Source: an uncultured Actinomycetes bacterium (lineage in GTDB: Bacteria; Actinomycetota; Thermoleophilia; Gaiellales; JAICJC01). Taken from it: a stretch of 64,000 nucleotides of DNA. Positions 1 to 64,000 of this stretch are shown here, piece by piece (the first letter of the stretch is position 1; each line of letters starts with the position of its first letter). The stretch spans positions 19,408 to 83,407 of the forward strand of contig CAVSFZ010000012.1 of the NCBI GenBank assembly GCA_963727235.1. Reading direction: 5' to 3'. Position numbers and translations under genes: made by a program. The notes below the pieces were generated by a model, which saw only the letters and a program-made list of their open reading frames with translations, was not told the origin of the DNA and did no database searches.

Positions 1-714
1 GGCGCCGATGCTGAGAAACACCGCAATCACGAGGTGGCCGGCCAGCAGGTTGAAGAACAACCGGAAGCTGAGCGAAACCAGCCGCACCAGCTGGGACAGC
101 ACCTCGATGAACCCGATCAGACCGATCAGAAGCGCGATCGGTACGGCGTTCTTCCAGCTGGTGATCTTGGGCATACCCGACGGCATCCAGCTCTTGAAGT
201 ACGGGAGCACGCCGTTGTAGCGGATGCCCTCGATGTGTGTGGCGAAGAACGTGATCAGCGTGAGCGTGATGGCCACCGAGAAGTTGGCGGTGGCAGCGTA
301 GATCTGGAGCTTGGGGACGGTCAGCGAGGTGCCGGGGATGTACACCCGCTCCTCGCTGAACGGGAGCGGGATGAACCCGATCAGGTTATTCATCCAGATG
401 AAGACAAACAGGGTTGCGATGTACGGGAACCAGATCCGCAGTCCCTCTTCGGGCAGACCCGCCCGGGCGATCTGGTTGAGGCACACGTCGAAGATCGCCT
501 CGATCGCCGTCTGGGGCTTGTCCGGCCGGTTCTTGAGGCCGCGGCGGACGACCCACAGCGTCAGGATGATCGAGAGCGCGGAGGCCATCCACAGGTACAG
601 CACTGCCTTGTTGATATCGAGCTTGCCGGGAAGGTCGATGTACGGGTGGTTGACGAAGTCGGTGAACTCCGAAACCGGGTTGAAATCGCTGGCGGCGAGC
701 AGGACGTTCAGCAT
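1..714 (-). CDS. atpB: F0F1 ATP synthase subunit a (partial; C-terminus lies beyond the left window edge)
   Basis: Absent from the ORF track because it has no stop in the window. My translation of the minus strand from ATG 714-712 gives MLNVLLAASDFNPVSEF...LVRLVSLSFRLFFNLLAGHLVIAVFLSIGA. It is multi-TM and carries the subunit-a Arg motif region (LSFRLFFN). It lies directly downstream of atpI/atpZ-like genes. Confidence 0.85.
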   Translation of the reverse strand, partial: MLNVLLAASDFNPVSEFTDFVNHPYIDLPGKLDINKAVLYLWMASALSIILTLWVVRRGLKNRPDKPQTAIEAIFDVCLNQIARAGLPEEGLRIWFPYIATLFVFIWMNNLIGFIPLPFSEERVYIPGTSLTVPKLQIYAATANFSVAITLTLITFFATHIEGIRYNGVLPYFKSWMPSGMPKITSWKNAVPIALLIGLIGFIEVLSQLVRLVSLSFRLFFNLLAGHLVIAVFLSIGA

Positions 715-1098
715 TTACGCGGTGTCTCCCACGTCGTGTCGGTGAGTTGCGATCCGGGTGGCGATGTCGACGGTCAGCAGCAACAGCAGCAGCAGCACCG
801 AGCTGATCGCCATGGTCGAGTTGTCCTTGGTGATCAGAAACAGCGCCAGCATCAGGATCCACGGCCGGGCCAGCATGCTTACGCCCATCATGCCCACGCC
901 ACGCAGCGGGCCGGCTTTGGCCGCGCGGCGCTCGATCACGACGCTCAGATAGCGGTTCACCGCCCACAGCAGGGTCGCCCAGAACCAGCCTTCGAGAGGC
1001 AGCCCCGCGGCCAGGAACACCGGGAAGGCAAGCAGGGCCAAGCACGCATCGAGGTTGTGTGAGAGCAGGCGTGAAGCTGACGTTTCAGTCGAGGTCAT
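715..1098 (-). CDS. atpI: ATP synthase protein I-like small membrane protein
   Basis: Taken from ORF 715..1194. I prefer the internal ATG at 1098 (MTSTETSASRLL...), which overlaps the upstream ORF's stop by 4 nt (ATGA). The product is hydrophobic. Its stop TAA (715-717) is immediately followed by the atpB ATG. The call rests on position and hydrophobicity only. Confidence 0.5.
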   Translation of the reverse strand: MTSTETSASRLLSHNLDACLALLAFPVFLAAGLPLEGWFWATLLWAVNRYLSVVIERRAAKAGPLRGVGMMGVSMLARPWILMLALFLITKDNSTMAISSVLLLLLLLTVDIATRIATHRHDVGDTA

Positions 1099-1286
1099 AG
1101 ATCGCGGTACCGGCGGTAGACGAGGTAGAAGCTGACGGGGATCCCGACCACGGCACCGACGGCGCCACCTGCGACCGGTAATCCAATCGCCCATCCAACC
1201 ACAAGGCCCGCACCGGTGAACACCACCAGTGCCGAAAGCAGAAAAATTCCCGCCGTCGCTCCCGAAGCGACCGGCTTTCCCGCCAC
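1095..1286 (-). CDS. AtpZ/AtpI-family small membrane protein
   Basis: 63 aa with a GTG start and two predicted TM helices (GIFLLSALVVFTGAGLVVGW / GAVGAVVGIPVSFYLVY). It is the first gene of the atp cluster. Confidence 0.5.
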   Translation of the reverse strand: MAGKPVASGATAGIFLLSALVVFTGAGLVVGWAIGLPVAGGAVGAVVGIPVSFYLVYRRYRDL

Positions 1287-1419
1287 GTCAACGCGTCCTT
1301 TGGACGAGCACTACGTAACCGCCGGGAAGTATGCCAGACGCGGGAGTATGTGACAACCACATAAGTCTGTCACAATCGCCGCAATCTCCCATCCCTGGCC
1401 GAATTCGGTCACCGGTTGT

Positions 1420-2544
1420 TCACGCTGCGGGGCGTCTTTGTGTCACATCGTCCGAGGCCCCTCGGAAGAGGCCGACAGCCTGCAGATGACGGAGTTTCAG
1501 GATCTCCAGCGTGTAGATCACGTACAGGGAGGTGCCCACGGCGAGCAAGCCCAGACTCCCCAGCACCAACACCGATGTGGTGTCCCATCCGGTGCGGTGA
1601 TTGGGCACGAACCGGATGGCCAGTGCAAACGCCGACAGCACCAGGCACCAAGCGTACAGCGTCAACGCGGTCCGCCGCTGGCCAAACCCGATGGACGCGA
1701 ACCGGTGGTGGAAATGCGACCGATCGGCCTGGTAGATCGGTTGCCCGTACTTCATCCGCTTGAGGATCACGAACGAGGTGTCGAGGATTGGCAGCGCCAG
1801 CACCACCAGCGGGAACACGAGCGATACGGCCGCAGCCGTCTTGAGTACGCCCTGGATCGCGATCGTGGCCAGCAGGTATCCCAGCATGAGCGCCCCGCAG
1901 TCGCCCATGATGATGCTGGCGGGGTGGAAGTTGTACCGCAGGAACCCCACTGAGGCGCCTGCGACGATCGCGCTGATGGCGGCCGCGTCGGGGTGCGAGA
2001 GCGATGCCGAAAGGATCGCGAAGGTCAGCGCCGCGATCGCGCAGAACCCTGCAGCCAAGCCGTCCATGCCGTCGATGAAGTTGACGATGTTGGCGATCGC
2101 GACCACCCACAGCACCGTCACCAGCACCGACCACCAGCCCAGGTTGAAGGCGCCCAGCAGCGGCAGCGTGACATGGTCGATGCGGATGCCGAAGGACACC
2201 GGCACGGCTGCGATCGCCACCAGTCCGGCCATCTTCACGGCGGGATGCAGCGAATGGATGTCGTCCAGCAGACCCAGTCCCAGCATCAAGGTGGCGCCCA
2301 GCATGATCCCCCAGAACCCGTGGTGATGGCCGAGCGCCAGGGCCGGGATGACGATGCCGATGTAGATGGCCACGCCGCCCAGGCGTGGTATCGGCCGGCG
2401 GTGCAACCGGCGCGCGTCGGTGGGCACGTCCAGCACGCCGAAATGCCATGCCGCCAACGACACCGCCGGTGTGATCAGCACAACCAGCAGCAGGGCGACC
2501 ATGAATCCGACGCCGGCTGCCTGGTAGTCGACGAGCCCGTTCAT
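1420..2544 (-). CDS. wecA: UDP-GlcNAc:undecaprenyl-phosphate GlcNAc-1-phosphate transferase (MraY/WecA family)
   Basis: 374 aa polytopic protein with family motifs LLDDIHSL, NFIDGMDGLAAG and MGDCGALMLGY. It has the conserved position upstream of the atp genes. Confidence 0.85.
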   Translation of the reverse strand: MNGLVDYQAAGVGFMVALLLVVLITPAVSLAAWHFGVLDVPTDARRLHRRPIPRLGGVAIYIGIVIPALALGHHHGFWGIMLGATLMLGLGLLDDIHSLHPAVKMAGLVAIAAVPVSFGIRIDHVTLPLLGAFNLGWWSVLVTVLWVVAIANIVNFIDGMDGLAAGFCAIAALTFAILSASLSHPDAAAISAIVAGASVGFLRYNFHPASIIMGDCGALMLGYLLATIAIQGVLKTAAAVSLVFPLVVLALPILDTSFVILKRMKYGQPIYQADRSHFHHRFASIGFGQRRTALTLYAWCLVLSAFALAIRFVPNHRTGWDTTSVLVLGSLGLLAVGTSLYVIYTLEILKLRHLQAVGLFRGASDDVTQRRPAA

Positions 2545-2591
2545 CTCCAGGCAAGCGTACCCCTACCGCTGGACTGAGCCCGGTGGTTGTC

Positions 2592-2624
2592 GTGAATAAT
2601 TGGTGCCTGGCACCAATTATTCAC
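2592..2624. repeat. 33-bp perfect palindrome, TT/AA subtype (putative REP-like element / bidirectional terminator)
   Basis: Sequence gtgaataattggtgcc-t-ggcaccaattattcac. The two 16-nt arms are exact reverse complements. It overlaps the upp stop codon (TGA, 2621-2623). Confidence 0.9.
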
Positions 2625-3247
2625 TTGGTGCCGAAGAGGCGGTCGCCGGCATCGCCGAGGCCGGGCAGGATGTAGCCGTTGGAGTTCAGGCCGGAATCCA
2701 CCGCGACCGTGTACACCGTCACGTCGGGATGCGCGGCGGCCACCCGTTCGAGCCCCTCGGGTGCGGCAACAATCGAGAGCAGGCTCATGCGGCGGGCTCC
2801 CTGGCGAGCGCATTCGGTCAGCGCCGCGGCGGCCGACCCGCCGGTGGCGAGCATCGGGTCGAGCATCAGCACGTCGCGTTCCTCCATGTCTCCCGGCAGC
2901 TTGCTGTAGTACTCCACCGGCTGCAGGGTGTGTTCGTCGCGGTAGAGGCCGACGAACCCGACCCGGGCGACCGGGATCAGATCGATCACGGTGTCGAGCA
3001 TGCCCAGCCCCGCCCGCAGCACCGCCACCACCGCCACCTTCTTGCCCGAGATCCGGGCCACCTCCGCCGTGTCCAGCGGCGTCTCCACGGAGGCCGGCTC
3101 CAGCTCGAGGTCACGGGTGGCCTCGTAGGCGAGGAACGCTGACAGCTCGCCCATCAGCTGGCGGAAATCACGAGTGGTGGTGGTGCGATCGCGCAGCAGC
3201 CCGAGCTTGTGCAGGGCAAGCGGGTGATCGACGACGACGAGCGGCAC
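2621..3247 (-). CDS. upp: uracil phosphoribosyltransferase
   Basis: 208 aa with a full-length Upp-like sequence (VLRAGLGMLD, MLDPMLATGGSA, YILPGLGDAGDRLFGTK). Confidence 0.95.
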   Translation of the reverse strand: MPLVVVDHPLALHKLGLLRDRTTTTRDFRQLMGELSAFLAYEATRDLELEPASVETPLDTAEVARISGKKVAVVAVLRAGLGMLDTVIDLIPVARVGFVGLYRDEHTLQPVEYYSKLPGDMEERDVLMLDPMLATGGSAAAALTECARQGARRMSLLSIVAAPEGLERVAAAHPDVTVYTVAVDSGLNSNGYILPGLGDAGDRLFGTK

Positions 3248-4537
3248 TCAGAGCTCGGGATAGCCGTGCATGAACGCCGGGTAGAGCGGACGCGCGGCCA
3301 AGAGCTCGAGCGTGCGCTCCCGCAGACGGTTGAGGTCGGCCGCCTGGTCGAGCGTCTCCAAGATGATCGCGCCCACCTCGCGCATGTCCTCCTCGGTCAA
3401 CCCCCGCATCGTTACCGCAGGGGTGCCGATGCGCACACCCGAGGCAATCGTGGGCGGGCGCTCGTCGTAGGGCACCGTGTTTCGGTTGACGGTGATGGCC
3501 ACCTGGTCGAGCCGCTCCTCGGCGTCCTTGCCCGACCACTCGGTGTTGCGCAGGTCGAGCTGCAGCAGATGCACATCGGTGCCTCCGGTGAGCAGCTCCA
3601 AGCCGCCGTCCATAAGCGTCTCTGCCAGCGTCTTGGCGTTGGCCACGATCTGCTGCTGGTAGGCCTTGAACGCGTCCGAAGCCGCCAGCTTGAAGCACAC
3701 CGCCTTGGCCGCCACCACGTGGCACAACGGCCCGCCCTGAAGACCAGGGAACACGGCCTTGTCGACCGCGGCGGCATGCTCGGCGGTGCTCAGGATCACG
3801 CCGGAACGGGGCCCGGCCAGCGTCTTGTGGGTGGTGGACGTGACCACGTCGGCATGCTCCACCGGGTTGGGGTGAAGCCCGGCTGCAACCAGCCCCGCGA
3901 AGTGCGCCATATCCACCATCAGGAGCGCCCCCACCTCGTCGGCGATCTCACGGAACACGGCCGCATCGATCACCCGCGGGTACGCCGATGCACCGGCCAC
4001 GATCAGCTTTGGCCGGTACTCCTTGGCCAGCCGCCGCACCTCGTCGAAGTCGATCCGCGAATCCTCCCGGCGCACGCCGTAGGCATGCACGTCGTACAGG
4101 CGCCCGGAGAAGTTGACCTTGAGGCCGTGGGTGAGATGGCCGCCGTGATCGAGCCGTAGCCCCAGAATCGGGTCGCCGGGCTTGATCAACGCGAAGTACG
4201 CGGCCTGGTTGGCCGGGCCGCCGGCGTGCGGCTGGACGTTCGCGTGCTCGGCGCCGAACAGCGCCTTGGCCCGATCGATCGCCAGCTGCTCGACCTCGTC
4301 GATCCACTCGCAGCCGCCGTAGTAGCGCTTGCCGGGGTAGCCCTCGGCGTACTTGTTGGTCAGCACCGACCCGACCGCCTCCAGCACCGCCGGCCAGGTG
4401 AAGTTCTCGGACGCGATCAACTCGAGCTGGGTTCGCTGGCGCCCCAACTCCTTGTCGATCAGCGCCGCAACGGCGGGATCCGTCTCTGCCAGGCCGGCGA
4501 CCTGGAACGACGTCAGCATCTGTTCTGTGGTGGCCAT
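3248..4537 (-). CDS. glyA: serine hydroxymethyltransferase
   Basis: 429 aa with [28 protein letters not shown] and [14 protein letters not shown] (PLP-Lys region). Confidence 0.95.
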
Positions 4538-4570
4538 GCCTGCCTCCTGAATCGCGAACGTCGACCGACT

Positions 4571-5158
4571 CTAACGCACCGCAGCCAGCACGGCCTCAAC
4601 CCCCGGACCGTCTCGCAGCACCACCGGTTGATCGCCGGTGACGTCGATCACCGCGGAGGGCGCGCCCGGCAGCGGGCCGCCGTCGATGGCGATCGCGGCC
4701 GCCTCCAGCAGCTCCGCCGGGATCTGGTCGAACGCCGCCGGCGCCGGCTGACCGCGCAAGTTCGCACTGGTGGCCACAAGCCCCCCGACAGCGTCGGCCA
4801 GCGCGGCCACCTCCGCCGGCAGCTGCGGTACCCGCACGCCGATGCGGGTGGGGTCGTCGCCGCACACATGGGCAAACCGCCGTCCCGGATTGGAAATCAC
4901 CAGCGTGATCGGCCCGGGCAGCACGCTCGACAGCAGGCCGATGCGGCCGCTGGCCTCCGGCACGGCATCGGCGACGAGCGCGCCGACCGATCCCAGCATG
5001 ATCGCCGTCGGCTGGGTTGCGGGCCGTTGCTTGAGCGCGTACAGCCGCTCCACCGCGGCCGGCACGGCGGCGGCGCAGGCGATCCCGTAGACCGTGTCGG
5101 TGGGCAGGATCGCAAGCTCGCCCGCAAGCAGCAACGCGACCTGCTCGGCGCGGCTCAC
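4571..5158 (-). CDS. tsaC: L-threonylcarbamoyladenylate synthase (TsaC/YwlC type)
   Basis: C-terminal 195 aa of ORF 4571..5503 (LPTDTVYGIACAA..., TSANLRGQPAP). I chose the GTG start at 5158 because it makes a GTGA overlap with the prmC stop. The upstream part of the ORF is Arg/Gly-rich and lies inside prmC. Confidence 0.8.
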   Translation of the reverse strand: MSRAEQVALLLAGELAILPTDTVYGIACAAAVPAAVERLYALKQRPATQPTAIMLGSVGALVADAVPEASGRIGLLSSVLPGPITLVISNPGRRFAHVCGDDPTRIGVRVPQLPAEVAALADAVGGLVATSANLRGQPAPAAFDQIPAELLEAAAIAIDGGPLPGAPSAVIDVTGDQPVVLRDGPGVEAVLAAVR

Positions 5159-5990
5159 GGACGCCGCCCCGTGATGAATCGCTCGATCCCGGCAAAATCG
5201 TCGCGCACCCCGATGTCGGTGTAGGCCTCCGCGGCCAACGCGCCGGCCACGGCACCGGCCTGGCCCGCGCCACACTCCAGCGCGAGCAGCCCGGCGGGGG
5301 TGAGCGCAGGCGGCGCCAACCGTACCAGCGCCAGCAGCAGCTGCAATCCGCCCGGCCCGGGGGTGGTGGCGACGCGCGGCTCCCACAGCCGCACCTCCGG
5401 CTCGAGCGTGTCCAGCTCGGCAGCGGGGATGTAGGGGGGGTTGGACACGATCAGATCGAACTGCCGCCCCCCCACCGCATCCAGCAGGTCTGACTCGAGC
5501 CACTCGACCTCCAAACCAAGATCGGCGCCGTTGGCCCGCGCCAGGTCGAGTGCGCCCGGCGAGATGTCAGTCGCCGTCACCCGCGCCGCCGGCAGCTCCT
5601 GCGCTATTGCCAGCGCAATCGCACCCGACCCGGTGCCCACATCCAGTACCGCCGGCGCCGGCACCGTCATCAAGAATTCCAGGCAGACATCCACCAGCTC
5701 CTCGGTCTCCGGCCGGGGGATCAGCACTCGCCGGTCGACCGCCAGGTCGAGACCGCGGAAGCCCCATCGGCCAAGGATGTAGGCGACCGGCTCGCGCCGG
5801 CTGCGGCGCTCCACCAGCGACCCGATCGACCCCAACTCGGAGGCGGTCAGCACCCGGGCGTGCTGCGAATACACCTCGCTGCGGGAGAGGGAGAGGGCGT
5901 GCCCGGCAAGCAGCTCGGCGTCCAGCCGAGGGCTGGGGCTGTGGTCGGAGAGCGCGCCGGTGGAGCTGACGATGACCTCGCCGAGGCTGG

Positions 5991-5994
<4 letters not shown>
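5155..5994 (-). CDS. prmC: peptide chain release factor N5-glutamine methyltransferase
   Basis: 279 aa with the SAM motif VLDVGTGSGAIA and the catalytic NPPY (VSNPPYIP). It overlaps the prfA stop. Confidence 0.9.
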
Positions 5995-7061
<1,067 letters not shown>

Positions 7062-7086
7062 CGCCCTGGATCGTACTCACGAGCAG

Positions 7087-7665
7087 CTACGCCGGGCCGT
7101 AGAAGCCCTCGGCCCAGGGATCGAAGTGATCCGGAGCCTGCCAGTGTGGGATCCACATGCCGGCGATGTTGACCGTCCGCGCGGTGGGCTCGGCCCGATG
7201 CGCAACGGCCGCGGCACACGCCTGGCACGCGGGCACGTGAACGGGAGGCTCACCAGCGGGCGCCCAGTCGACGTCGACCACGGACAGGCCGTGAGCGGGG
7301 TCGAAGTAGCACGGCCGGCGCTGCTCGGGGGGCTGGCGCCCCTCGACAGCCGCCTGCGCGCACTGCACGGCATAGAACCCTTCGGCCACCGCAGCGGTGG
7401 CAGCCTGAACGTCGGCGGGATGCCGGGCGTTGGCGAGAGCTTCGTTGGCCCGCCGCTCGCATTCGCGTGCGTGGTCAAGCTCCTCGGTCGCCTCAGGCGG
7501 AGCTCCCACCCGGCGAATCTGCTCGGTCAGCGCGGTCACGTCATGCTCGGTGAAACGCCGTACCTGGTCGGTCAGGGCCTCATCGGTCGTCGACCGGTTC
7601 TTGATAACCGCCCACGCGACCAGGGCGATCGCGGCCACCACGATAACGATCACTATCGGCATCAT
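7087..7665 (-). CDS. hypothetical membrane-anchored protein with a Cys-containing C-terminal domain
   Basis: 192 aa with an N-terminal TM helix (MMPIVIVIVVAAIALVAWAV) followed by a helical region. The C-terminal part reads RRPCYFDPAHG...VPACQACAAAV. I did not recognise a family. Confidence 0.5.
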   Translation of the reverse strand: MMPIVIVIVVAAIALVAWAVIKNRSTTDEALTDQVRRFTEHDVTALTEQIRRVGAPPEATEELDHARECERRANEALANARHPADVQAATAAVAEGFYAVQCAQAAVEGRQPPEQRRPCYFDPAHGLSVVDVDWAPAGEPPVHVPACQACAAAVAHRAEPTARTVNIAGMWIPHWQAPDHFDPWAEGFYGPA

Positions 7666-8603
7666 TACGCCATCACCTCCACGGTCGCGCCGTCTGAGCG
7701 CGACTCCGCATCAAGCACGTCCTGGAGGGCCTGGATCGAGACCTCGACCTGGTCCAGCGTCGGCTCACGCGTTGTCAGGGACTGCAGCCACAGGCCCGGT
7801 TTGAGAAGCGTCTGCACAATGCTGCTATCGGGATGTCGGCTCCCAAACCTGATCAATTCATACGCAAACCCCGCAATCACGGGCAAAAGCAGCACCCGTG
7901 ACAGCACCAGAAACGGTAAATCCGGCCGCCCCACGGCGGCAAACACGAAGATCGCGATCACCATCACCCACAGCAGAAATGCGGTGCCGCAGCGGACGTG
8001 CACCTTCGAGAACGACTGCACCCGCTCGGGTGTGAGCTCGGCGCCGGCCTCGAACGCGTTGATCGCCTTGTGCTCGGCCGCGTGGTACTGGTACACCCGC
8101 CGCAGGTCGGGGATCAGCGAGATCACGGCCAGGTACCCGATCAGCAACCCCACTCTGATGCACCCCTCGGCGATCACGAACAGCGCCGTGTTGTGGATCG
8201 GCAGAAGCGATACCAGCAGCACCGGCGAGACCTTGAAGACGATCACTGCGAACCCGATCGCGATCGCGAACGCGAACACCAACTGGCCCTTGGTCAACTC
8301 GGTGGACGACTCCGACATCTCCTCGCTGCCATCGTCGGCGGCGTAGTTGGCCGAGACCGCCAGCGCCCGAAAGCCGATCGCAAGCGACTCACCGAGCGCG
8401 ACCACGCCTCGGATCACGGGCAGCCTGAAGATGCGGTGGCGGGCGGCGGCGCTGCGCACCGGTACGCACACGCTGGAGACGCCGCCGTCGGGTCGGCGCA
8501 CGGCCACCGCCCATGATCCAGGGCTGCGCATCATCACGCCCTCGAGCACGGCTTGTCCGCCCACGTTGGTGCTCACGGTGAGTCCTGGATGGGTGCCATC
8601 CAA
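7665..8603 (-). CDS. DUF1385 (YqhQ-like) membrane protein
   Basis: 312 aa with GGQAVLEGVMMRS near the N-terminus and YHAAEHKAINAFE, both as I remember for DUF1385. This family is frequently found between rpmE and prfA. The start is uncertain: TTG 8603 or GTG 8576. Confidence 0.75.
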   Translation of the reverse strand: MDGTHPGLTVSTNVGGQAVLEGVMMRSPGSWAVAVRRPDGGVSSVCVPVRSAAARHRIFRLPVIRGVVALGESLAIGFRALAVSANYAADDGSEEMSESSTELTKGQLVFAFAIAIGFAVIVFKVSPVLLVSLLPIHNTALFVIAEGCIRVGLLIGYLAVISLIPDLRRVYQYHAAEHKAINAFEAGAELTPERVQSFSKVHVRCGTAFLLWVMVIAIFVFAAVGRPDLPFLVLSRVLLLPVIAGFAYELIRFGSRHPDSSIVQTLLKPGLWLQSLTTREPTLDQVEVSIQALQDVLDAESRSDGATVEVMA

Positions 8604-8623
8604 GGAGCCATCGGCACGAATGC

Positions 8624-8830
8624 CTATGCGGTTGACCGCGCCTGGCGGCGACGAAACCGCTCGACCCGTCCACCGGTGTCCACCAGCTTCTGCTTCCCGG
8701 TGTAGAACGGGTGGCAGTCGGCGCAGATCTCGACATGCAGATCTGGCTTGGTGGCTCGGGTGACGAAGTCATTCCCACACGAGCAGTGCACGTGGGCGAC
8801 GACGTAGTTTGGGTGAATATCCGGCTTCAT
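8624..8830 (-). CDS. rpmE: 50S ribosomal protein L31
   Basis: 68 aa: MKPDIHPNY...CSCGN...[13 protein letters not shown]. Confidence 0.95.
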
Positions 8831-8838
8831 CTCGATCC

Positions 8839-9870
8839 TCAGCTTAGCACGGGGGTTGCCGCCTCCACCGCCGCCTCCACAGCTGCGCTGTCGACATCCA
8901 GATGAGTGACAAAACGCACGGTGCGAGGGCTCAGGTCGGCGCAGAGGACGCCGACCTGCTCGAGCTCGGCAACCAGCCCTCGGGCGTCGCCGCCGTCCGG
9001 CACCGCCGCCAGCACGATGTTGGTCTCCACGTTGTCGGGGTCGAACACCAGGCGCGTGCTGGAGGCAAGCCCCAGCGCCAACGCACGAGCGTTTTGGTGG
9101 TCATCCGCCAGGCGGTCGACATGATTTCGGAGCGCGTGCAGGGCGCCGGCCGCGATTACGCCGGCCTGGCGCATGCCCCCGCCGAACAGCTTGCGGTTAC
9201 GCCGGGCCTGCTCGACGAACTCGGCCGAGCCGGCCACCGCCGAGCCGACGGGAGCGCCGAGGCCTTTGGAGAAGCACACGCTGACAGAGTCGACCGCGGC
9301 CGCGATCTCTGCCGGGGGGAGTCCGATGGCTACGGCGGCGTTCCAGATGCGGGCGCCGTCCATATGCAGCGCAAAACCGTGATCGCGGGCCCAGTCCCCG
9401 ACCGCCAGCAGGCGGCCCAGCGGGTACACCAGCCCACCCAGCTCCCCCACGGTGTTCTCGACCCACACCAGGCGCTGACGGGCGTGATGCGGGTCGCTGG
9501 GGTCGCGCAGATACCGGTCGAGCAGCTCGGGCTCGAGCACGCCGCGGGCGCCGGGCAGCATCCGCGGCTGCACGCCTGCAAGGGCCGCCACACCACCCTG
9601 CTCGTGCACCACAACATGGGCCTGCTCGTGCACGAACATCTCATCGCCGGGCCGGGTGTAGGAGCGCGCCGAGATCAAATTCCCCATCGAACCCGAGGGG
9701 ACGTACACGGCCGCCTCCTTGCCGAGCATCGCGGCGACCTCGGCCTCCAGTGCGATGACCGTGGGATCGTCACCCCAGACGTCGTCGCCCACCTCCGCTT
9801 CCGCCATCGCGCGGCGCATCTCCGGCGTCGGCCGAGTAACGGTGTCGGAACGGAAGTCGAGCGCGGGCAC
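8839..9870 (-). CDS. ltaE: low-specificity L-threonine aldolase
   Basis: Motifs [27 protein letters not shown] and [12 protein letters not shown] (PLP Lys). I prefer the GTG start at 9870 (VPALDFRSD...) by analogy with the N-termini of known LtaE proteins. ATG 9915 is the alternative. The track start at 9960 would overlap the divergent gene. Confidence 0.8.
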
Positions 9871-9923
9871 GGCGGCAGCGTATCCCGTCCCGAACCCGGG
9901 CCGAACCGGTAGCATCACCGCCC

Positions 9924-11621
9924 ATGTCGACTCCCCGCCGGCCATCCGACTATCCACCACCGGTTCAAATCAACGAGTTCGTGTGCGCACCCGAGGCCGC
10001 CGAGGACGAGCGCATCGATGTGGGTGTGCTGTTCGTCGGCGGCGGCCCGGCCGGCCTGGCAGGGGCGATCCGGCTGGGACAGCTGCTGGCGGCCGACCCC
10101 GCCACCGCCGAGCAGCTGGGCGAGGTGCCGGTGGCGGTGCTCGACAAGGGCCGGGTGATCGGCGCCCACCTGCTCTCGGGCGCTGTCGTCAATCCTTCGG
10201 CGCTGCGCGACCTCTTCCCGGACACACCGTTGGAGCAGCTGCCCAGCTTCGGGCCGGTGAAGAAGGAGTCGGTGTTCATGATGCGCGAGGGCTTTGCCGC
10301 GCACATCCCCACTCCTCCGCCGTTTCACAACAAGGGCAACTGGATCTTCTCGCTGTCCCAGCTGGGCCGGTACATGGGCGAGCAGGCCGAGGAGCTCGGC
10401 GCGATGCTGCTGCCCGAGACCGACGCCCAGAAGCTGCTGGTGTCTGACGGCGCGGTGCGCGGTGTGATGACCGGGGACAAGGGCCTCGACCGCGATCGGC
10501 AGCCGGGATCGAGCTACGAGCCCGGTGCCGAGATCCACGCTCGCGCCACCGTGCTTTCGGAAGGCACCCAGGGCCACCTGTCACTCGCGGCCGCGGAGCA
10601 CTTTGGCCTGCACCGCCGGAACCCTCAGATCTACTCGCTCGGGGTGAAAGAGGTCTGGCGGGTGGCCAAGCCGCTGGATCGAGTCGTGCACACGCTGGGA
10701 TGGCCGCTGCGGGCGTCGGCCAAGTCAGGTGAAAGTGGCGGGTCGTTCATCTATCCGATGGGCGAGGACATGGTCGTGATCGGATTCGTGGTCGGCCTCG
10801 ACTACCACGACGCGTCGCTGTCGCCGCACGACCTGCTGCAGCAGTTCAAGACGCACTCGCTGATCCGGCCGCTGCTGGAAGGCGGTGAGCGGATCGCGTG
10901 GGGCGCCAAGACCATTCCCGAGGGCGGCCTGCTGTCCGTGCCTGATCGGCTAAACGTGCCGGGCGCGGTGATCACCGGCGACTCGGCCGGATTCGTCAAC
11001 GTCCCCAAGCTGAAGGGCGTTCACTACGCCATGCGCTCGGGCATGCTGGCCGCCGACACGATCTACGAGCAGCTCAAGGCGGGAGCCGACCCAGCAGCTC
11101 CGGGGGCGCTCCAGGGATACGACCGGCGGGTGCGCCAGAGCCATATCTGGCGCGACCTGCACAAGGTGCGCAACATGCGCCAGGCGCTCAACCGCGGCCT
11201 GTTTCTGGGTGGCGGCCTGGCCAGCGCCATGGATCTCACCCGCGGCGCGTTCCCCGGCGGCAACTTCAGCGTCAAGCGCGACGCCGAAGCGGCACTCACG
11301 ATCGGGCCTCGCGACTATCCGGCGCCGGACGGCAAGCTCACCTTCGACAAGCTTTCGAGTGTGTTCCTGTCGGGCAACCGCACTCGCGACGACCAGCCCA
11401 ATCACGTCCGCATCGCCCATCGCGTGCCGCGCGAGGTGGGCGAGGCCTGGGTGGCGATGTGCCCGGCCCAGGTGTACGAGATCGCCGGTGACGCCGGGGA
11501 TGGGATCGTGGAGGTGGAGCTGACCCCATCCAACTGCGTTCAGTGCGGAGCGATCACCGCCAAGGGCGGCCGCCTCACCCCGCCCGAAGGCGGTAGCGGC
11601 CCCGAGTACTCCAACATGTGA
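9924..11621 (+). CDS. electron-transfer flavoprotein:quinone oxidoreductase (ETF-QO)
   Basis: 565 aa with an FAD motif [11 protein letters not shown] and a C-terminal ferredoxin-like segment (CPAQVYE...NCVQCGAI). It neighbours etfAB. Confidence 0.85.
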
Positions 11622-11687
11622 GGCTGGTCCGCGGCGGTTTTGGCGGCGTCCTGCGCCTCAGGGCGCCAGTCGTGATAGACGCTGGTG

Positions 11688-11720
11688 GTGAATAATTGGT
11701 GCCAGGCACCAATTATTCAC
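11688..11720. repeat. 33-bp perfect palindrome, TT/AA subtype
   Basis: Sequence gtgaataattggtgcc-a-ggcaccaattattcac. It is intergenic between the convergent ETF-QO and etfA genes. Confidence 0.9.
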
Positions 11721-11733
11721 GGTGAGGCTTGGG

Positions 11734-11764
11734 GTGAATAACGGTGCCTGGCACCGTTATTCAC
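11734..11764. repeat. 31-bp perfect palindrome, C/G subtype
   Basis: Sequence gtgaataacggtgcc-t-ggcaccgttattcac. It contains the etfA stop (TGA, 11761-11763). Confidence 0.9.
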
Positions 11765-12717
11765 GACCTGGCGTTGAGGGCTTCGGTGAGCTTCGGGATG
11801 ATTGTGAGGGCGTCGCCGATCACGCTCACGTCGGCGAACTCGTGGATCGGGGCGTTGGCGTCCTTGTTGATCGCAACGATCGTGCCGGCGTTCGACATGC
11901 CGACCTTGTGCTGGATCGCCCCTGAGACACCGCAGGCGATGTAGAGCTTGGGCGAGACCGTCTTGCCGGTCTGCCCCACCTGCATCGAGTACGGCACCCA
12001 ACCGGCGTCGACCACCGCCCGGGTGGCCGCCACCTCGCCGCCGATCGCCTTCGCCAGCGCCTCCACCAGTGGGACGTTCTCGGGTCCGCCCATGCCGCGT
12101 CCGACCGCCACCAGCGTCTCGGCCTCGGTGATGTCGACTCCGCCCGTCTCGGCCTGTTCACGGCCGACGATGCGAGCCTTCTGCGACCAGTCGGCGACCG
12201 TAACGGCAACCCGCTCGACCGACGCCGAGGCGCCACTCGAATCGGCCGGAGCGAAGGCGTTTGCCCGTGCCAGCACCACGCCCGGCCCGCCGGTGAACCC
12301 AGACTCGACCATGACCGTGTCGCCCAGGGCCGGCCGCGTGGCGACCAGGCTGTCGCCGTCGACGGCGACGTCGGTCGTCTCACATGCGATGCCCGTGCCC
12401 AGACGTGCCGCCAGGCCGGCGGCGACGTCGGCCGACACCACCCCGGCACCGAACAGCACACCGTCGGCTTCCCGCGCCGACGGCTCCAAGGCGTCCACGA
12501 GCGGCTGTGAAAGCCCTCCCGCCAGCGCCGCGTCGTCGGCCACCAGCACCCGCTGAGCACCGTGGCCGCCCAGCCCCGCCGCCCAGCCGTCGTCGATCCC
12601 GGAACCTGCGACGAATGCGGTGACGTCGGCTCCCAGTGTGGCGGCCCTGGCCAGCACGCCGAGGCTCTGATCGGAGAACTCGCCGTCGTCGTGATGAATG
12701 TGAACGAGCAGCTTCAC
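11761..12717 (-). CDS. etfA: electron transfer flavoprotein subunit alpha
   Basis: 318 aa with a C-terminal FAD-binding region (PKLYIACGVSGAIQHKVGM). Confidence 0.9.
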   Translation of the reverse strand: MKLLVHIHHDDGEFSDQSLGVLARAATLGADVTAFVAGSGIDDGWAAGLGGHGAQRVLVADDAALAGGLSQPLVDALEPSAREADGVLFGAGVVSADVAAGLAARLGTGIACETTDVAVDGDSLVATRPALGDTVMVESGFTGGPGVVLARANAFAPADSSGASASVERVAVTVADWSQKARIVGREQAETGGVDITEAETLVAVGRGMGGPENVPLVEALAKAIGGEVAATRAVVDAGWVPYSMQVGQTGKTVSPKLYIACGVSGAIQHKVGMSNAGTIVAINKDANAPIHEFADVSVIGDALTIIPKLTEALNARS

Positions 12718-13499
12718 AGGAGCCCCCTCTCGGCCAGGATGGCCACCACTTTGTCTGCAGAGTCGCCACCCGAATCCTCGATCTTGACGCCCTCGGCCTT
12801 GGACACCGGGGGAGCGACCGACCGAACCACGTTGCGAGATCCCTCGTCTCCCACGCGCGCCGCGTCCAGTCCGGCGTCGGCGAGGCCGAGCTTGTCCAGC
12901 GGCTTCTTCTTGGCTCCCATGATCGCCTTGATCGAAGGCAGCCGGGGGGTGTTGATGGCATCGGAGACCGACACCACGGCAGGCAGCGGAGCCTCGGCCA
13001 GGTCGTACCCGTGCTCGGTCTGGCGCTTGGCCTTGATGCCCGCGTCGCCGACCTCGAGATGCGCCACCTGGGTCACCAGCGGCCGCTGCAGATGGTCAGC
13101 AACTGCCGCCGCCATCACGTAGCAGTCGGCGTCGGCCGCCTGCTGGCCCAACAGCACCAGGTCGGCGTCCTGGGCGGCGATCACGGCCGCCAGGGCGTAC
13201 GCGGTACCCGAGATGTCCGAGCCCGCCAGGCCTGGATCCGACAGCAGCACGGCCCGATCAGCGCCCAGTGCCAATGCTTTTGAGAGTGCGCGGGAGGCGC
13301 TCTCCGGCCCCATGCAGACGGCGACGATCTCGGTCACGTCAACCCCCGACTCGCGAATCCGCACGGCCTCCTCGAGCGCGTGCACGTCGAACGGATTCAG
13401 CTCCGAGTCGCCCGAACGGTCGAGCCGGTTGGTGGCTGGATCGAGCCGGCGCGACGCCGTCGCGCTCGGAACCTCTTTGACACAGACTGCGATCTTCAC
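12714..13499 (-). CDS. etfB: electron transfer flavoprotein subunit beta
   Basis: 261 aa (MKIAVCVKEVP...). It has a 4-nt overlap with etfA. Confidence 0.9.
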   Translation of the reverse strand: MKIAVCVKEVPSATASRRLDPATNRLDRSGDSELNPFDVHALEEAVRIRESGVDVTEIVAVCMGPESASRALSKALALGADRAVLLSDPGLAGSDISGTAYALAAVIAAQDADLVLLGQQAADADCYVMAAAVADHLQRPLVTQVAHLEVGDAGIKAKRQTEHGYDLAEAPLPAVVSVSDAINTPRLPSIKAIMGAKKKPLDKLGLADAGLDAARVGDEGSRNVVRSVAPPVSKAEGVKIEDSGGDSADKVVAILAERGLL

Positions 13500-13516
13500 A
13501 GGCGGTTCGTTCCCTT

Positions 13517-14299
13517 CTATTTTCCGATGAACGTGGGATTGCGCTTCTCCACGAAGGCGTTCAGCCCCTCGCGCGCATCCTCAGTCGAAAACATCAGCGA
13601 GTACAGGTCGGCCTCGTGCACAAGGTTGCCACCGATGTCGCCGTGAAGACTCCGGTTGGTCGCCTCCTTGGCGTAGTAGAGCGCTATCGGGCTCTTGGCG
13701 GCCATCGCCGTGGCCAGCTCGACCGCCTTGGGCATCAGCTCGGCCGCGGGGTACACGTGTTGCACCAGCCCGCGCTCGAGCGCCTCCTGGGCATCGATCA
13801 TCCGCCCGGTCAGGATCAGCTCCTTGGCGTAGCCGATGTTGGTGGCCCGGGCCAGCCGCTGGGTGGCGCCCCACCCCGGCATGATCCCGAGATTGATCTC
13901 GGGTTGGCCGAAGAATGCGTTGTCGGAGGCAAGGCGCACGTCGCAGGCAAGCGCGATCTCACAGCCGCCGCCGAGCGCGTAGCCGTTGACCGCGGCGATC
14001 GTCGGCTTTCGCATCGTCTCCAGCTTGTGCGCGATCTCCTGGCCGAGCTCTGAGTAGGCACGCGCCTCCAGCGGGGTCTTGCCGGCCATCTCCTTGATGT
14101 CGGCGCCGGCGATGAACGACTTCTCGCCCGTGCCGGTGAGCACCAGCACCCCCACCCCGGCGTCCGATCCCAGGTCGGTGAGCGTGTGCATCAGCTCCTC
14201 CATCAGCGCGGTGTTGAGCGCGTTCAGCACCTTGGCCCGATCGATGGTGACGATCGCGACCCGTCCTTCCAGCGAGATCCGAAGGCCTGTGCGCGGCAT
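13517..14299 (-). CDS. enoyl-CoA hydratase (crotonase family)
   Basis: 260 aa with FIAGADIKEM, VNGYALGGGCEIALACD and a GQPEINLG motif. Confidence 0.85.
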   Translation of the reverse strand: MPRTGLRISLEGRVAIVTIDRAKVLNALNTALMEELMHTLTDLGSDAGVGVLVLTGTGEKSFIAGADIKEMAGKTPLEARAYSELGQEIAHKLETMRKPTIAAVNGYALGGGCEIALACDVRLASDNAFFGQPEINLGIMPGWGATQRLARATNIGYAKELILTGRMIDAQEALERGLVQHVYPAAELMPKAVELATAMAAKSPIALYYAKEATNRSLHGDIGGNLVHEADLYSLMFSTEDAREGLNAFVEKRNPTFIGK

Positions 14300-14697
14300 C
14301 AGGCCGCTCCCAGCCGGCTCTGCAGGAACTCGACGATGGCGGCCGTGGGCGCACCCGGGGTGAACACCTCTGCCACCCCCAGACGCTTGAGCTCGGCGAC
14401 ATCGTCAGTCGGGATCGTTCCGCCCACCACCACCAGCAGATCGTCGGCATCCGCGTCGGCCAGCAACTCGAGGATGCGCGGCACGAGCGTCATGTGAGCT
14501 CCCGACAGAATCGACAGCCCGACAGCGTCGGCGTCCTCCTGAAGCACCGTCGCAACGATCTGCTCGGGAGTCTGGTGAAGCCCCGTGTAGATCACCTCCA
14601 TGCCCGCGTCACGCAGCGTGCGAGCAATGATCTTTGCTCCACGATCGTGGCCGTCGAGGCCTGGTTTCGCCACCACAACTCGGATCCGGCCGCTCAT
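14299..14697 (-). CDS. stand-alone cobalamin-binding domain protein (acyl-CoA mutase small subunit type)
   Basis: 132 aa. [20 protein letters not shown] contains the DxHxxG B12 motif, and the rest resembles the C-terminal domain of methylmalonyl-CoA mutase. Confidence 0.85.
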
Positions 14698-14746
14698 CTA
14701 AGGCATGACTCTAGATGATCCATTCCGAACGGGCGGGAGGTGTCCT

Positions 14747-15079
14747 CTACCCCGAGTGCGCTGGGGCGAACACCACAAGCAGCGTCAGATCCTCGGTGAT
14801 CGAGTGAAACCGGTGGTCGACTCCGGCCGCGATGAACACCGTGTCGCCGGGGCCCACCGGATGGTCGGCGCCGTCCATCTCGATCCTGCCACGACCGCCC
14901 AGCACGTGGTAGATCTCGTCCTCAAGGTGGGGAGTCTGCAGGTCGGCTTCGCCGGCCGCCAGCGCATAGGTGCCGGCGCTGAGCGCAGGCACTGTCAGGA
15001 ATTGCTGGTAGCTCTCCCCCGACTGCACACGCGCCGCGTCGATCTCGCTGCGTGACCACACGGCGGCTCGCACCGTCAC
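14747..15079 (-). CDS. cupin-domain protein
   Basis: Taken from ORF 14747..15139. The cupin motifs are HLEDEIYHVLGGRG...GDTVFIAAGVDHRF. The GTG start at 15079 gives a GTGA overlap with the kinase stop. Confidence 0.6.
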   Translation of the reverse strand: MTVRAAVWSRSEIDAARVQSGESYQQFLTVPALSAGTYALAAGEADLQTPHLEDEIYHVLGGRGRIEMDGADHPVGPGDTVFIAAGVDHRFHSITEDLTLLVVFAPAHSG

Positions 15080-17211
15080 CCCACACCGTCCCAAACGCCC
15101 GCCTCCGACCTGATCGGGATCGTGAACGACACCGTGCACCCCTGTCCCGGGGCGCTCACGACGTCGGATCTGCCGCCGGCCAGGCGAATTCGCTCAGCCA
15201 TCGCTTCCAAGCCCATGTGCAGGCGAAACTGGGAACTCCCCAGCGTGCCCGGATCAAATCCCCGCCCATTGTCGCCGACCGAGCCCACGATCGATCCGTC
15301 CTTCGGCTCGAGGCGAACCCACACATGGGACGCCCCGGAATGCTTGCGGGCGTTCACCATCGCCTCCCGCACCGTGCGGTAACACAACTCCTCGATCACC
15401 CCGCCGAAGCGCTTGTCGGGGATCTCGAGCGAGGTCGTGAACCCCGCCTCCAGGTCGACCTGCTCGCACAACGCGGCGATCGCGGTGCGCAGGCCGTGGC
15501 GGTCGAACTGCTGGGGCCGCAGCTCGAACATCAGGTGACGGGTGCGCTCGAGTGCATCCGAGAGCGCCGCGCGGGTCTCCGAGACGAGCGTGGTGGCCGC
15601 CTTCGGCGTACCCCCGAGCACGCTCTGAATGCGGTCCAAGTTGAGCTGGAGCGCCGCCATCAGCTGCACCGTATCGTCATGCAGTGCCCGAGCGATACGA
15701 CCCCGCTCCTCCTCCTCGGACAGCAGCATTCGCTCCAGCAGCTCACCACGCTGGACATCGAGTTCGCGCAGCCGGTCGACGGCGCGGCGCTGAATGGTCA
15801 CATCACGGGCGGTGCCGATCAGGCGGCTGTCGTTCTCGCTGCGGCGGCCCTCCACTTCCAGAAACCGCGTGATCCCGTCGCCGGGCCTCACGATCCTGAA
15901 GCTGAATCTGAACTGCGGGCTCGACATCATTCGCCGGCGCAGCCGCCTGGCCCGCGCCCGCTCACCCCGCTCGAGCAGCCCCCAGCACGACCGCAGGGTG
16001 GGAATGAACGTCTGCCGGTCGACCCCAACCAGACCGTACAACTCATCCGACCACTGCATGTCGCCACCATCACGGTCGGTGCTCCACGTGGCCATCGCTG
16101 CAGCCCGAAGGGCCTCCCCGCGCTCCTGCTCGGCACGGAGCTGCTCGGTCATATCCCGGCCGATCAGCATGATGTCTCCGGCTTCCTCTGCGACCTCGTC
16201 GAGGATCACCGCCGACCACTCCACGGTGATCTCTTGGCCGGAGGGGGTCGTAACGGTCACCACCTCCTCCGAGCCGGCTCCGACCGCGACGATCTCGCCC
16301 AACCGCGGGGCATTCAGCAGCTCGTGCACCACTCCTCCGAGAGCCGCGGCGCCAGGCACCCCAAACAGACGCTCGGCCGCCGGATTCCAGCCTTTGACCT
16401 GCCCGGACGGGCCCACGGTGATCAATGCCACCGGCATCCGCTCCACGTGGAGCTCCAGCCGCCGCAGCAGCCGATCGTACTCGCGGGTGTCGCGCATGAC
16501 CGAGGCCTGGAACAGGGGTGTGCTGGTCTTGTCGTCGCGAACGGTGAACATCATCGCGTCCACAGGGATCGACTCGCCGGTGACCACGTGCTCGAGCTGC
16601 AGCGAGCCCCTCCACGGCGCCGTTGACGACGATTCGGTGACCTTCAGGAACTGCTCGCTCGAGCCCTCCGCCACGTAGTCCGAACTGCGCTCGAGCAGCG
16701 GGTCGTCAAGGCCGTGCCCGACCAGCGCCCGGCCTGCCGGATTGAGGTACAGCGTGCGTCGGTCGAGAGCGGCCACCGCCACGAAATCGGTGGCCTGATC
16801 GATCACCGACTCGAACAGTCGCATGCGGCTGCGCACCTTCTCGCGCTCGCCCACCTCTTCCACCGCCAGGCCGACCGAGGTGATGGTGTCGTCGGCGCCG
16901 ACGATCGGAAAGTACGTATGCCGGTACAGCTCGGTGACCCCGTCCCCGGAGATCCAGGGGACGTGCACATCGTCGATGTTCTTGCCGGTGGCCACGATCC
17001 CCGCCACGTTCTCGAGGATCGCCGCCCCGTTTCCCGGCGCGATCTCGAGGATGGAGTGCCCCTCGAACAGCGTCTCGATCGGCACCCCCGCAGCCTCGGC
17101 GGCACCGGTCGATCCGCCCAGCACGGTGCCGTCGGGTGCGATGATCACCAATATCGCCGGGATCTGGGGGAGCAGCCCTTCCAGAGCCTCGGGATCCAAC
17201 TTCCCAGCCAC
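15076..17211 (-). CDS. cytoplasmic multi-PAS sensor histidine kinase (HisKA_3 / NarL-partner type)
   Basis: 711 aa with no TM segment and repeated PAS-like blocks. The H-box is ALHDDTVQLMAALQL. The ATPase region reads NARKHSGASHVWV...DNGRGF...GLEAMAERI. No response regulator lies adjacent. Confidence 0.8.
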   Translation of the reverse strand: MAGKLDPEALEGLLPQIPAILVIIAPDGTVLGGSTGAAEAAGVPIETLFEGHSILEIAPGNGAAILENVAGIVATGKNIDDVHVPWISGDGVTELYRHTYFPIVGADDTITSVGLAVEEVGEREKVRSRMRLFESVIDQATDFVAVAALDRRTLYLNPAGRALVGHGLDDPLLERSSDYVAEGSSEQFLKVTESSSTAPWRGSLQLEHVVTGESIPVDAMMFTVRDDKTSTPLFQASVMRDTREYDRLLRRLELHVERMPVALITVGPSGQVKGWNPAAERLFGVPGAAALGGVVHELLNAPRLGEIVAVGAGSEEVVTVTTPSGQEITVEWSAVILDEVAEEAGDIMLIGRDMTEQLRAEQERGEALRAAAMATWSTDRDGGDMQWSDELYGLVGVDRQTFIPTLRSCWGLLERGERARARRLRRRMMSSPQFRFSFRIVRPGDGITRFLEVEGRRSENDSRLIGTARDVTIQRRAVDRLRELDVQRGELLERMLLSEEEERGRIARALHDDTVQLMAALQLNLDRIQSVLGGTPKAATTLVSETRAALSDALERTRHLMFELRPQQFDRHGLRTAIAALCEQVDLEAGFTTSLEIPDKRFGGVIEELCYRTVREAMVNARKHSGASHVWVRLEPKDGSIVGSVGDNGRGFDPGTLGSSQFRLHMGLEAMAERIRLAGGRSDVVSAPGQGCTVSFTIPIRSEAGVWDGVG

Positions 17212-17258
17212 GCTGCAACCCTACACCGCTGCGCCCCGACCGGAACGGAGGCGTGACC

Positions 17259-17834
17259 TCAGGCCACTGACGAGCCGGGCTTCCACAGCACGTCGTCGCG
17301 GCCGCCGTGGTTGGCGGACCGTGCAAGGATGAAGAGCAGATCGCTGAGCCGATTGAGATAGCCCAGCGCGCATGGATTGATCGACTCGCGCTGGGACAAT
17401 CCCACAGCGTGCCGCTCGGCCCGGCGGCAGACGGTGCGGGCCACGTGCAAGGCCGCCGCCGCCGGCGTGCCACCCGACAGCACGAAGCTTTGCAGCGGCT
17501 CGAGTCCCTCACCGTGGCGATCACACGCCGACTCCAGCGCGGTCACGTGGTCGGCGGTGATACGCAGGCGGCTCTTGCCGTGCCCGCGCTCGGTGTCGAG
17601 CGGCACCGCCAGATCGGCTCCGAGGTCGAACAGGTCGTTCTGCACCCGGCGCAGCACGTCGGCGACCTCGGCGTCCAGCCCCACCGCGACGGCGGCGCCG
17701 ATGGCCGCGCCTGTCTCGTCCACCGAGCCGTACGCCCATACCCGTAGGTCGGCTTTGGACACACGCTCGCCGTCCCCCAGTGATGTCTGGCCGCCGTCGC
17801 CTGCCCGTGTGTAGATCTTGTCGAGTCGAACCAC
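17259..17834 (-). CDS. PduO-type ATP:cob(I)alamin adenosyltransferase
   Basis: 191 aa. The sequence MVRLDKIYTRAGDGGQTSL...VCRRAER is typical of the PduO-type family. Confidence 0.85.
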   Translation of the reverse strand: MVRLDKIYTRAGDGGQTSLGDGERVSKADLRVWAYGSVDETGAAIGAAVAVGLDAEVADVLRRVQNDLFDLGADLAVPLDTERGHGKSRLRITADHVTALESACDRHGEGLEPLQSFVLSGGTPAAAALHVARTVCRRAERHAVGLSQRESINPCALGYLNRLSDLLFILARSANHGGRDDVLWKPGSSVA

Positions 17835-17905
17835 GTCGATCAGCCTACCAATTCACCCAATCGGGTTTTCAGTTCGCTTCGGCCGCGACGACTACAGGAG
17901 CGCGC

Positions 17906-18829
17906 TTACCGGCGCCCGGCAGCGGGGACACCCGTGCCGGGCGCCTGATGGGCGCGCCGCAGCTCGGCCAGCAGCGCCTCCACCGCCGGACCGGGCTGCT
18001 CCCCCCGTCTCCAGCCCAGCACAAATCCCCACTCGAGCAACGGCCCGCTCAGCGGGATCTCCCGCAACCGCCCGTCCGCCAACTCGGTGCGAACCGAGAT
18101 CTCCGGCACAATGGCGAGCCCGAGGCCCGCCGCCACGCAGCTCTTCACCGCCTCCAGGCTGAAGGCCTCGAGCCGGCCGGCCGGCTCGACCGATGCGGCG
18201 CTCAGCAGCTGGTCGAGCTCACGCCGGTTGATCGTCCCCTGGTCACGCATCACCAGCACGTGATCGCGCAGGTCAGACAGCTGCTCTGGGTCGGAATCGG
18301 AGCCTCCCGGAGGGCCGATCAAGAGCGTGCGGCCGTGCCCGAATCGAGCCACCTCCAGATCCCCGGGGTCGGTGTGCTCGGTCAGCAGGGCGGCATCCAC
18401 CTCGCCGACTCGCAGGGCCGACAGCACCCGCGCCTCGTCCCCGACCACGAATCCGACGTCCAGGCTGGGCAAGCGTTCGCGGAGGTTTGCGATCGCCGGC
18501 GGCAGCACGTACGTGGCCAGCGCCTCCCCACCCGATACCCACAGCCGCAGCCGGTCGGAGGCAACCGCCCGGTCGAGCGCGGCCTCGGCCTCGGCGGCAA
18601 GCACCAGCGCCCGCTCGGCATACGGCAGCAGCGCCGTCCCGGCGGGGGTCAGGTGCACCGATCGCGGCGCTCGCACGAGCAGCGGGGCTCCGACGCGCTG
18701 CTCGAGGGCCCTCACCGCGCCCGAGACGGTGGGTTGGGACACCCCCAGGCGCTCGGCCGCCCGCGTGAAGCTTCCCGCAGCAGCGACCTCGACCAAGGCC
18801 GCCAGCTGAGCCGTGGGATAAATAGGCAT
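17906..18829 (-). CDS. LysR-family transcriptional regulator
   Basis: The HTH region is FTRAAERLGVSQPTVSGAVRALE, followed by a LysR substrate-binding domain. I prefer ATG 18829 over the track's TTG 18847. It is divergent from an MFS transporter gene. Confidence 0.85.
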   Translation of the reverse strand: MPIYPTAQLAALVEVAAAGSFTRAAERLGVSQPTVSGAVRALEQRVGAPLLVRAPRSVHLTPAGTALLPYAERALVLAAEAEAALDRAVASDRLRLWVSGGEALATYVLPPAIANLRERLPSLDVGFVVGDEARVLSALRVGEVDAALLTEHTDPGDLEVARFGHGRTLLIGPPGGSDSDPEQLSDLRDHVLVMRDQGTINRRELDQLLSAASVEPAGRLEAFSLEAVKSCVAAGLGLAIVPEISVRTELADGRLREIPLSGPLLEWGFVLGWRRGEQPGPAVEALLAELRRAHQAPGTGVPAAGRR

Positions 18830-18894
18830 AGACCTATTATAGACCAATGTGAACGCTGTTTAACTATTGAGCGCCCGCAGTTTAGGCTTCGACC

Positions 18895-20112
18895 GTGATG
18901 TCTCGGCAACGCGCAATCCTCCTGCTTGCGATCGGATCCCAGGCTGCTCTCTCGATGATCACCTTCGGGCTGCCTGCGATCGGAAGCGACATCGAGTCGC
19001 AGTACGGTGTTGGCACGGTCGGTTTTGGCGCGGTGTTCGCAGCCGTCGGAATTGGGTCTGGGCTGGCGCTGGTGCCGGCGGGGATGCTGGTCGACCGGTA
19101 CGGCGCCCGCCGGATCCTGCTCGCCGGCGGCACCATCACAGCCGCCGGCCTGATCGGAGCGGCGTTTGCCCCCAACGTGTACTGGTACGGCGCCATGCTG
19201 TTCGTGGCCGGAGTTGGCGGCGCCGGAGTGCCGGTGGCGGGGATGACATCGCTGCTGCGTGAGTTCGCGCCCGAGCAGCGAGGTATGGCACTCGGCTGGC
19301 GCCAGCTTGCAGTGCCGCTGGGCGGTGCGGTCGGATCGGTTGCTTTGCCCGCCCTGGTCACACTCGGCGGGCTTCGACTGGCGATGCTGGTGGCGGCCGC
19401 CACCGCCGGCGGGCTTGCATTCGCGTTCTCCGGGGTGGCCGGCGACGATCGCAGCGAGGTGCGCTCGCGCGGGCTGGGCGGGGTGCTCTCGATCCCGCAG
19501 ATGCGACAGCTTCTGACGGTCGGCTTCCTGTATGTGTGGGCGCTCGGCGGCGTGCTGGCGTACTACATCCCTGCCGCCGAGTCGGGCGGACTGTCGGCAA
19601 CCCAGGCGGCCATCGGGTTTACGGTGGTGAATATCACCGCGGCGCTGTCGCGGATCGTGTGGGGTCGGCTGGCCGACAAGAGCTCGGGCACCCGCCGTGT
19701 GCACGTGCTGCGGGCCACCGGGCTCGTGGCCGCGGCGGGAGCGGTGGTGATGCCGATCGCCCTGGCGACGGGCACGGTGGCGTCGCTGGCGGCCACGGTG
19801 GCGCTGGCATTCGGAGTGTTCGGATTCAACGGGGTGCTGTACCTCACGGCCGGCGAGATCGCCGGAGCTGACCGCGCCGGGCGGGCAGTTGGCCTGGCCT
19901 CGATGGTGGTGTTTGGATGGGGCTCGCTGTCGGCGCCCATCGCAGGCCTTGCGATCGAAGCGACCGGCTACGACGCCGTGTGGGTGATCGCAGCGGTGAC
20001 CGGACTCGCGGGCGCGCTGGTGGCCGGCTCGATGCTGCGCTCGACACAGCGGCCGGGGGGCCGCATACTCGGTGGATGGGACGGAGCGCCAACCACACCG
20101 CGCGAGCCTTGA
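18895..20112 (+). CDS. MFS transporter
   Basis: 405 aa with about 12 hydrophobic segments and an MFS loop motif (VDRYGARRILL). Confidence 0.8.
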   Translation: MMSRQRAILLLAIGSQAALSMITFGLPAIGSDIESQYGVGTVGFGAVFAAVGIGSGLALVPAGMLVDRYGARRILLAGGTITAAGLIGAAFAPNVYWYGAMLFVAGVGGAGVPVAGMTSLLREFAPEQRGMALGWRQLAVPLGGAVGSVALPALVTLGGLRLAMLVAAATAGGLAFAFSGVAGDDRSEVRSRGLGGVLSIPQMRQLLTVGFLYVWALGGVLAYYIPAAESGGLSATQAAIGFTVVNITAALSRIVWGRLADKSSGTRRVHVLRATGLVAAAGAVVMPIALATGTVASLAATVALAFGVFGFNGVLYLTAGEIAGADRAGRAVGLASMVVFGWGSLSAPIAGLAIEATGYDAVWVIAAVTGLAGALVAGSMLRSTQRPGGRILGGWDGAPTTPREP

Positions 20113-20114
20113 TC

Positions 20115-20441
20115 ATGGCCGGCGGCATGCTGGCGCTGGCGGTGGCGATCGCGATCGGAGTCGATGACACGGCGGTGCTTACCGTCGCGCTGTCGGGCGC
20201 GACCAGCGCTGCGCTGGGGTGGCGCATGAGCAGGCTGCGCCCGGGCGCTCTCCAGAATCTGTACGGGTGGGCGTGTTGCATCTTCGGCGCAACCACCGCA
20301 GGCCAGGGCTACCTCACGCTCGATCTGGGCGCCACCGGAGCGCCCAGGGTGGAAGCGATGCTGTGGATCGTCGCGGGGCTGATGGTGATCGGCGGAGCCA
20401 CCGCCACGATGCTGCTCAAGCCCGTCGCAGCTCGTGAATAA
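20115..20441 (+). CDS. small hypothetical membrane protein
   Basis: ATG 20115 lies 2 nt after the MFS stop (MAGGMLALAVAIAIGV...). There are about three hydrophobic segments. The stop TAA (20439-20441) lies inside the palindrome. Confidence 0.45.
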   Translation: MAGGMLALAVAIAIGVDDTAVLTVALSGATSAALGWRMSRLRPGALQNLYGWACCIFGATTAGQGYLTLDLGATGAPRVEAMLWIVAGLMVIGGATATMLLKPVAARE

Positions 20442-20466
20442 AAGGTGCCTGGCACCTTTTATTCAC
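20434..20466. repeat. 33-bp perfect palindrome, AA/TT subtype
   Basis: Sequence gtgaataaaaggtgcc-t-ggcaccttttattcac. It contains the stop codons of both convergent flanking CDSs. Confidence 0.9.
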
Positions 20467-20855
20467 AGTGGGCGGACGCAGTTGGTGCAGCCGTTGAGGG
20501 TCACCGGGGCGCCGCCCACCTGTGCCCACTTGCCGGAGGTGAGCGGCTGAGCGCCGATCGGCGCCAGGAACACCCGCTGGCGTCCTTGCACGTGGACGGT
20601 GAAGGTTCCGTCCGCGCCGGTCGTCACCTGTGCGATCGGTGACGGCGGATCGGCCATCACCGGTCCCGAAGTCGAAATCGCCCGGGTGTACACGCCGATG
20701 GTCGCACCGGCCACGGGGGTGTCCTTGGCGGGACTGCCCGAGGCGTGCTCGAGATAGACGCCGGTGACGGCATCGCCCTGGGCCGTGGTCGAGCTGTTCT
20801 GGCCACAACCGGCGGCCGCCAACACCACCGCGAGCACGAGCAGGATCAGCTTCAT
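20463..20855 (-). CDS. hypothetical lipoprotein
   Basis: Internal ATG 20855 gives MKLILLVLAVVLAAAGCGQNSS, a signal peptide plus lipobox Cys. The remainder looks beta-rich (GADGTFTVHV). The stop TGA (20463-20465) lies inside the palindrome. Confidence 0.55.
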   Translation of the reverse strand: MKLILLVLAVVLAAAGCGQNSSTTAQGDAVTGVYLEHASGSPAKDTPVAGATIGVYTRAISTSGPVMADPPSPIAQVTTGADGTFTVHVQGRQRVFLAPIGAQPLTSGKWAQVGGAPVTLNGCTNCVRPL

Positions 20856-20886
20856 ATCTCTAGGACGCGCGCCGAACCCCGTCGGT

Positions 20887-21732
20887 TCACACCGCTGGGT
20901 AATCGTAGAAGCCCTGGCCCGACTTTCGGCCCAGCCGACCGGCTTGCACGTAGCTGCGCAGCAGCGGGCAGGGGCGGTATTTGTCATCGCCGAGACCCTC
21001 GTGCAGCACCTCCATGATCGCCAGCACCGTGTCCAGGCCGATCAGGTCGGCCAACGTCAAAGGCCCCATCGGATGGTTCATTCCGAGCTTCATCACCGTG
21101 TCGATCGAGTCGCGATCGCCGACGCCCTCCATCAGGCAATAGACCGCCTCGTTGATCATCGGAACCAGGATCCGGTTGGAGATGAACCCCGGGTAGTCAT
21201 GGGCTTCGGCCACGGTCTTGCCCATCCGCTCGGCCGCCGAACGCACCGTCGCCGCGGTCTCGTCGCTCGTCTCCAAGCCACGGATCAGCTCGACCAGCGG
21301 CATCAACGGCACCGGGTTCATGAAGTGCATGCCGACGACCCGCTGAGGCCGCGAGGTCACGGAGGCCAGCTTGGTGATCGGAATCGAGCTGGTGTTGGAA
21401 GCCAGCACCGCTCCCTCGCCCAGCGCCTCATCGATCTGCTTGAAGATCTGCAGCTTGAGATCGACGCTCTCGGTGGCCGCCTCGATCGCCAGATCCGCGT
21501 TCACCGGCGCCGACGCCGATGCGATCCGCTCGACCGCGGCAGCCGCCACGTCACTCTCGACCTTGCCTTTCTCCACCAGCTTGGCCAGCGACTGTTGGAT
21601 GCCCGATCGAGCCCGCTCGAGCTGCACGTCGGATACGTCCACCAAGGTCACGTCGAAACCGGCGACGGCAGCCACCTGGGCGATCCCCGACCCCATCTGG
21701 CCGGCACCCACGACACAGATCCGCTGGGTCAC
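20887..21732 (-). CDS. hbd: 3-hydroxybutyryl-CoA dehydrogenase
   Basis: 281 aa with an NAD fold ([15 protein letters not shown]) and a HAD-family C-terminal domain. Confidence 0.9.
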
Positions 21733-22913
21733 GGAGCCGGAACCTCGAGCACGATCGCGTCGCCCTGAGCCGCCCCCGAGCAGATCGCGGCCAGCCCAAT
21801 CCCGCCTCCCCGGCGGCGCAGCTCGTAGATCATCGTGATCATTAGGCGCGCGCCGGAGGCACCCACCGGATGGCCCAGCGCGACCGCTCCGCCGTTGACG
21901 TTGACCTTGTCGGGGTCGACGTCGAGCAGCTTGATCGTGTTCAGCGCAACCGCGCTGAACGCCTCATTGACCTCGATCACGTCGACCTGGTCGAGCGTCA
22001 GGCCCGCCTTGTCCAGCGCCGACCGGGCCGCACCCGCCGGGGTGCGCACCAGGTAGGCGTAGTCGTCGGCCACGTGCCCGCTCGCCAGCACCACCGCCAG
22101 CGGGGCGTGCCCGTGCTCGGCCGCCCACCGCTCGTCTGCCAGCACCATCGCTGCGCCGCCGTCGTTCACGCTGGGGGCATTCCCCGCGGTGGTTGCACCG
22201 TCCTTGGAGAACACGGGCGGCAGCTTCGCCAGCTTCTCGGCCGAGGTGTCACGCCGAGGGCCCTCGTCGTGCTCGACCACCGTTTCGCCCTTGCGGCCCG
22301 GGACAGTCACCGAAACGATCTCCTCGGCCAGCTTGCCCGAGTCGATCGCCGCCACCGCCCGCTGGTGGCTGCGCAATGCCCACGCGTCCTGCGCCTCCCG
22401 GCCGATCCCGATCTCGGCGCTGACATCCGAGTTCTGAGCCGCCATGATCTTGCCGTCGAAGGTGCAGGTGAGCCCGTCGTAGGTCATCGAGTCGACCAGC
22501 ACGCCGTCGCCCATCGTGTAGCCAAACCTCGCTTTGGGCACCAGGTACGGGGCGTTGGACATGCTCTCCATGCCTCCCGCCAGCACGACGTTGTACTCCC
22601 CCGCACGGATGTAGATGTCCGCCATCGCGGCAGCGCGCATGCCGGAGGCGCACACCTTGTTGATCGTCTCCGAGCCGGTCGTCTTGGGCAGCCCGATGCC
22701 GGCCGACACCTGCCGGGACGGGATCTGACCGGCACCCGCCTGCAGCACCTCGCCCATCACGACGTAGTCGATCTGGTCGGGCGCGACGCCCGAACGCTCC
22801 AACGCGCCCGCTGCCGCATGCGTGCCCAGCTGCGGCCCGGACAAAGGTGCCAACCCGCCGCCGAGGCGGCCGAACGGGGTGCGGGCCGCACCGATGACGA
22901 CGGTTCGTGCCAT
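21729..22913 (-). CDS. acetyl-CoA C-acetyltransferase (thiolase II)
   Basis: Starts at ATG 22913 ([15 protein letters not shown]). The active-site regions are [18 protein letters not shown] and [12 protein letters not shown]. Confidence 0.9.
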
Positions 22914-22932
22914 ACCTGACGCTCCTTGAAAC

Positions 22933-22961
22933 TTGACGATCGGACTCCGATCAAGCATAGT
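22933..22961 (+). promoter_or_regulatory. candidate sigma70-type promoter for the trp leader/operon
   Basis: TTGACG (22933-22938), a 17-nt spacer, then CATAGT (22956-22961). The leader ATG lies 10 nt downstream, so the transcript would be nearly leaderless. This is pattern inspection only. Confidence 0.3.
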
Positions 22962-22971
22962 CAAGCCCAAC

Positions 22972-23031
22972 ATGATGACCGTGAACAGCAACAGCTGGTG
23001 GTGGCGCTACGAGCGAGGTGCGGCCCGCTAG
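22972..23031 (+). CDS. trpL: trp operon leader peptide MMTVNSNSWWWRYERGAAR
   Basis: A 19-codon ORF too short for the ORF track. It has three consecutive TGG codons at 22996-23004 and stops at TAG 23029-23031. It sits between a candidate promoter and a terminator hairpin directly upstream of trpE. Confidence 0.6.
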   Translation: MMTVNSNSWWWRYERGAAR

Positions 23032-23060
23032 CGACCCGGCGGCATCCCACTTCGCTCCTC

Positions 23061-23098
23061 GAGCTCTTCGTCGGACACCGACGGGGAGCTTTTTGTTT
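23061..23098 (+). terminator. intrinsic terminator / attenuator upstream of trpE
   Basis: The stem 23061-23074 (gagctcttcgtcgg) pairs with 23078-23090 (ccgacggggagct), giving about 13 bp including G-U pairs. The loop is aca and the stem is followed by ttttgttt. It ends 12 nt before the trpE ATG. Confidence 0.6.
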
Positions 23099-23110
23099 CC
23101 CGACTCGATC

Positions 23111-24435
23111 ATGACCGAACACATCACCCGCACATTGCCCGCAGACCTGCTGACCCCGGTCGGCGCACACCTGCGTCTGCGCGCCGTCTTGGGCGCGCCG
23201 TCGTTCCTGCTGGAGTCGGTCGAGCGCGGCGAACAGGTGGGCCGCTACTCGTTCCTGGGCGCCGGCCTGCCCACTGTCGACACGCTCGACCAGGCGGCCG
23301 CATTCGCGGCCGCCCGCCCCGGAGCGGCCCCCGGACTCCCGCCGTTCATTGGAGGGGCGGTCGGATACATCGGCTACGACTGGGTCACGGAGCTGGAGCC
23401 GGTGGAGCTGCCCCCGCCCCACCCCGATGATCCCGACCTTCCCCGCACCCGGTTCATGCTGACCGACGCGGTGGTGGCGTTCGACCACGTGCGGCGGGTG
23501 ATCACCGTCACCGGCGAGCCCGAGCCGGTGGACCGGATCGTGGCCGCGTTGAGCACCACCGAGACGGTGGAGGCCGCCGACCCGATGGCCCCGGGCGAGG
23601 CCACGGCAGAGATCCCACACGAGCGCTACCTCGAGATCGTGGAGCGGGCGAAGGAGCACATCGCCGCCGGCGACGCCTTCCAGATCCTGCCCAGCCAGCG
23701 CGTGCACCGCCCCACCCAAGCCTCCGCCTTTGCGCTCTACCGAGCGCTGCGGGCGGTGAATCCGTCGCCGTACATGTTCCTGCTCGACTTCGGCTCGTTC
23801 CAGCTGATCGGCTCCTCGCCCGAGACACACGTGCGGCTGGGGGCAGACGGCGAGTGCGAGCTGCGGCCGATCGCCGGCACCCGGCCCCGCGGCCGCGACG
23901 CCGCCGAGGATGACGCCATGGAGGCCGAGCTGATCGCGTCGGAGAAGGAGCGAGCCGAGCACGTGATGCTGGTCGACCTCGCCCGCAACGATCTCTCCCG
24001 CGTGTGCGCGCCGGGGTCGATCCGGATCGAGCGGTTCATGGACGTGGAGCGCTACTCGCACGTGATGCACATCGTCTCGCGCGTGTTCGGGCAGATCGCC
24101 GAGCCGCACGACGCCGCAGCGCTCTTGCGGGCGACGTTCCCGGCCGGCACCGTCTCGGGCGCGCCCAAGGTACGTGCAATGCAGATCATCTCCGAGCTGG
24201 AGGGGCGCCGCCGGGGAGCGTATGCGGGAGCGGTCGGGTATCTCGGCTTCGGCGGCGACATGGACACCTGCATCGCGATCCGCACACTGGTGCTGTGCGA
24301 CGGCGTCGCATACCTGCAATCCGGCGGCGGCGTGGTCGCCGATTCCAGCCCCGAAGGGGAATACCAGGAGGCGATGAACAAGATCGCGGCGCTGGCGGTC
24401 GCCATCGATCAGGCCGAGACCGGGGTGTACGGGCC

Positions 24436-24439
<4 letters not shown>
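23111..24439 (+). CDS. trpE: anthranilate synthase component I
   Basis: Starts at ATG 23111 (MTEHITRTLPADLLTPV...). Chorismate-binding motifs include GAVGYLGFGGDMDTCIAIRT. Confidence 0.9.
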
Positions 24440-25004
<565 letters not shown>

Positions 25005-25008
<4 letters not shown>

Positions 25009-26042
25009 TCACTGAGGCGATCAAACAGCTGGTGGACGGCCGAGACCTCTCGGGCGAACAGGCCCACGCGGCCATGATGCAGGTGATGAGCGGCGATGCC
25101 AGCCCCGCCCAGATCGCCGCCTTCGTGGTGGCGCTGCGGATGAAGGGCGAGACACCCGACGAGATCGCCGGCTGTGCCCGCGCGATGCGCGCTCACGCGA
25201 CCCCGGCGATCCCCAGCCGCGACGGCCTGGTGGACACCTGCGGCACCGGCGGCGACGGGGCCGAGACGTTCAACATCTCAACCTCGGCGGCCCTGGTGGC
25301 CGCTGCAGCCGGGGTGCCGATCGCCAAGCACGGGAACCGCGCGGTGTCGTCACGGTGCGGATCGGCCGACGTCCTGGAGGCGCTGGGCGTGCGCATCGAT
25401 CTCTCACCCGAAGACGTCGCGCTGAGCGTCGACGAGGTCGGATTCGGCTTCCTGTTCGCGCAAGCCCATCACCCGGCCATGCGCCACGCCGGCCCCGTGC
25501 GGCGCGAGCTGGGCGTGCGCACCGTGTTCAACGTGCTGGGCCCGTTGACCAACCCGGCAGGGGCCCGCCGGCAGGTGATCGGCGTCTATGCGCCGCACCT
25601 GGTCGAGCCGATCGCGCAGGTGCTGGCGCAGCTGGGCGTCGATCACGCCCTCGTGGTTCACGGGGCCGGCGGCCTGGACGAGCTCACCCCGACCGGCGAG
25701 AACATGATGGCCGAGGTACGCGGCCAGCAGATCTCGGTGACGACGCTTGACCCGCGGCCGCTGGCCGACGGCCCCGCACCGGGCTCAGCCGCCGACCTGC
25801 GGGTCGAGGGCGGGCCGGTCGAGAACGCCGCGGTGATCCGCACGGTGTTCGACGGCGAGCGCGGACCCCGTCGCGACGCCGTGATCCTCAACGCCGCCGC
25901 CGCCCTCCTGGTGGGGGCCGCGGTCGACGACTTCGAGGCGGGAATCGAGCTCGCCCGGGCGACGATCGACTCCGGCGCCGCCCAGCGCAAGCTGGACGAG
26001 CTGGTGGCGTTCACGCAGGCACACGCCGGAGATCCCGCGTGA
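25005..26042 (+). CDS. trpD: anthranilate phosphoribosyltransferase
   Basis: ATGA overlap with trpG. Motifs are DTCGTGGDGAETFNISTSAALV and KHGNRAVSSRCGSADVLE. Confidence 0.9.
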
Positions 26043-26767
26043 GCGGCTACCTGGAAACACTCGGACGCGAGCTGCGCGAGACCCCTCCGGAGCCCACGCG
26101 CGGGTTCGCCGCTGCGCTGACCGCTGGGCCGAATGTCGCGGTGATCGCCGAGGTCAAGCGCGCGTCGCCGTCGCAGGGTGCGATCGCCCCGGATGCGAGC
26201 ATCGCCCACACAGCATCCGGCTACGCGGAGGGCGGCGCAGCGGCGATGTCGGTGCTGTGCGCCCAGCGCGACTTCGGCGGCAGCCTGGAGCACCTGACCG
26301 AGGCCCGGGCCAGCGCACCGCTGCCGGCGCTGGCCAAGGACTTCACGTTGTTCCCTGAGCAGGTGGCCGCCCAGCGGGTGGCGGGCGCCGACGCAATCCT
26401 GGTGATCCTGGCGATGGTCAGCGACGCCGAGGCCCGCCGCCTGATCGAGCTGGCCGGTCTGCTCGGCATGGACTCCCTGGTGGAGGTGCACGACGAGGGC
26501 GAGTGCGAGCGGGCCGTCGGTCTGGGCGCGCGGGTGATCGGCGCCAACGCCCGCGACCTGCAGACGATGGCGATCGACCCCGATCGCCGAAACCGGCTGA
26601 TCGCCTCGCTGCCCGGCACCGTCGTGCGAGTGGCCGAATCGGGGATCGACAGTCGCGCCGGGGTCGAGGCCGCTCGAGACGCCGGCGCCGACGCGGTGCT
26701 GGTCGGCACCGCGCTGATGCGCGACCCGGAATTGCTGTCACAGATCGCCGGGGTGCCGCGGCCGTGA
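26039..26767 (+). CDS. trpC: indole-3-glycerol-phosphate synthase
   Basis: GTGA overlap with trpD. Motifs are [23 protein letters not shown] and ESGI. Confidence 0.85.
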
Positions 26768-27327
26768 GCGTGCTGGTCAAGATCTGCGGCCTCACCCGGC
26801 CCGAGGATGTCGCCGCCGCGGTCGAGGCCGGCGCCGACCTGGTCGGCTTCGTACTGGAGGCATCCAGCCCCCGATCGGTCACGCCCGAGCGGGCCGCGCT
26901 GCTGGCGGCAGACGTTCCGGAGGGTGTGCGCACCGTCGCGGTTGTCGTCTCCGGCGACGGCCCCGATCCCGCGATCACCGACCTGGTGCAGACCTACGAG
27001 CCGGCCGGCCCGCTCCACCGCACGATCGTGGCCACCCGCGGCGAGCCGCCCGCCGACCTGCCCCAAGACGTGCCGCTGCTGCTCGATCTGGCCTTCGGAT
27101 CGTCTCCCGACGAGGCCACGCTGGAAGCGCATTGGCAGCGGGCGGCACGCACTCCCGGTCGGGTGATGCTGGCCGGCAGCCTGACGCCCCGAAACGTCGC
27201 CGCTGCAGTCGCCACCGCCCGGCCGTGGGCGGTCGACACCGCCCGCGGGGTCGAGTCGGCGCCCGGCATCAAGGATCACGACCTGATCCGCAGATTCGTT
27301 ACCGAAGCCAAGGAGGCAGCGTCATGA
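26764..27327 (+). CDS. trpF: phosphoribosylanthranilate isomerase
   Basis: GTGA overlap with trpC. The sequence reads [30 protein letters not shown]... Confidence 0.8.
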
Positions 27328-28490
27328 GCTCGACCATGCCCGACAGCCGAGGCCGGTTCGGAGAGTTTGGGGGCCGGTTCGTGCCCGAGACGGTGATGGG
27401 CGCTCTGGACGAGCTCACCGCCGGATACGAGGCGGCTCGCGCCGACCCCGCGTTCGCGGCCGACATCGAGCAGCTCGCCCGCGACTACGTCGGCCGGCCG
27501 TCACCGCTGTACGAGGCCGAGCGGTTCGCCGAGGGCACCGGCGCCCGCATCCTGCTCAAGCGAGAAGATCTCAATCACACCGGCGCGCACAAGATCAACA
27601 ACGCGGTTGGTCAGGCCCTGCTGGCCGTGCGCCTGGGAAAGCGCCGGGTCGTGGCCGAGACCGGAGCGGGCCAGCACGGCGTCGCCGCGGCCACCGTGTG
27701 TGCTCGCTTCGGGCTGGAGTGCCATGTGTTCATGGGCGAGGAGGACATCCGCCGTCAGCATCCCAACGTGGTTCGGATGGGCATGCTGGGGGCCGAGGTG
27801 GTGCCGGTAACGGCGGGCTCGGGGACGCTCAAGGACGCGATGAACGAGGCCATCCGCGACTGGATCGCAAACGTGGAGACCACCCACTATCTGATCGGAT
27901 CGGCGGCCGGCCCCCACCCCTATCCGATGCTCGTCCGCGACCTCCAGGCGGTGATCGGCCGAGAGGCTCGAGAGCAAACGCTGGAGCGGGCAGGGCGTCT
28001 GCCCGACGCGGTCGTGGCATGCGTCGGCGGCGGCTCGAACGCCATCGGTCTGTTTCACCCGTTCATCGACGATCGCTCGGTGCGGCTGCTGGGCGCCGAA
28101 GCCGGCGGCGACGAGCGCGGGCATGCGGCCAGTCTCAGCCTCGGCCGGGTGTCGGTGCTGCACGGCTCCAAGAGCTATGTGCTGGCCGACGAGGACGGCC
28201 AGGTGGTGGAGTCGCACTCGATCTCGGCCGGCCTCGACTACCCCGGCGTCGGCCCCGAGCACTCGTGGCTGAAATCGACGGGGCGGGCGAGCTACGAGCC
28301 GGTCTCCGATGCCGAAGCGCTGACGGCGTTTCACCGCCTGTGCCGGCTGGAGGGCATCATCCCCGCGCTGGAGTCGGCCCACGCCCTGGCGCTGGCCCAA
28401 CGCGCGGCCCGACCGGGTGAGCTGATCGTGGTCGGCCTCTCCGGGCGCGGCGACAAGGACGTGGACGCCGTGGAGGCACTGCAACCGTGA
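27324..28490 (+). CDS. trpB: tryptophan synthase beta chain
   Basis: ATGA overlap with trpF and an AAGGAGG Shine-Dalgarno at 27310-27316. Motifs are [13 protein letters not shown] and [11 protein letters not shown] (PLP Lys). Confidence 0.95.
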
Positions 28491-29227
28491 ACATCTCCAC
28501 CCCAGCGCTGGTGATCTATCTGATGGCCGACACGGACACCGTCGAGCTCGCCCGAGCGGCGGTGGCGGGCGGTGCGACCGCGATCGAGGTGGGGATTCCC
28601 TACTCCGACCCGCTGGCCGACGGGCCCACCATCCAGCGCGCAGCCAACCGCTCGCTGGCCGCCGGGATGACGACACGCAAGGCGCTCGAGCTGATCGGTG
28701 AGATCCGCAGCCACGTCGACGTGCCGATCGTGCCGATGACCTACGCCAGCCCGGTGATGGCACTCGGCGAGGGAGAGTTCTGCCGAGCCGCGGCAGCCGC
28801 CGGCGCCGACGGCGTGATCGTGCCCGACATTCCATCTGACGAAGCCGGGCCGCTGTCGCAGGCCTGTCGCGAGCATGGGCTCGACCTGGTACCGCTGCTC
28901 GCCCCCACCAGCAGCGATCAGCGGATCGAGCTGGCCTGCCGGAATGCCGGCGGTTTCGTGTACCTGGTGAGCGTGACGGGCACCACCGGAGCCCGCGAAC
29001 AGCTGGGCGATCGAGTGGCAGGCCTGATCGAGCGCACCCGCGCCCACACCGCGCTGCCGCTGCTGGTCGGATTTGGCATCTCCACACCGGCGCACGCCCA
29101 GGCGGCACTGGCGGCCGGGGCCGACGGAGTCGTGATCGGCTCGCGTGCGATCGACGTGGCCGAGCAGGGCGGCGCGAGCGCGTTGGACGCGTTCGTGGCC
29201 GATGTGGCACGCGCCCTCGGCGAGTAG
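28487..29227 (+). CDS. trpA: tryptophan synthase alpha chain
   Basis: GTGA overlap with trpB. Motifs are [18 protein letters not shown] and GFGISTP. Confidence 0.9.
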
Positions 29228-29264
29228 CAACCCCACACCAATCCAGACACGGTAGATTTGGCCG

Positions 29265-29942
29265 ATGCACGTTTTGGTGGTGGAGGACGATCAGGCGCTC
29301 GCGCGCATTCTGGTGAAGTCGATCGAATCGGCGGGTCACACCGCCGAGGTCAGCCACGACGGAGAGCAGGGCCTGGAACTGGCCCGCAGCGGGCGCCACG
29401 ACGCGGTCATCCTCGACCTGATGCTGCCACGGCTTTCGGGCGTCGAGCTGTGCCGGCGGCTGCGGGCAGAGGGCCGTACCGTTCCGGTGCTGATGCTGAC
29501 CGCCCGCTCCGCCGTGTCCGAGCGGATCGAGGGCCTCGACGCCGGCGCTGACGACTACCTGGTCAAGCCCTTCTCGCTGGGAGAGCTCCAGGCCCGCCTG
29601 CGAGCACTGAGCCGGCGAGGCAGCGGCCCGCAGCCCGATGTGATCGAGGCCGGGGAGCTCCAGCTCGACGTCAACGGCCGCGAGGTGCGCGTCGGCGATG
29701 ATCTGGTGGAGCTGACCGGAACCGAGTTCGCGCTGCTCGAGTATCTGATGCGAAACCAGGGCTCGGTGCTCAGTCGCGACCAGCTGCGGCTGGAGGTGTG
29801 GGGCGATGGATTCGAGCCCTCCTCGAACGTCGTGGATATCTACATCCACTACGTGCGCCGCAAGCTCAAGGCTGCCGGGCTCCAACGCGACCCGATCCGC
29901 ACCGTACGCGGCCTCGGGTATGCATTTCGCAAGCCGGAATAG
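29265..29942 (+). CDS. OmpR-family response regulator
   Basis: 225 aa with a receiver domain (VLVVEDD...DAVILDLMLP...DDYLVKPF) and a winged-helix output domain (RTVRGLGYAF). Confidence 0.9.
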   Translation: MHVLVVEDDQALARILVKSIESAGHTAEVSHDGEQGLELARSGRHDAVILDLMLPRLSGVELCRRLRAEGRTVPVLMLTARSAVSERIEGLDAGADDYLVKPFSLGELQARLRALSRRGSGPQPDVIEAGELQLDVNGREVRVGDDLVELTGTEFALLEYLMRNQGSVLSRDQLRLEVWGDGFEPSSNVVDIYIHYVRRKLKAAGLQRDPIRTVRGLGYAFRKPE

Positions 29943-31229
29943 ATGTTCTACCGCGCCCGCTTTCGCCTGACCGCATGGTTCGTCGTCGTCATGGCTGCAT
30001 TCGTGACCGTGCTCGGCGGGGCGGTCTACTACGTCGTCCAGGATCAGCTGCGGAAGCAGGTGGACGATGGCGTTCGCAAAACCGCATTTCGCGCCTCGCG
30101 GGATGTGCACAACGATTACATCAACTCAGGAAGGTCAACCGCGATCGACTATTCGGCCGATGCCGACATCCAAGAGCTCGCCGACGGAGGCCTGTACAAG
30201 CTGACGGTGGTACCACCGCCCTACGGCTCGGGGCTGCTGGGGCGAAACGCCGAGGAGGCCGGCCTGCCGTACGCACAAGGCGTGCTGGCGGCGCTTCAGA
30301 ACGGCCGGGACATGAGCTCGGTGCACGTCGGCCAGGGATCCGTGCGGATCTACTCGGTGCCGGTGGCCGACTCCCAAGGCGTGTTCGCGGTGGTGCAGGT
30401 GGCCCGCTCCACCCTCCCCGAGCAGCAGTCGCTGAACAAGCTCTTGATCGTGCTGCTGGTGGGCGGAGTGGCCAGCGTGCTGGTGGCCGCAGTCGGCGGC
30501 TGGTTCCTGGCCGGAAAAGCGCTCGCACCGGTGCGCGAGGCATTCGATCGCCAGCACGCGTTCGTGGGGGACGCGTCGCATGAGCTGCGCACCCCGCTGG
30601 CCGTGATCCGCGCCAACGCCGAGTACCTGCAGGCCAGCCAGCCGGACTCGGTCGAGATCGCCGACATCGTCAGCGAGACCGACCGGCTGTCCGCCCTGGT
30701 CGATTCGCTGCTGGCGCTGGCCCGCGGCGGGCGCGGCGACCGCCCCCAGCCGGACGTGTTCGACCTGGGGTCGGTGGTGGAGCAGTCGGTCGAGGCCATG
30801 ACCGCCCTGGCAGCCGACAAGTCGGTCGACCTGCGGGTCGACGCTGCCCCCGGGCTGCACATCGAGGGCGATCGCGAGCAGATCCGCCAGCTGGTGGTGA
30901 TCCTGGTGGACAACGCGCTGCGCTACACCCCCTCCGGCGGATCGGTGGCCGTGATCGTCGGTAAAGCGTCGAACGACGCCGCGCTGGAGGTGCGAGACAC
31001 CGGGATCGGCATACCCCGCGAGGCCCAGGATCACGTGTTCGAGCGCTTCTACCGTGCCGACGAGGCCCGCAACCGCGACTCCGGCGGAGCCGGCCTGGGA
31101 CTGGCGATCGCCAAGCAGCTGGTCGAAGATCACGACGGCCGCATCTCGCTCGAATCGGTGCCCGGCGAAGGCTCCACCTTCACCGTGCGGCTGCCGCTGG
31201 CCAGCGCCATAGCCGACGCCAAAGCCTGA
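29943..31229 (+). CDS. membrane sensor histidine kinase (HAMP/HisKA/HATPase)
   Basis: 428 aa with two TM segments and the H-box [16 protein letters not shown]. The N and G boxes are [15 protein letters not shown] and GGAGLGLAI. Confidence 0.9.
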
Positions 31230-31230
31230 G

Positions 31231-31263
31231 GTGAATAAAAGGTGCCAGGCACCTTTTATTCAC
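31231..31263. repeat. 33-bp perfect palindrome, AA/TT subtype
   Basis: Sequence gtgaataaaaggtgcc-a-ggcaccttttattcac. It begins 2 nt after the kinase stop (TGA 31227-31229) and ends 27 nt upstream of the MCC-beta start. Confidence 0.9.
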
Positions 31264-31290
31264 AACCTGGGCATCATCTACGCTGCGCCG

Positions 31291-32874
31291 GTGCCCCGGA
31301 TCGCGTCGACCATCGACTCCCACGGTGACGAGTACCGTCGCAACCGCGAGCGGATGGCGGAGCTCACGGCCGACCTGAAAGCGGCGCTCGACCGGGTACG
31401 CGACGGCGGCGGCGCCGATGCCATGGATCGCCACCGCGCACGCGGCAAGCTTCCTGTGCGAGAGCGGATCGAGCAGCTGATCGATCCCGGCGCGGCCTTC
31501 CTCGAGCTGTCACCGCTGGCCGCCCACGAGATGTACGACGGCCAGGCCCCGGGCGCGGGCATCGTGTGCGGGATCGGTCCGGTCAGCGGGCGAACCTGCG
31601 TGATCGTTGCCAACGACGCCACCGTCAAAGGCGGCAGCTACTTCCCGATGACGGTGAAGAAGCACCTGCGGGCGCAGGAGATCGCCGAGCAGAACCGGCT
31701 GCCGTGCATCTATCTGGTCGATTCGGGCGGTGCCAACCTGCCGTTTCAAGCCGAGGTGTTCCCCGATCGCGAACATTTCGGCCGGATCTTCTACAACCAG
31801 GCTCAGATGTCGGCGGCGGGCATCCCGCAGATCGCGGTGGTGATGGGCTCGTGCACCGCAGGCGGCGCCTACGTCCCGGCGATGAGCGACGAGACGGTGA
31901 TCGTGAAGGGCACCGGCACCATCTTCCTGGGCGGCCCGCCGCTGGTGAAGGCGGCCACCGGCGAGGATGTGACCGCCGAGGAGTTGGGCGGCGGCGAGCT
32001 GCACGCGCGCCACAGCGGGGTGGTCGATCACCTGGCGGATGACGACCCCTCGGCGCTGCGCACCGCCCGTGAGATCGTCGCCAACCTGGGACCGGCAGTG
32101 ACCCCGGCCTGGCCTACCGGGACGGCTCGCGACCCCGAGCTGGACGCGGGCGAGCTGCTCGGCCTGGCCCCGATCGACAGTCGCCGCCAGGGCGACGTGC
32201 GCGAGGTCATCGGCCGGATCGTGGACGGGTCACGGCTGCACGAGTTCAAACGGCTCTACGGTGAGACGCTGGTGTGCGGATTCGCCAGCCTGCACGGCCA
32301 CCCGGTCGCGATCGTGGCATCCAACGGCATCCTGTTCTCGGAGTCGGCGCTGAAAGGCGCGCACTTCGTCGAGTTGGCATGCAAACGCCGGATTCCACTG
32401 GTGTTCCTGCAGAACATCACCGGCTTCATGGTCGGACGGGAATACGAGGCCGGCGGCATCGCCAAGGACGGGGCCAAGCTGGTGACCGCGGTGGCCTGCG
32501 CGCAGGTGCCCAAGTTCACGGTCGTGATCGGCGGCTCGTTCGGCGCCGGAAACTACGCCATGTGCGGCCGTGCCTATTCGCCCCGACAGCTGTGGATGTG
32601 GCCCAACGCGCGCATCTCGGTGATGGGCGGGGCCCAGGCGGCGCGGGTGCTGTCGACCGTCCGCGGCGAACTCGGCGACGCCGAGCGGGAGCAGTTCGAA
32701 GCGCCGATTGTGGAACGATACGAGCGTGAGGGCAGTCCCTACTACTCCACAGCGCGGCTGTGGGACGACGGGGTAATCGACCCGCGTGACACACGCCGGG
32801 TGCTCGCGCTGGGCCTCGAGGCCGCCCGCTGCGCACCGGTACCCGAGACGACCTTCGGGGTGTTTCGGATGTGA
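31291..32874 (+). CDS. methylcrotonyl-CoA carboxylase beta (carboxyltransferase) subunit, liuB-like
   Basis: The acyl-CoA carboxyltransferase fold is evident ([32 protein letters not shown]). I chose the GTG start at 31291 ([22 protein letters not shown]) by N-terminal similarity to MCC-beta. The track start at 31231 lies inside the palindrome. MCC versus PCC is assigned from operon context. Confidence 0.8.
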
Positions 32875-33650
32875 GCACTGTGACCATGCACACCCAAGGG
32901 CCGGTGACGACCCTGACCCTCAGCCGCCCCGAGGTGCGAAATGCGCTGGGGCCCGAGATGATCATGGAGCTCACCCACCTGTTCCACGCGCTGGCGCTCG
33001 ACGAGAGCCGGGTGATCGTGGTCACCGGGGAGGGCGACGCCTTCTGCGCCGGCGCCGACCTGGAGTGGATGAAGGCCAGCCGCACGCTCAGTGACGACAA
33101 GAACGTGGCGGACGCGGCCACCGCCCGCACCATGTGGGAGACGATCGACTCCTGCCCCAAGCCGGTGATCGCGCGGGTCAACGGGCCGGCGCTGGGAGGC
33201 GGGTCGGGGCTGGTGGCCTGCGCCGACGTGGCGATCGCCGTCGACTCCGCCGTACTCGGGTTCACCGAGGCCCGAGTGGGGCTGATCCCGGCCACGATCT
33301 CGCCTTACGTACTGCGAAAGATCGGCCCTGGACACACCCGCGCCCTGTTCGTCTCCGGCCGCCGGTTCTCCGCCGAGGAGGCCGCCAGGATCGGGCTCGT
33401 CCACCGGGTCGTGGCCGCCGCCGACCTGGACGCGGCGGTCACCGAGACTGCCGACGAGCTGCTGGCCTGCAGCCCGGTTGCGATCGCCGAATCCAAACGG
33501 CTGGTGCGAGACGCCACCGCGCAGCTGGCGCTTGCCGACCTGCCGCTACGGCTGGCGGCGGTACGGGCCGCCCCGGAAGCCCAGGAAGGGCTGGCGGCGT
33601 TCCTCGAGAAGAAACAACCGGGATGGGTAGTGCGATCGACCGAGTCCTGA
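32871..33650 (+). CDS. enoyl-CoA hydratase (methylglutaconyl-CoA hydratase by context, liuC-like)
   Basis: 259 aa crotonase fold ([27 protein letters not shown]). It has a GTGA overlap with the upstream gene. Confidence 0.75.
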
Positions 33651-35359
33651 TCGCCAATCGCGGCGAGGTCGCCGTGCGCGTGATCCGGGCCTGCCGCGAG
33701 CTGGGGATCGAAGCCGTCGCAGTCCACCTCCCCGGAGAGGCCGGCGACCTGCACGTGCAGTTGGCTGATGCCGGTGCGGAGATTCCCTCGTTCCTCGACC
33801 CCGACGCGATTCTGGGCGCCGCGGAGGCACTCGCCGCAGACGCCATCCACCCGGGGTACGGCTATCTGGCCGAGAGCCCCGACTTCGCCGAGCGCGTCGC
33901 CGGTGCCCGCATCGCGTGGGTCGGGCCGCCGGCGGCGGCGATGCGCGCGAGTGGAGACAAGCTGGCCGCGCGACGGCTGGCCGAAGCCGCGGGAGTGCCG
34001 GTTGTCCCCGGGTATGCGGGCATCGATCTGACCGACGAAACCCTCGCGGCCGAGGCCGAACGAGTCGGATTCCCGCTGCTGGTCAAAGCCGCCGGCGGCG
34101 GAGGGGGACGCGGGATCCGCCGGGTCGCGGGGGCCGCCGACCTGCCCGCGGCGCTGGAGGCGGCCCGGCGCGAGGCCAAGGCGGGCTTCGACGACGAGCG
34201 GGTGTACCTGGAGCGGGAGCTCGACGCCGCCCGCCACGTGGAGATCCAGCTGCTGGCCGACCGCCACGGCAACGTGATCCACCTGGGCGAGCGCGACTGC
34301 TCGGCGCAGCGGCGCCACCAGAAGATCGTGGAGGAGGCTCCCTCCCCCGCCGTCGACGGCGAGTTGCGAGCGGCCCTCGGCGACGCCGCCGTGGCGATCG
34401 CGCGCGCGGCCGGCTACGAGAGCGCCGGCACCGCCGAGTTCCTGCTCTTGCCCGACGACAGCTGGTACTTCCTGGAACTGAACGCCCGGTTGCAGGTGGA
34501 GCATCCCGTGTCGGAGCTGGTGACCGGCATCGACCTGGTACGAGCCCAGCTCGAGATCGCCCGCGGTGAGCGCCTGGAGTGGAGCCAGGCCGACATCGCG
34601 CCCACCGGCCACTCGATCGAATGCCGGCTGTACGCGGAGGATCCGGCGGCCGGGTTCGTGCCCTCACCCGGCAGGCTGGTGCGGTTCGAGATCCCGCCGT
34701 GGCCGGGTGTGCGCATCGACACCGGCGTGCGGGTGGGCGATCACGTCGGCATCCACCACGATCCGTTGCTCGCCAAGGTGATCGCCCACGCCGAAGATCG
34801 CGACGCCTGTATCGAGCGCATGGCCGCGGTGCTGGCCGAGACGGTCGTGCTCGGGGTCTCCACCAACCTGGGGTTCCTGCGCTGGCTGCTGATCCGGCCC
34901 GAGTTCATGAGCGGCGATGTCGACACCGGCTTCGTCGATCGACGCTGGAGCCCAGATCTGGTACCCGAGCTGCCCGCCGAGGTCGCCCGCTCGGCCCGGG
35001 CGGCGATGCTGCCGGCCGGACCGTGGCGCGACTACGGCACGGCTGGCACCACCGCGGTGACGGCGGCCGGCGGGTTCGTGCAGCACGATGGGTGGCAGTA
35101 CACACTCGAAGACGACGACGCTCCCTCAGGTTCGTCCGGCGTGGCCGGGTCGCTGCAGGCGCCGATGCCCGGCTCGGTGCTGCGTGTCTCGGTCGCCGTC
35201 GGTGACCCCGTCACCGAAGGGCAGGAGCTGGTCGTGATCGAGGCCATGAAGATGGAGGTGGCCGTGGCCGCTCCCCGCGACGGCGTCGTGCAGGCGGTCA
35301 ACACTGCCGTCGGAGCCCAGGTGACCCGTGCCCAGACTCTTGTCGAGCTGGGTGAATAA
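33623..35359 (+). CDS. methylcrotonyl-CoA carboxylase alpha (biotin carboxylase + BCCP) subunit, liuD-like
   Basis: Starts at ATG 33623 ([23 protein letters not shown]). It has an ATP-grasp region and the biotinylation motif IEAMKMEV near the C-terminus. The stop TAA (35357-35359) lies inside the palindrome. Confidence 0.85.
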   Translation: MGSAIDRVLIANRGEVAVRVIRACRELGIEAVAVHLPGEAGDLHVQLADAGAEIPSFLDPDAILGAAEALAADAIHPGYGYLAESPDFAERVAGARIAWVGPPAAAMRASGDKLAARRLAEAAGVPVVPGYAGIDLTDETLAAEAERVGFPLLVKAAGGGGGRGIRRVAGAADLPAALEAARREAKAGFDDERVYLERELDAARHVEIQLLADRHGNVIHLGERDCSAQRRHQKIVEEAPSPAVDGELRAALGDAAVAIARAAGYESAGTAEFLLLPDDSWYFLELNARLQVEHPVSELVTGIDLVRAQLEIARGERLEWSQADIAPTGHSIECRLYAEDPAAGFVPSPGRLVRFEIPPWPGVRIDTGVRVGDHVGIHHDPLLAKVIAHAEDRDACIERMAAVLAETVVLGVSTNLGFLRWLLIRPEFMSGDVDTGFVDRRWSPDLVPELPAEVARSARAAMLPAGPWRDYGTAGTTAVTAAGGFVQHDGWQYTLEDDDAPSGSSGVAGSLQAPMPGSVLRVSVAVGDPVTEGQELVVIEAMKMEVAVAAPRDGVVQAVNTAVGAQVTRAQTLVELGE

Positions 35360-35382
35360 CGGTGCCTGGCACCGTTATTCAC
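35352..35382. repeat. 31-bp perfect palindrome, C/G subtype
   Basis: Sequence gtgaataacggtgcc-t-ggcaccgttattcac. It contains the MCC-alpha stop and the most likely HMG-CoA lyase GTG start (35362). Confidence 0.9.
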
Positions 35383-36214
35383 CGAGACGTCACGGTTGTG
35401 GAGGTGGGGCCGAGGGACGGCCTTCAGAACGAGCCGGTGATCGTGCCCACGGCGGACAAGATCACGCTGGTCGACCGGCTGTCGGCAGCCGGCCTGCCGG
35501 TGGTCGAGGTGACGTCGTTCGTCTCGCCCGCGCTGGTGCCCCAGCTCGCCGACGCGGACCAGGTGCTTGCCGGCATCACCCGCCTCCCGGGGGTGCGCTA
35601 TCCGGTGCTGGTGCCGAACGCCCGGGGTCTTGACCGCGCCCGAGCTGCGGGCGCCACCGAGATCGCCGTGTTCACCGCTGCATCCGACGCTTTCGCCGAG
35701 GCCAACATCGGAGTCACCATCGAGCGATCGCTCGAGATCTACCGCTCAGTGGTGGCGGAGGCGGTCGCGGCCGGCATGTGGGTGCGCGGATACGTGTCCA
35801 CCGCACTCGGCTGTCCGTATCAGGGCCCGGTCGAGCCGACGGCCGTGGCCGAGGTCACGGAGGCACTCGCCGGCATGGGCTGCTCCGAGATCTCGATCGG
35901 AGACACCATCGGCGTCGGCACCCCGGACACGGTGGCCACGATGCTGGAGGTCGTGCTGGCACGGATCGGATCCAACCGGATCGCGCTGCACCTGCACGAC
36001 ACCGGGGGCAGGGCGCTGGCCAACGTCGCCGTCGGCCTCGATCACGGCGTGCGCGTCTTCGATTCGTCAGTGGCAGGCTTGGGCGGCTGCCCGTTCGCCC
36101 CCGGAGCCCCTGGAAACTTGGCGACGGAGGCGCTGGTCGAACTGCTCCACGGCCGCGGGCTGCGCACCGGCGTCGATCTCGACGCGGTGCGCGCAGCCGG
36201 CGCGGCGCTTACCG

Positions 36215-36231
<17 letters not shown>
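35362..36231 (+). CDS. hydroxymethylglutaryl-CoA lyase, liuE-like
   Basis: 289 aa with VEVGPRDGLQNEP near the N-terminus and a TIM-barrel HMGL motif (ISIGDTIGVGTP, LHLHDTGG). GTG 35362 leaves 13 residues before EVGPRDG. The alternative GTG 35398 leaves none. Confidence 0.85.
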
Positions 36232-36685
<454 letters not shown>

Positions 36686-36733
36686 CGATGGAGAACCTTT
36701 CGTGGTGGGTGGAATTGGGCGCAGGGTAGCCGG

Positions 36734-38113
36734 TCACACCGGTGACCCCGCCGGCTTCGGCAACGTCGAGATGGCGGCCAGCGCCCGCTCGATCTCGTCC
36801 TCCGGCAGCTCGAAATCCTCCAGCCTGCCGTGCAGATAGGCGTCGTAGGCCGACATGTCGAAGTGGCCGTGGCCGGACAGGTTGAACAGGATCACCTGTT
36901 CCACTCCCGCCTCGTCGGCGCGCTTGGCGGCGTCGATCGCCCCCTTGATCGCATGCGACGACTCGGGCGCCGGGATGATCGCCTCCGAGCGGGCGAACGT
37001 GAGGGCCGACTCGAACACGTCCAGCTGACCGTAGGCCTCTGCCCGCAACAGGCCGTCGAGCATCAGCTGGGACACGATCGGCGCCACCCCGTGATAGCGC
37101 AGGCCGCCGGCATGGATGCCCGGCGGGACGAAGTCGTGGCCGAGCGTATGCATCGCCACCAGCGGAGTCAGCTGCGCGGTGTCGCCGAAGTCGTAGCTGT
37201 ACGGCCCCCGGGTGAGCGTGGGACATGCCGACGGCTCGCAGGCGATCACCTCGATCTCGGCCCCGGCGATCTTTTGGCCGATGAACGGCAGCGCCAGGCC
37301 GCCGAAGTTCGACCCGCCCCCGACGCAGCCGACCACCACGTCGACACCGCTCTCGCCGGCCAGCGCGAGCTGTTTGTGCGCCTCCTGGCCGATCACCGTC
37401 TGGTGCAGCAGGACGTGGTTGAGGACCGACCCGAGTGAGTAGCTGGTGTCCTCGCGGGTGGCTGCGTCCTCGACCGCCTCGGAGATGGCGATCCCGAGGC
37501 TGCCGGGGGAGTCGGGACTTGCCTCGAGCATCTGGCGCCCGGCGTTGGTGTCCGGCGACGGACTGGGAACGACACTCGCCCCCCACGCCTCCATCATCAT
37601 CCGCCGGTACGGCTTCTGGTCGTAGGAGACGCGCACCATGTAGACCTTGCACTCCAGCCCGAACAGCTGCGATGCGAGCGCCATCGAGCTGCCCCACTGG
37701 CCGGCACCGGTCTCGGTGGCGATGCGGGTTCGCCCCGCCTTGGCGTTGTAGTACGCCTGGGCAACTGCGGTGTTGGGCTTGTGGGAACCCGCCGGCGAGA
37801 CGCTCTCGTTCTTGTAGTAGATGCGCGAACGGGTGCCGATGGCGCGCTCCAGGCGATGCGCCCGATGCAGCGGGGTGGGCCGCCACAGCCGCAGCACATC
37901 GATGACCTCGTCCGGGATCGGGATCTCGCGGTCGGTCGACACCTCCTGCAGGATCAGGTCCATCGGAAACAGGGGCGCCAGATCGTCGGGGCCGATCGGC
38001 TCTCCGGTGCCCGGGTGCAGCACCGGCTGAGGGGCGGTGGGCGCGTCGGCCAGCACGTTGTACCAGCTCCGCGGAATCTCACTCTCCGGCAACAGAATCT
38101 TGGAATCGGCCAT
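36734..38113 (-). CDS. TrpB-like PLP-dependent enzyme (tryptophan synthase beta, TrpB2 type)
   Basis: The sequence reads ...[17 protein letters not shown]...[18 protein letters not shown]...[10 protein letters not shown]. It is longer than, and clearly distinct from, the operon trpB. ATG 38113 is preceded by GGGGAGTGAGGAAC. Confidence 0.8.
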
Positions 38114-38194
38114 GTTCCTCACTCCCCTGTCTCGATAGCTCAACCCGTGGTGTCGTTAGGATGCACGGCTGATTGTTCCCGACAACGAGGCGAC

Positions 38195-39682
38195 ATGCGA
38201 ATTACAGCCACCCGAACCACGCTCGAGTCCACACCCGGCGACATGCTGGCCGTCGCAGTTGCCACGCCCGTGAAGGTGTCGGGCGCGGTCGAGGCGCTGG
38301 ATCGCGCCCTCGGCGGCCGGATCGCCGGGCTGGTGGCCGCCGGTGAGATTCGCGGCAGCTTGGGCCAGGTGACGGTGCTGCACACCGAGGGCTCGGGGGT
38401 ACGGGCGCTGCGCGTGGCGGTGGTCGGTCTCGGCCCGGCGGAAGCGGTCGGCGCCGATCAGGCCAGGCAGGCGGCCGGCGCGGTTGCGCGGTCGGCGCTG
38501 GCGGCCCGGGCCCGCAGGATCGCGTTCGCAGCCGAGACCTTGCCGTTCGGCGCCGATGAGGCCAGCCGGTACGTGGTCGAGGGCGTGACAACCGCGGCGT
38601 ACCGCTTCGACCGCTACCGCACCCAGGGAACCAAGGATCGGGCGAAACCCCTGCAATCCCTGGCAATCGTGGGCGGCGATCGGGCCGCTGTGAGACACGC
38701 CACGGCGGTCACCGATGCGGTCAGCCGCGCCCGCGACCTGCAGAACACCCCGGCCCGGGACATGGGGCCGTCCGAGCTGGCCGACCGCGCCCGGTCGATC
38801 GGCCGCGAGCACCGTGCCGTCACAGTCCAGGTGCGCGATCAGCGCTGGATCGAAGCCAACGGGATGGGAGCATTCGCCGCGGTCGCTCAGGCCAACGGCT
38901 CTCCCGCTCGGCTGATCACGATGCGCTACCGACCGGCCCGCGCCCGCCGCCGGGACGTCGTGCTCGGCCTGGTGGGTAAGGGCGTCACGTTCGACTCCGG
39001 CGGGCTGTCGATGAAGCCCGCCCGCAGCATGGTGGGCATGAAGTACGACATGTCGGGTGCCGCCGCGGTGCTCGAAGCCACCGCGGCGATCGCCGAGCTG
39101 GGGCTCCCGATCAACGTGATCACCGTCGCAGGAGCGACCGAGAACATGGTCGACGCCAAGTCCGTCAAGGTGGGCGACGTGGTCACCGCCAAGAACGGCA
39201 AGACGATCGAGATCTCGAACACCGACGCCGAGGGCCGGCTGGTGCTGGCCGACTGCCTGCACCACGCGCGCACGCTGGGTGCGACCCACGTGGTCGACCT
39301 GGCGACCCTCACCGGTGCGGTGGTGGTTGCCCTCGGTGACCTTCACGCCGGCGTGATCGGCCGCGACCAGGCGTGGATCGACCAGCTGGTGGCGGCCGGC
39401 GAGCGCTCCGGCGACCATCTGTGGCAGCTTCCCCTGCACGAGACGTTCGCCCGCTTCATCCGATCGGACATCGCCGACATGAACAACTCGTCCAGCCTGG
39501 GCATGGCCGGCCCGTCGTACGCCGGCCGCTTCTTGCAGGAGTTCGCCGGCGACGGCCCGTGGGCGCACCTCGACATTGCCGGCACCGCCGATCTGACTCG
39601 TCCTCGGGGCGATGAATTCGCTCGAGGCGGTACCGGCTTCGGCGTACGACTGCTGGTGGAGCTGGCCGAGTCGCTGTGCTGA
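38195..39682 (+). CDS. pepA: leucyl aminopeptidase (M17)
   Basis: Starts at ATG 38195 (MRITATRTTLEST...). M17 motifs are GKGVTFDSGGLSMKP and NTDAEGRLVLAD. Confidence 0.9.
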   Translation: MRITATRTTLESTPGDMLAVAVATPVKVSGAVEALDRALGGRIAGLVAAGEIRGSLGQVTVLHTEGSGVRALRVAVVGLGPAEAVGADQARQAAGAVARSALAARARRIAFAAETLPFGADEASRYVVEGVTTAAYRFDRYRTQGTKDRAKPLQSLAIVGGDRAAVRHATAVTDAVSRARDLQNTPARDMGPSELADRARSIGREHRAVTVQVRDQRWIEANGMGAFAAVAQANGSPARLITMRYRPARARRRDVVLGLVGKGVTFDSGGLSMKPARSMVGMKYDMSGAAAVLEATAAIAELGLPINVITVAGATENMVDAKSVKVGDVVTAKNGKTIEISNTDAEGRLVLADCLHHARTLGATHVVDLATLTGAVVVALGDLHAGVIGRDQAWIDQLVAAGERSGDHLWQLPLHETFARFIRSDIADMNNSSSLGMAGPSYAGRFLQEFAGDGPWAHLDIAGTADLTRPRGDEFARGGTGFGVRLLVELAESLC

Positions 39683-40812
39683 GCTACGACCTCTCCGACG
39701 AGCACCGTCTCTTCCAGGGGACGGTTCGCGAGTTCGCAGAGGGGGCGATCGGGCCGGTCGCCGAAGAGCTCGACCGCACGGGGCGGTTTCCGCTGGAGCT
39801 GGTGGCGGCCGCCGCCGAGCTTGGCTTGATGGGCATCCCCATCCCCGCCGAGTGGGGCGGTGCGGGCGCCGACACGCTGTCGTATGCGATCGCGATCGAG
39901 GAGCTGGCTCGAGTCGACCAGTCGTTTGCGATCACGGTCGCCGCTCACACCTCGCTCGGTACCACCCCGATCCTGCGCTTCGGCAGTGACGACCAGCGAC
40001 GGCGGTGGCTGCCGCCGCTGGCTTCGGGAGAGCGGCTCGCCGCATTCGGACTGACGGAGTCCGGAGCCGGCTCCGACGCCGGAGCGACGCGCACGACCGC
40101 CCGGCTGGAACAGGGCGGGTGGGTGATCGACGGCTCCAAGATGTTCATCACCAACGCGGGCGTCGAGATCTCCGGGCTGGTCACGATCACGGCACGCACC
40201 GGCGCCGACGAGATCTCGAACATCGTGATCGAAAACGGCACCGAGGGGTACACCCAGTCCGCGCCGTTGCACAAGATGGGGTGGCGCTCGTCGGACACCC
40301 GCGAGCTCGGCTTCGCCGGCTGTCGCGTGCCCGAGGGCAACCTGTTGGGGAGTCGGGGGCAAGGATTCCACCAGTTCCTGGAGATCCTCGACGGGGGCCG
40401 CATCTCGGTGGCCGCCCTGGGCTTGGGCTGCGCCCAGGGCGCGTTCGAGCTGGCGGCGGCGTATGCGCGCACGCGGGAGCAGTTCGGAAAGCCGATCGCG
40501 AGCTTCCAGGCGATCAGGTTCAAGCTGGCCGACATGGCCACCGAGATCGAGGCCGCGCGCAACCTGGTGTACAAGGCGGCGTGGCTGAAGGACGAGGGCC
40601 GGCCGTTCGCCCAGACAGCGGCGATGGCCAAGCTCTACACCGGCGAGCTGTCGCGGCGGGTGTGCAACGAGGCGGTCCAGATCCACGGCGGGTACGGGTT
40701 CATGGACGAATACGCGGTCAGCCGCTTCTATCGTGACCAGAAGGTGCTCGAGATCGGCGAAGGCACCAACGAGGTGCAACGGCTCGTGATTGCCCGCGGG
40801 CTGGGCCTGTGA
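39676..40812 (+). CDS. acyl-CoA dehydrogenase (short/branched-chain; possible isovaleryl-CoA dehydrogenase)
   Basis: 378 aa with GLTESGAGSDAG, AAMAKLYTGE, IHGGYGFMDEY and EIGEGTNEVQRLVIAR. Confidence 0.85.
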   Translation: MLSYDLSDEHRLFQGTVREFAEGAIGPVAEELDRTGRFPLELVAAAAELGLMGIPIPAEWGGAGADTLSYAIAIEELARVDQSFAITVAAHTSLGTTPILRFGSDDQRRRWLPPLASGERLAAFGLTESGAGSDAGATRTTARLEQGGWVIDGSKMFITNAGVEISGLVTITARTGADEISNIVIENGTEGYTQSAPLHKMGWRSSDTRELGFAGCRVPEGNLLGSRGQGFHQFLEILDGGRISVAALGLGCAQGAFELAAAYARTREQFGKPIASFQAIRFKLADMATEIEAARNLVYKAAWLKDEGRPFAQTAAMAKLYTGELSRRVCNEAVQIHGGYGFMDEYAVSRFYRDQKVLEIGEGTNEVQRLVIARGLGL

Positions 40813-41342
40813 GCCACGTCGACTGGGCGATCGCAGGCGGGGTGGCGCTGGCGATCGCGATCCTGCTGGGCACGATCGTGAACCGGATGGTGCCGCCGGG
40901 GAGCCCTCGGCGGACGGTCGAGGACAGCGCGCTTCTGCTTGGCTGCGCCGCACCCGGGCTGGCCGTGTTCGGCTACTACCTGCATCACCGGCTGCTGGCC
41001 GGCGTCGCCATCATCGCGGTCGCCTACGGCGGGTTTTTCCTGATCCGGATGCGCCAGCTGCGCCGCGCCAATCGCGATGGGGTGCGGCGACTGCTGGGGC
41101 TCGATCGCGATGCGACCTTCGGCGAGGTGATGTCACAGGTGGAGAAGATCGAGCCGCACCCGCTGACCACCACCAGCCGGCTCGTGCTCGCGCTGGCCGC
41201 GGCCATGGTGGTGATCGTGGGCTACGCCCTCGACCGCTTCGACACCGCGCTGATCGGCCTGGCGATCGGAGTGGCCGAGAGCACCGCCCGCCCCGCCTTC
41301 CGCCGCGCCCTGGCAACCAAGGTCCGCGACATCGGCCACTGA
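40809..41342 (+). CDS. hypothetical membrane protein
   Basis: 177 aa with about four hydrophobic segments. It has a 4-nt overlap with the upstream ACAD gene. The stop TGA (41340-41342) lies in the palindrome arm. Confidence 0.5.
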   Translation: MSHVDWAIAGGVALAIAILLGTIVNRMVPPGSPRRTVEDSALLLGCAAPGLAVFGYYLHHRLLAGVAIIAVAYGGFFLIRMRQLRRANRDGVRRLLGLDRDATFGEVMSQVEKIEPHPLTTTSRLVLALAAAMVVIVGYALDRFDTALIGLAIGVAESTARPAFRRALATKVRDIGH

Positions 41343-41381
41343 ATAAAAGGTGCCAGGCACCTTTTATTCACCGTTATTCAC
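41339..41381. repeat. 33-bp palindrome (AA/TT subtype, first base G->C) plus an abutting 13-nt right-arm fragment of the C/G subtype
   Basis: Sequence ctgaataaaaggtgcc-a-ggcaccttttattcac (41339-41371). The fragment caccgttattcac (41369-41381) overlaps the last three bases of the full copy. Confidence 0.85.
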
Positions 41382-42584
41382 CTAATGCATTCGAGTTACG
41401 GGGTAGCCGGCGTCGCGGACGAGCTCGACGATTGAGGCGGCGTGGGATTCGTCGCGGGTTTCCAGCGTCAGCTCGATGCCGGTCTCGGCCACAGCCACGT
41501 CGACACTCTCGCGGTGGTGGGAGATCAACAGGATGTTGACGTGGTTTTGGGCGACCACCTGGAGCAGGTGCATCAGCTCGCCCGGGCGATCGGTCAGCCG
41601 AGTGCGGATCACGAGGTAGCGCCCCGCCACGGTCAGGCCGAAGCGGATCACCTGCATCAGCAGCGGCGTGTCGATGTTCCCGCCCGACAGCACCGCCACC
41701 GCCCGCTTGGCCGAGACCTTGCCGTTGACCAGCGCCGCCAGCGCGACCGCACCGGCGCCTTCGACAACCGTCTTCTCGCGCTCCAGCAGGTGCACGATCA
41801 CGCGAGCGATCTCGGCGTCGGTGACAGTCACGACGTCGTCGACGAGCTCGCGGATCAGGCCGAATGTGATCTCGCCCGGACGTTTTACCGCAATCCCGTC
41901 GGCGATCGTCTGCGTCTGGGGCACCGGAGTGATCGCGCCGTGCTCGATCGAGCTCACATACGGCGCACAGCCGGCCGCCTCCACTCCAATCACCCGGATC
42001 TCCGGCCGCTGAGCCTTGATCGCGCAGGCGATCCCCGACAGCAGCCCACCGCCGCCGAGGGGCACAACCACCGCGTCGACGTCGGGCGCGTCCTCCAGAA
42101 TCTCCAGGCCGATGGTTCCCTGACCCGCGATCACGACCTCATCGTCGAACGGGTGGATCAGCGTCATCCCGGTGCGCGATGCCTCCTGGCGGGCCGCCTC
42201 GACCGACTCGTCCACATCCAGACCGACCAGGTGCACAGTCGCGCCGTAGCCCTGGGTCGCACCCACCTTGGCCAAGGAGGCCGCCTCGGGCATGAACACC
42301 GAGGCCGGCACACCGGCACGGTGGGCGGCCCACGCCACCGCCTGGGCGTGGTTTCCGGCAGACGGCGCCACCACCCCTGCGACCCGCTCCGAATCGCTCA
42401 GAGACTGGATCTTCGTGTACGCCCCGCGCACCTTGAACGCCCCGGTCTTCTGCTGGTTCTCGTGCTTCAGCAGCACCTCGCAACCGGCCAGGCGCGAGAA
42501 CGTCTCCGATCGCAGCAGCGGAGTCCTGTGCACCACGTCGCGAAGGCCCGCGGCCGCCGCCTGGATATGTTCGAGATCCACCAT
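41382..42584 (-). CDS. ilvA: threonine ammonia-lyase (short form with one ACT-like domain)
   Basis: 400 aa with KHENQQKTGAFKVRGA (PLP Lys), GNHAQAVA and a C-terminal regulatory domain. Confidence 0.85.
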   Translation of the reverse strand: MVDLEHIQAAAAGLRDVVHRTPLLRSETFSRLAGCEVLLKHENQQKTGAFKVRGAYTKIQSLSDSERVAGVVAPSAGNHAQAVAWAAHRAGVPASVFMPEAASLAKVGATQGYGATVHLVGLDVDESVEAARQEASRTGMTLIHPFDDEVVIAGQGTIGLEILEDAPDVDAVVVPLGGGGLLSGIACAIKAQRPEIRVIGVEAAGCAPYVSSIEHGAITPVPQTQTIADGIAVKRPGEITFGLIRELVDDVVTVTDAEIARVIVHLLEREKTVVEGAGAVALAALVNGKVSAKRAVAVLSGGNIDTPLLMQVIRFGLTVAGRYLVIRTRLTDRPGELMHLLQVVAQNHVNILLISHHRESVDVAVAETGIELTLETRDESHAASIVELVRDAGYPVTRMH

Positions 42585-42627
42585 CGAAGTGACCGCGAAC
42601 CCTACCCGCTTGGACTAACGTTGGGCG

Positions 42628-43125
42628 ATGACAGAGCAGCTGTTGGCCTACGTCGAGATTCCCAAGGGGAGTCGCAACAAATACGAGTTCGACCCCGAGA
42701 TCGGACACGTCGTGCTCGATCGCACGCTGTGGACGAGCGTGGTCTACCCGGCCGACTACGGCTTCTTGATCGACACGCTGGGAGCAGACGGCGATGCCGT
42801 GGATGCGGTGGTGCTGGTGGCCGAGCCCACCTTCCCGGGATGCGTGATCCCGGTCGAGCCGATCGGCGTCTTCCAGATGACCGACGAGAAGGGCTCAGAC
42901 GACAAGGTGCTGTGCGTCCCCTACAAGGATCCCAAGTGGAGCCACATGCACGACATCACCGACATCCGCGACTCGCTGCTGGATGAGATCGGGCACTTCT
43001 TCGACGTGTACAAGGATCTCGAGCACGGCGCCGCCACCGTGGTGGACGGCTGGCACGGCCGTGCCTACGCCGACCAGGTGATCGCCGAGGGCCGAGCGGC
43101 GTTCCTGGCCGCCAAGCAGGCCTAG
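42628..43125 (+). CDS. ppa: inorganic pyrophosphatase (family I)
   Basis: 165 aa with EIPKGSRNKYEFD, YPADYGFL and DGDAVDAVVL. Confidence 0.95.
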   Translation: MTEQLLAYVEIPKGSRNKYEFDPEIGHVVLDRTLWTSVVYPADYGFLIDTLGADGDAVDAVVLVAEPTFPGCVIPVEPIGVFQMTDEKGSDDKVLCVPYKDPKWSHMHDITDIRDSLLDEIGHFFDVYKDLEHGAATVVDGWHGRAYADQVIAEGRAAFLAAKQA

Positions 43126-44084
43126 TCAGCCGGCCGGCCGAGCACCCGCTCGGCCATCAGATGAGCCGCGGAGATCGGATCCAGCGACCGTTCGTACACC
43201 TGATCGAGCAATGCTTGCAGCTCGGAGTCGGCCTCCAGCGCGGCGGCCAGCCGTCGGCGGGCATCGGCCGTGGCCGCGCCGATCACCTCCTGCTCGATGT
43301 TGCGCCTGCGCCGCCGCTCCAGGCCCTCGGCCGAGAGCAGGTCGCGATGCTCCGCGATCGCGTCGGCCAGCTCCGCGACGCCCTCGCCGCGGATCGCCTC
43401 GGTGTCGATGATCGGCACCTTGCGGCCGGGCACCAGTGACAGGATCGAGCGGATATCGGTGCGCATCGACTTGGCGGCGGGATGGTCGCTCTTGTTGATC
43501 ACGATCACGTCGGGAATCTCCATCACACCCGCCTTCAGCGCCTGAATCGAGTCGCCCGCGCCGGGCATCAGCACCAGCACCACGGTATCGGCGACCGACG
43601 CGACCTCGACCTCGCTCTGGCCGACGCCGACGGTCTCGAGCAGAAGCACGTCGGTGCCGGCCGCGTCGAGCACCGCGAGCGCCCGCAGGGTGGCCTCGGC
43701 CACCCCGCCGAGATGACCGCGGGTGGACATCGAACGGATGTACACGCCGGGATCGAGGAAGTGCTCGGTGAGCCTGATCCGATCGCCCAAGAGCGCACCC
43801 TGAGAGAACGGGCTGGACGGGTCGACCGACACCACTCCGACCGATTGGCCGCGGCTCCGGTAGAGCGTCACCAGCGCCGAGATCAGGCTCGACTTGCCCA
43901 CCCCGGGCGGGCCCGTGAACCCAGCCACGGAGGCGCCGCCGGTGTGGGGATAGAGCTCCGCGACCAGCTCCCTCGCCTCGGGTCGGCCATCCTCGACCAC
44001 GCTGATCGCCCGGGCCACCGCACGCGGCTCGCCCGCCAGCACCCGCTCCACCAACTCCTGCACCACCACCGGTCGGCGGGCCAT
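43122..44084 (-). CDS. meaB: methylmalonyl-CoA mutase-associated G-protein chaperone
   Basis: 320 aa with the P-loop GPPGVGKSS, plus VDPSSPFSQGALLGDRIR and NKSDH. Confidence 0.85.
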   Translation of the reverse strand: MARRPVVVQELVERVLAGEPRAVARAISVVEDGRPEARELVAELYPHTGGASVAGFTGPPGVGKSSLISALVTLYRSRGQSVGVVSVDPSSPFSQGALLGDRIRLTEHFLDPGVYIRSMSTRGHLGGVAEATLRALAVLDAAGTDVLLLETVGVGQSEVEVASVADTVVLVLMPGAGDSIQALKAGVMEIPDVIVINKSDHPAAKSMRTDIRSILSLVPGRKVPIIDTEAIRGEGVAELADAIAEHRDLLSAEGLERRRRRNIEQEVIGAATADARRRLAAALEADSELQALLDQVYERSLDPISAAHLMAERVLGRPAD

Positions 44085-45175
44085 CAGCGGCCGCCCATGA
44101 CGCGCTCGAGAGCGGCGTCGAACACGTCGTTTTCCTCGGGAGTCCCGACGGTCACGCGGATCGACTCAGAGTCACCGAACTGATCCAGCGGCCGCACCAC
44201 CACGCCCTCGCGAAGCAACGCCTCTGCCACCGCCCGGCCGTCGCCCACCGCGGCGCACACGAAGTTGGCATAGGCGGGATGGTGCCGCACCCCCAGGCGG
44301 CCAAAGCTTGATTCCAGCACACGCCTGCCGGCCGCATTCAGACGGCGTCGACGCTCGATCTCGGCGGTGTCACCAAGGCTGGCGGTGGCCGCCACATGCG
44401 CGAGCTCGTTGACATCGAACGGCGGTCTCACCCGCGCCATACCGTTGGCGATCTCGGGTGCGGCGACGGCGTAGCCGATCCGCAGCCCGGCCAGGCCGTA
44501 GATCTTGGAGAACGTCCGCAGCACCACCACGTTGGGTCGCGTCTGGACGTGTGCGGGGATCGTGTCGGGGTAGGCGGGATCGTCGACGTACTCGTGGTAG
44601 GCCTCGTCGATCACAACCACCACCCGTTCGGGCACTGCGTCCAGGAACGCCGCCAGCCGGTCTGCGGTGACCATGCCCCCGGTGGGGTTGTTGGGATTGC
44701 AGACGTACGCGATCCGGGTGCGATCGGTGACCGCCGCTGCCAGCGCATCAAGGTCATATGCGCCGTCGCGAAGCGGAACATGCACCGGCACCGCAGCGCA
44801 CTTGACCGCGTCCAGGTGATACGACGGAAACGACGGCCAGCACATCACCGCCTCGTCGCCCGGATCGAGATAGGCCGCCGACAGGTGCCACACGATCGCG
44901 TCGGCCCCGTTTCCCAGCGCCACCCACGAGCGATCGACACGATGCAGCCCCGCCAGCTGCTCGACCAGCTCGAACCCGTGCTCGGGGTAGCGATTGAGCT
45001 CCGGCGCGCTCGCGGCCATCGCTTCCAGTGCAGCGGGGAACGGCCCCAGCGGGCCCTCGTTTGACGCCAGCTTGATCACCCGCTCCAACCCCAGCTCGCG
45101 CCGCACCTGGGACGACGGTTTGCCCGGCTCGTACGGTTGCAGACCCGCCAGCGCCGGTCGCACCTGTGGCGTCAC
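44084..45175 (-). CDS. hisC: histidinol-phosphate aminotransferase
   Basis: 363 aa with LASNEGP, NPNNPTG and TFSKIYGLAGLRIGY (PLP Lys). Confidence 0.85.
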   Translation of the reverse strand: MTPQVRPALAGLQPYEPGKPSSQVRRELGLERVIKLASNEGPLGPFPAALEAMAASAPELNRYPEHGFELVEQLAGLHRVDRSWVALGNGADAIVWHLSAAYLDPGDEAVMCWPSFPSYHLDAVKCAAVPVHVPLRDGAYDLDALAAAVTDRTRIAYVCNPNNPTGGMVTADRLAAFLDAVPERVVVVIDEAYHEYVDDPAYPDTIPAHVQTRPNVVVLRTFSKIYGLAGLRIGYAVAAPEIANGMARVRPPFDVNELAHVAATASLGDTAEIERRRRLNAAGRRVLESSFGRLGVRHHPAYANFVCAAVGDGRAVAEALLREGVVVRPLDQFGDSESIRVTVGTPEENDVFDAALERVMGGR

Positions 45176-45252
45176 GCCGATCCTCGCATCGGGCCAGCGT
45201 AACGGTTGGGGCCGACACCGGGCCGCACCGCCGAATCATCTACAGTGGTGAC

Positions 45253-45873
45253 ATGGCTGGCCACGAGCTGGGACTGTTTCCTCTCGGTGCGGTGCTCGTC
45301 CCGGGTGAATTGATGCCACTGCACATCTTCGAGCCGCGGTACAAGGATCTGATCGCCGATTGCCTCGAGCATCAGCATCCGTTCGTGCTGCTGTACGCCG
45401 ATGACGAGGGCACCCGGGAGATCGGCTGCACCGCCACCGTCGCCGAGGTGCTGGAGCGCTTCGACGACGGCCGCCTGAACATCGTGGTGGAGGGTGAGGA
45501 GGTCGTGCGGGTGGTCGAGCTGGCCCGCGACCGGTCGTATCTGAGCGGACGAGTCGCCCCCGCCGAGGACGACCGGGACGGCGCCGAGGAGGCCGCGGCG
45601 GCAGCCGTGGAGCTGTACAACCAGATCGCCGGGCTGACCGGCGTCGAGCCCGACACCGAGATCGCCGCGGGGACCCACCCGATCTCATACGCAATCGCAG
45701 CCAGGGTCGAGCTGCCGGCCGAAGACAAGCAGCGCATGCTCGAGCTGCGCAGCGAGAACGCGCGGCTCGAAGTGGTCACCGAACTGTTGCAGCGAGGACT
45801 CGACCGGATCGCCTCGGCCGCCGCCGTTCAGCGGTTGGCGCAAACCAACGGGAAGTCGTCGTTGCATCGGTGA
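45253..45873 (+). CDS. LON N-terminal substrate-binding domain protein
   Basis: Starts at ATG 45253. The sequence MAGHELGLFPLGAVLVPGELMPLHIFEPRYKDLI is typical of the Lon N-terminal domain. There is no AAA or protease domain. Confidence 0.75.
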   Translation: MAGHELGLFPLGAVLVPGELMPLHIFEPRYKDLIADCLEHQHPFVLLYADDEGTREIGCTATVAEVLERFDDGRLNIVVEGEEVVRVVELARDRSYLSGRVAPAEDDRDGAEEAAAAAVELYNQIAGLTGVEPDTEIAAGTHPISYAIAARVELPAEDKQRMLELRSENARLEVVTELLQRGLDRIASAAAVQRLAQTNGKSSLHR

Positions 45874-46817
45874 GCGCCCGCCGTCAGGCGGTGCTTGCGC
45901 TGATCGCCGCCAATATCCTCTTCGCCGGCTCGTTCCCGTTCTCCGTGGTCGCACTGCGGGGCTGGAGCCCGGTGACGATCGTCGCCATCCGGTTTGCGAT
46001 CGCCGCCGCGCTGCTCTCGTGGGTGGGCGTACCGGTGCTTCGCCGCGCGAGCTGGTCGCAGCGGCGGCGGATGGCGGCTCTGGCCTCGATCGGGCTGTGG
46101 ACGCAGATGGTGTTCGTGTACGAGGGCATCCAAGCCTCGCAGGCTGCGATCGCCGCCGTGATCGTCGGCCTCGAACCGGTGCTGATCGCCGTGTGGGCGG
46201 CGCTGCTCCTGGGCGAACGGCTCACCGGCAAACGAGCGGCGGGACTCAGCATCGGACTGGTGGGGGCGCTGCTGGTCGCCGGGGTCGGTACCGACTCACC
46301 GCACATTCTGGGATTGGTGTTCCTGCTCGGCATGGGTCTCTGCTGGGGCTGGTACACGGTGGCGGGGAAGGCGCTGATGGTTGAGTTCTCGCCGGTCGAA
46401 CTGATCGCGGCGGTCAGCATCATGGGCGCGCTGTGGGCGGTCACTCCGGGAGTGATCTCGGCGGTGTGGCTGAACGGCTGGACATCACCCGGCGGCGAGC
46501 AGTGGATTGCACTGCTGTACCTGAGCGTGGTCAACAGCATGCTCGCCTACCTGCTGTGGAACTTCGCGCTGGTGCGGCTGCCGGCGGCGATGGTGGGAAC
46601 CAGCCTGTACATCCAGCCGATCCTGGGAGCGACGCTGTCCTGGCTGTTTCTGTCGGAGCGACTGCCCGCCACCTTCATCCCCGGCGGGGCGCTGGTGATG
46701 ACCGCCGTCTGGATTGCAGGACGGCCGGCGGGCGCACCTGCGGAACGGCAGTTAGAGCACCAGCCCGAAGCAGTCCCGGCGGGGATCGCCGGCGGCGAGC
46801 AGCCTCCCATCGTGTGA
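45870..46817 (+). CDS. DMT-superfamily (EamA) transporter
   Basis: 315 aa with about ten hydrophobic segments arranged as two EamA-like halves. Confidence 0.75.
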   Translation: MSARRQAVLALIAANILFAGSFPFSVVALRGWSPVTIVAIRFAIAAALLSWVGVPVLRRASWSQRRRMAALASIGLWTQMVFVYEGIQASQAAIAAVIVGLEPVLIAVWAALLLGERLTGKRAAGLSIGLVGALLVAGVGTDSPHILGLVFLLGMGLCWGWYTVAGKALMVEFSPVELIAAVSIMGALWAVTPGVISAVWLNGWTSPGGEQWIALLYLSVVNSMLAYLLWNFALVRLPAAMVGTSLYIQPILGATLSWLFLSERLPATFIPGGALVMTAVWIAGRPAGAPAERQLEHQPEAVPAGIAGGEQPPIV

Positions 46818-48318
46818 CCGCGTGACCGCGTTGGCGCCGCCGAAGTAGAGGTTCAGCCCCTCGAACCGGTTGACGTGCTCGCCTCGCTGCTCCAGCGCCG
46901 AGACCGCCTCCGGATCGAGCCCACCCTCGCAGTCGATACGGTCGCCCTCCACGTGCACCCGGGGAGCGGCCACCGCTTCGGCCACCGGCATGCCCCGGTC
47001 GATGGAGTTCACTATCACCTGGGTGATCGCCGACCGCAACCGGTTGGAGCCGGACGAGCCCACCACCAGCCGCAGCTCACCGCCTGCGGTCACGATCGTC
47101 GGTGCCTGCATGCTGGTGAGCCGCGTGCCGGGGTGCAGATGCCGTCCCGGAGCGAGATCCTCCTCGCCGATCATGTTGTTCAGATGCAGCCCGGTGCCGG
47201 GCACGATCACACCCGAGTGCGACCCGTTGGATGCGGTGAACGCGGCCGCGTTTCCGTCTCCGTCCACCACCGAGATGTGGGTGGTGCCGCGGTCTGATCG
47301 CAGCGCCGGAACCGACTGCGAGATGCCCGCCAGAGCCGCCGCGACCTGGTCGCGGCCGCGCTGCACGGTTTCCGGGGCGAACAGGTACCCGCGCAGCCCG
47401 CCGGTGTGCAGCAGATGCTCGAACCGCCGGTCACGCACCCGCGCGGCAGCGCGCATCGACTCCACCATCAGCGTCAGCCGAGGCTCCCCGTCGCGGTCAT
47501 TCGCAAACCCGTCAAGCACCGCCAGCACGTAGACGATCAGGGCGCCGCCCGATGACGGCGGGGCATTGGTGAGCAGGTCATGACCGCGGAAGCTGCCGGT
47601 CAGCGGCCGTCGCCACACCGGCCGTTGGGCGGCCAGATCGTCCATCGTCAGGCTGCCGCCGGTGGCATGCTGGTGGTCGACCATCGCCCGCGCCAGACTC
47701 CCGGTTGCAAACTCCGACGGGCCCGACTCGGCCAGCAGCTCGATCGAGCCGGCCAGATCGCGCTGACGCACGACGTCCCCCGGACTCACCAGGCGCCCGT
47801 CACGCTGGAACACCGCCCGGCCCTCGGGTGTCGAGGTGACGATCACCTCGATCGCCTTGAACACGGCGTGCTGGCCCTGGTTGAGCGCCACGCCCCGGTC
47901 CGCCGTCTGCGCCGCCGGCAGCAGCAGGTCGCGCCAGGGCAGCCGCCCGTACCGCCGGTGCAGCGCGTGCAGGCCGGGCACCACTCCGGGCACCGCGCAT
48001 GTCGCCGGGCCGATGTGGAACACCTGGGTGGTGCGCGCGTCGAACGGCACCTCGACCGACTCGACCTCGACCCAGTCGCCGGTCATCGGGCAGATTGATG
48101 CCCGGGATCGAGGTGAAGGCGTCGAGCAGCGCGGGACGGCCGCGAACGGGGCGCACCAGGGCAAAGCCGCCGCCGCACGGGCCGGTCAGCGCCGGTTCGG
48201 CCGCCCACGACATCGCCGCAGCGGCGACCAGCGCGTCCACCGCATGACCACCCTGCGCGAGCGCCTCAGCGCCCGCGCGCGCGGTCAACTCGTGCCCTGC
48301 AGCAATCGCGCCTCGCAT
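46752..48318 (-). pseudogene. ggt: gamma-glutamyltransferase, interrupted by an apparent +1 frameshift near 48084-48092
   Basis: The N-terminal 77 aa (MRGAIAAGHELTARAGAEAL...GGGFALV...FTSIPGINLP) are in ORF 47800..48318. The rest (TGDWVEVESVEVPF...RGTTHISVVDGDGNAA...) is in ORF 46752..48164, one frame over. The junction sits at a GGG run (48088-48090). Confidence 0.75.
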
Positions 48319-48330
48319 CCAGCGAGGCCC

Positions 48331-49515
48331 CTACGAGACCAGGAAGTCGGGCGGGTCGAGATCGACGGGCTCAGGCTCCGGCACCGGGGCAAACGACGTG
48401 ACTCGCTGGGGAGCGCTGCGTTCACCCGGAAGCGGGAACCCGGTGGCGACCACGGTCACCCACAGCTGGCCCGCCAGACGCTCGTCCACGGTCGCGCCGA
48501 AAATGATGTTGGTGTTGTCGTCGGCCGCCGCGCGGACGATCTCGGCCGCCTCGTTGACCTCGTGCAGCGACAGGTCTGACCCGCCGCTGATGGCCAGCAG
48601 GATGCCCTTGGCGGCGTGCACCTCGTGATCGATCAGCGGCGACGAGATGGCGCGAGTGGCGGCCTCTGACGCGCGGGTCGAGCCGGTGGCCATGCCGATC
48701 CCCATCATCGCGTTGCCGGCATCGCCCATGATCGTGCGAACGTCGGCGAAGTCGAGGTTGATCAGCCCGGGCAGCGTGATCAGGTCGCAGATCCCCTGCA
48801 CGCCCTGACGCAGCACGTCGTCGGCGACCTGGAACGCCTCGACCAGCGGCGTGCCCTTCTCGAGCACCTCCAGCAGGCGGTCGTTGGGGATCACGATCAC
48901 CGTGTCCGAGGCGTCGCGCAGGGCCTGCACTCCGGAGCCGGCCTGGGCGGCACGGCGGGTTCCCTCGAAGGTGAACGGCGAGGTCACGATCGCAACCGTG
49001 AGCGCCCCCACCTCGCGGGCCACACGGGCCACCACGGGGGCGGCACCGGACCCCGTGCCGCCACCTTCACCGGCGGTCACGAACACCATGTCGGAGCCGC
49101 GCAAGACGGTCTTCAGCCGGTCGTGGGCGTCCTCGGCGGCCTCCCGGCCCACGTCGGGATCGGCGCCCGACCCGAGCCCCTTGGTGTCTTCCCGGCCGAT
49201 CTGGATCTTGGTCGGGGCCTCGCACATCTGCAGCTGCTGGATGTCGGTGTTGAGTGCGATGAACTCCACCCCGCCGACACCTGCCTCGATCATCCGGTTG
49301 ATGGCATTACAGCCGCCGCCACCGACGCCCACCACCCGGATCACCGCGAGGTACGGCGACTCGGCGGCACGCGGAGCCTGGTCGAGACGATCGTCGGACG
49401 GCTCCACCATCTGCGGGCGGGTACCCGACTCGGCGGCCGCATGATCGGCCTTGGCGGCGATCTCGGACACGGTCTCGGTCTGCTTGAACAGCTGGGCCAA
49501 CGGGCCGTCTCGCAT
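48331..49515 (-). CDS. ftsZ: cell division protein FtsZ
   Basis: Motifs are VVGVGGGGCNAINRM, the tubulin signature GGGTGSGAAPVVA and a C-terminal peptide DLDPPDFLVS. The start is uncertain among ATG 49515, 49533 and 49410. All give an N-terminal extension before the GTPase core. Confidence 0.9.
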   Translation of the reverse strand: MRDGPLAQLFKQTETVSEIAAKADHAAAESGTRPQMVEPSDDRLDQAPRAAESPYLAVIRVVGVGGGGCNAINRMIEAGVGGVEFIALNTDIQQLQMCEAPTKIQIGREDTKGLGSGADPDVGREAAEDAHDRLKTVLRGSDMVFVTAGEGGGTGSGAAPVVARVAREVGALTVAIVTSPFTFEGTRRAAQAGSGVQALRDASDTVIVIPNDRLLEVLEKGTPLVEAFQVADDVLRQGVQGICDLITLPGLINLDFADVRTIMGDAGNAMMGIGMATGSTRASEAATRAISSPLIDHEVHAAKGILLAISGGSDLSLHEVNEAAEIVRAAADDNTNIIFGATVDERLAGQLWVTVVATGFPLPGERSAPQRVTSFAPVPEPEPVDLDPPDFLVS

Positions 49516-49516
49516 G

Positions 49517-50357
49517 CTATGCCGCTTTGCCATCGCGCAGCACCTCCCCAGCCAGGTCACGGTACGCCTTGGCGGCGTTGCCCTTGGAATCGTACTTCAG
49601 TACGGACGTGCCTTTCACAGGCGCCTCGGCATACCGCACCGTCTTGCGAATCTTGGTCTGGAACACCAGGTCGCCAAAGTTCTCCTCGAGGATCTCGACC
49701 GCCTCCTTGGCGTGCAGCGTGCGACCGTCGAACATGGTCGGCAGAATGCCGCGGATGCGAACGTCGGGATTGAGGTTGTCGCGGATCATGGTGAGGGTGT
49801 TCTCGAGCTGAATCAGCCCGCGCAATGACAGATACTCGCATTGGACGGGGACGATCACCCCGTCGGCGGCCGTGAGCGCGTTGATCGTCGAGCAGTCCCA
49901 GCGACGGCGGAGTGTCGATCAGGATGAAGTCGTAGTCCGAGCGCACCGGCAGAAGCGCCTTTTGCAGGGCGCGTTCACGACCGATCATCGACGACAGCGC
50001 CAGCTCGGCGCCGGCCAGGTCGATCGACGACACCGCCAGGTCGATTTCCTGGTGGTGAATCACCTCGATGATCGGCGTCTTGTGCACCAGCACGTCGAAC
50101 ATGGAACGGTCGAGGTCGTCGGGGTCGAGCCCCTGGCTCATGGTCAGGTTGCCCTGAGGATCGAGATCGATCGCCAGAACCCGCTGCCCACGCTCTGCCA
50201 ACGCCACTCCCAGATTGAGCGTCGTTGTGGTCTTGGCAACGCCGCCTTTCTGGTTTGCGAAGGCGATAACCTGCCCCAAAACAGCTCCTTCTACAGTCGT
50301 TGACTCTGCCTCGGAGACAGCTCGTGTCTCCGCCGTATCACGCCAAGCGGTATGCAT
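49517..50357 (-). pseudogene. ParA/Soj-family ATPase, interrupted by an apparent 1-nt insertion near 49887-49892
   Basis: The N-terminal half (IAFANQKGGVAKTTTT...ILIDTPPSLGLL) is in ORF 49557..50357. The C-terminal half (INALTAADGVIVPVQCEYLSLRGL...) is in ORF 49517..49858. The two join exactly at the conserved SLGLLTINAL motif if one nucleotide is removed. Confidence 0.8.
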
Positions 50358-50383
50358 CGCGTGGTTCTTCGCTCATAAACAGT

Positions 50384-51472
50384 CTATTCCTGCCATCCGC
50401 GGGCAGCCTCGATCCGCTCCCGCGGAGTCGGATGGGAGGCCGTCAGCAGGTGTCGCAGACGGGGAGGGTCGAGCTCCATCAGGTTCTGCGCGGTGAGCCG
50501 CTCGAACGCACGGGCGTAGGTCTCTCCCTCGCCGGTGAGCTCGATCGCGTAGCGGTCGGCCTCCCACTCGCGCCGCCGCGAGTACCAGGCGCCCACCGGC
50601 GAGATCAGCGCCGCTGCCAGCGAGAACCCGAGCACCACCGACGGCAGGGTGGTCAGATGGCCGACGCCGTCGGGAGCGAGCCACAGCACTCCCACCCATG
50701 CGCCCAGCATGCCCACCGCGGTGGCCGCCGCCTGCAGCAGCGTCAACCTCCAGACGTCGTGGTGGACGCGATGGCCAAGCTCGTGGGCGAGCACCACCCG
50801 GGTGTGCCCGAGCGCCTCAGAATCGGTCGCGTACCCACTCTCACCGGCGAGCGTATCGCCCACGTAGATGCGCACGGTGGGCCCCAGACCGGCGACCATC
50901 GCATTTGCCGCCGAGGTCTTCTCGCCCATCAGCAGCAGCCGCAGCTCACGAACGGCAACTCCCGCCTGGGCGGCGGTCTGGGCGAGCGCATCGGCCAGCG
51001 GGCCGGGGTCGAGCGGACGGCTGCGCAGAAAGATCGGCAGCAGCACCACCGGCCAGGCCGCGGCCAGGATCAGCCCCAGCCCCACGGCCAGGAGCCACGC
51101 CGGCAGCGGCCAGCCGTGCGGCCACTGGCGCTGGCAGGCGAGCAGGCCGAGCGCCGCCAGGCCTCCCAGCAGATCGGAAAGCGCGTTACGCCCTTGAGCC
51201 AGTCGGCGATCCATCCCCAGGTCGTCTGCCGGGACAGTCCATAGCCGCGGGACAGCCGCTGGCCGAGCAGTCCGAACGGCAGCGACACCAACGGCAGCAG
51301 CAGCCCCAGCGCCGCCGACTGATCCCCACCCGCCGAGGCTCCCGGCCGCCAGTGTGATCGCAATCAGGGTCAGCAGCGACACGATGCTCGAGACCGTGCC
51401 GAGCCTCCGGCGGCGGCGGTTGTACTCACGTGCCGGCGCTTGCCGCATCGGGTCGTGAGCCGGCTCGCTCAC
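50384..51472 (-). pseudogene. M48 (Ste24/HtpX-like) zinc metallopeptidase with two apparently compensating frameshifts in the N-terminal region
   Basis: The HExxH motif is LAHELGHRVHHD. The ORF stays open. However, about 130 nt (roughly 51192-51326) make family-like sequence only in another frame (ALGLLLPLVSLPFGLLGQRLSRGYGLSRQTTWGWIADWLKG, seen in ORF 51070..51363). Confidence 0.7.
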
Positions 51473-51488
51473 GACCCGACCGGCGTGG

Positions 51489-51848
51489 CTAGGTGACCTT
51501 GAGCACGAAGTGCATGGTGGTGGGGTGGATCGAGCAGTACACCGTGTAGGTGCCCTTCGCCAGCGTCACCGTGACGGTGGCCGACTTGCCGCCGGCCAGG
51601 TTCTTGGTGTGAGCTGCCAGCACGGCCCCGCTCGTCCCCTTGCGGATGTGCATGTTGTGCGCGATCTTGGCGTTGTTGACCACGTGGAACGTGACCGCAC
51701 CATGCTTCACCGTCGTTGTGCTGTGGGTGATCGAAAAGCTCTTGAGCCCGATGTTGACGGAAGCCGCCGCCCCGGCGCCGGTGCTCGTAAGCGCCAGCAC
51801 CCCCATCGTCCCGACCACCACTGCTGTGAGCATCCATCGCGTTTTCAT
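51489..51848 (-). CDS. secreted cupredoxin-domain (type-1 copper-like) protein
   Basis: Internal ATG 51848 gives MKTRWMLTAVVVGTMGVLALTS, a signal peptide. The putative Cu ligands are HNMH...YCSIHPTTM (His, Cys-x2-His-x3-Met). Confidence 0.6.
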   Translation of the reverse strand: MKTRWMLTAVVVGTMGVLALTSTGAGAAASVNIGLKSFSITHSTTTVKHGAVTFHVVNNAKIAHNMHIRKGTSGAVLAAHTKNLAGGKSATVTVTLAKGTYTVYCSIHPTTMHFVLKVT

Positions 51849-51900
51849 ACCCCGGTGTACGAGCAGCCAGACCGAATCGGATGTTGGGCTGTGGCGCGAA

Positions 51901-54316
51901 TCACACCCGGTCCGGTTCACCCACCGGCTCGGCCAGCCACACGGGCTGCTCAGGATCGGGCTTGCGACTCGACCTGTCGGCCACGGCAGCGGCTCCCAGC
52001 AGCACTGCGATCGCAAGTGCAGAGCCGATCAGGCCACGCATGATCCATGGATCGGTGTACTCCAGCTTGACCAGGTGGCGCCCCGCGGGCACGATCACGC
52101 CCTGGTCGATGTAGTCGGCAGGCATCACGTCGGCAGGTTGACCGTCGATGGTCGCGTGCCACCCGGAGGCGTACGGCGTGCGGATCAGAAGCAGCTGCCG
52201 GCGGGGAGAACGGACGGCCACGGTCGCCGACTCAGGGCGGGTTGACTGGTACACGGCTGTACCCACGCCGCGACGCTTCCCAGGATTTCCGGAGCCCACG
52301 GGCCCCTCGATCACCACGTCGTGATTGGGCTTGAATCCGGTACGCCAGACGTAGGCCAGGGCAGCCGACGGTTTTCTCACCGACCGCCACGAACCAAACA
52401 ACGATGCCGCCTCCGGGGACCGGACGCCGGAACAGCGAGAAGGTGGGGCCGAACCGCACCACGTGTTCACGGGTCTGCGGCTGCCCGCGGGATGGTCGCA
52501 GCACCCACTGCACCCGCAGCAGATTGGCCAGAGTATGCGGTACACGGGTGAAGGTCGCGTGCTCGTAGTTGGCCGGCGCGCCCCCCAGCGCGCGCAGGAT
52601 GACCCAGTAGCGGCGCAGCTCGACCGCCTCATAGCCGCCGGCGCTCTGCGCACCCGAGAGCAACGGCCAGTCGAGCAGCCATGCCGGTTCGGTGCCGGGG
52701 CCGATCAGCCCGTACGGCTTGCCTGCCCGCGCCGATCCGTTGTTCGAGATCACCACCACCCGGCCGGTACCGGGTTTGGCCAGGTACGACTGGAAGATCG
52801 AACGATCAAGGATGACCGGGGCGACATCGGTGGTGCCGCGCGCGGCCGGAGTCAAGCGAGGCGGCACCGGGCCGACAGCGATCGGCCGCTGGTAGGCGGG
52901 CGCGAGCGAGGTACCGGCGAGCACCAGCTCGACCGCCAGCACACAGGGCACGACCCAGGTCAGCTCGGGCCGGCGCCGAGCCAGCTCCAAGACGCCGATC
53001 CCGACGGCGATGCCCAACGTGGCAACGCCCAAAGCGGGCCAGCTGACCCCCAGCACCACCGGCAACACGATCCACACCCCGACCGCCGCGACCCCGGCGG
53101 TGCGGCGGGTGTGCGGGTCGACCCGCGGCCAAGCGGTCAACCCGATCGCTCCGAGCACCGACAGCGAGAGCACGATTTCGTATCCCAGCCACCAGGGCGC
53201 GTGCAGGTACAGATCCACCGGCAGCAGATCGTCGATCGCGTGCGGAAGCACACTGATGAATGCCGTCAGCGAGGTCACGTACACGAACGCCGTGACGGCG
53301 GCAAACGTCCATGCCAGGCGGCGGTAGCGGCTGCTGAAGGCCAGGAAGACGGCGATCAGCATGGCTCCGCCGAGGTACGCGCCGGGAGGAGCCGAGAGCT
53401 TCAGCGGCCAGCCCCAGCCGGCCCCGAAACCCGGTTGGTACGGCAGGGGGTCGAATCCGGCCAGCATCCGGCCGAGGGCTCTCAGCGGCCCGTACCCCAT
53501 CCCCAGACTGGTCTCGTCCACGTATGCCAGCCGGGGCGCGAAATAGGCGAGGTTGACCGCGGCCGCCGACACCGCCAGGGTGGCCGCGATCGCGGTCGCC
53601 TGGCCGGGCACCAGCCGACCTTTGCGGACGTCGATGATCAACTTGGTGGCGACGTACGCGATGATGCTGACGCTTCCCATCAGCAGCCCCAATCCGGCGT
53701 GAGCCGCTGCGATCTGCCCCCAGGCGATGGCGGTGGGCACCATCCACACCAGCCTGCGCGCCCAGGTGCGGGCGACCAGCAGGCGCGAGCAGGCCAGCAG
53801 CGTCAGCACCGTCCAGGCCAGAGACGCCGAGAACGGCAGGGCATCCGCCAGCGTCGATCCGGTCATCGTCATCGCCAGCGCCAGCCCGCCACAGCAGGCA
53901 GCCCAGCGGGGCAAGCGCTCTACCCGCAGCAGGAAGTACAGGCCGATGCCGGCGGTCAACGGCTGCAGTACCAGCATGGCGCGGATGGCGTGGTCCGGCG
54001 AGAGCAGCACAAACAGCAGCGACGGCTCGATGTATCCCCACCCTGACTGCGCGTCGGACGCAAACGGCGCACCCCCCATCAGGTTTGACTGCCACAGAGG
54101 GATGTGGCCGGCCCGCAGCGCTCGCCCGAGGTATGTCCACACGGGCAGCCACAGCGCCAGGGCGTCGGCGTTTGCGACCTTCCCGAAGATGACCGTGTCG
54201 CGCATCGACGCGAGCACGGCGGCGGCGATCAGCCCGGTCGCGGCCAGATCTCCACGAACCGCAGCCCAGATCGCAGCCTGCCGGGCGAGCATTGGCGGTC
54301 GGTCGGCAATGGCCAT
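51901..54316 (-). pseudogene. large polytopic YfhO-like (GT-C type) membrane protein, apparent +1 frameshift near 52410-52420
   Basis: The roughly 630-aa multi-TM N-terminal part is in ORF 52232..54316. The family-like C-terminus (LLLIRTPYASGWHATIDGQPADV...VPAGRHLVKLEYTDP plus a final TM) is in ORF 51901..52653. The junction sits at a GGGG run (52415-52418). Confidence 0.6.
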
Positions 54317-54410
54317 GCTCAGCGAACGCTAGGGATCGAGTATGTGATTGCGATGAGTGACGCTCGATCGGCTGGGCGGGACAGGGGCGTTCCCGAGCAT
54401 ACGTGGATCG

Positions 54411-55539
54411 TCACATGAGATCCCGCAGCAGCTCGCGTGCGATCACGATCCGCTGGATCTGGTTGGTGCCCTCGTAGATCTGGGTGATCTTGGCGTCGCG
54501 CATCAGGCGCTCCGCCGGAAACTCCTGCATGTACCCGTATCCACCGAGGATCTGAACGGCGTCGGTGGTGACGGCCATGGCCGCATCCGAGCAGGCCAGC
54601 TTGCACATCGCCGAAAGCTTGGTTAACCTGAGCTCCGTCCTCTCCCCGATCGAGCATCTCCCCCACCCGGTACAGCAGCCCACGGCCGGCCTCGACCGCG
54701 GTGGCCATGTCGGCCAACATGAACTGGATGCCTTGCTGTTCTGCGATCGGCTTGCCGAACGCCACCCGCTCGGTGGCATACCGGCTGGAAAGGTCGAGTG
54801 CAGCCTGGGCAATCCCCAGGGCCTGGGCTGCGATTCCGGGCCGCGACCGATCGAGCACCCGCATGGCCAGCCGGAAGCCCGTGCCCGGCTCACCCACCAG
54901 GCGATCGCCGGGAACCCGGCAGGAATCGAAGTGAAGCTCGCCGGTGGTCGAGCCCTTGATGCCCATCTTGGGCTCGATCCGCCCCACCGCGAAGCCGGGA
55001 TCGTCGGCGTGGACGAGAAACGCCGAGATGCCGTCGCCGGTTTGGGCAAACACGGTGTACACCGCCGCCACCCCGGCGTTGGTGATGAACCGCTTGGTGC
55101 CGTCGATCACCCAGTGGTCGCCGTCCCGGCGGGCGGTGGTGGCGATGGCCTGAGCGTCGGAGCCGGCTCCCGGCTCGGTCAATGCGTACGCCGCCAGCCA
55201 CTCGCCACTGGCAAACCGCGGCAGGTAGGCGTGTTTCTGGTGCTCGCTGCCGGCCAGCAGCACCGGCAGGCCGCCCAGCCCCTGAACCGCCAGGATCAGG
55301 CCCACCGAGGCATCTGCCCACGACAGCTCCTCCACCGCGCGCAGGTGCACCAGGGTGCCGGTGCCGGTACCGCCGTATTCAGCCGGAAACGCGAGTGCGA
55401 ACACGTCGGCGTCACGCATCAGCTCGACCGCGTCCCACGGGAACTGCCCGGTGTGATCAACCTCCGCCGCGCGTGGCGCGATCCGCTCCCGCGCCAGCGT
55501 GCGTACCGCGTCGATCAGCAACTCGTGCTCGGCGTTCAA
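54411..55539 (-). pseudogene. acyl-CoA dehydrogenase, apparent frameshift between 54615 and 54648
   Basis: The N-terminal roughly 300 aa (YALTEPGAGSDA...[12 protein letters not shown]...) are in ORF 54319..55539. The conserved C-terminus ([16 protein letters not shown]...[39 protein letters not shown]) is in ORF 54411..55049. Confidence 0.8.
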
Positions 55540-56717
55540 ACCTCGATCAGCTCCTCGGGCGCGGTGGTGAGGGTGTCGTAGCCGCGGGCGGTGACGGCGT
55601 AGGTGTTCTCGATCCCGACTGCTCCCCGATCGGCGAAGACGAACTTGGGCTCGATCGCCACCACGTTTCCCTCCACCAGCGGTTGATCGAACCCCGGCGC
55701 GAGCACCGGTGTCTCGTCCACCTCCATGCCGATCCCGTGGCCGAGGAAGCGAACACGCGATGCCCCGGCACCCATGAAGTGCTGCTCCAGCCCGGCGTCG
55801 GCGGCCATCCGCTCGGCCAGGCCGAACAGCTCGGCCGGCACCGCGCCGGGGCGCAGCTCGGCCTCCACGGCGCGCAGGATCGCCACCGTGAGGTCATAGG
55901 CGGCTCGGATATCGGGTGCCACCGCTCCGATTGCAAAGGTGCGGGTCTGATCGGCCAGCCAGCCGTTCCAGGCTCCCACGATGTCCACGATCACCGGGTC
56001 GCCGACGGCCAGCACCCGGCTGCCCGCGCCCTTACCGATCACCGGATTGGGTCCCGATCCGCACAGCGGCGAGTCGGAGTAGCCGGGCACCGCGCCGCCG
56101 GCGCCGCTGAGCACCTGGCCGAAGTGCAGCTCCTGATTGAATCCGCGGTAGCGCATCAGTCCCTGGTGGCCCGCCTTCCGCAGGATACTCTCAACCTCTA
56201 CTTGAACCTGAGACTCAGTCAAACCTGCTCGCAGCAGGCTGGGTACTGCACGGGTCGCCTGATCGACTTGGGCGGCGGCCACCCGCATGTCGGCGATGTC
56301 CTGCAAGCTCTTCCGCGAGCGCACGGCGGCGATCGCCGAGGATGCGTCACCGACCCGGTATCCGTCCAGCCGGCGGACATATCCGAGATAGGTGGCGGCG
56401 CGCAGGACATCAAGCTCGAACCCGATCAGCGAGCCGGGCTCCAGCCCCGCATCGACCAGCGCCGGGGCGAGCCCCGAGAGCGACCGCAGCGAGTCGATCG
56501 AGGCCAGCGGCGACTCCGCCCGCGCCCGCTCCAACGTGCGCCGCACCAGCAGCCGTGGCTCGCCCGTGGCCGGCACGATCAGGTGGGCCTGCTGGTTGGT
56601 TCCGGTGAAGTAGGCCAGATCGGTGTTCTGCACGATCACGGCGCCGTCCAACCCGCCCGCAAGCAGCTCTGTGCGCAAGCAAACCAGCCGCTGTTCGATC
56701 CGCTCCGGCGAGAACAT
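55536..56717 (-). CDS. M24-family Xaa-Pro aminopeptidase/creatinase-like hydrolase
   Basis: Starts at ATG 56717 (MFSPERIEQRL...). The metal-binding region reads VDIVGAWNGWLADQTRTF...GHGIGMEVDE...IEPKF...GIENTY. Confidence 0.8.
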   Translation of the reverse strand: MFSPERIEQRLVCLRTELLAGGLDGAVIVQNTDLAYFTGTNQQAHLIVPATGEPRLLVRRTLERARAESPLASIDSLRSLSGLAPALVDAGLEPGSLIGFELDVLRAATYLGYVRRLDGYRVGDASSAIAAVRSRKSLQDIADMRVAAAQVDQATRAVPSLLRAGLTESQVQVEVESILRKAGHQGLMRYRGFNQELHFGQVLSGAGGAVPGYSDSPLCGSGPNPVIGKGAGSRVLAVGDPVIVDIVGAWNGWLADQTRTFAIGAVAPDIRAAYDLTVAILRAVEAELRPGAVPAELFGLAERMAADAGLEQHFMGAGASRVRFLGHGIGMEVDETPVLAPGFDQPLVEGNVVAIEPKFVFADRGAVGIENTYAVTARGYDTLTTAPEELIEV

Positions 56718-56735
56718 GGGGTTACGATACCGGCC

Positions 56736-58370
56736 GTGACCGCTGACCTGATCCTCGAGAACGGTGTCGTCCACACCGTCGACGCAGCCCGCCGGGTGGC
56801 CTCGTGCGTGGCCGTCAGCAACGGCCGCATCGTCACCGTCGGCGACTCGCAGGAGATGGCCGAGCAGCGCGGCCCCAATACCCGGGTGATCGACATGCAG
56901 GGCGGGATGCTCCTACCCGGTTTTCAGGACGCCCACGCCCACCCGGCCCAGTCCGGGCACGGCATGACCCAGTGCGCCCTGCAGGAGATCGAGGGACGCG
57001 AGCAGACCTGCCTGACGATCGCCGCCTACGCCCGCGCACATCCCGACAAGGACTGGATTCTCGGCAGCGGCTGGTCGATGGGCGATTTCCCCGGCGGCCT
57101 CCCCACCCGCGAGGAGCTGGACGAACTCGTGCCCGACCGCCCGGCCGCCCTGATCAACCGCGACTACCACGGCATGTGGGTCAACAGCCGCGCGCTGGAG
57201 TTGATCGGCGTCACCGATTCCACTCCCGACCCCGAGGGCGGCCGGATCGAACGCGACGCCTCCGGGCGCGCCACCGGGGTGTTGCAGGAACTGGCCCAGC
57301 ATCTCGCCACCGACGTCTTCCCAAGCGTCACCGTCGACGACTACGCCCGCGGCATCAAGCTCGCCCAGGACTACTACTTCAGCCTGGGAATCACCGCCTG
57401 GGCCGACGCGCTGGTGGACACCGGCATTCAGGCGGCCTACGCCGCTGTGGCGGAGTCGGGCGAACTCAAAGTGCGAGTGCGGGCGATGCTCGGCTGGGAC
57501 CCCGGCGCTGACATCAGCCAACTCGACGAGCTGATCGAGCGCCGGTCCGCGGGCAGCGTCGGACGATTGGTCTGTGACGAGGTCAAGTTCTTCCACGACG
57601 GCGTGTTCGAGAACTTCACCGCGGCGATGCTGGATCCGTACCTCGACTCGTCCGGCGTCCCCGGCCAGAGTCGCGGCCTGGACATGTACGACCTGGACGA
57701 CCTCACCCGCTACGTGACCGCCTGCGACGCCGCCGGGTTCCAGGTCCACATCCACGCCCTCGGAAACCGCGCCGTACGCGAGTGTCTGGACGTCTTCGAG
57801 CACGTCCAGGCGCACAATGGCCGGCGCGACTCGCGCCACCATCTGGCGCACCTGCAGTTCGTGGATCCAACAGACATCCCCAGGCTGCGACAGCTGAACG
57901 TGACCGCCAACGTGACCCCGCTGTGGGCACGCCGGGAGGAGAGCGTCGAGCTGCTCACCCTGCCGTTTGTCACCGACCAGGTGGCCCGCACGATGTATCC
58001 GTTTGCAAGCATCCACGCCACCGGTGGAAAGCTCGCGTTCGGCAGCGACTGGGCGGTGTCGACCCCGGCTCCGCTGGAGCAGCTGTCCACCGCCGTGAAC
58101 CGGTGCGATCCGCGCAGGAACACCACCGAGCCGCTATTCGCCGAGGAGCAGCTCGACTTGGAGACGGCGATCGCCGCTCAGACCATCAACGCCGCCTACG
58201 TCGGTTTCATCGATCGACACACCGGCAGTATCGAGCCGGGCAAGCTGGCCGATCTGGTGCTGCTCGATCGCGACCTGTTCGCGGCCGGAAGCGACGACAT
58301 CGCCGGGGCACAAACGCTCATGACCCTCTCCGAAGGCGACGTCGTGTACGCCGCCGACGGCTGGTCGTGA
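56736..58370 (+). CDS. metal-dependent amidohydrolase (YtcJ-like)
   Basis: Starts at GTG 56736 (VTADLILENGVVHTVD...). Motifs are LPGFQDAHAHP, the downstream HIHALGN and GSDW. Confidence 0.75.
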   Translation: MTADLILENGVVHTVDAARRVASCVAVSNGRIVTVGDSQEMAEQRGPNTRVIDMQGGMLLPGFQDAHAHPAQSGHGMTQCALQEIEGREQTCLTIAAYARAHPDKDWILGSGWSMGDFPGGLPTREELDELVPDRPAALINRDYHGMWVNSRALELIGVTDSTPDPEGGRIERDASGRATGVLQELAQHLATDVFPSVTVDDYARGIKLAQDYYFSLGITAWADALVDTGIQAAYAAVAESGELKVRVRAMLGWDPGADISQLDELIERRSAGSVGRLVCDEVKFFHDGVFENFTAAMLDPYLDSSGVPGQSRGLDMYDLDDLTRYVTACDAAGFQVHIHALGNRAVRECLDVFEHVQAHNGRRDSRHHLAHLQFVDPTDIPRLRQLNVTANVTPLWARREESVELLTLPFVTDQVARTMYPFASIHATGGKLAFGSDWAVSTPAPLEQLSTAVNRCDPRRNTTEPLFAEEQLDLETAIAAQTINAAYVGFIDRHTGSIEPGKLADLVLLDRDLFAAGSDDIAGAQTLMTLSEGDVVYAADGWS

Positions 58371-59842
58371 TCCTCGAAAACGGGTCGATCTACACCCTCG
58401 ATCCGCGGCTTCCGCGAGTGCGTGCGCTGTCGCTGGCCGGCCGTCTGATCGTCGGTGGGGTGGATGTGCGTGAGGGCGACGACGACAGCGTGGGTCACGA
58501 ACGCGTCGACCTGGACGGCCGCTGTGTGCTGCCCGGCTTCTGTGACAGCCATCTCCACTTCCGATCCTGGGCGCTGGCCCGCCGCGAGCTCGACCTGACG
58601 ACGTGTGGCTCGCGGGCCGAGACACTCGCGCAGGCCGCCGGTGCTGACGGCCAAGGCTGGATCCGCGGCCGCGGCTGGCGGGCGGCCGCGTGGTCAGACG
58701 GTGCCCCGTCGGCGGCTGTGCTGGACGAGGTCACCGGCGAGCGGCCGACGGCGCTCACCGCCCACGACGGCCACACGCTGTGGGTCAACTCGGCCGCGCT
58801 TCGATCGGCCGGAATCGAGCACGCCAGCGGCGTCCTGCAGGAGCGCGAAGCCTGGGCTTTTCCGCTTCCAGAACCGTCCCCGCTGGAGGTCTCGCAGGCC
58901 GTGCGGGCGACCATGGCGGAGGCCAACGCCCGGGGGGTGGTGGCCATCCTCGATCTCGAATTCGCCGGCGGTCGTGATCTGTGGCAGCGGCTGGACGCCG
59001 ACCGGCGCCTGAGCTTGCGGGTGCACATGGGCGTCGCCGCGGAACAGCTGGACGCCGCGCGCTCGCTGGAGCTGCGCTCGGGGTTCGGCAGCGAGCTGCT
59101 GAAGGTGGGGCCGGTGAAGGTGTTCATGGACGGCACGCTGGGCTCGGAAACCGCCTGGATGCTGGACGGATCCGGTCAGGTACTGACCTCTCAGGCCGAA
59201 CTCGAAGAGATCGTCTTGGAGGCGGCGGCAGGGGGGCTGGACGTGGCCGTGCATGCCATCGGCGACGGCGCCAACCGGGCCGCCCTGAATGCCTTCGAGA
59301 CCACCCGCGAGCGGTGGGAGCAGGCGCTCACCCGTCCCCGGATCGAGCATGTCCAGTGCCTCGACGACGCAGACCTGGAGCGGTTTGCCGGGCTCGGCGT
59401 GATCGCCTCGATGCAGCCCAGCCACGCCACCTCTGACCGCGACGTGGCCGACCGGCTGTGGGGTGAGCGGGCAGCCTGCGCGTATCGCACCCGCGACCTG
59501 CTCGACTCGGGCGCGCATGTCGTGTTCGGCTCCGACGCCCCGGTGGAGCCGCTCGACCCACTGGCGGGCATCCATGCAGCCGTCCATCGCACTACCGACC
59601 AGCGCGACCCGTGGTACCCGGAACAGCGAATTCCGGTGGCCGACGCAGTGCTCGGCTTCACGGCGGCGGGAGCCTACGCCGTCGGCGACGAGCGCCGGCG
59701 CGGGCTGCTGCTGCCCGGCTACGCCGCCGATCTGGTGGTGCTCGACACCGACATCATCGCCGAGCCGGAGCGGATCTCCGAGGCCCGGGTGGAGGCCACC
59801 ATGCTGGCCGGACGGTGGGTGCACGGCGCTCCGCCGTGGTGA
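58367..59842 (+). CDS. metal-dependent amidohydrolase (YtcJ-like), paralogue of the preceding gene
   Basis: The GTG start at 58367 makes a GTGA overlap with the upstream stop. Motifs are LPGFCDSHLHF, AVHAIGDGA and GSDAPVEP. Confidence 0.75.
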   Translation: MILENGSIYTLDPRLPRVRALSLAGRLIVGGVDVREGDDDSVGHERVDLDGRCVLPGFCDSHLHFRSWALARRELDLTTCGSRAETLAQAAGADGQGWIRGRGWRAAAWSDGAPSAAVLDEVTGERPTALTAHDGHTLWVNSAALRSAGIEHASGVLQEREAWAFPLPEPSPLEVSQAVRATMAEANARGVVAILDLEFAGGRDLWQRLDADRRLSLRVHMGVAAEQLDAARSLELRSGFGSELLKVGPVKVFMDGTLGSETAWMLDGSGQVLTSQAELEEIVLEAAAGGLDVAVHAIGDGANRAALNAFETTRERWEQALTRPRIEHVQCLDDADLERFAGLGVIASMQPSHATSDRDVADRLWGERAACAYRTRDLLDSGAHVVFGSDAPVEPLDPLAGIHAAVHRTTDQRDPWYPEQRIPVADAVLGFTAAGAYAVGDERRRGLLLPGYAADLVVLDTDIIAEPERISEARVEATMLAGRWVHGAPPW

Positions 59843-59845
59843 CCG

Positions 59846-60853
59846 TCACTTCTGCAGCTTGGTGCAGGCTGCGCCGCTGGGGTTGTCGAGACAGGCGATG
59901 AACACCTTGGCGACGGCGCTGTATGGGCCGTGGGGATCGTTTGCCAGCACCAGTCGCATCTGCGCGATCGTGTCCTGGCGATCCTTCAGCCAGAAGAACA
60001 GCAGCCCCACGTGGAAACGGATCTCGGCGTTTCGGGGGTGAGAGTGGGCCAGGGTCATCAGGTTGCCGAGCGCGACAGCTGTGTTCTCCTTGTCGAAGCC
60101 GAGCACGTTTGAGGCCACCACCGGGGCGATCGCCCCCGGGGCAAGGCTCTGAGCGCGCTGGGCGGCGGCGATCGCCTTGGCCCGATCGATGCCCTGCAGC
60201 TTCCACGCCAAGTCGAGCCACGCGGTGGCGTCGCCGGGGTGTCGCTTGACGGCTGCCTGCAGCTGAGCCAGCGAGCCCTTGGGCGCGGTCCCGGCAAGCG
60301 TATAGCTCGGATATCCCGGGAACTCCTTGTAGTTCAGGAGGTTGTCGGCCTCGGTGCCGTAGTAGCCGTACATGTCAGCGTGTTTGACGTGCTCCAGGCT
60401 TGCCACCGAGTCCTGCACCTGCCCCGCCCAGAACTGGGCGATGCCGAGCGCAAGACCGACCGCCAGCGAGTTCTGCGGCAGTTGCTCGAGCGCGTCGATC
60501 GTCTGCTGCCGCCGGGCCATGGTGTCGGTGGCCATCAACTCGGCCACCCGGATCCGCACGTCGCCTGCTGGCAACAGCCGGCGGGCAGCGTCGGCCACGG
60601 CTGCGGGATCTTGAGGGTCGGCGGTGTTTCCGCCGGGAAGCTTGATCACAGCCGGCGGCAGCCCGCTCAACGGATGGACGGCTGGGGCCGCTTTGGTATC
60701 TGATCCCGCGGTCATCCACACCACCCCAGCGACCGCCAGTCCCACCCCAGCGGCAACGCCCACGAGCACCATCAGACGGCGCTTGGACAGGCCGGGAATA
60801 CCGGTACCCGGGGGCCCGTTTAACTCATTGACGGCGGAGGGTTTTGGATCCAT
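59846..60853 (-). CDS. hypothetical membrane-anchored protein with a helical-repeat-like ectodomain
   Basis: 335 aa with a single TM (LMVLVGVAAGVGLAVAGVVWM) followed by an alpha-helical-looking region. I did not recognise a family. Confidence 0.45.
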   Translation of the reverse strand: MDPKPSAVNELNGPPGTGIPGLSKRRLMVLVGVAAGVGLAVAGVVWMTAGSDTKAAPAVHPLSGLPPAVIKLPGGNTADPQDPAAVADAARRLLPAGDVRIRVAELMATDTMARRQQTIDALEQLPQNSLAVGLALGIAQFWAGQVQDSVASLEHVKHADMYGYYGTEADNLLNYKEFPGYPSYTLAGTAPKGSLAQLQAAVKRHPGDATAWLDLAWKLQGIDRAKAIAAAQRAQSLAPGAIAPVVASNVLGFDKENTAVALGNLMTLAHSHPRNAEIRFHVGLLFFWLKDRQDTIAQMRLVLANDPHGPYSAVAKVFIACLDNPSGAACTKLQK

Positions 60854-60932
60854 TCGCTGGCTATACTGAGAAGCAGAGCACGCATTTTCGGCCCGCGCCT
60901 CGGCGACTGGGCAGGTTGGAACCGAAGGGTAG

Positions 60933-62138
60933 GTGAAACAGGTGATCTCAGCACGCGATTACCTGGCGAAGGCACGTGGTGAGATTCGTGAGGAGACGGT
61001 GCAGGAAGCCGCCGAGCGGCTCCAGCAGACGCCCCCTCCGGCACTGATCGACGTTCGCGAACGCCATGAGTACGAGCAAGGATTCATTCCGGGGGCGATC
61101 CACATCCCCCGTGGGTTCCTCGAGTCCCGCATCGAGCGAAACGTGCTCGAACGGTCGACTCCGATCGTGATCTATTGCGCCAGCGGAGAGCGCTCGGTGT
61201 ACGCCACCAAGACGCTCAACGATCTCGGCTACAGCGACGTCGTCTCGATGAAGGGCGGCTTTGCCGGCTGGAAGGAGAACGGCCACGAGTGGAAGGTGCC
61301 GCGGGCACTCACACCCGAGCAGTACGAGCGCTATAGCCGGCATGTGCTGATTCCCGAGGTTGGTGAGGAAGGGCAGCTCAAGCTGCTCGACTCCAAGGTG
61401 CTGCTGATCGGCGCGGGCGGGCTGGGCTCGCCGGCGGCCGTGTATCTGGCCGCAGCCGGAGTCGGCACCATCGGAGTGATCGACGCCGACGTCGTGGACG
61501 TCTCCAACCTCCAGCGCCAGATCGTGCATACGGTCGATCGGGTGGGGATGAACAAGGTCGACTCGGCCGAGATCGCGATCAAGAGCATCAACCCCGAGGT
61601 CAACGTCGTCAAGTACACCGAGCGGCTGACCTCCGAGAACGTGCTTTCCGTGATCACTGGGTATGACGTGATCGTGGACGGCACCGACAACTTCCCGACG
61701 CGCTATCTGCTGAACGACGCCAGCCTGGTGGCCGGCATCCCCGTCGTGCACGGATCGATCTACCAGTTCGAGGGATCGGTGACCGTGTACAAGCCGTATG
61801 AAGGGCCGTGCTACCGCTGCCAGTATCCAGAGCCGCCGCCACCCGAGCTGGCGCCGTCGTGTGCCGAGGGCGGAGTGCTGGGGATCCTTCCCGGCGTGAT
61901 CGGCTCGCTGCAGGCGACCGAGGCGGTCAAGCTGCTGCTCGGCATCGGCAACCCGCTGATCGGCCGGCAGCTGCGCTACGACGCACTCGAGATGGAGTTC
62001 GTCGAGCTGAAGATGCGACGCGATCCCGACTGCCCGGTGTGCAGCAAGGATCCGTCCCAGATCGAGTTCATCGACTACGAGCAGTTCTGCGCGCTACCCT
62101 CCCGGGCTGCTAACCCCCCGAAGGAGGCAGTAGCTTGA
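60933..62138 (+). CDS. moeZ: MoeB/ThiF-type adenylyltransferase fused to an N-terminal rhodanese domain (MoeZ-like sulfur-carrier activator)
   Basis: The rhodanese domain has an active-site Cys (IVIYCASGERS). It is followed by the ThiF fold (VLLIGAGGLGSPAAVYLAAAGVG) and CxxC pairs (CYRC...CPVC). Confidence 0.8.
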   Translation: MKQVISARDYLAKARGEIREETVQEAAERLQQTPPPALIDVRERHEYEQGFIPGAIHIPRGFLESRIERNVLERSTPIVIYCASGERSVYATKTLNDLGYSDVVSMKGGFAGWKENGHEWKVPRALTPEQYERYSRHVLIPEVGEEGQLKLLDSKVLLIGAGGLGSPAAVYLAAAGVGTIGVIDADVVDVSNLQRQIVHTVDRVGMNKVDSAEIAIKSINPEVNVVKYTERLTSENVLSVITGYDVIVDGTDNFPTRYLLNDASLVAGIPVVHGSIYQFEGSVTVYKPYEGPCYRCQYPEPPPPELAPSCAEGGVLGILPGVIGSLQATEAVKLLLGIGNPLIGRQLRYDALEMEFVELKMRRDPDCPVCSKDPSQIEFIDYEQFCALPSRAANPPKEAVA

Positions 62139-62416
62139 GCACGGTTCGAATGCCCCCGATTCTGCGCCAGGCGGTCGGCGGCGCCCGCGAAGTCGACGCC
62201 TCGGGCGCGACTGTGCGGGAACTGCTGGGCGACCTCACCACCCGGTATCCGGCCATCAAGGGTCACCTGCTGGACGATGGCGGCGATCTCAACCGGTTCG
62301 TGAACGTGTACGTGAATAACGAGGACGTACGGCTTGGCGATGGTCTCGAGACCGCGGTGGGGCCCGATTCGACCGTGATCGTGCTGCCCGCCATGGCCGG
62401 CGGAGCCGCCCGCTGA
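62135..62416 (+). CDS. cysO: MoaD/ThiS-family sulfur-carrier protein (CysO-like) with a GG-AAR C-terminus
   Basis: 93 aa with a TTG start overlapping the moeZ stop (TTGA). It resembles my recollection of M. tuberculosis CysO (..PTIL...GG...FVN.YVN.EDVR...LPA.AGG). It ends in AMAGG followed by AAR. Confidence 0.75.
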   Translation: MSTVRMPPILRQAVGGAREVDASGATVRELLGDLTTRYPAIKGHLLDDGGDLNRFVNVYVNNEDVRLGDGLETAVGPDSTVIVLPAMAGGAAR

Positions 62417-63372
62417 TGAGCTGTCTCAAGGTCGAACGCGGAGCGGCACTCTCGGCAGTGGGCAATACGCCGCTGATCGAGCTCCCGCGGATGGCACCCC
62501 ACGAGGGTGTCAAGATCTTCGCCAAGCTCGAGGAGCAGAATCCCACCGGCTCGGTCAAGGACCGGGTCGCACTGCAGATGGTCGAGGTGGCCGAGGAGTC
62601 GGGCGAACTCCAGCCCGGTCAGCAGATCCTTGAGCCCACCTCGGGCAATACCGGCATTGCTCTGGCCATGATCGGCAAGGTCAAGGGCTACCCGGTCAGC
62701 GTGGTGATGCCGGAATCGGCGACACCCGAGCGGGTTGAGTTGCTGCGGATGTACGGGGCCAACATCATCTTCTCGCCCGGCAATCTCGGATCGAACGGGG
62801 CGGTGGCCAAGGCCCGCCAGATGGCGGAGGCCGATCCCAGCCTGTTCATGCCGTTCCAGTACGCCAACGAGGCAAACCCCGCCGCCCACTACTGCGGCAC
62901 CGCGCTCGAGATCCTTGACCAGGTACCCGACGGGCGCGTCGATGCGTTCGTGGCGGGCCTCGGCACCGGCGGCACGTTGATGGGCTGCGGGCGCCGCCTG
63001 CGAGAGTCCAACCCGACGGTGCAGATCGTCGCCGCCGAGCCGCTCCAGGGCGATCCGGTGATGGGCCTTCGCAGCCTCGAGGACGGCTATACGCCACCGA
63101 TTCTGGACATCACCCAGCTCGACCGTAAGGTGCTGGTGTCAAACGGCGAGGCGGTGCTGGCCTTGCGCAAGCTGCTCGACCTGGAAGGCGTCTTCGCCGG
63201 CGTCTCGGCCGGAGCCGCGCTGGCGGTGGCCCGCAAGGTGGCCGACGAGATGGTGGAAGGAAACGTGGTCGTGCTGTTCGCCGATGGTGGCTCCAAGTAC
63301 ATGAGCGCCGGCCTCTACACCACTCCCACCGAGCAACTCGAACGCGAGATGGAAGAGCGCGTCTGGTGGTGA
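62416..63372 (+). CDS. cysM: cysteine synthase B-type (CysM, thiocarboxylate-dependent by context)
   Basis: 318 aa with NPTGSVKDR (PLP Lys) and TSGNTGIALA. The ATG overlaps the cysO stop (TGATG). Confidence 0.85.
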   Translation: MSCLKVERGAALSAVGNTPLIELPRMAPHEGVKIFAKLEEQNPTGSVKDRVALQMVEVAEESGELQPGQQILEPTSGNTGIALAMIGKVKGYPVSVVMPESATPERVELLRMYGANIIFSPGNLGSNGAVAKARQMAEADPSLFMPFQYANEANPAAHYCGTALEILDQVPDGRVDAFVAGLGTGGTLMGCGRRLRESNPTVQIVAAEPLQGDPVMGLRSLEDGYTPPILDITQLDRKVLVSNGEAVLALRKLLDLEGVFAGVSAGAALAVARKVADEMVEGNVVVLFADGGSKYMSAGLYTTPTEQLEREMEERVWW

Positions 63373-63761
63373 TTCCGGCGGACGTGCGCGACGCAATCGT
63401 CGCCCATGCCCGCGCCGGACTCCCGAACGAGGCGTGCGGGATCCTGGCCGGAGTGGATGGGCGCGTGGAGCGCTTCTTCCCGGCTGAGTCGGACGAGCCC
63501 AGCCCCTATTACTACCGGATCGAGTCGCGCGACCAGATCCGGATCATGAACGAGATCGACGACGCCGGACTGGATCTGATCGGGATCTATCACTCGCACG
63601 TCTCTTCGCCGGCGTATCCCAGCCGCACCGATGCCGAACAGGCATTCTGGCCCGACGCGGTGTATGTGATTGTCTCCCTGGCGGGCGCCGAGGCCGACGT
63701 CCGGGGCTATCGAATCGCCGACATGCTCGCCACCGAAGAGCCGCTCGAGATCAGTGAATAA
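63366..63761 (+). CDS. mec: JAMM/MPN+ metalloprotease (Mec-like)
   Basis: 131 aa with NEACG and the JAMM motif YHSHVSSPAYPSRTD. It overlaps cysM by 7 nt. The stop TAA (63759-63761) lies in the palindrome arm. Confidence 0.8.
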   Translation: MVIPADVRDAIVAHARAGLPNEACGILAGVDGRVERFFPAESDEPSPYYYRIESRDQIRIMNEIDDAGLDLIGIYHSHVSSPAYPSRTDAEQAFWPDAVYVIVSLAGAEADVRGYRIADMLATEEPLEISE

Positions 63762-63786
63762 TTGGTGCCAGGCACCAATTATTCAT
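63754..63786. repeat. 33-bp palindrome, TT/AA subtype (last base C->T)
   Basis: Sequence gtgaataattggtgcc-a-ggcaccaattattcat. It is the first copy of a terminal cluster. Confidence 0.9.
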
Positions 63787-63813
63787 CTGGACACCTCAGG
63801 TTATGCACCGCAG

Positions 63814-63846
63814 GTGAATAACCAGTGCCTGGCAGTTTTTATGCAC
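63814..63846. repeat. degenerate 33-bp copy of the palindrome
   Basis: Sequence gtgaataaccagtgcc-t-ggcagtttttatgcac. It keeps the arm ends and the CCTGG centre, but the arms no longer pair fully. Confidence 0.7.
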
Positions 63847-63851
63847 CGCAG

Positions 63852-63874
63852 GTGAATAAAAAGTTGCCTGGCAC
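63852..63874. repeat. truncated copy (left arm plus centre only)
   Basis: Sequence gtgaataaaaagttgcc-t-ggcac. The right arm is replaced by unrelated sequence. Confidence 0.6.
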
Positions 63875-63914
63875 TCTCACGCCCAGGCACGACAAACAGC
63901 CTGATGGGTAGCGG

Positions 63915-63945
63915 GTGAATAACGGTGCCTGGCACCGTTATTCAT
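63915..63945. repeat. 31-bp palindrome, C/G subtype (last base C->T)
   Basis: Sequence gtgaataacggtgcc-t-ggcaccgttattcat. Confidence 0.9.
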
Positions 63946-64000
63946 GCTTGCGCCTCACGGACATCCACATCGGGTGTGACCGGAGTTACGGGACGGCCTT

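Follow-up and report, generated by a model that had tools for sequence, protein, structure and literature searches.

A probable REP-type palindrome family of uncultured Gaiellales whose arms supply the stop codons of flanking genes

A short palindrome recurs in a 64-kb stretch of DNA from an uncultured member of the Gaiellales (hereafter the window, meaning the whole stretch analysed), and the stop codons of several flanking genes lie within its arms. This locus raises two questions: what kind of element is this, and does it bring new stops to the genes that it adjoins or come to rest at stops that were already there? A sequence-only reading of the window had offered both accounts of the stops and had likened the repeat to the intercistronic MIRU elements of mycobacteria. 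We investigated these questions through the structure of the unit, its distribution across related Gaiellales/Thermoleophilia MAGs and the state of orthologous sites with and without it.

The unit is a near-perfect dyad of 31-33 nt with the consensus (G)TGAATAA-N1-2-GGTGCC-W-GGCACC-N1-2-TTATTCA(C). On either side, the AT-rich terminal motif GTGAATAA/TTATTCAC, set in a genome of 69% GC, is followed by a short variable spacer and then by the GC-rich core GGTGCC-W-GGCACC, which includes CCWGG and two GGYRCC sites. Only the central W breaks the symmetry, with GTGAATAA being present on both arms and within the stem; relative to the gene this position was A in 43 cases and T in 25, which is too weak a bias to show orientation. 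Five spacer subtypes were recognized, and the spacers are complementary between the arms in about 106 of 120 copies. In copies from the window and related loci, conservation of the arms ends at the outermost G/C. Folding renders the whole unit as a stem with a 3-nt loop, with energies of -22 to -29 kcal/mol and z-scores of -5 to -8, and an Rfam scan of the entire window gave zero family matches. As the sequence-only reading had it, two different reading frames are closed by the terminal motif on either strand, one by TGA and the other by TAA. Two of the three frames being closed in this way, a copy lying flush with the end of an ORF, or a few bases into it, still terminates that ORF.

In the window GTGAATAA occurs 19 times, as against 0.08 expected from shuffles, and the inventory comprises nine full palindromes, two copies that have degenerated and a half copy (Table 1); the TAG that adjoins the half copy is a further case, which the earlier reading passed over. 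All seven ORFs that had been described as ending inside palindrome arms do terminate at the codons named, and the histidine kinase, described as an eighth case just outside an arm, indeed has its TGA followed by a single G and then GTGAATAA. The seven reading frames show GC3 values of 0.78-0.91. Pfam matches support Upp (matched through the last position of the model), EtfA, the biotin carboxylase/BCCP subunit, the JAB/Mec protein and the histidine kinase, and the public gene calls of close relatives have the same end codons for MCC-alpha and the kinase. The three proteins that use the TAA frame end in x-Glu, their C-termini being ARE, LGE and ISE. In the copy that ends the membrane protein at 41340-41342, the outermost left-arm base is C, the third base of a His codon, where the consensus has G.

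Table 1. Copies of the palindrome in the window
Feature	Coordinates	Context
Palindrome, TT-spacer subtype (GTGAATAATTGGTGCCTGGCACCAATTATTCAC)	2592..2624	Right arm contains the upp stop (TGA, minus strand, 2621-2623)
Palindrome, TT subtype	11688..11720	First unit of recurrent dimer (TT copy, ~13 nt, C copy); supplies no stop
Palindrome, C-spacer subtype	11734..11764	Right arm contains the stop of etfA (TGA on minus strand, 11761-11763)
Palindrome, AA subtype	20434..20466	Entire spacer between two convergent genes; left-arm TAA 20439-20441 ends small membrane protein, right-arm TGA 20463-20465 (minus strand) ends lipoprotein
Palindrome, AA subtype	31231..31263	Begins 1 nt past histidine kinase TGA 31227-31229
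Palindrome, C subtype	35352..35382	Left-arm TAA 35357-35359 ends MCC-alpha; element-encoded Gly-Glu
Palindrome, AA subtype	41339..41371	Left-arm TGA 41340-41342 ends membrane protein
Half copy (CGTTATTCAC)	41372..41381	Remnant of second C-subtype copy, intact in L251; directly adjoins TAG 41382-41384 (minus strand) of threonine-dehydratase-like gene
Palindrome, TT subtype, right arm TTATTCAT	63754..63786	First in cluster of four; left-arm TAA 63759-63761 ends JAB/Mec protein (…ISE*)
Degenerate copy (GTGAATAACCAGTGCCTGGCAGTTTTTATGCAC)	63814..63846	Cluster of four
Degenerate copy	63852..63880	Left arm GTGAATAA intact; core and right arm decayed
Palindrome, C subtype, right arm TTATTCAT	63915..63945	Last in cluster, which spans 63754-63945

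Beyond the window, at least 120 copies were found in the window and 89 loci taken together (~0.76 Mb), every one from Gaiellales/Thermoleophilia MAGs. Stop overlap was counted in 109 copies (218 arms) of the window and of MAGs from related Gaiellales/Thermoleophilia, an ascertained sample whose loci were fetched because the element was present, and with gene ends taken from our own codon-model caller rather than from curated annotation. In this sample a flanking CDS terminates within 73 of the 218 arms (at TGA in 44 and at TAA in 29) and 63 of the 109 copies supply a stop; at any other single offset the stops number at most 4. Random placement within the intergenic span plus 10 nt gave 8.8 ± 3.2 overlaps, with a maximum of 21 in 2000 trials, as against 70 observed, and stop overlap, first noticed in a single stretch, therefore stands as a property of the family. 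The arms face gene 3' ends in 163 instances and 5' ends in 49, and copies occupy 52 of 137 convergent (38%), 34 of 461 tandem (7%) and 4 of 97 divergent (4%) intergenic regions. Only two copies lie inside ORFs, and the open third frame is read through by just two ORFs. Copies occur as singles, dimers and clusters, those in clusters being separated by unrelated spacers, and the dimer of a TT and a C copy with its spacer of ~13 nt recurs in 11 loci.

Orthologous sites bear on whether the element makes or meets the stops. Across 15 comparisons the stop lies at the native position or at most one codon from it in 13; the protein ends are identical in seven, within one residue in length in six, and changed by more in two (3 and 8 residues). 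The seven identical ends come from comparing occupied with element-free sites, or sites at which the element is displaced by a few bases. For etfA the usable relatives, among the matches listed, are at 74-79% identity. Four pairs of filled and empty sites have, in the empty allele, a TGA at precisely the position of the arm TGA; the stop of the membrane protein at 41340-41342 is at its native position, with IGH* also seen at the element-free L250 site. Five orthologous sites have an empty allele, and the four filled/empty junctions examined show no direct target duplication. Both presence/absence and replacement of one subtype by another are seen at orthologous sites, as at the histidine kinase copy, for which L250 has an empty site and L251 a copy of the C subtype. 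In the TAA frame the last two codons are NGT GAA, the first of them being GGT in 14 of the 29; in MCC-alpha GE replaces DD while the length stays at 578 aa, and in another protein TGS gives way to AGE. Each of the two proposed accounts is consequently partly right: the element re-defines C-termini in the TAA frame, where the last two codons are its own, and usually leaves them unchanged in the TGA frame; location at pre-existing stops describes most TGA-frame cases.

The provenance of the element is suggested by a transposase found in related Gaiellales. These organisms have a Y1 transposase of the PF01797 family, in several instances named RayT by JGI, at a conserved locus with the order M20 peptidase - RAYT - MetH or DUF4389. 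These RAYT genes are flanked by sister palindromes that have the GTGAATAA/TTATTCAC arms and co-varying cores (CGGGCC, GGGGTC or GGGGCC), on both sides of the gene or, in L337, upstream only. The set with identical-arm palindromes comprises eight distinct genes in 11 loci (L291, L333-L342), and in seven of the eight the RAYT's own stop is the TGA or TAA of an arm. Since sister palindromes with the same arms flank a RAYT gene and, in seven of the eight, supply its stop, the element is most probably of the REP type and is not a MIRU. In other Thermoleophilia, the palindromes flanking RAYTs share the GGTGCC-W-GGCACC core and have GC-rich arms. The subtype of the window itself, with TGAATAA arms and GGTGCC core, flanks no RAYT in the ~0.76 Mb made up of the window and the first 89 loci, all from genomes that carry the element. 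An HUH/Y motif scan of all collected sequence recovered RAYT-like genes only in Gaiellaceae lacking the element, the syntenic M20-peptidase locus of one element-bearing genome has no RAYT, and a metagenome scan with a RAYT alignment returned, among the matches listed, only distant RAYTs, none flanked by the element. Where two elements are separated by less than 2.5 kb, the interval was searched for a transposase and contained ordinary genes only. By analogy with the sister elements, a Y1 transposase of the RAYT type would mobilize the element in trans.

Taken together, we consider the palindrome to be probably a REP-type family of an uncultured Gaiellales/Thermoleophilia lineage, presumably spread by a RAYT and persisting at gene 3' ends. 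Copies accumulate at these ends, foremost between convergent genes. Insertion beside a stop, or small deletions at the junction, would leave the protein unchanged in the TGA frame, and placement in the TAA frame would turn only the last two residues into x-Glu; with the protein unchanged or altered only in its last two residues, such copies would persist. When transcribed, a copy would form a very stable hairpin and most likely serve as a bidirectional 3'-end structure, either stabilizing the transcript or acting as a terminator that lacks a U-tract. A consensus terminator scan did not call the copies, and canonical U-tract terminator sites are at chance level in this sequence; in the copies the U-rich segment belongs to the stem, and the AA subtype alone has UUUUAUU beyond the GC core. 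The hairpin may also impede the terminating ribosome. Translation is lowered through ribosome stalling by REPs situated less than 16 nt from a stop, according to Liang, Rudd and Deutscher 2015, as that work is cited in PMC12306157; in those E. coli cases a stable hairpin lies within 15 nt of the stop, whereas the hairpin of the window element starts on or before it. The E. coli REP sits downstream of the stop, and the window element contains it.

Comparison with known systems places the element closest to the REP/BIME sequences and their RAYTs in E. coli, Pseudomonas and Stenotrophomonas (SMAG). Shared features are a palindrome of 20-40 bp in many copies, an extragenic location, mostly between convergent or co-directional genes and within 20 bp of 3' ends, organization as singles, dimers and BIME/REPIN-like clusters, a single-copy Y1 transposase gene, here flanked by sister elements, and termini that provide the stops of flanking ORFs. 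The last of these is already published for GTAG REPs, whose ends frequently contribute the stop codons of adjacent ORFs and which between convergent genes lie less than 20 bp from both 3' ends (PMC3733652); what we describe is thus a new REP family with a known behavior. Most, though not all, REPs carry GTAG or CGTC tags (PMC3733652), whereas the window element lacks either tag and ends in GTGAATAA/TTATTCAC on both sides, each arm bearing two stops, in different frames, in place of a single TAG. It further differs from described REPs in its AT-rich arms and in its host, a member of the Thermoleophilia (Actinomycetota); the 2013 survey of GTAG/CGTC REPs never mentions Actinobacteria (Di Nocera et al. 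2013, PMC3733652). The IS200/IS605 elements share the PF01797 transposase fold, hairpin ends and absence of target duplication, but are ~0.7-2 kb long with their own transposase and two different subterminal hairpins. Correia/NEMIS of Neisseria and other MITEs are likewise small non-autonomous repeats at gene ends and possible terminators or RNA-processing sites; they are, however, 100-150 bp long with terminal inverted repeats and a TA duplication, as against 31-33 nt with no duplication seen. A DDE-type MITE is rejected on the absence of direct duplication at the four junctions and on a unit that is all stem and 3-nt loop.

Among other explanations, homing to stop codons is possible, though we hold it doubtful. 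Here an enzyme would insert ATAA…TTATTCA 3' of a TGA, with the target TGA completing the palindrome and native TGA stops being preferred, on the model of IS200/IS605 insertion 3' of a short fixed target. Insertion of that kind could account for the flush TGA junctions, and RAYTs and the IS200/IS605 transposases are both members of the HUH/Y1 superfamily. The four empty sites, GGG|TCA GGC (L073), CAC TGA|GGC (L250), CGC TGA|CCA (L091) and GGT TGA|G (L038), all have TGA at the junction, and their filled/empty pairs show no direct duplication of the target. However, TGA makes up 64% of stops in the sampled sequence and four out of four is therefore not significant. Where the TGA of an arm serves as the stop, 30% of arms have C as their outermost base, as against 4% of non-coding sides, as expected of a base from a host codon. 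Nevertheless, homing leaves the 29 TAA-frame stops unexplained, as there five element bases overwrite coding sequence, and copies are also found 0-10 nt past stops (TAG-GTGAATAA, TGA-G-GTGAATAA). Furthermore, deletions at the junction after insertion are indicated by L025 and L032, where the element is flush in one and 3 nt downstream in the other with a 7-nt length difference, and by L087 and L026, where it is flush in one lineage and directly adjoins TAG in the other. An extended form, which we judge unlikely, would have the element, possibly along with a second, unrelated TGA-starting repeat of the same genomes, home to stops and install transcript-end hairpins there, such that the terminating ribosome, by unwinding the full stem, sets expression.

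That these are non-mobile bidirectional terminators or 3' stabilizers, hairpins kept or created by selection alone with the stops incidental, is improbable. Such a role would suit the strong bias to 3' ends and convergent pairs, the stability of the hairpin, the scarcity of canonical terminators and, in the AA subtype, the UUUUAUU that follows the GC core on both strands; since it is compatible with mobility, it competes with the REP reading only over how the element arose. As an explanation of origin it is opposed by more than 100 near-identical copies of 31-33 nt across genomes whose host genes are only ~70% identical, by discrete subtypes, recurrent dimers, presence/absence and subtype replacement, which point to copying and not to convergence, and by the transposase flanked by sister elements.

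E. coli REPs bind gyrase and IHF. This parallel, together with the perfect dyad, its two conserved blocks and the CCWGG and GGYRCC sites of the core, might suggest a site for a dimeric regulator or chromosome-organizing factor, but we consider this very improbable and reject an operator: the promoter-bearing divergent regions are avoided, and a spacer that varies in length (1-2 nt) and sequence with arm complementarity kept, together with cores that co-vary between families, is more readily explained by base pairing than by invariant contacts with a protein. Scarcely credible is a MIRU-like element that couples the translation of adjacent genes by ending the upstream one and starting the downstream one: MIRUs too are actinobacterial intergenic repeats whose ends may overlap neighboring stop and start codons, and GTG 35362, in the core of the copy that ends MCC-alpha and 3 nt past its TAA, is the HMG-CoA lyase start in the public gene calls of close relatives, but this is the one such case noticed and has an alternative start downstream, MIRUs are 40-100 bp tandem direct repeats inside operons with small ORFs and not single short palindromes, and of 90 occupied intergenic regions 34 are co-directional as against 52 convergent, so that the likeness first drawn does not hold.

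As a probable REP-type family, the element reveals no new kind of system. It does provide unusually clean numbers for the packing of a repeat against genes, with a third of the arms and over half of the copies ending an ORF, and in the sister families the transposase gene is itself among the ORFs so ended. Annotators of these genomes should expect gene ends encoded by the repeat and some x-Glu C-termini, and the combination of constant GTGAATAA arms and co-varying cores is a ready-made series in which recognition by RAYTs could be examined. More generally, the family extends REP/RAYT biology to an uncultured, soil-abundant order of actinobacteria, with a terminal motif that is AT-rich and bears stops.

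The window, with a G+C content of about 69%, carries nine full copies of the palindrome (G)TGAATAA-[TT/AA/C]-GGTGCC-W-GGCACC-[AA/TT/G]-TTATTCA(C), along with two decayed copies and one half copy, and GTGAATAA occurs in it 19 times versus an expectation of 0.08. The full copies comprise three spacer subtypes of three copies each, with the arms complementary every time. The sequence-only reading had placed the stop codons of seven flanking CDSs inside these arms, and all seven ORFs indeed end at those codons, in reading frames with GC3 values of 0.78-0.91. The Pfam model of uracil phosphoribosyltransferase is matched through its last position, with the protein ending in FGTK, and Pfam also supports EtfA, the biotin-carboxylase/BCCP subunit, the JAB-domain protein and the histidine kinase. 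The carboxylase and kinase ends further agree with public gene calls made independently in relatives that are 92% identical. Likewise, an eighth stop noticed beside a copy is separated from it by a single G between the kinase TGA and GTGAATAA, and the three proteins said to end in x-Glu through the TAA frame of the arm end in ARE, LGE and ISE. One case had been overlooked, namely a threonine-dehydratase-like gene whose TAG adjoins the half copy.

We scanned a species-level genome collection with the exact pattern, and among the matches listed the hosts are only MAGs labelled uncultured Actinomycetes (Microflora Danica series), Gaiellales or Thermoleophilia. The window and the loci among the matches listed hold 120 copies of the C/G, AT/AT, AA/TT, TT/AA and CC/GG subtypes, about 106 of them fully complementary, and the central core base is A or T without exception. 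The core also comprises one CCWGG site (Dcm/EcoRII type) and two GGYRCC sites. Conservation ends at the base just outside TGAATAA, which 79% of all arms have as G; the next base outward shows a slight preference for G/C. For this outermost conserved base the shares of G and C are 84% and 4% on non-coding sides, versus 66% and 30% on arms that supply a TGA stop, where it acts in part as the third base of the host gene's final codon.

Genes were called with a codon log-odds model of our own, for which long high-GC3 ORFs served as the training set, and each arm was positioned against its nearest gene (218 arms of 109 copies, in an ascertained sample of loci chosen for carrying the element). Arms predominantly face gene 3' ends (163/218, with 49/218 facing 5' ends). 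A stop lies within the arm in 73 of the 218, as TGA at arm positions 2-4 in 44 and as TAA at positions 6-8 in 29, every other arm-stop offset accounting for at most four cases. At least one stop is supplied by 63 of the 109 copies and two stops by 10, with just two ORFs reading through the open third frame. Proteins that stop in the TAA frame mostly have NGT as their penultimate codon (22/29; GGT in 14/29) and hence end in Gly/Arg/Ser-Glu. When each copy was placed randomly in its own intergenic span plus 10 nt into the flanking genes (2000 trials), 8.8 ± 3.2 coincidences with stops were obtained (maximum 21), as opposed to the 70 observed in the window and the related element-bearing loci. 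Copies occupy 52 of 137 convergent intergenic regions, 34 of 461 tandem ones and 4 of 97 divergent ones. The original observation is thereby confirmed and generalized, and its interpretation is supported in part.

That interpretation offered two alternatives: either the element re-defines the C-termini of its neighbors or it sits at pre-existing stops. The closest relatives of the window are MFD08988.bin.2.30 (Upp 96% identical) and MFD09368.bin.1.228 (90%). Of 15 orthologous comparisons assembled, 7 show identical ends, 6 are within one residue in length and 2 differ by 3 and 8 residues. Among the identical ends, a convergent pair, counted as two, has gone from an empty CGGT TGA G CTA GAC to CGGG TGA-ATAA…TTAT-TCA GAC with both proteins unchanged, and at GGG|TCA GGC the element was gained 5' of the TCA. 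The others are a membrane protein ending in IGH-TGA, at which L250, the 76% relative, lacks the element; a dehydratase ending RMH*, whose stop is an in-arm TGA in L250 and a TAG next to the arm in the window; KKT*, where one lineage has the arm flush and another has it 3 nt downstream; and QYE*, which one lineage encodes natively as TAC GAG TAG ahead of the element and the other as TAT GAA TAA within the arm. Within one residue are MCC-alpha (GE in place of DD, with a length of 578 aa in all closest homologs), TGS to AGE, LLD versus LSE (at a single site where one lineage uses the TGA frame and another uses TAA), NC* to NCE*, Upp (GTR* to GTK* or GTKR*) and EtfA. Thus, both alternatives are partly right: the stop position is nearly always kept and TGA-frame copies are usually silent for the protein, whereas in the TAA frame the two C-terminal residues are rewritten, except where the protein already ended in Glu. 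The flush and shifted pairs indicate that small junction deletions arise after insertion, and these are tolerated because the arm closes two frames. The element may truly home to TGA stops, as the four filled/empty junctions fit such a preference; however, TGA constitutes 64% of stops as background and the TAA-frame cases run against it, so that homing cannot be claimed.

A motif scan of the window and the fetched loci detected Y1/HUH transposase genes (PNHYHL…Y..NP) in Gaiellaceae, and use of one of these as a query recovered loci of REP-associated tyrosine transposases (RAYTs). At one such locus, L291, the RAYT is preceded by TGAATAAATCGGGCCAGGCCCTGTGTATTCA and followed by TGAATAAAACGGGCCTGGCCCGTTTTATTCA, which includes its own TGA stop. 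Homologs of this protein carry PF01797, and several are named REP element-mobilizing transposase RayT by JGI. The DNA of seven homologs (loci L333-L342) shows a single conserved arrangement, M20 peptidase - RAYT - MetH or DUF4389, with an upstream palindrome GTGAATA(A/G)…TTATTCAC in all seven and a downstream one in all but one. These flanking palindromes combine GTGAATAA arms with lineage-specific cores (CGGGCC, GGGGTC or GGGGCC), which are complementary between arms. In 7 of 8 genes the stop of the RAYT itself lies on an arm (three TGA, four TAA), and the four TAA-ending RAYTs have an x-Glu C-terminus. Around other Thermoleophilia RAYTs, the flanking palindromes have the window core GGTGCC-W-GGCACC and GC-rich arms. 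No RAYT for the exact subtype of the window was found in the window, the element-bearing loci or a metagenome scan, nor was one present at the syntenic locus of one element-bearing genome. A REP-RAYT-REP order of this kind is the hallmark of REP systems, and the palindrome is a new REP family. The resemblance to mycobacterial MIRUs that had been suggested does not hold, as the palindrome lacks their defining features, as well as those of DDE-type MITEs and Correia elements.

A survey of GTAG/CGTC REPs reported that REPs of convergent genes lie <20 bp from both 3' ends and that GTAG REP termini often give the stop codon of flanking ORFs (PMC3733652); hence, stop supply by REPs is already published. 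The present family differs in its tag, GTGAATAA, which is on both arms, in the two stops in two frames held by each arm, in its high rate of stop use and in its host lineage. Separately, in Gaiellales without the element (L092-L111), GC-rich hairpin repeats (GGGGACAGTCCCC, GGGGCCTGGCCCC, GGGGTCAGACCCC) lie a few bases past the upp stop and share cores with the RAYT-flanking palindromes.

Coordinates of palindrome copies, genes and neighboring repeats
Feature	Locus	Position	Remark
Orthologous site 1	Window	31231-31263	AA subtype
Orthologous site 1	L251 (92% relative)	7620-7651	C subtype
Orthologous site 2	Window	41339-41371	AA subtype
Orthologous site 2	L251	17722-17793	C subtype
Membrane protein end	Window	41342	
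Half copy	Window	41372-41381	
Dehydratase-like TAG	Window	41382-41384	Minus strand
RAYT	L291	1434-2221	
Second repeat	Window	11619-11680	
ETF-QO stop	Window	11619-11621	Opens second repeat
Second repeat	L250 (76% relative)	16861-17020	
Tandem units	L003	4350-4970	
Adjacent stops	L250	11735-11740	TGA TCA
Lyase start, public call	L251	11740	Core GTG
Lyase start, public call	L252	7285	Core GTG
Core GTG	Window	35362	
Alternative lyase GTG start	Window	35398	

Copies also turn over. At both orthologous sites both arms differ together between the window and L251, which suggests replacement or conversion between copies. In a more distant relative the first site is empty, and at the second an AT copy lies at the other end of the spacer. 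The half copy is what is left of a second copy, which the 92% relative retains intact, and a TT + C dimer, with about 13 nt between its members, is seen in at least 11 loci. In the 76% relative, which lacks HMG-CoA lyase, the stops of MCC-alpha and a convergent peptidyl-prolyl isomerase are adjacent, showing that gene ends are compact in this lineage.

A second, unrelated repeat, TGAGGCTGGTCCGCG…CCTGCGCCTCAGGGCGCC, also starts on a stop codon, and in 6 of its 7 clear members the leading TGA terminates the upstream gene. Found in the window, L250, L002, L012, L014, L055 and L070, usually between a stop and a palindrome copy, it has ends resembling inverted repeats (CCTGAGGC/GCCTCAGG) and occurs in short (~45-60 nt) and long (~190 nt) forms. 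More distant Gaiellales MAGs (L003, L061, L062) have tandem units of ~330 nt, each with one palindrome copy and the conserved hairpins CACGGCCGCAGGCCGTG and GGGGACATTGCTCGTCCCCC; no ORF is evident in these units. In public calls, the start of HMG-CoA lyase is the core GTG, 3 nt past the MCC-alpha TAA; if these calls are right, a single copy gives the stop of one gene and the start of the next.

At the RNA level, every copy forms a stem of 15-16 bp with a 3-nt loop (-22 to -29 kcal/mol; z-scores of -5 to -8 versus shuffles). Rfam has no family matching it, and canonical U-tract terminators occur in the window no more often than expected by chance, with the copies themselves uncalled. From the 3'-end bias, the convergent-pair bias and the symmetry of the unit we infer that its most likely role is that of a bidirectional transcript-end hairpin, acting as a stabilizer or as a terminator without a U-tract. 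With the stop inside the stem, a terminating ribosome would have to open the entire 5' arm. According to work cited in PMC12306157, E. coli REPs that lie no more than 15 nt from a stop cause ribosomes to stall and reduce expression. By analogy, translation may likewise stall, and expression be lowered, at the copies of this family.

Follow-up and report, generated by a model that had tools for sequence, protein, structure and literature searches.

Within the 64,000-nt stretch of Gaiellales DNA analysed here (the window), two operons run towards each other and their last genes both stop inside one perfect palindrome. The question raised by this locus is whether the palindrome acts as a bidirectional terminator and sets the C-termini of both proteins, as the sequence-only reading had proposed, and whether it is a device made for its site or came there as something else. 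The palindrome is composed of perfect 16-nt arms on either side of a single central base (16+1+16); its sequence is listed with the coordinates of all features in Table 1. Both convergent stop codons are indeed element sequence inside the one hairpin, and the claim that the whole 21-nt stretch between them (20442-20462) is palindrome is confirmed. RNA folding of the palindrome gives -28.7 kcal/mol on the plus strand and -26.1 kcal/mol on the minus strand (z = -6.8 and -6.5), and the GC core alone, with 5 pairs and a 3-nt loop, gives -6.8 kcal/mol. It can be observed on both strands that a GGUGC-CUG/CAG-GCACC stem is flanked by a 5' A-tract and a 3' UUUUAUU, so that the same DNA encodes a hairpin followed by a U-run on both transcripts. 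The copy at 20434 is a singleton without a doublet partner. Rfam returned chance miRNA-like matches or none (E-value scan of 19000-22000; gathering scan of the whole window), and a literature search with the core sequence matched only unrelated mammalian papers.

The reality of the two small coding sequences, on which the earlier interpretation depended, is confirmed by conserved homologues and by independent codon-model gene calls, which recover both the membrane protein gene and the lipoprotein gene. On the plus strand, an MFS transporter gene is followed by the membrane protein gene, whose likely start is the ATG at 20115, 2 nt past the TGA of the transporter gene. On the minus strand, genes for a thiolase and a 3-hydroxybutyryl-CoA dehydrogenase precede the lipoprotein gene, the product of which begins MKLILLVLAVVLAAAGC... 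Neither small protein contains a Pfam domain. Homologues of the lipoprotein are present in 49 of 61 genomes of the family and align through the last residue, and the membrane protein shares 92% identity with its counterpart in G004, 71% in G005 and 35% in another genus. In G006, the membrane protein orthologue (G006:C1, about 1611700-1612100) matches in three different frames, with a stop in its interior, which indicates a pseudogene or else an error of the assembly.

Table 1. Features at the junction, REP copies in the window, transposase-like genes, and the occupancy of compared sites in relatives (window coordinates unless a contig or genome is named).
Feature	Position or genome	Strand	Remarks
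Small membrane protein gene, 108 aa	20115..20441	+	last gene of MFS-transporter operon; conserved in G004, G001, G005
Putative lipoprotein gene, 130 aa	20463..20855	-	last gene of thiolase / 3-hydroxybutyryl-CoA dehydrogenase operon; signal peptide + Cys
REP element, AAAA/TTTT variant	20434..20466	.	plus strand GTGAATAAAAGGTGCC-T-GGCACCTTTTATTCAC; perfect 16-nt arms; 1 of 329 exact genome cores
TAA stop of plus-strand gene	20439..20441	+	within left arm
TGA stop of lipoprotein gene	20463..20465	-	first three bases of minus-strand REP arm TGAATAA; plus strand reads TCA
REP copy, AATT variant	2593..2623	.	window
REP doublet	11689..11763	.	AATT 11689-11719, 15-nt spacer, AAC 11735-11763
REP copy, AAAA variant	31232..31262	.	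native TGA 2 nt upstream
REP copy, AAC variant	35353..35381	.	window
REP copy, AAAA variant	41340..41370	.	its TGA ends upstream plus-strand gene; half AAC arm after
REP cluster	63755..63944	.	AATT 63755-63785, degenerate copies, then AAC 63916-63944
RAYT-like gene, 230 aa	C29:2292-2981	-	PF01797; outside window
RAYT-like gene, 229 aa	C18:6537-7226	+	PF01797; outside window
Flanking palindrome of RAYT homologue	G002		AATT variant
Flanking palindrome of RAYT homologue	G004		AAC variant, three copies
Flanking palindrome of RAYT homologue	G005		AAAT variant
Flanking palindrome of RAYT homologue	G003		TGAATAAAAGGCGACTGACCCC...
Flanking palindrome of RAYT homologue	G007		TGAATAGACGGGGTCAGACCCC...
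Flanking palindrome of RAYT homologue	G020, G018, G035		other cores
20434 site	G000		AAAA variant
20434 site	G001		AAAA variant
20434 site	G004		AAC variant
20434 site	G005		no element; TAG and CTA stops 2 nt apart
20434 site	G006		no element; TAG and TCA stops 6 nt apart

The palindrome is not confined to the junction. It recurs in the window at 31232 and 41340, with shorter-armed relatives at 11740, 35358 and 63921, and three matches to the 27-mer core pattern are found in the window against 0.00 expected from window shuffles. Across the assembly from which the window derives (G000, a Gaiellales MAG of 3.88 Mb in 30 contigs, 68% GC and 93% complete), the core GGTGCC-N-GGCACC is present in 329 copies, where about 2 are expected from base composition; a reversed control pattern has 0 matches. 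The family consensus can be written as G-TGAATAA-[AA/TT/AT/C]-GGTGCC-W-GGCACC-[matching]-TTATTCA-C. Symmetric linkers are AA in 101 copies, TT in 69, AT in 21 and C in 63, the last (AAC) being one base shorter per arm, and in the AAAA, AATT, AAAT and AAC variants alike a linker change in one arm is almost always compensated in the other. Conservation ends at the G and C bordering the arms, and the element is symmetric except for its centre base; flank logos oriented by that base revealed no asymmetric tag, only a symmetric G at -1 and C at +1. Across the genus, the six remaining genomes contain 7-340 copies of the core, and the range for the other genera of the family is 3-58. Close pairs are formed 32 times genome-wide, 26 of them with a spacer of 12-17 nt, and are mostly AATT + AAC heterodoublets, whose semi-conserved spacer of 15-17 nt gives a BIME/REPIN-like arrangement. 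With 33 nt, hairpin-forming ability and perfect 16-nt arms, the element at 20434 falls within the 20-40 nt typical of a REP.

A search of the assembly with Pfam Y1_Tnp (PF01797) yielded two genes, each single-copy with no further copy in the genome, whose products are 58% identical. Both score above the Pfam cut-off, and the top NCBIfam match of both is NF047646, "REP-associated tyrosine transposase"; the alignment spans positions 3-146 of the 146-position profile, with scores of 73.1 and 61 bits, and neither protein reached the equivalog cut-off of that family (80 bits). When a profile of 14 Gaiellales homologues was compared with PDB, E. coli TnpA-REP (4ER8) ranked first with E = 7e-8, the HUH and YIxxNP motifs being aligned, and ISDra2 TnpA was far weaker in the same search (E = 0.02). 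A single-sequence PDB search with the RAYT-like protein retrieved an HTH protein only. The HUH histidines H60 and H62, Y119 of RYIALNP, N123 and P124 are invariant in the 14 homologues, most of which also carry a C-terminal HTH of ~35 aa resembling sigma-70 region 4 or Xre. Homologues were detected in 24 of 121 sampled genomes of the phylum.

The link between these genes and the repeats is seen in their flanks. The C29 gene is bracketed by AAAA-type palindromes at distances of 1 nt and 75 nt, and the C18 gene by AATT-type palindromes on both sides. Homologues in relatives are likewise flanked by palindromes, and where other cores are present the TGAATA arms are the same. Wherever both flanks are occupied (both G000 genes, and those of G002, G004, G003 and G007), a centre-A copy stands on the 5' side and a centre-T copy on the 3' side, which means that the flanking copies are inverted. 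Inverted flanking REPs are the defining arrangement of REP/RAYT systems (PMC2817692). For the AAC variant, with its 63 copies, no RAYT was found in the 93%-complete G000 assembly; G004 possesses a homologue flanked by AAC copies, and the heterodoublets may explain the absence of an AAC-specific RAYT from G000. One of the two G005 homologues (C6:115149-115793) contains two in-frame TGA codons, and is therefore probably a decaying copy; an AAAT-type REP adjoins its 3' end.

Taken together, the palindrome at 20434 is very probably a REP copy belonging to a REP/RAYT system of the Gaiellales (Actinomycetota), an assignment made from sequence comparison. The system was compared with those of E. coli, Pseudomonas and Stenotrophomonas (Nunvar 2010, PMC2817692; Bertels & Rainey 2011, PMC3116915; Di Nocera 2013, PMC3733652; structure 4ER8). 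In common with them, it has hairpin-forming repeats of ~30 nt in hundreds of copies, found for the most part where genes converge or stand in tandem, single-copy Y1/HUH transposase-like genes flanked by inverted REPs, a distinct REP variant for each RAYT paralogue, and doublets of two REP subtypes in the manner of BIMEs or REPINs. It differs in that the Gaiellales REP lacks the unpaired GTAG or CGTC tag, in that the palindrome is perfect and has AT-rich outer arms against a genomic GC content of 68%, and in that the RAYT-like protein has 230 aa with an added C-terminal HTH, compared with 165 aa for E. coli TnpA-REP. A further difference is that the stop of the REP itself serves half of the adjacent gene ends. 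The published REP/RAYT surveys consulted list Proteobacteria, Cyanobacteria, Chloroflexi, PVC, Chlorobi, Bacteroidetes, Spirochaetes and Thermotogae, with Actinobacteria absent (PMC2817692, PMC3733652, PMC5581495); the 8 phyla of PMC3733652 do not include Actinomycetota, and the main texts of PMC2817692 and PMC5581495 make no mention of Actinobacteria. The Gaiellales family would extend REP/RAYT systems to Actinomycetota in an atypical form, the REP being without a tag and the RAYT bearing an additional HTH. Mobilisation of the REPs by their cognate RAYT-like proteins is suggested indirectly, by presence or absence at orthologous sites and by the copy number of 7-340 within the genus.

Comparison of orthologous sites gives a picture of how the junction was probably occupied. 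The most parsimonious account is that the element was gained in the ancestor of G000, G001 and G004; its loss in G005 and G006 is a possible alternative. At 20435 and 31232, the AAAA copies of G000 correspond to AAC copies in G004, with mirrored changes in both arms and flanks that are 86-92% identical, which suggests that point mutation after a single insertion is unlikely and that replacement, conversion or repeated insertion took place. In G003, of the same genus, only 7 GGTGCC-W-GGCACC cores are present, and the places on G003:C2 orthologous to window positions 11700, 31232, 41340 and 63755 are held by inverted doublets of other REP families. These doublets keep the TGAATA...TATTCA outer arms around cores GGGGTCAGTCGCC and GTGTCAGGCAG, and it is the first type that borders the G003 RAYT homologue. 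Corresponding gene ends thus hold different REP families in G000 and G003, a pattern that points to repeated insertion or replacement at sites already occupied. In the comparison of filled and empty sites, the copy at 2593 is compatible with an insertion point immediately 3' of a native TGA, and the copy at 31232 sits 2 nt past one. At 20435 both native stops are gone; since the flanks in the compared species are only 76-96% identical, clean insertion junctions are not visible.

Orthologues also allow the proposal of element-defined C-termini to be judged, and it holds only in part. Both stop codons are element sequence. The lipoprotein, however, ends in ...C-x-x-P-[L/M]* across the family and in all five compared genomes, with or without a REP; because it ends at the same residue in palindrome-free relatives, only its stop codon is derived from the element. 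For the membrane protein, the last codons are CGT GAA TAA, to which the REP contributes GT GAA TAA. REP-bearing genomes show the tails ...KPVAARE* (G000), ...KPAVAGE* (G004) and ...KPRRRGE* (G001), compared with ...KPRPAR* in the REP-free G005, so the change amounts to one additional terminal Glu, preceded by a codon of which two bases are REP-derived, and nothing more.

The genome-wide distribution places this junction in the context of the family. Genes were called with a simple codon model (3685 genes, 88.7% coding). REPs are present in 169 of 578 convergent intergenic regions (29%), 133 of 2504 tandem regions (5%) and 19 of 573 divergent regions (3%), and are thus six to nine times commoner between convergent genes than between tandem or divergent ones. 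At least one gene end adjoins 302 of the 321 full elements (94%). Among 470 gene ends next to a REP, 134 end at the TGA of the REP and 101 at its TAA, 235 together; only 4 read through in the third frame, and the others stop upstream. Forty-two REPs, the copy at 20434 included, hold both convergent stops. REP-derived codons make up 101 of the 438 TAA stops of the genome (23%). In 76 of these 101 genes the ending is NGT-GAA-TAA, which produces -[G/R/S/C]-E tails (A-R-E at 20441), and G precedes the TGA in 87% of REP-TGA genes against 36% genome-wide. Convergent pairs without a REP are separated by a median of 6 nt between stops (57% by 10 nt or less), compared with 32 nt for pairs with a REP. 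In tandem contexts, the orientation of the centre base relative to gene direction shows a weak bias, 77 against 54. For GTAG REPs, it is already on record that the termini can provide stop codons (PMC3733652).

On this basis, a course of events at 20434 can be proposed. In an ancestor shared by G000, G001 and G004, a REP copy would have inserted into the tiny gap that separated the converging operons. As the median REP-free convergent gap is 6 nt, a 33-nt insert must overlap gene ends, and it therefore survives only where its own stops close the frames. The insert was presumably tolerated by virtue of the TGA and TAA in each arm, which close two of three frames on either strand, and it would have replaced both native stops, leaving the lipoprotein unchanged and the membrane protein longer by one Glu. 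Once transcribed, the hairpin with its GC core and UUUUAUU on both strands may end both mRNAs, stabilise them, or both, most likely as a secondary effect. The double-stop hairpin is accordingly what results when a 33-nt repeat lands in a gap of 2-6 nt. Being one of about 330 REP copies, the element is an ordinary family member and not a purpose-built terminator.

The strongest competing explanation is that of a dedicated bidirectional intrinsic terminator: the family would have been selected to end transcription both ways, as has been proposed for the mycobacterial TRIT, and stops in the stem would serve to compact gene ends. We consider this possible, though rather doubtful. The copy at 20434 has what such a terminator requires on both strands, the GGUGC/GCACC stem with its A-tract and UUUUAUU, and in this it resembles canonical bidirectional intrinsic terminators. 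REPs are also enriched between convergent genes, as described above, and of 232 hairpin-plus-T-tract sites located -5 to +80 nt from gene ends, 221 (95%) fall in REPs. TRIT ("Tuberculosis Rho-independent terminator"; Gardner et al. 2011, PMC3152330) is likewise palindromic, with 147 bidirectional copies in Mycobacterium; its position is narrow and overlaps the stop codon (about -8), and most of the stable gene-end structures there are TRIT. Several points weigh against selection for termination. The U-tract is absent from the AATT (69) and AAC (63) copies, ~40-45% of the family, and their distribution is unchanged; 19 REP copies lie between divergent gene pairs; and 435 convergent pairs do without a REP and leave hardly any spacer, so that the hairpin is dispensable. 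Presence or absence of the REP varies between close species at the same site, and the RAYT association indicates spread by a transposase-like enzyme.

The structure at 20434 itself also departs from canonical bidirectional terminators. Its core has only 5 pairs and a 3-nt loop, the stops lie inside the extended stem, the element is dispersed instead of locus-specific, and its sister variants lack the U-tract. A generic terminator scan did not flag the palindrome at 20434, probably because such a scan extends the stem through the A/U tracts. Since the stops occupy stem positions 6-8, a terminating ribosome would be expected to cover the hairpin, in which case termination would need transcription that is uncoupled from translation. 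Liang, Rudd & Deutscher (2015) reportedly found that in E. coli a REP within 15 nt of the stop lowers protein output. A two-way terminator role is plausible, judged by the sequence, for the AAAA/UUUU copy at 20434 as an individual; reading this palindrome as a dedicated terminator, however, overlooks a REP family of ~330 copies with cognate RAYT-like genes.

A second alternative, which we regard as unlikely, places the function in the DNA duplex and not in an RNA or ssDNA hairpin: the palindrome would be bound in double-stranded form by a protein dimer, for which a nucleoid-associated protein, a regulator and the HTH domain of the RAYT-like protein are candidates. Perfect dyad symmetry, the retention of the outer arms TGAATA...TATTCA across genera while the cores vary, and the C-terminal sigma-70-region-4-like HTH of the RAYT-like proteins are consistent with such a site. 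In the AAC variant, however, the arms are one base shorter, which brings the outer half-sites 2 bp nearer, and the changes are strictly complementary, which suits a hairpin more than a dimer site whose spacing is fixed. Moreover, 94% of copies are at gene 3' ends and not at promoters, and in G003 the same arms surround non-palindromic cores, forming stem-loops with 9-nt loops. The last alternative, a palindrome that arose by chance or evolved locally at the convergent junction outside any repeat family, can practically be dismissed in view of the shuffle expectation, the 329 genome cores and the empty reversed control.

With the REP/RAYT assignment as the preferred reading, the result for the locus is deflationary, the double-stop hairpin at 20434 being one of 42, and the interest shifts to the family. 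By bringing their own stops, REP arms rewrite gene ends, as seen in the 235 REP-derived stop codons, and MAG annotation is affected, since in 101 genes a repeat supplied the stop and the C-terminal -[GRSC]-E tail. A broader proposal, which we put forward tentatively and consider less likely than not, is that the REP/RAYT system of the Gaiellales is untagged and perfectly symmetric, and that its Y1 transposase, domesticated and equipped with an HTH, spreads "gene-end cassettes" that serve as the main terminators of the genome. If that were true, each cassette would close two frames on both strands with its stop codons and add a two-way intrinsic terminator, and mobile palindromes would be the chief source of terminators in a genome otherwise almost without them, given the share of hairpin-plus-T-tract sites that lie in REPs. 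A possible parallel exists with the unexplained mycobacterial TRIT motif, which is also an actinobacterial palindromic motif overlapping stop codons and dominates the hairpins at gene ends as the REPs do here. Judged by its published description, TRIT differs in being reported as restricted to Mycobacterium, with no associated transposase reported (PMC3152330).

A second repeat was observed near some of the REPs. It is ~150 nt long and present in ~8 genome copies (window 11617-11672, C3:21942, C15:78344, C23:61264 and others), and it had no Rfam match. It begins right at the TGA of a gene (TGAGGCTGGTCCGCGGCGGTTCTGGCGGCGTCC...GGTGCTCAACGTGGCTTTGCCACGCCTCCGCTCC...CCTGCGCCTCAGGGCGCC), and in nearly every copy its end lies 5-30 nt ahead of a REP, usually of the AATT type. 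The copy in the window is truncated, and full copies are located at the orthologous sites in G004 and G005. The repeat may represent a MITE or else encode a small RNA to which the REP lends a 3' hairpin.

Follow-up and report, generated by a model that had tools for sequence, protein, structure and literature searches.

The liu-like operon in the 64-kb stretch of DNA analysed here (hereafter the window) raises the question of how a perfect palindrome came to lie across the junction of two co-directional genes, and how the second of them is translated when the stop of the first and its own probable start both fall inside the repeat. The genes concerned encode MCC-alpha (biotin carboxylase and biotinyl domain; 33623..35359, plus strand, 578 aa from ATG 33623) and HMG-CoA lyase (35362..36231, plus strand; 289 aa if started at GTG 35362, 277 aa in the automatic call from 35398). 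They are preceded by MCC-beta (carboxyltransferase; 31291..32874, plus strand) and an enoyl-CoA hydratase (32871..33650, plus strand), which starts either at GTG 32871, overlapping the MCC-beta stop, or at ATG 32886. MCC-beta is assigned the start GTG 31291, as in its relatives; the apparent extension of its ORF to GTG 31231 lies within another copy of the palindrome and is closed by a stop in the relatives. The remaining junctions of the operon are overlaps or near-overlaps, and a megablast search of plasmids with the operon returned nothing but distant carboxyltransferase matches.

Positions 35351-35383 form a perfect palindrome with 16-nt arms (35351-35366 and 35368-35383) that are complementary at every position around the central T35367, i.e. 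GGTGAATAACGGTGCC T GGCACCGTTATTCACC. An earlier note on this DNA placed the palindrome at 35352-35382; this is indeed the unit shared by the family described below (GTGAATAAC...GTTATTCAC), but the junction copy is 1 bp longer, owing to the extra pair G35351-C35383. The junction reads ...GAG CTG GGT GAA TAA CG GTG CCT GGC ACC GTT ATT CAC CGA GAC GTC ACG GTT GTG GAG GTG GGG CCG AGG GAC GGC. The reading frame confirms that MCC-alpha ends, as had been proposed, at the left-arm TAA (35357-35359, plus strand). The left-arm TGA (35353-35355, plus strand) closes the lyase frame upstream, so that no lyase start can lie further 5'. The GTG of the GGTGCC core (35362-35364, plus strand) is by homology the most probable lyase start, and with the start so inferred the two genes are separated by +2 nt. 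In RNA folding the palindrome gives a predicted 15-bp stem (35351-65 paired with 35369-83) with a 3-nt loop at -24.4 kcal/mol (z = -7.8 versus shuffles), in which the core GTG is paired with 35370-35372, and the same hairpin dominates the fold of its 81-nt context. Rfam covariance models gave 0 matches in the whole window at the gathering threshold. The absence of a Shine-Dalgarno sequence, also claimed earlier, holds for GGAGG but not for weaker variants: GGGTGA (35350-35355, plus strand), inside the stem and 6 nt before GTG 35362, is weakly SD-like if a canonical anti-SD is assumed. The anti-SD pairing energies are -8.8 kcal/mol for GTG 35362 and -3.7 for GTG 35398 (random 22-mers average -5.6 +/- 3.0 kcal/mol), calculated with the canonical 16S tail, which may not be that of the host.

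The junction palindrome is the 1-nt-spacer ('C') subtype of a family with the consensus (G)TGAATAA-x-GGTGCC-W-GGCACC-x'-TTATTCA(C) and a unit of 31-33 bp. The window holds 9 perfect copies, about one per 7 kb, and the half-site pattern occurs in it 18 times (9 palindromes) where 0.00 occurrences are expected. A search that left the spacers free yielded 115 family copies in 95 related sequences; the spacers are complementary in 101 of the 115, and the centre base is A or T in 112. At the 228 ends the base at -1 is G in 142 cases, A in 44, C in 41 and T in 1, with no conservation farther out; the foot of this family is (G)TGA, where canonical REPs have GT[AG]G. Adjacent copies are arranged in inverted orientation, like the pairs known as BIMEs or REPINs, with centre bases A...T, in 13 of 19 pairs, including the pairs flanking the transposase gene described below, and the orientation of the centre base shows no bias with respect to gene direction (19 A : 20 T). 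No exact match to the palindrome was found in the viral contigs scanned, and its literal strings returned unrelated matches only in the literature.

As the dyad is perfect and each half-site has two conserved modules, the element might also be taken for the operator of a dimeric DNA-binding regulator, e.g. the adjacent response regulator, and another copy indeed lies just upstream of MCC-beta, by a two-component system. We consider this very improbable, because the copies recur at the above density by unrelated genes and on many contigs, lie where genes end and not at promoters, flank a transposase gene, and have spacers that covary as base pairs, which a protein-binding site does not need. 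Comparison with the motifs of the sigma-54 promoter (TGGCAC-N5-TTGC), the integron attC site, dif and parS ruled out each of these candidates by sequence, spacing and copy number.

On two Gaiellales-like soil contigs (L143 and L107) the palindrome occurs on both flanks of a gene for a 210-aa REP-associated tyrosine transposase (RAYT), and a third contig (L147) carries a partial RAYT gene at its end (aligned residues 1-178), with the palindrome seen on one side. The protein matches the Pfam profile Y1_Tnp (PF01797, E = 1.7e-10) and the NCBIfam model NF047646 for REP-associated tyrosine transposases (89.9 bits, cutoff 80), is identical to a protein recorded from a Gaiellales MAG, and has homologues named RayT by JGI. 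It bears a C-terminal HTH. A PDB sequence search with the RAYT gave a weak HTH match only. The neighbourhood M20 peptidase / RAYT / metH is common to L143 and L178. Since palindromes flank both sides of the RAYT gene, we conclude that the family is a REP/RAYT system; the presumptive link to RAYT comes from other contigs with the same palindrome, as a tblastn search with RAYT of the 64-kb window and five related 20-kb sequences (L081-L085) gave no match. A RAYT-like gene located between the lyase and PPIase genes in L004 was rejected as a member, as it lacks flanking palindromes and scores below the NCBIfam cutoff.

With the REPtrons of E. coli, Pseudomonas and Stenotrophomonas (PMC2817692, PMC6006769) this system shares a short, dispersed, high-copy palindrome at gene 3' ends, with several subtypes and often in inverted doublets, as well as a gene for a Y1 HUH transposase that has these palindromes on both sides and a conserved position in the chromosome. 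It differs from them in its host, a Gaiellales-like actinobacterium, in its perfect palindromes with a 1-nt centre and no bulge, and in having, instead of the GT[AG]G foot, ends of the form GTGA...TCAC, which resemble the 'double-foot' type. A C-terminal HTH has been reported for RAYT subclass 2.1, for which no REPs had been found (PMC6006769); the RAYT described here shares this feature with that subclass. The surveys of RAYTs and REPs consulted here cover Proteobacteria, Cyanobacteria, Bacteroidetes, Clostridia and others; the word 'Actinobacteria' is absent from their main texts, and a literature search combining RAYT, REPIN and Actinobacteria found no paper. Our results document such a system in an actinobacterial lineage of Gaiellales-like soil bacteria that have not been cultured.

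Analysis of the genes adjoining the family copies reveals a marked association with gene ends. Among 107 incoming genes 61 (57%) stop inside an arm, via TGA or TAA, and 24 further genes stop at most 6 nt away. On each strand the arm contains these two stop codons in different frames. Many copies overlap last codons; they occur in co-directional or convergent settings, and no family copy was found between divergent genes (flank classes in/in 28, in/none 44, in/out 7, out/out 0). In the window, besides MCC-alpha, four ORFs end within an arm. The uracil phosphoribosyltransferase gene (upp) takes its TGA (2621-2623, minus strand) from the right arm of a TT-subtype copy (2592..2624). The unannotated minus-strand ORF 20463-21041 does so from the right arm of an AA-subtype copy (20434..20466), a singlet whose site is occupied by a doublet in a related sequence (L173). 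The likewise unannotated ORF 40737-41342 ends with TGA (41340-2) in the left arm of an AA-subtype copy with an adjoining half copy (41339..41382), and a convergent gene ends 11 nt past this element. Finally, a JAMM-domain ORF (63366-63761) is terminated by TAA 63759-61 of the TT copy in a cluster (63754..63946) that further comprises two degenerate copies and a C-subtype copy; for the CysM-like protein by this cluster (63.7-63.9 kb) no record was found. The other copies are a doublet downstream of the ETF-QO gene (11688..11765; a TT-subtype copy, centre A, followed by a C-subtype copy, centre T) and an AA-subtype copy (31231..31263) between a histidine-kinase stop (TGA 31227-9) and MCC-beta.

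Similar behaviour has been described for GTAG-tagged REPs, whose termini overlap coding regions and give a stop codon, and which prefer gaps between unidirectional or convergent ORFs (Di Nocera et al. 2013, PMC3733652). The use of termini as stop codons and the preferred locations are thus shared; in the family described here, however, both TGA and TAA are available on either strand of the arm, in two reading frames, they serve as stops for more than half of the adjacent genes, and in the liu-like operon the core supplies a start codon as well. A further-reaching idea, which we offer as speculation and consider unlikely, is that the REP family, through its RAYT, is targeted to stop codons or gene 3' ends in a high-GC genome, as a portable module made of a hairpin and of two-frame stop codons for either strand. 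Where such a module replaced a GTGA overlap at an operon junction, reinitiation gated by the hairpin would become obligatory, with the repeat's own GTG and GGGTGA as start and SD. If that were true, the spread of REPs would rewrite gene ends and starts and set intra-operon expression ratios across the lineage. The system is unusual in its perfect palindromes, in the stop codons of both arms, in the HTH of its RAYT, in the rapid replacement of one subtype by another at a given site, and in that 57% of the adjacent genes end in the repeat. It may help to show how REPs reach gene ends or shape them.

Since the outer arm carries TGA/TAA in two frames and the core a GTG, MCC-alpha ends at the arm TAA and the lyase most probably starts, as judged from homology, at the core GTG. 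This start leaves 13 residues (MPGTVIHRDVTVV) ahead of the motif EVGPRDGLQNE and is the only canonical one that keeps the conserved N-terminal strand RDVTVV. The alternative is that the lyase starts at GTG 35398 (or at 35404), in which case the palindrome would be an untranslated spacer on the lyase side, giving just the stop of MCC-alpha. In the databases, P0001 (277 aa), which is the window's own protein, and P0004 are called from this GTG, and P0003 from the codon preceding it; moreover, in L084 the TAG of MCC-alpha overlaps the equivalent GTG (TAGTG), which is a coupling-type junction. We nevertheless regard this alternative as improbable. It leaves the initiator alone before the motif and deletes the RDVTVV strand, whereas in 115 of 120 homologues EVGPRDG is preceded by 8-12 residues that include VTVV, the nearest palindrome-free relatives have the lyase N-terminus M/V-S-x-R-D-V-T-V-V, and similarity to the solved lyases 2CW6 and 1YDN starts at query residue 8-9. 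Furthermore, the L081 codon matching 35398 is GTC, which is no start codon, the 22 nt upstream of 35398 pair with the anti-SD at just the -3.7 kcal/mol given above, and in all relatives the lyase frame is conserved and free of stops as far upstream as the core GTG. Orthologue and structure-based alignments thus place the start upstream of RDVTVV, which makes GTG 35362 the sole canonical candidate; the earlier note had made the same choice, with the same 13 residues, and had named an orthologue alignment pointing to 35398 as evidence against its coupling idea, while the alignments in fact favour the upstream start. In 4 of 5 called lyase proteins the conserved strand has been cut by the gene caller, because the true start is, on this reading, hidden in the repeat. 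Many gene ends and some starts lie in REP arms in this lineage, and annotation and protein-length comparisons must therefore consider the repeat.

Comparison of the same junction in relatives indicates what preceded the REP. A 4-nt GTGA or ATGA stop/start overlap without palindrome is found in L002, L003, L010, L024, L005, L018, L175 and L176, and an 8-nt ATGGCTGA overlap in L001 and L177; since palindrome-free relatives have the GTGA/ATGA overlap, tight coupling is ancestral. Filled and empty sites differ by net +22 nt, and the present MCC-alpha frame requires an extra 1-nt change with respect to the ancestral GTGA. In a lyase scan of genome contigs the best identity was 66% among the matches listed (Gaiellales and other MAGs), and the palindrome is absent from all 80 lyase loci among them. 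One apparent second lyase junction, a REP followed by a 281-codon ORF in L101, was discarded, as the ORF is not a lyase.

All six related sequences, with 92-94% protein identity, retain the palindrome at the junction, always as the 1-nt-spacer subtype, although the subtype changes at two other orthologous REP sites of these genomes. This constancy, together with the predicted sequestration of the start and SD-like bases, would suit a selected device, in which the hairpin-embedded stop/start makes lyase synthesis strictly proportional to MCC-alpha translation and is maintained for this reason. We find this unlikely, since the coupling is older than the element, and since the 1-nt spacer is the sole observed length with the core GTG in frame, so that its retention is explained by the need for the lyase frame and not by selection on the hairpin. 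In addition, the variability of the palindrome (4 of 33 columns) equals that of the flanking coding DNA, and no compensatory changes are seen at the junction. The L084 copy is decaying: its left arm lacks the TAA and three of the base pairs, the stem is down to -14.3 kcal/mol, and MCC-alpha continues to a TAG, which shows that the stop and part of the stem are dispensable. Accommodation of an insertion that preserved expression, rather than a device selected for regulation, is the most economical reading. The suggestion of the earlier note that the repeat has a special regulatory use here thus finds no support: a generic REP sits at this stop as it habitually does at others, coupling is ancestral, conservation is that of the flanks, and one copy is decaying.

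We therefore favour, as a probable explanation, a REP tolerated on an ancestral stop/start overlap, which gives the MCC-alpha stop, the probable lyase start and a hairpin-gated coupling. The family would have been kept and spread with its cognate RAYT in the Gaiellales-like lineage, and one copy would have come onto the MCC-alpha/lyase junction in the ancestor of the window organism and its close relatives. In the mRNA a stem of -24 kcal/mol would pair the start codon and the only SD-like bases; with both so paired, independent initiation of the lyase is predicted to be poor, and the lyase would most likely be translated by the MCC-alpha ribosome. That ribosome, on finishing MCC-alpha, would melt the stem and then translate the lyase by termination-reinitiation and/or RNA unfolding. 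Hairpin-gated termination-reinitiation is thus plausible on the folding model: the ancestral coupling would persist, the REP having kept the tight spacing (+2 nt) while burying the start in the stem. Read-through transcription, reinitiation and the actual N-terminus of the lyase are what we infer from sequence.

Coupling by RNA unfolding or ribosome scanning is known from phage f1 genes VII/IX, MS2 coat/lysis and rpmI-rplT, which share with this junction a downstream start silenced in a stem that is crossed by the upstream ORF, and a stop and start only a few nt apart; here, by contrast, the stem comes ready-made from a mobile repeat and the coupling is predicted. The mycobacterial MIRUs, 40-100-bp direct tandem units with a small ORF overlapping both neighbours (PMC12548453), are likewise dispersed repeats at intra-operon junctions that preserve the coupling of flanking genes. 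The junction element is, however, not of the MIRU type, being a single palindrome with no tandem unit and no ORF of its own, and with a Y1 transposase-linked origin. A synthetic-operon study, which a review of coupling (PMC12548453) cites, found that structure just downstream of the upstream stop correlates negatively with coupling; in light of that result the hairpin could lower lyase output and not merely gate it. The locus provides a natural before/after pair, i.e. a GTGA overlap in relatives versus a stop and start in a -24 kcal/mol stem, and hence a clean substrate on which RNA-unfolding and scanning models can be tested.

The hairpin might instead act mainly on the transcript, as a terminator or attenuator or as a barrier to 3' exonucleases, so that MCC mRNA would outlast or outnumber lyase mRNA, as with REP/BIME elements in E. 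coli operons, and the lyase would be lowered or driven separately. The stable stem fits such a role, as does the location of the family, whose copies follow genes or separate convergent ones and never lie between divergent ones, as is the case for terminators and REPs; mRNA stabilisation by REPs, and ribosome stalling by those at most 15 nt from a stop, are documented, with summaries in PMC3733652 and PMC12306157. However, the scan found no U-tract or terminator-like site 3' of the stem, where the sequence is CGAGACGUCACGG, so that the junction is not an intrinsic (Rho-independent) terminator with a GC-rich stem followed by a U-tract, and before the lyase it found no promoter-like site, nor is there room for one. 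Moreover, the second copy (31231-31263) lies 27 nt before MCC-beta, so that no gene of the operon would be expressed if every copy terminated transcription fully. A role mainly on the transcript is accordingly unlikely, though not exclusive of the tolerated REP that we prefer. Of the two effects expected in the earlier note, termination of transcription or occlusion of the start, the second agrees with the predicted pairing of the start in the stem; for the first no terminator-like site was found. By analogy with known REPs, the element may have additional effects, as a 3' exonuclease barrier or by stalling ribosomes. Liang, Rudd & Deutscher (2015), in the summary given by PMC12306157, reported that REPs at most 15 nt from the stop cause ribosomes to stall and the upstream gene to be expressed less. 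Those REPs share with the junction a stem right at the stop of the upstream gene; here, however, the stop lies inside the stem, as does the probable start of the downstream gene.

The palindrome at the MCC-alpha/HMG-CoA lyase junction lies in the sequence ...GAG CTG GGT GAA TAA CG GTG CCT GGC ACC GTT ATT CAC CGA GAC GTC ACG GTT GTG GAG GTG GGG CCG AGG GAC GGC. We confirm the element that an earlier note had placed at 35352-35382, which corresponds to the family unit GTGAATAAC...GTTATTCAC, while its perfectly complementary arms extend to 35351-35366 and 35368-35383 around a central T35367. As that note had also claimed, the left arm provides the stop of MCC-alpha (TAA, 35357-35359); in the lyase frame, TGA 35353-35355 is the upstream stop and GTG 35362 the first start. 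As RNA, the 33-mer is predicted to fold into a 15-bp stem with a 3-nt loop (-24.4 kcal/mol, z = -7.8), and the same stem (35351-35383) dominates the predicted fold of the 81-nt context. The predicted stem is stable and devoid of a U-tract: no T-run follows it on the 3' side, and a scan of 31000-37000 revealed no terminator-like or promoter-like sites at or near it. An Rfam search gave no match to the palindrome family.

Pfam-based assignment of the surrounding genes gives trpA (28487-29227), a response regulator (29265-29942), a histidine kinase (29943-31229), the MCC-beta carboxyltransferase (31291-32874), enoyl-CoA hydratase (32871/32886-33650), MCC-alpha (33623-35359) and HMG-CoA lyase (35362-36231), followed by a convergent cyclophilin gene. 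At the remaining operon junctions the genes overlap or nearly do so (GTGA at 32871-4; 28 nt shared at 33623-33650), and few genes have a clear Shine-Dalgarno sequence.

The database copy of the window's lyase (P0001) is called as a protein of 277 aa, i.e. from GTG 35398, and three of four close relatives are called as short or shorter; P0002, the lyase of a close relative, is called from the palindrome GTG and reads MPGTVIHPDVTVVEVGPRDG. The start at 35398 is disfavored by the alignments: 8-12 residues, including a conserved VTVV, precede EVGPRDG in 115 of 120 lyase homologs, and the lyases of the nearest palindrome-free relatives begin with M/V-S-x-R-D-V-T-V-V. Alignment with the solved lyases 1YDN and 2CW6 starts at query residue 8-9 (RDVTVVEVG vs KRVKIVEVG), upstream of residue 13, the called start. 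In one syntenic relative (L081), GTC stands in place of GTG 35398. Judging from the aligned sequences, the GTG of the palindrome core is the sole conserved, canonical, in-frame start, with no other canonical start between TGA 35353 and the R-D-V-T-V-V codons, and the lyase very likely begins at GTG 35362, as the earlier note had favored. The spacer at this junction is 1 nt long in all six sequences compared (the window and its five close syntenic relatives L081-L085), the only observed length that holds the core GTG in frame with RDVTVV, and this constancy hints indirectly at use of the core GTG. The absence of a Shine-Dalgarno sequence holds insofar as there is no GGAGG; however, the GGGTGA of the arm, 6 nt upstream of GTG 35362, can pair weakly with the anti-Shine-Dalgarno (-8.8 kcal/mol if the 16S tail is canonical; 35398 reaches -3.7, and random sequences average -5.6 +/- 3.0). 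These bases are located inside the stem. The MCC-beta ORF likewise has an apparent start, GTG 31231, inside a REP (31231-31263), but in relatives a stop separates the REP from MCC-beta and the called starts are equivalents of GTG 31291. This is a second site at which gene calling could be led astray by the repeat.

In palindrome-free relatives the MCC-alpha gene immediately precedes the lyase gene and overlaps it, by GTGA (loci L002, L003, L010, L024, L175 and L176), ATGA (L005 and L018) or ATGGCTGA (L001 and L177). Alignment of the L176 junction (...GAC GAC GG GTGA GCGAGCGGGACGTCACGG) with that of the window (...GAG CTG G GTGA ATAACGGTGCCTGGCACCGTTATTCAC CGAGACGTCACGG) places the REP exactly on the ancestral GTGA, with the downstream R-D-V-T codons retained. 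These comparisons show an overlap as the reconstructed ancestral state; the filled junction exceeds the empty one by a net 22 nt, and the present MCC-alpha frame requires a further 1-nt change. The element occupies this junction in all five syntenic relatives (lyase identity 92-94%), where 4 of its 33 columns vary, similar to the flanking coding DNA, and no compensatory changes were found among the six sequences. In L084 the left-arm TAA is changed to CAG, so that MCC-alpha reads on to a TAG overlapping the codon equivalent to 35398; the stem is weakened to -14.3 kcal/mol. Many genes of L082-L085 (ENA contigs), e.g. MCC-alpha and trpA, are split into fragments, which suggests indel errors of long-read assembly, and frame-based conclusions from these contigs need care.

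The arrangement suggests how the lyase could be translated. Transcription would pass through the element across the operon, and a ribosome terminating MCC-alpha, with TAA in its A site, would hold the whole left arm in its channel, so that the stem should be open at that moment. The same ribosome, or one loading at that moment, could then initiate on the GTG that follows after 2 nt. If MCC-alpha were not being translated, both the start and the SD-like bases would be paired. This step corresponds to the scanning and RNA-unfolding models of coupling reviewed in PMC12548453. On the other hand, structure just 3' of an upstream stop can lower coupling (PMC12548453), and ribosomes stall in E. coli where a REP lies no more than 15 nt from a stop (Liang et al. 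2015, as cited in PMC12306157); on balance, therefore, the MCC:lyase ratio could be shifted in either direction. For the regulatory use of the repeat proposed in the earlier note we found no evidence of selection, and a tolerated insertion that preserved pre-existing coupling would be the simpler account. In its mode of action the junction resembles classical structure-gated coupling without being a member of that class; like MIRUs, the element is a repeat that keeps coupling intact at an operon junction, but it does not belong to a MIRU family.

The half-site TGAATAA-N(0-4)-GGTGCC occurs 18 times in the window (0.00 expected), forming nine perfect palindromes centered at 2608, 11704, 11749, 20450, 31247, 35367, 41355, 63770 and 63930, which fall into three subtypes according to the spacer (C, AA or TT). 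In addition, there are degenerate copies around 63815-63870 and a half copy at 41367-82. Metagenome contigs were scanned for exact matches with perfect outer and inner modules, so that decayed copies are under-sampled; this yielded 89 stretches with the palindrome, mostly from soil. Together with the window and the five syntenic relatives they provide 115 copies. The spacers, though left free by the search, are complementary between the arms in 101 of these (CC/GG 69, C/G 13, TT/AA 7, AA/TT 7; also AT, CA/TG and AC/GT), and the center base is A or T in 112 and G or C in 3. Conservation ends at (G)TGA, and the base preceding TGAATAA is almost never T (1 of 228 cases). Adjacent REPs follow the order center-A, center-T in 13 of 19 pairs, including those around the transposase gene described below.

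In two of the contigs (L143, 3383-4015, and L107, 309-941) two palindromes ~690 nt apart bracket a gene for a 210-aa protein with HUH (NHYHLL) and Tyr (RYIALNPV) motifs and a C-terminal helix-turn-helix (HTH). A third, partial copy lies at the end of L147 (50-577, minus strand), with a palindrome seen on one side, and a further one in L178 (10001-10447), an 830-kb contig from the ENA series that also contains the window's relatives. Pfam assigns the protein to Y1_Tnp (E = 1.7e-10) with the C-terminal HTH, NCBIfam to NF047646, "REP-associated tyrosine transposase" (89.9 bits, cutoff 80), and JGI names its homologs "REP element-mobilizing transposase RayT"; an identical protein is on record from a Gaiellales MAG. 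The gene itself terminates at the TAA in the arm of the downstream REP (...CGT GAA TAA). The order M20 peptidase gene, RAYT, metH is common to L143 and L178, a fixed chromosomal address typical of RAYTs; the L178 copy has degenerate REPs on its 3' side and seems to be truncated and to carry a frameshift. The window and L081-L085 yielded no RAYT. Most of the defining features tested were found, and on these sequence features we identify the palindrome as the REP of a REP/RAYT system. With known systems (PMC2817692, PMC6006769) it shares palindromes bracketing the RAYT, the fixed address and the adjacent-pair arrangement, but it lacks the usual GT[AG]G foot, and its palindromes are perfect and "double-foot"-like. 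The variant is marked by perfect palindromes, two stop codons per arm, an HTH-bearing RAYT and a start codon very likely donated to a downstream gene. Best hits at 66-74% identity, together with source names, suggest a Gaiellales-like Actinomycetota as the taxon. Within the literature covered, searches found neither the literal palindrome sequences nor a paper combining RAYT, REPIN and Actinobacteria, and the word "Actinobacteria" is absent from the main texts of the REP/RAYT surveys consulted. In a MAG with a palindrome-free lyase junction (L004), a RAYT-like gene (8880-9557, 39% identity; NF047646 63.6 bits, below the cutoff) separates the lyase gene from the convergent cyclophilin gene, in the same neighborhood as in the window, and no palindromes were detected flanking it.

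Ending genes is a habit of the family. According to a simple ORF/GC3 heuristic on short contigs, which underlies all gene-context statistics here, 107 coding-like ORFs run towards a copy and end within 250 nt of one: 31 at the arm TGA, 30 at the arm TAA and 24 within 1-6 nt before the arm. Flanks are convergent in 28 cases, with one incoming gene in 44, co-directional in 7 and divergent in none; the center base shows no bias with gene direction. The third frame, in which the palindrome is read through, is used less often: under looser criteria it accounts for 13-15 cases, vs 41 for TGA and 52 for TAA. In the window, REP arms end the uracil phosphoribosyltransferase gene, whose Pfam match reaches the last residue, a JAMM-domain ORF (63366-63761) and the ORFs 20463-21041 and 40737-41342. 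Termini that supply stop codons have already been described for GTAG REPs (PMC3733652). The JAMM ORF ends ...AGT GAA TAA, the same xGT-GAA-TAA ending as in MCC-alpha and the RAYT, and closes a row of genes with overlapping junctions (62135-63761); its own product is JAMM/Mec+-like, and the other two are a small CysO-like protein and a CysM-like PLP enzyme. PLP-dependent enzymes of the PALP family are encoded at three separate places within 26 kb (36734-38143, 41385-42614 and 62416-63372); the gene for one of them, a threonine dehydratase-like enzyme with an ACT domain, converges on a REP.

REP sites shared among relatives differ in subtype. The site between the histidine kinase and MCC-beta (31231-31263) is of AA type in the window and L084 and of C type in L081, L082 and L085; the one at 41355 (41339-41371) is AA in the window and L084, a C+C doublet in L081, TAA/TA in L082, TT in L083 and TA/AA in L085. 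At both sites the two arms are altered together and the center base also flips between A and T, a pattern that points to rapid replacement, to conversion or to templating of one arm on the other, and not to point mutation. The site at 20450 is a singlet/doublet polymorphism by sequence comparison: the single AA-type REP of the window (20434-20466) corresponds in L173 (a JGI contig sharing 84-90% identity with the window; positions 520-740) to a C-type and a TT-type REP separated by ~150 nt, with identical flanks on both sides and a spacer that is itself an inverted repeat. At the window edge, a BIME-like cluster (63754-63946) packs into 190 nt two perfect REPs, first one of TT type and then one of C type, with two decayed copies (~63812-63875) between them.
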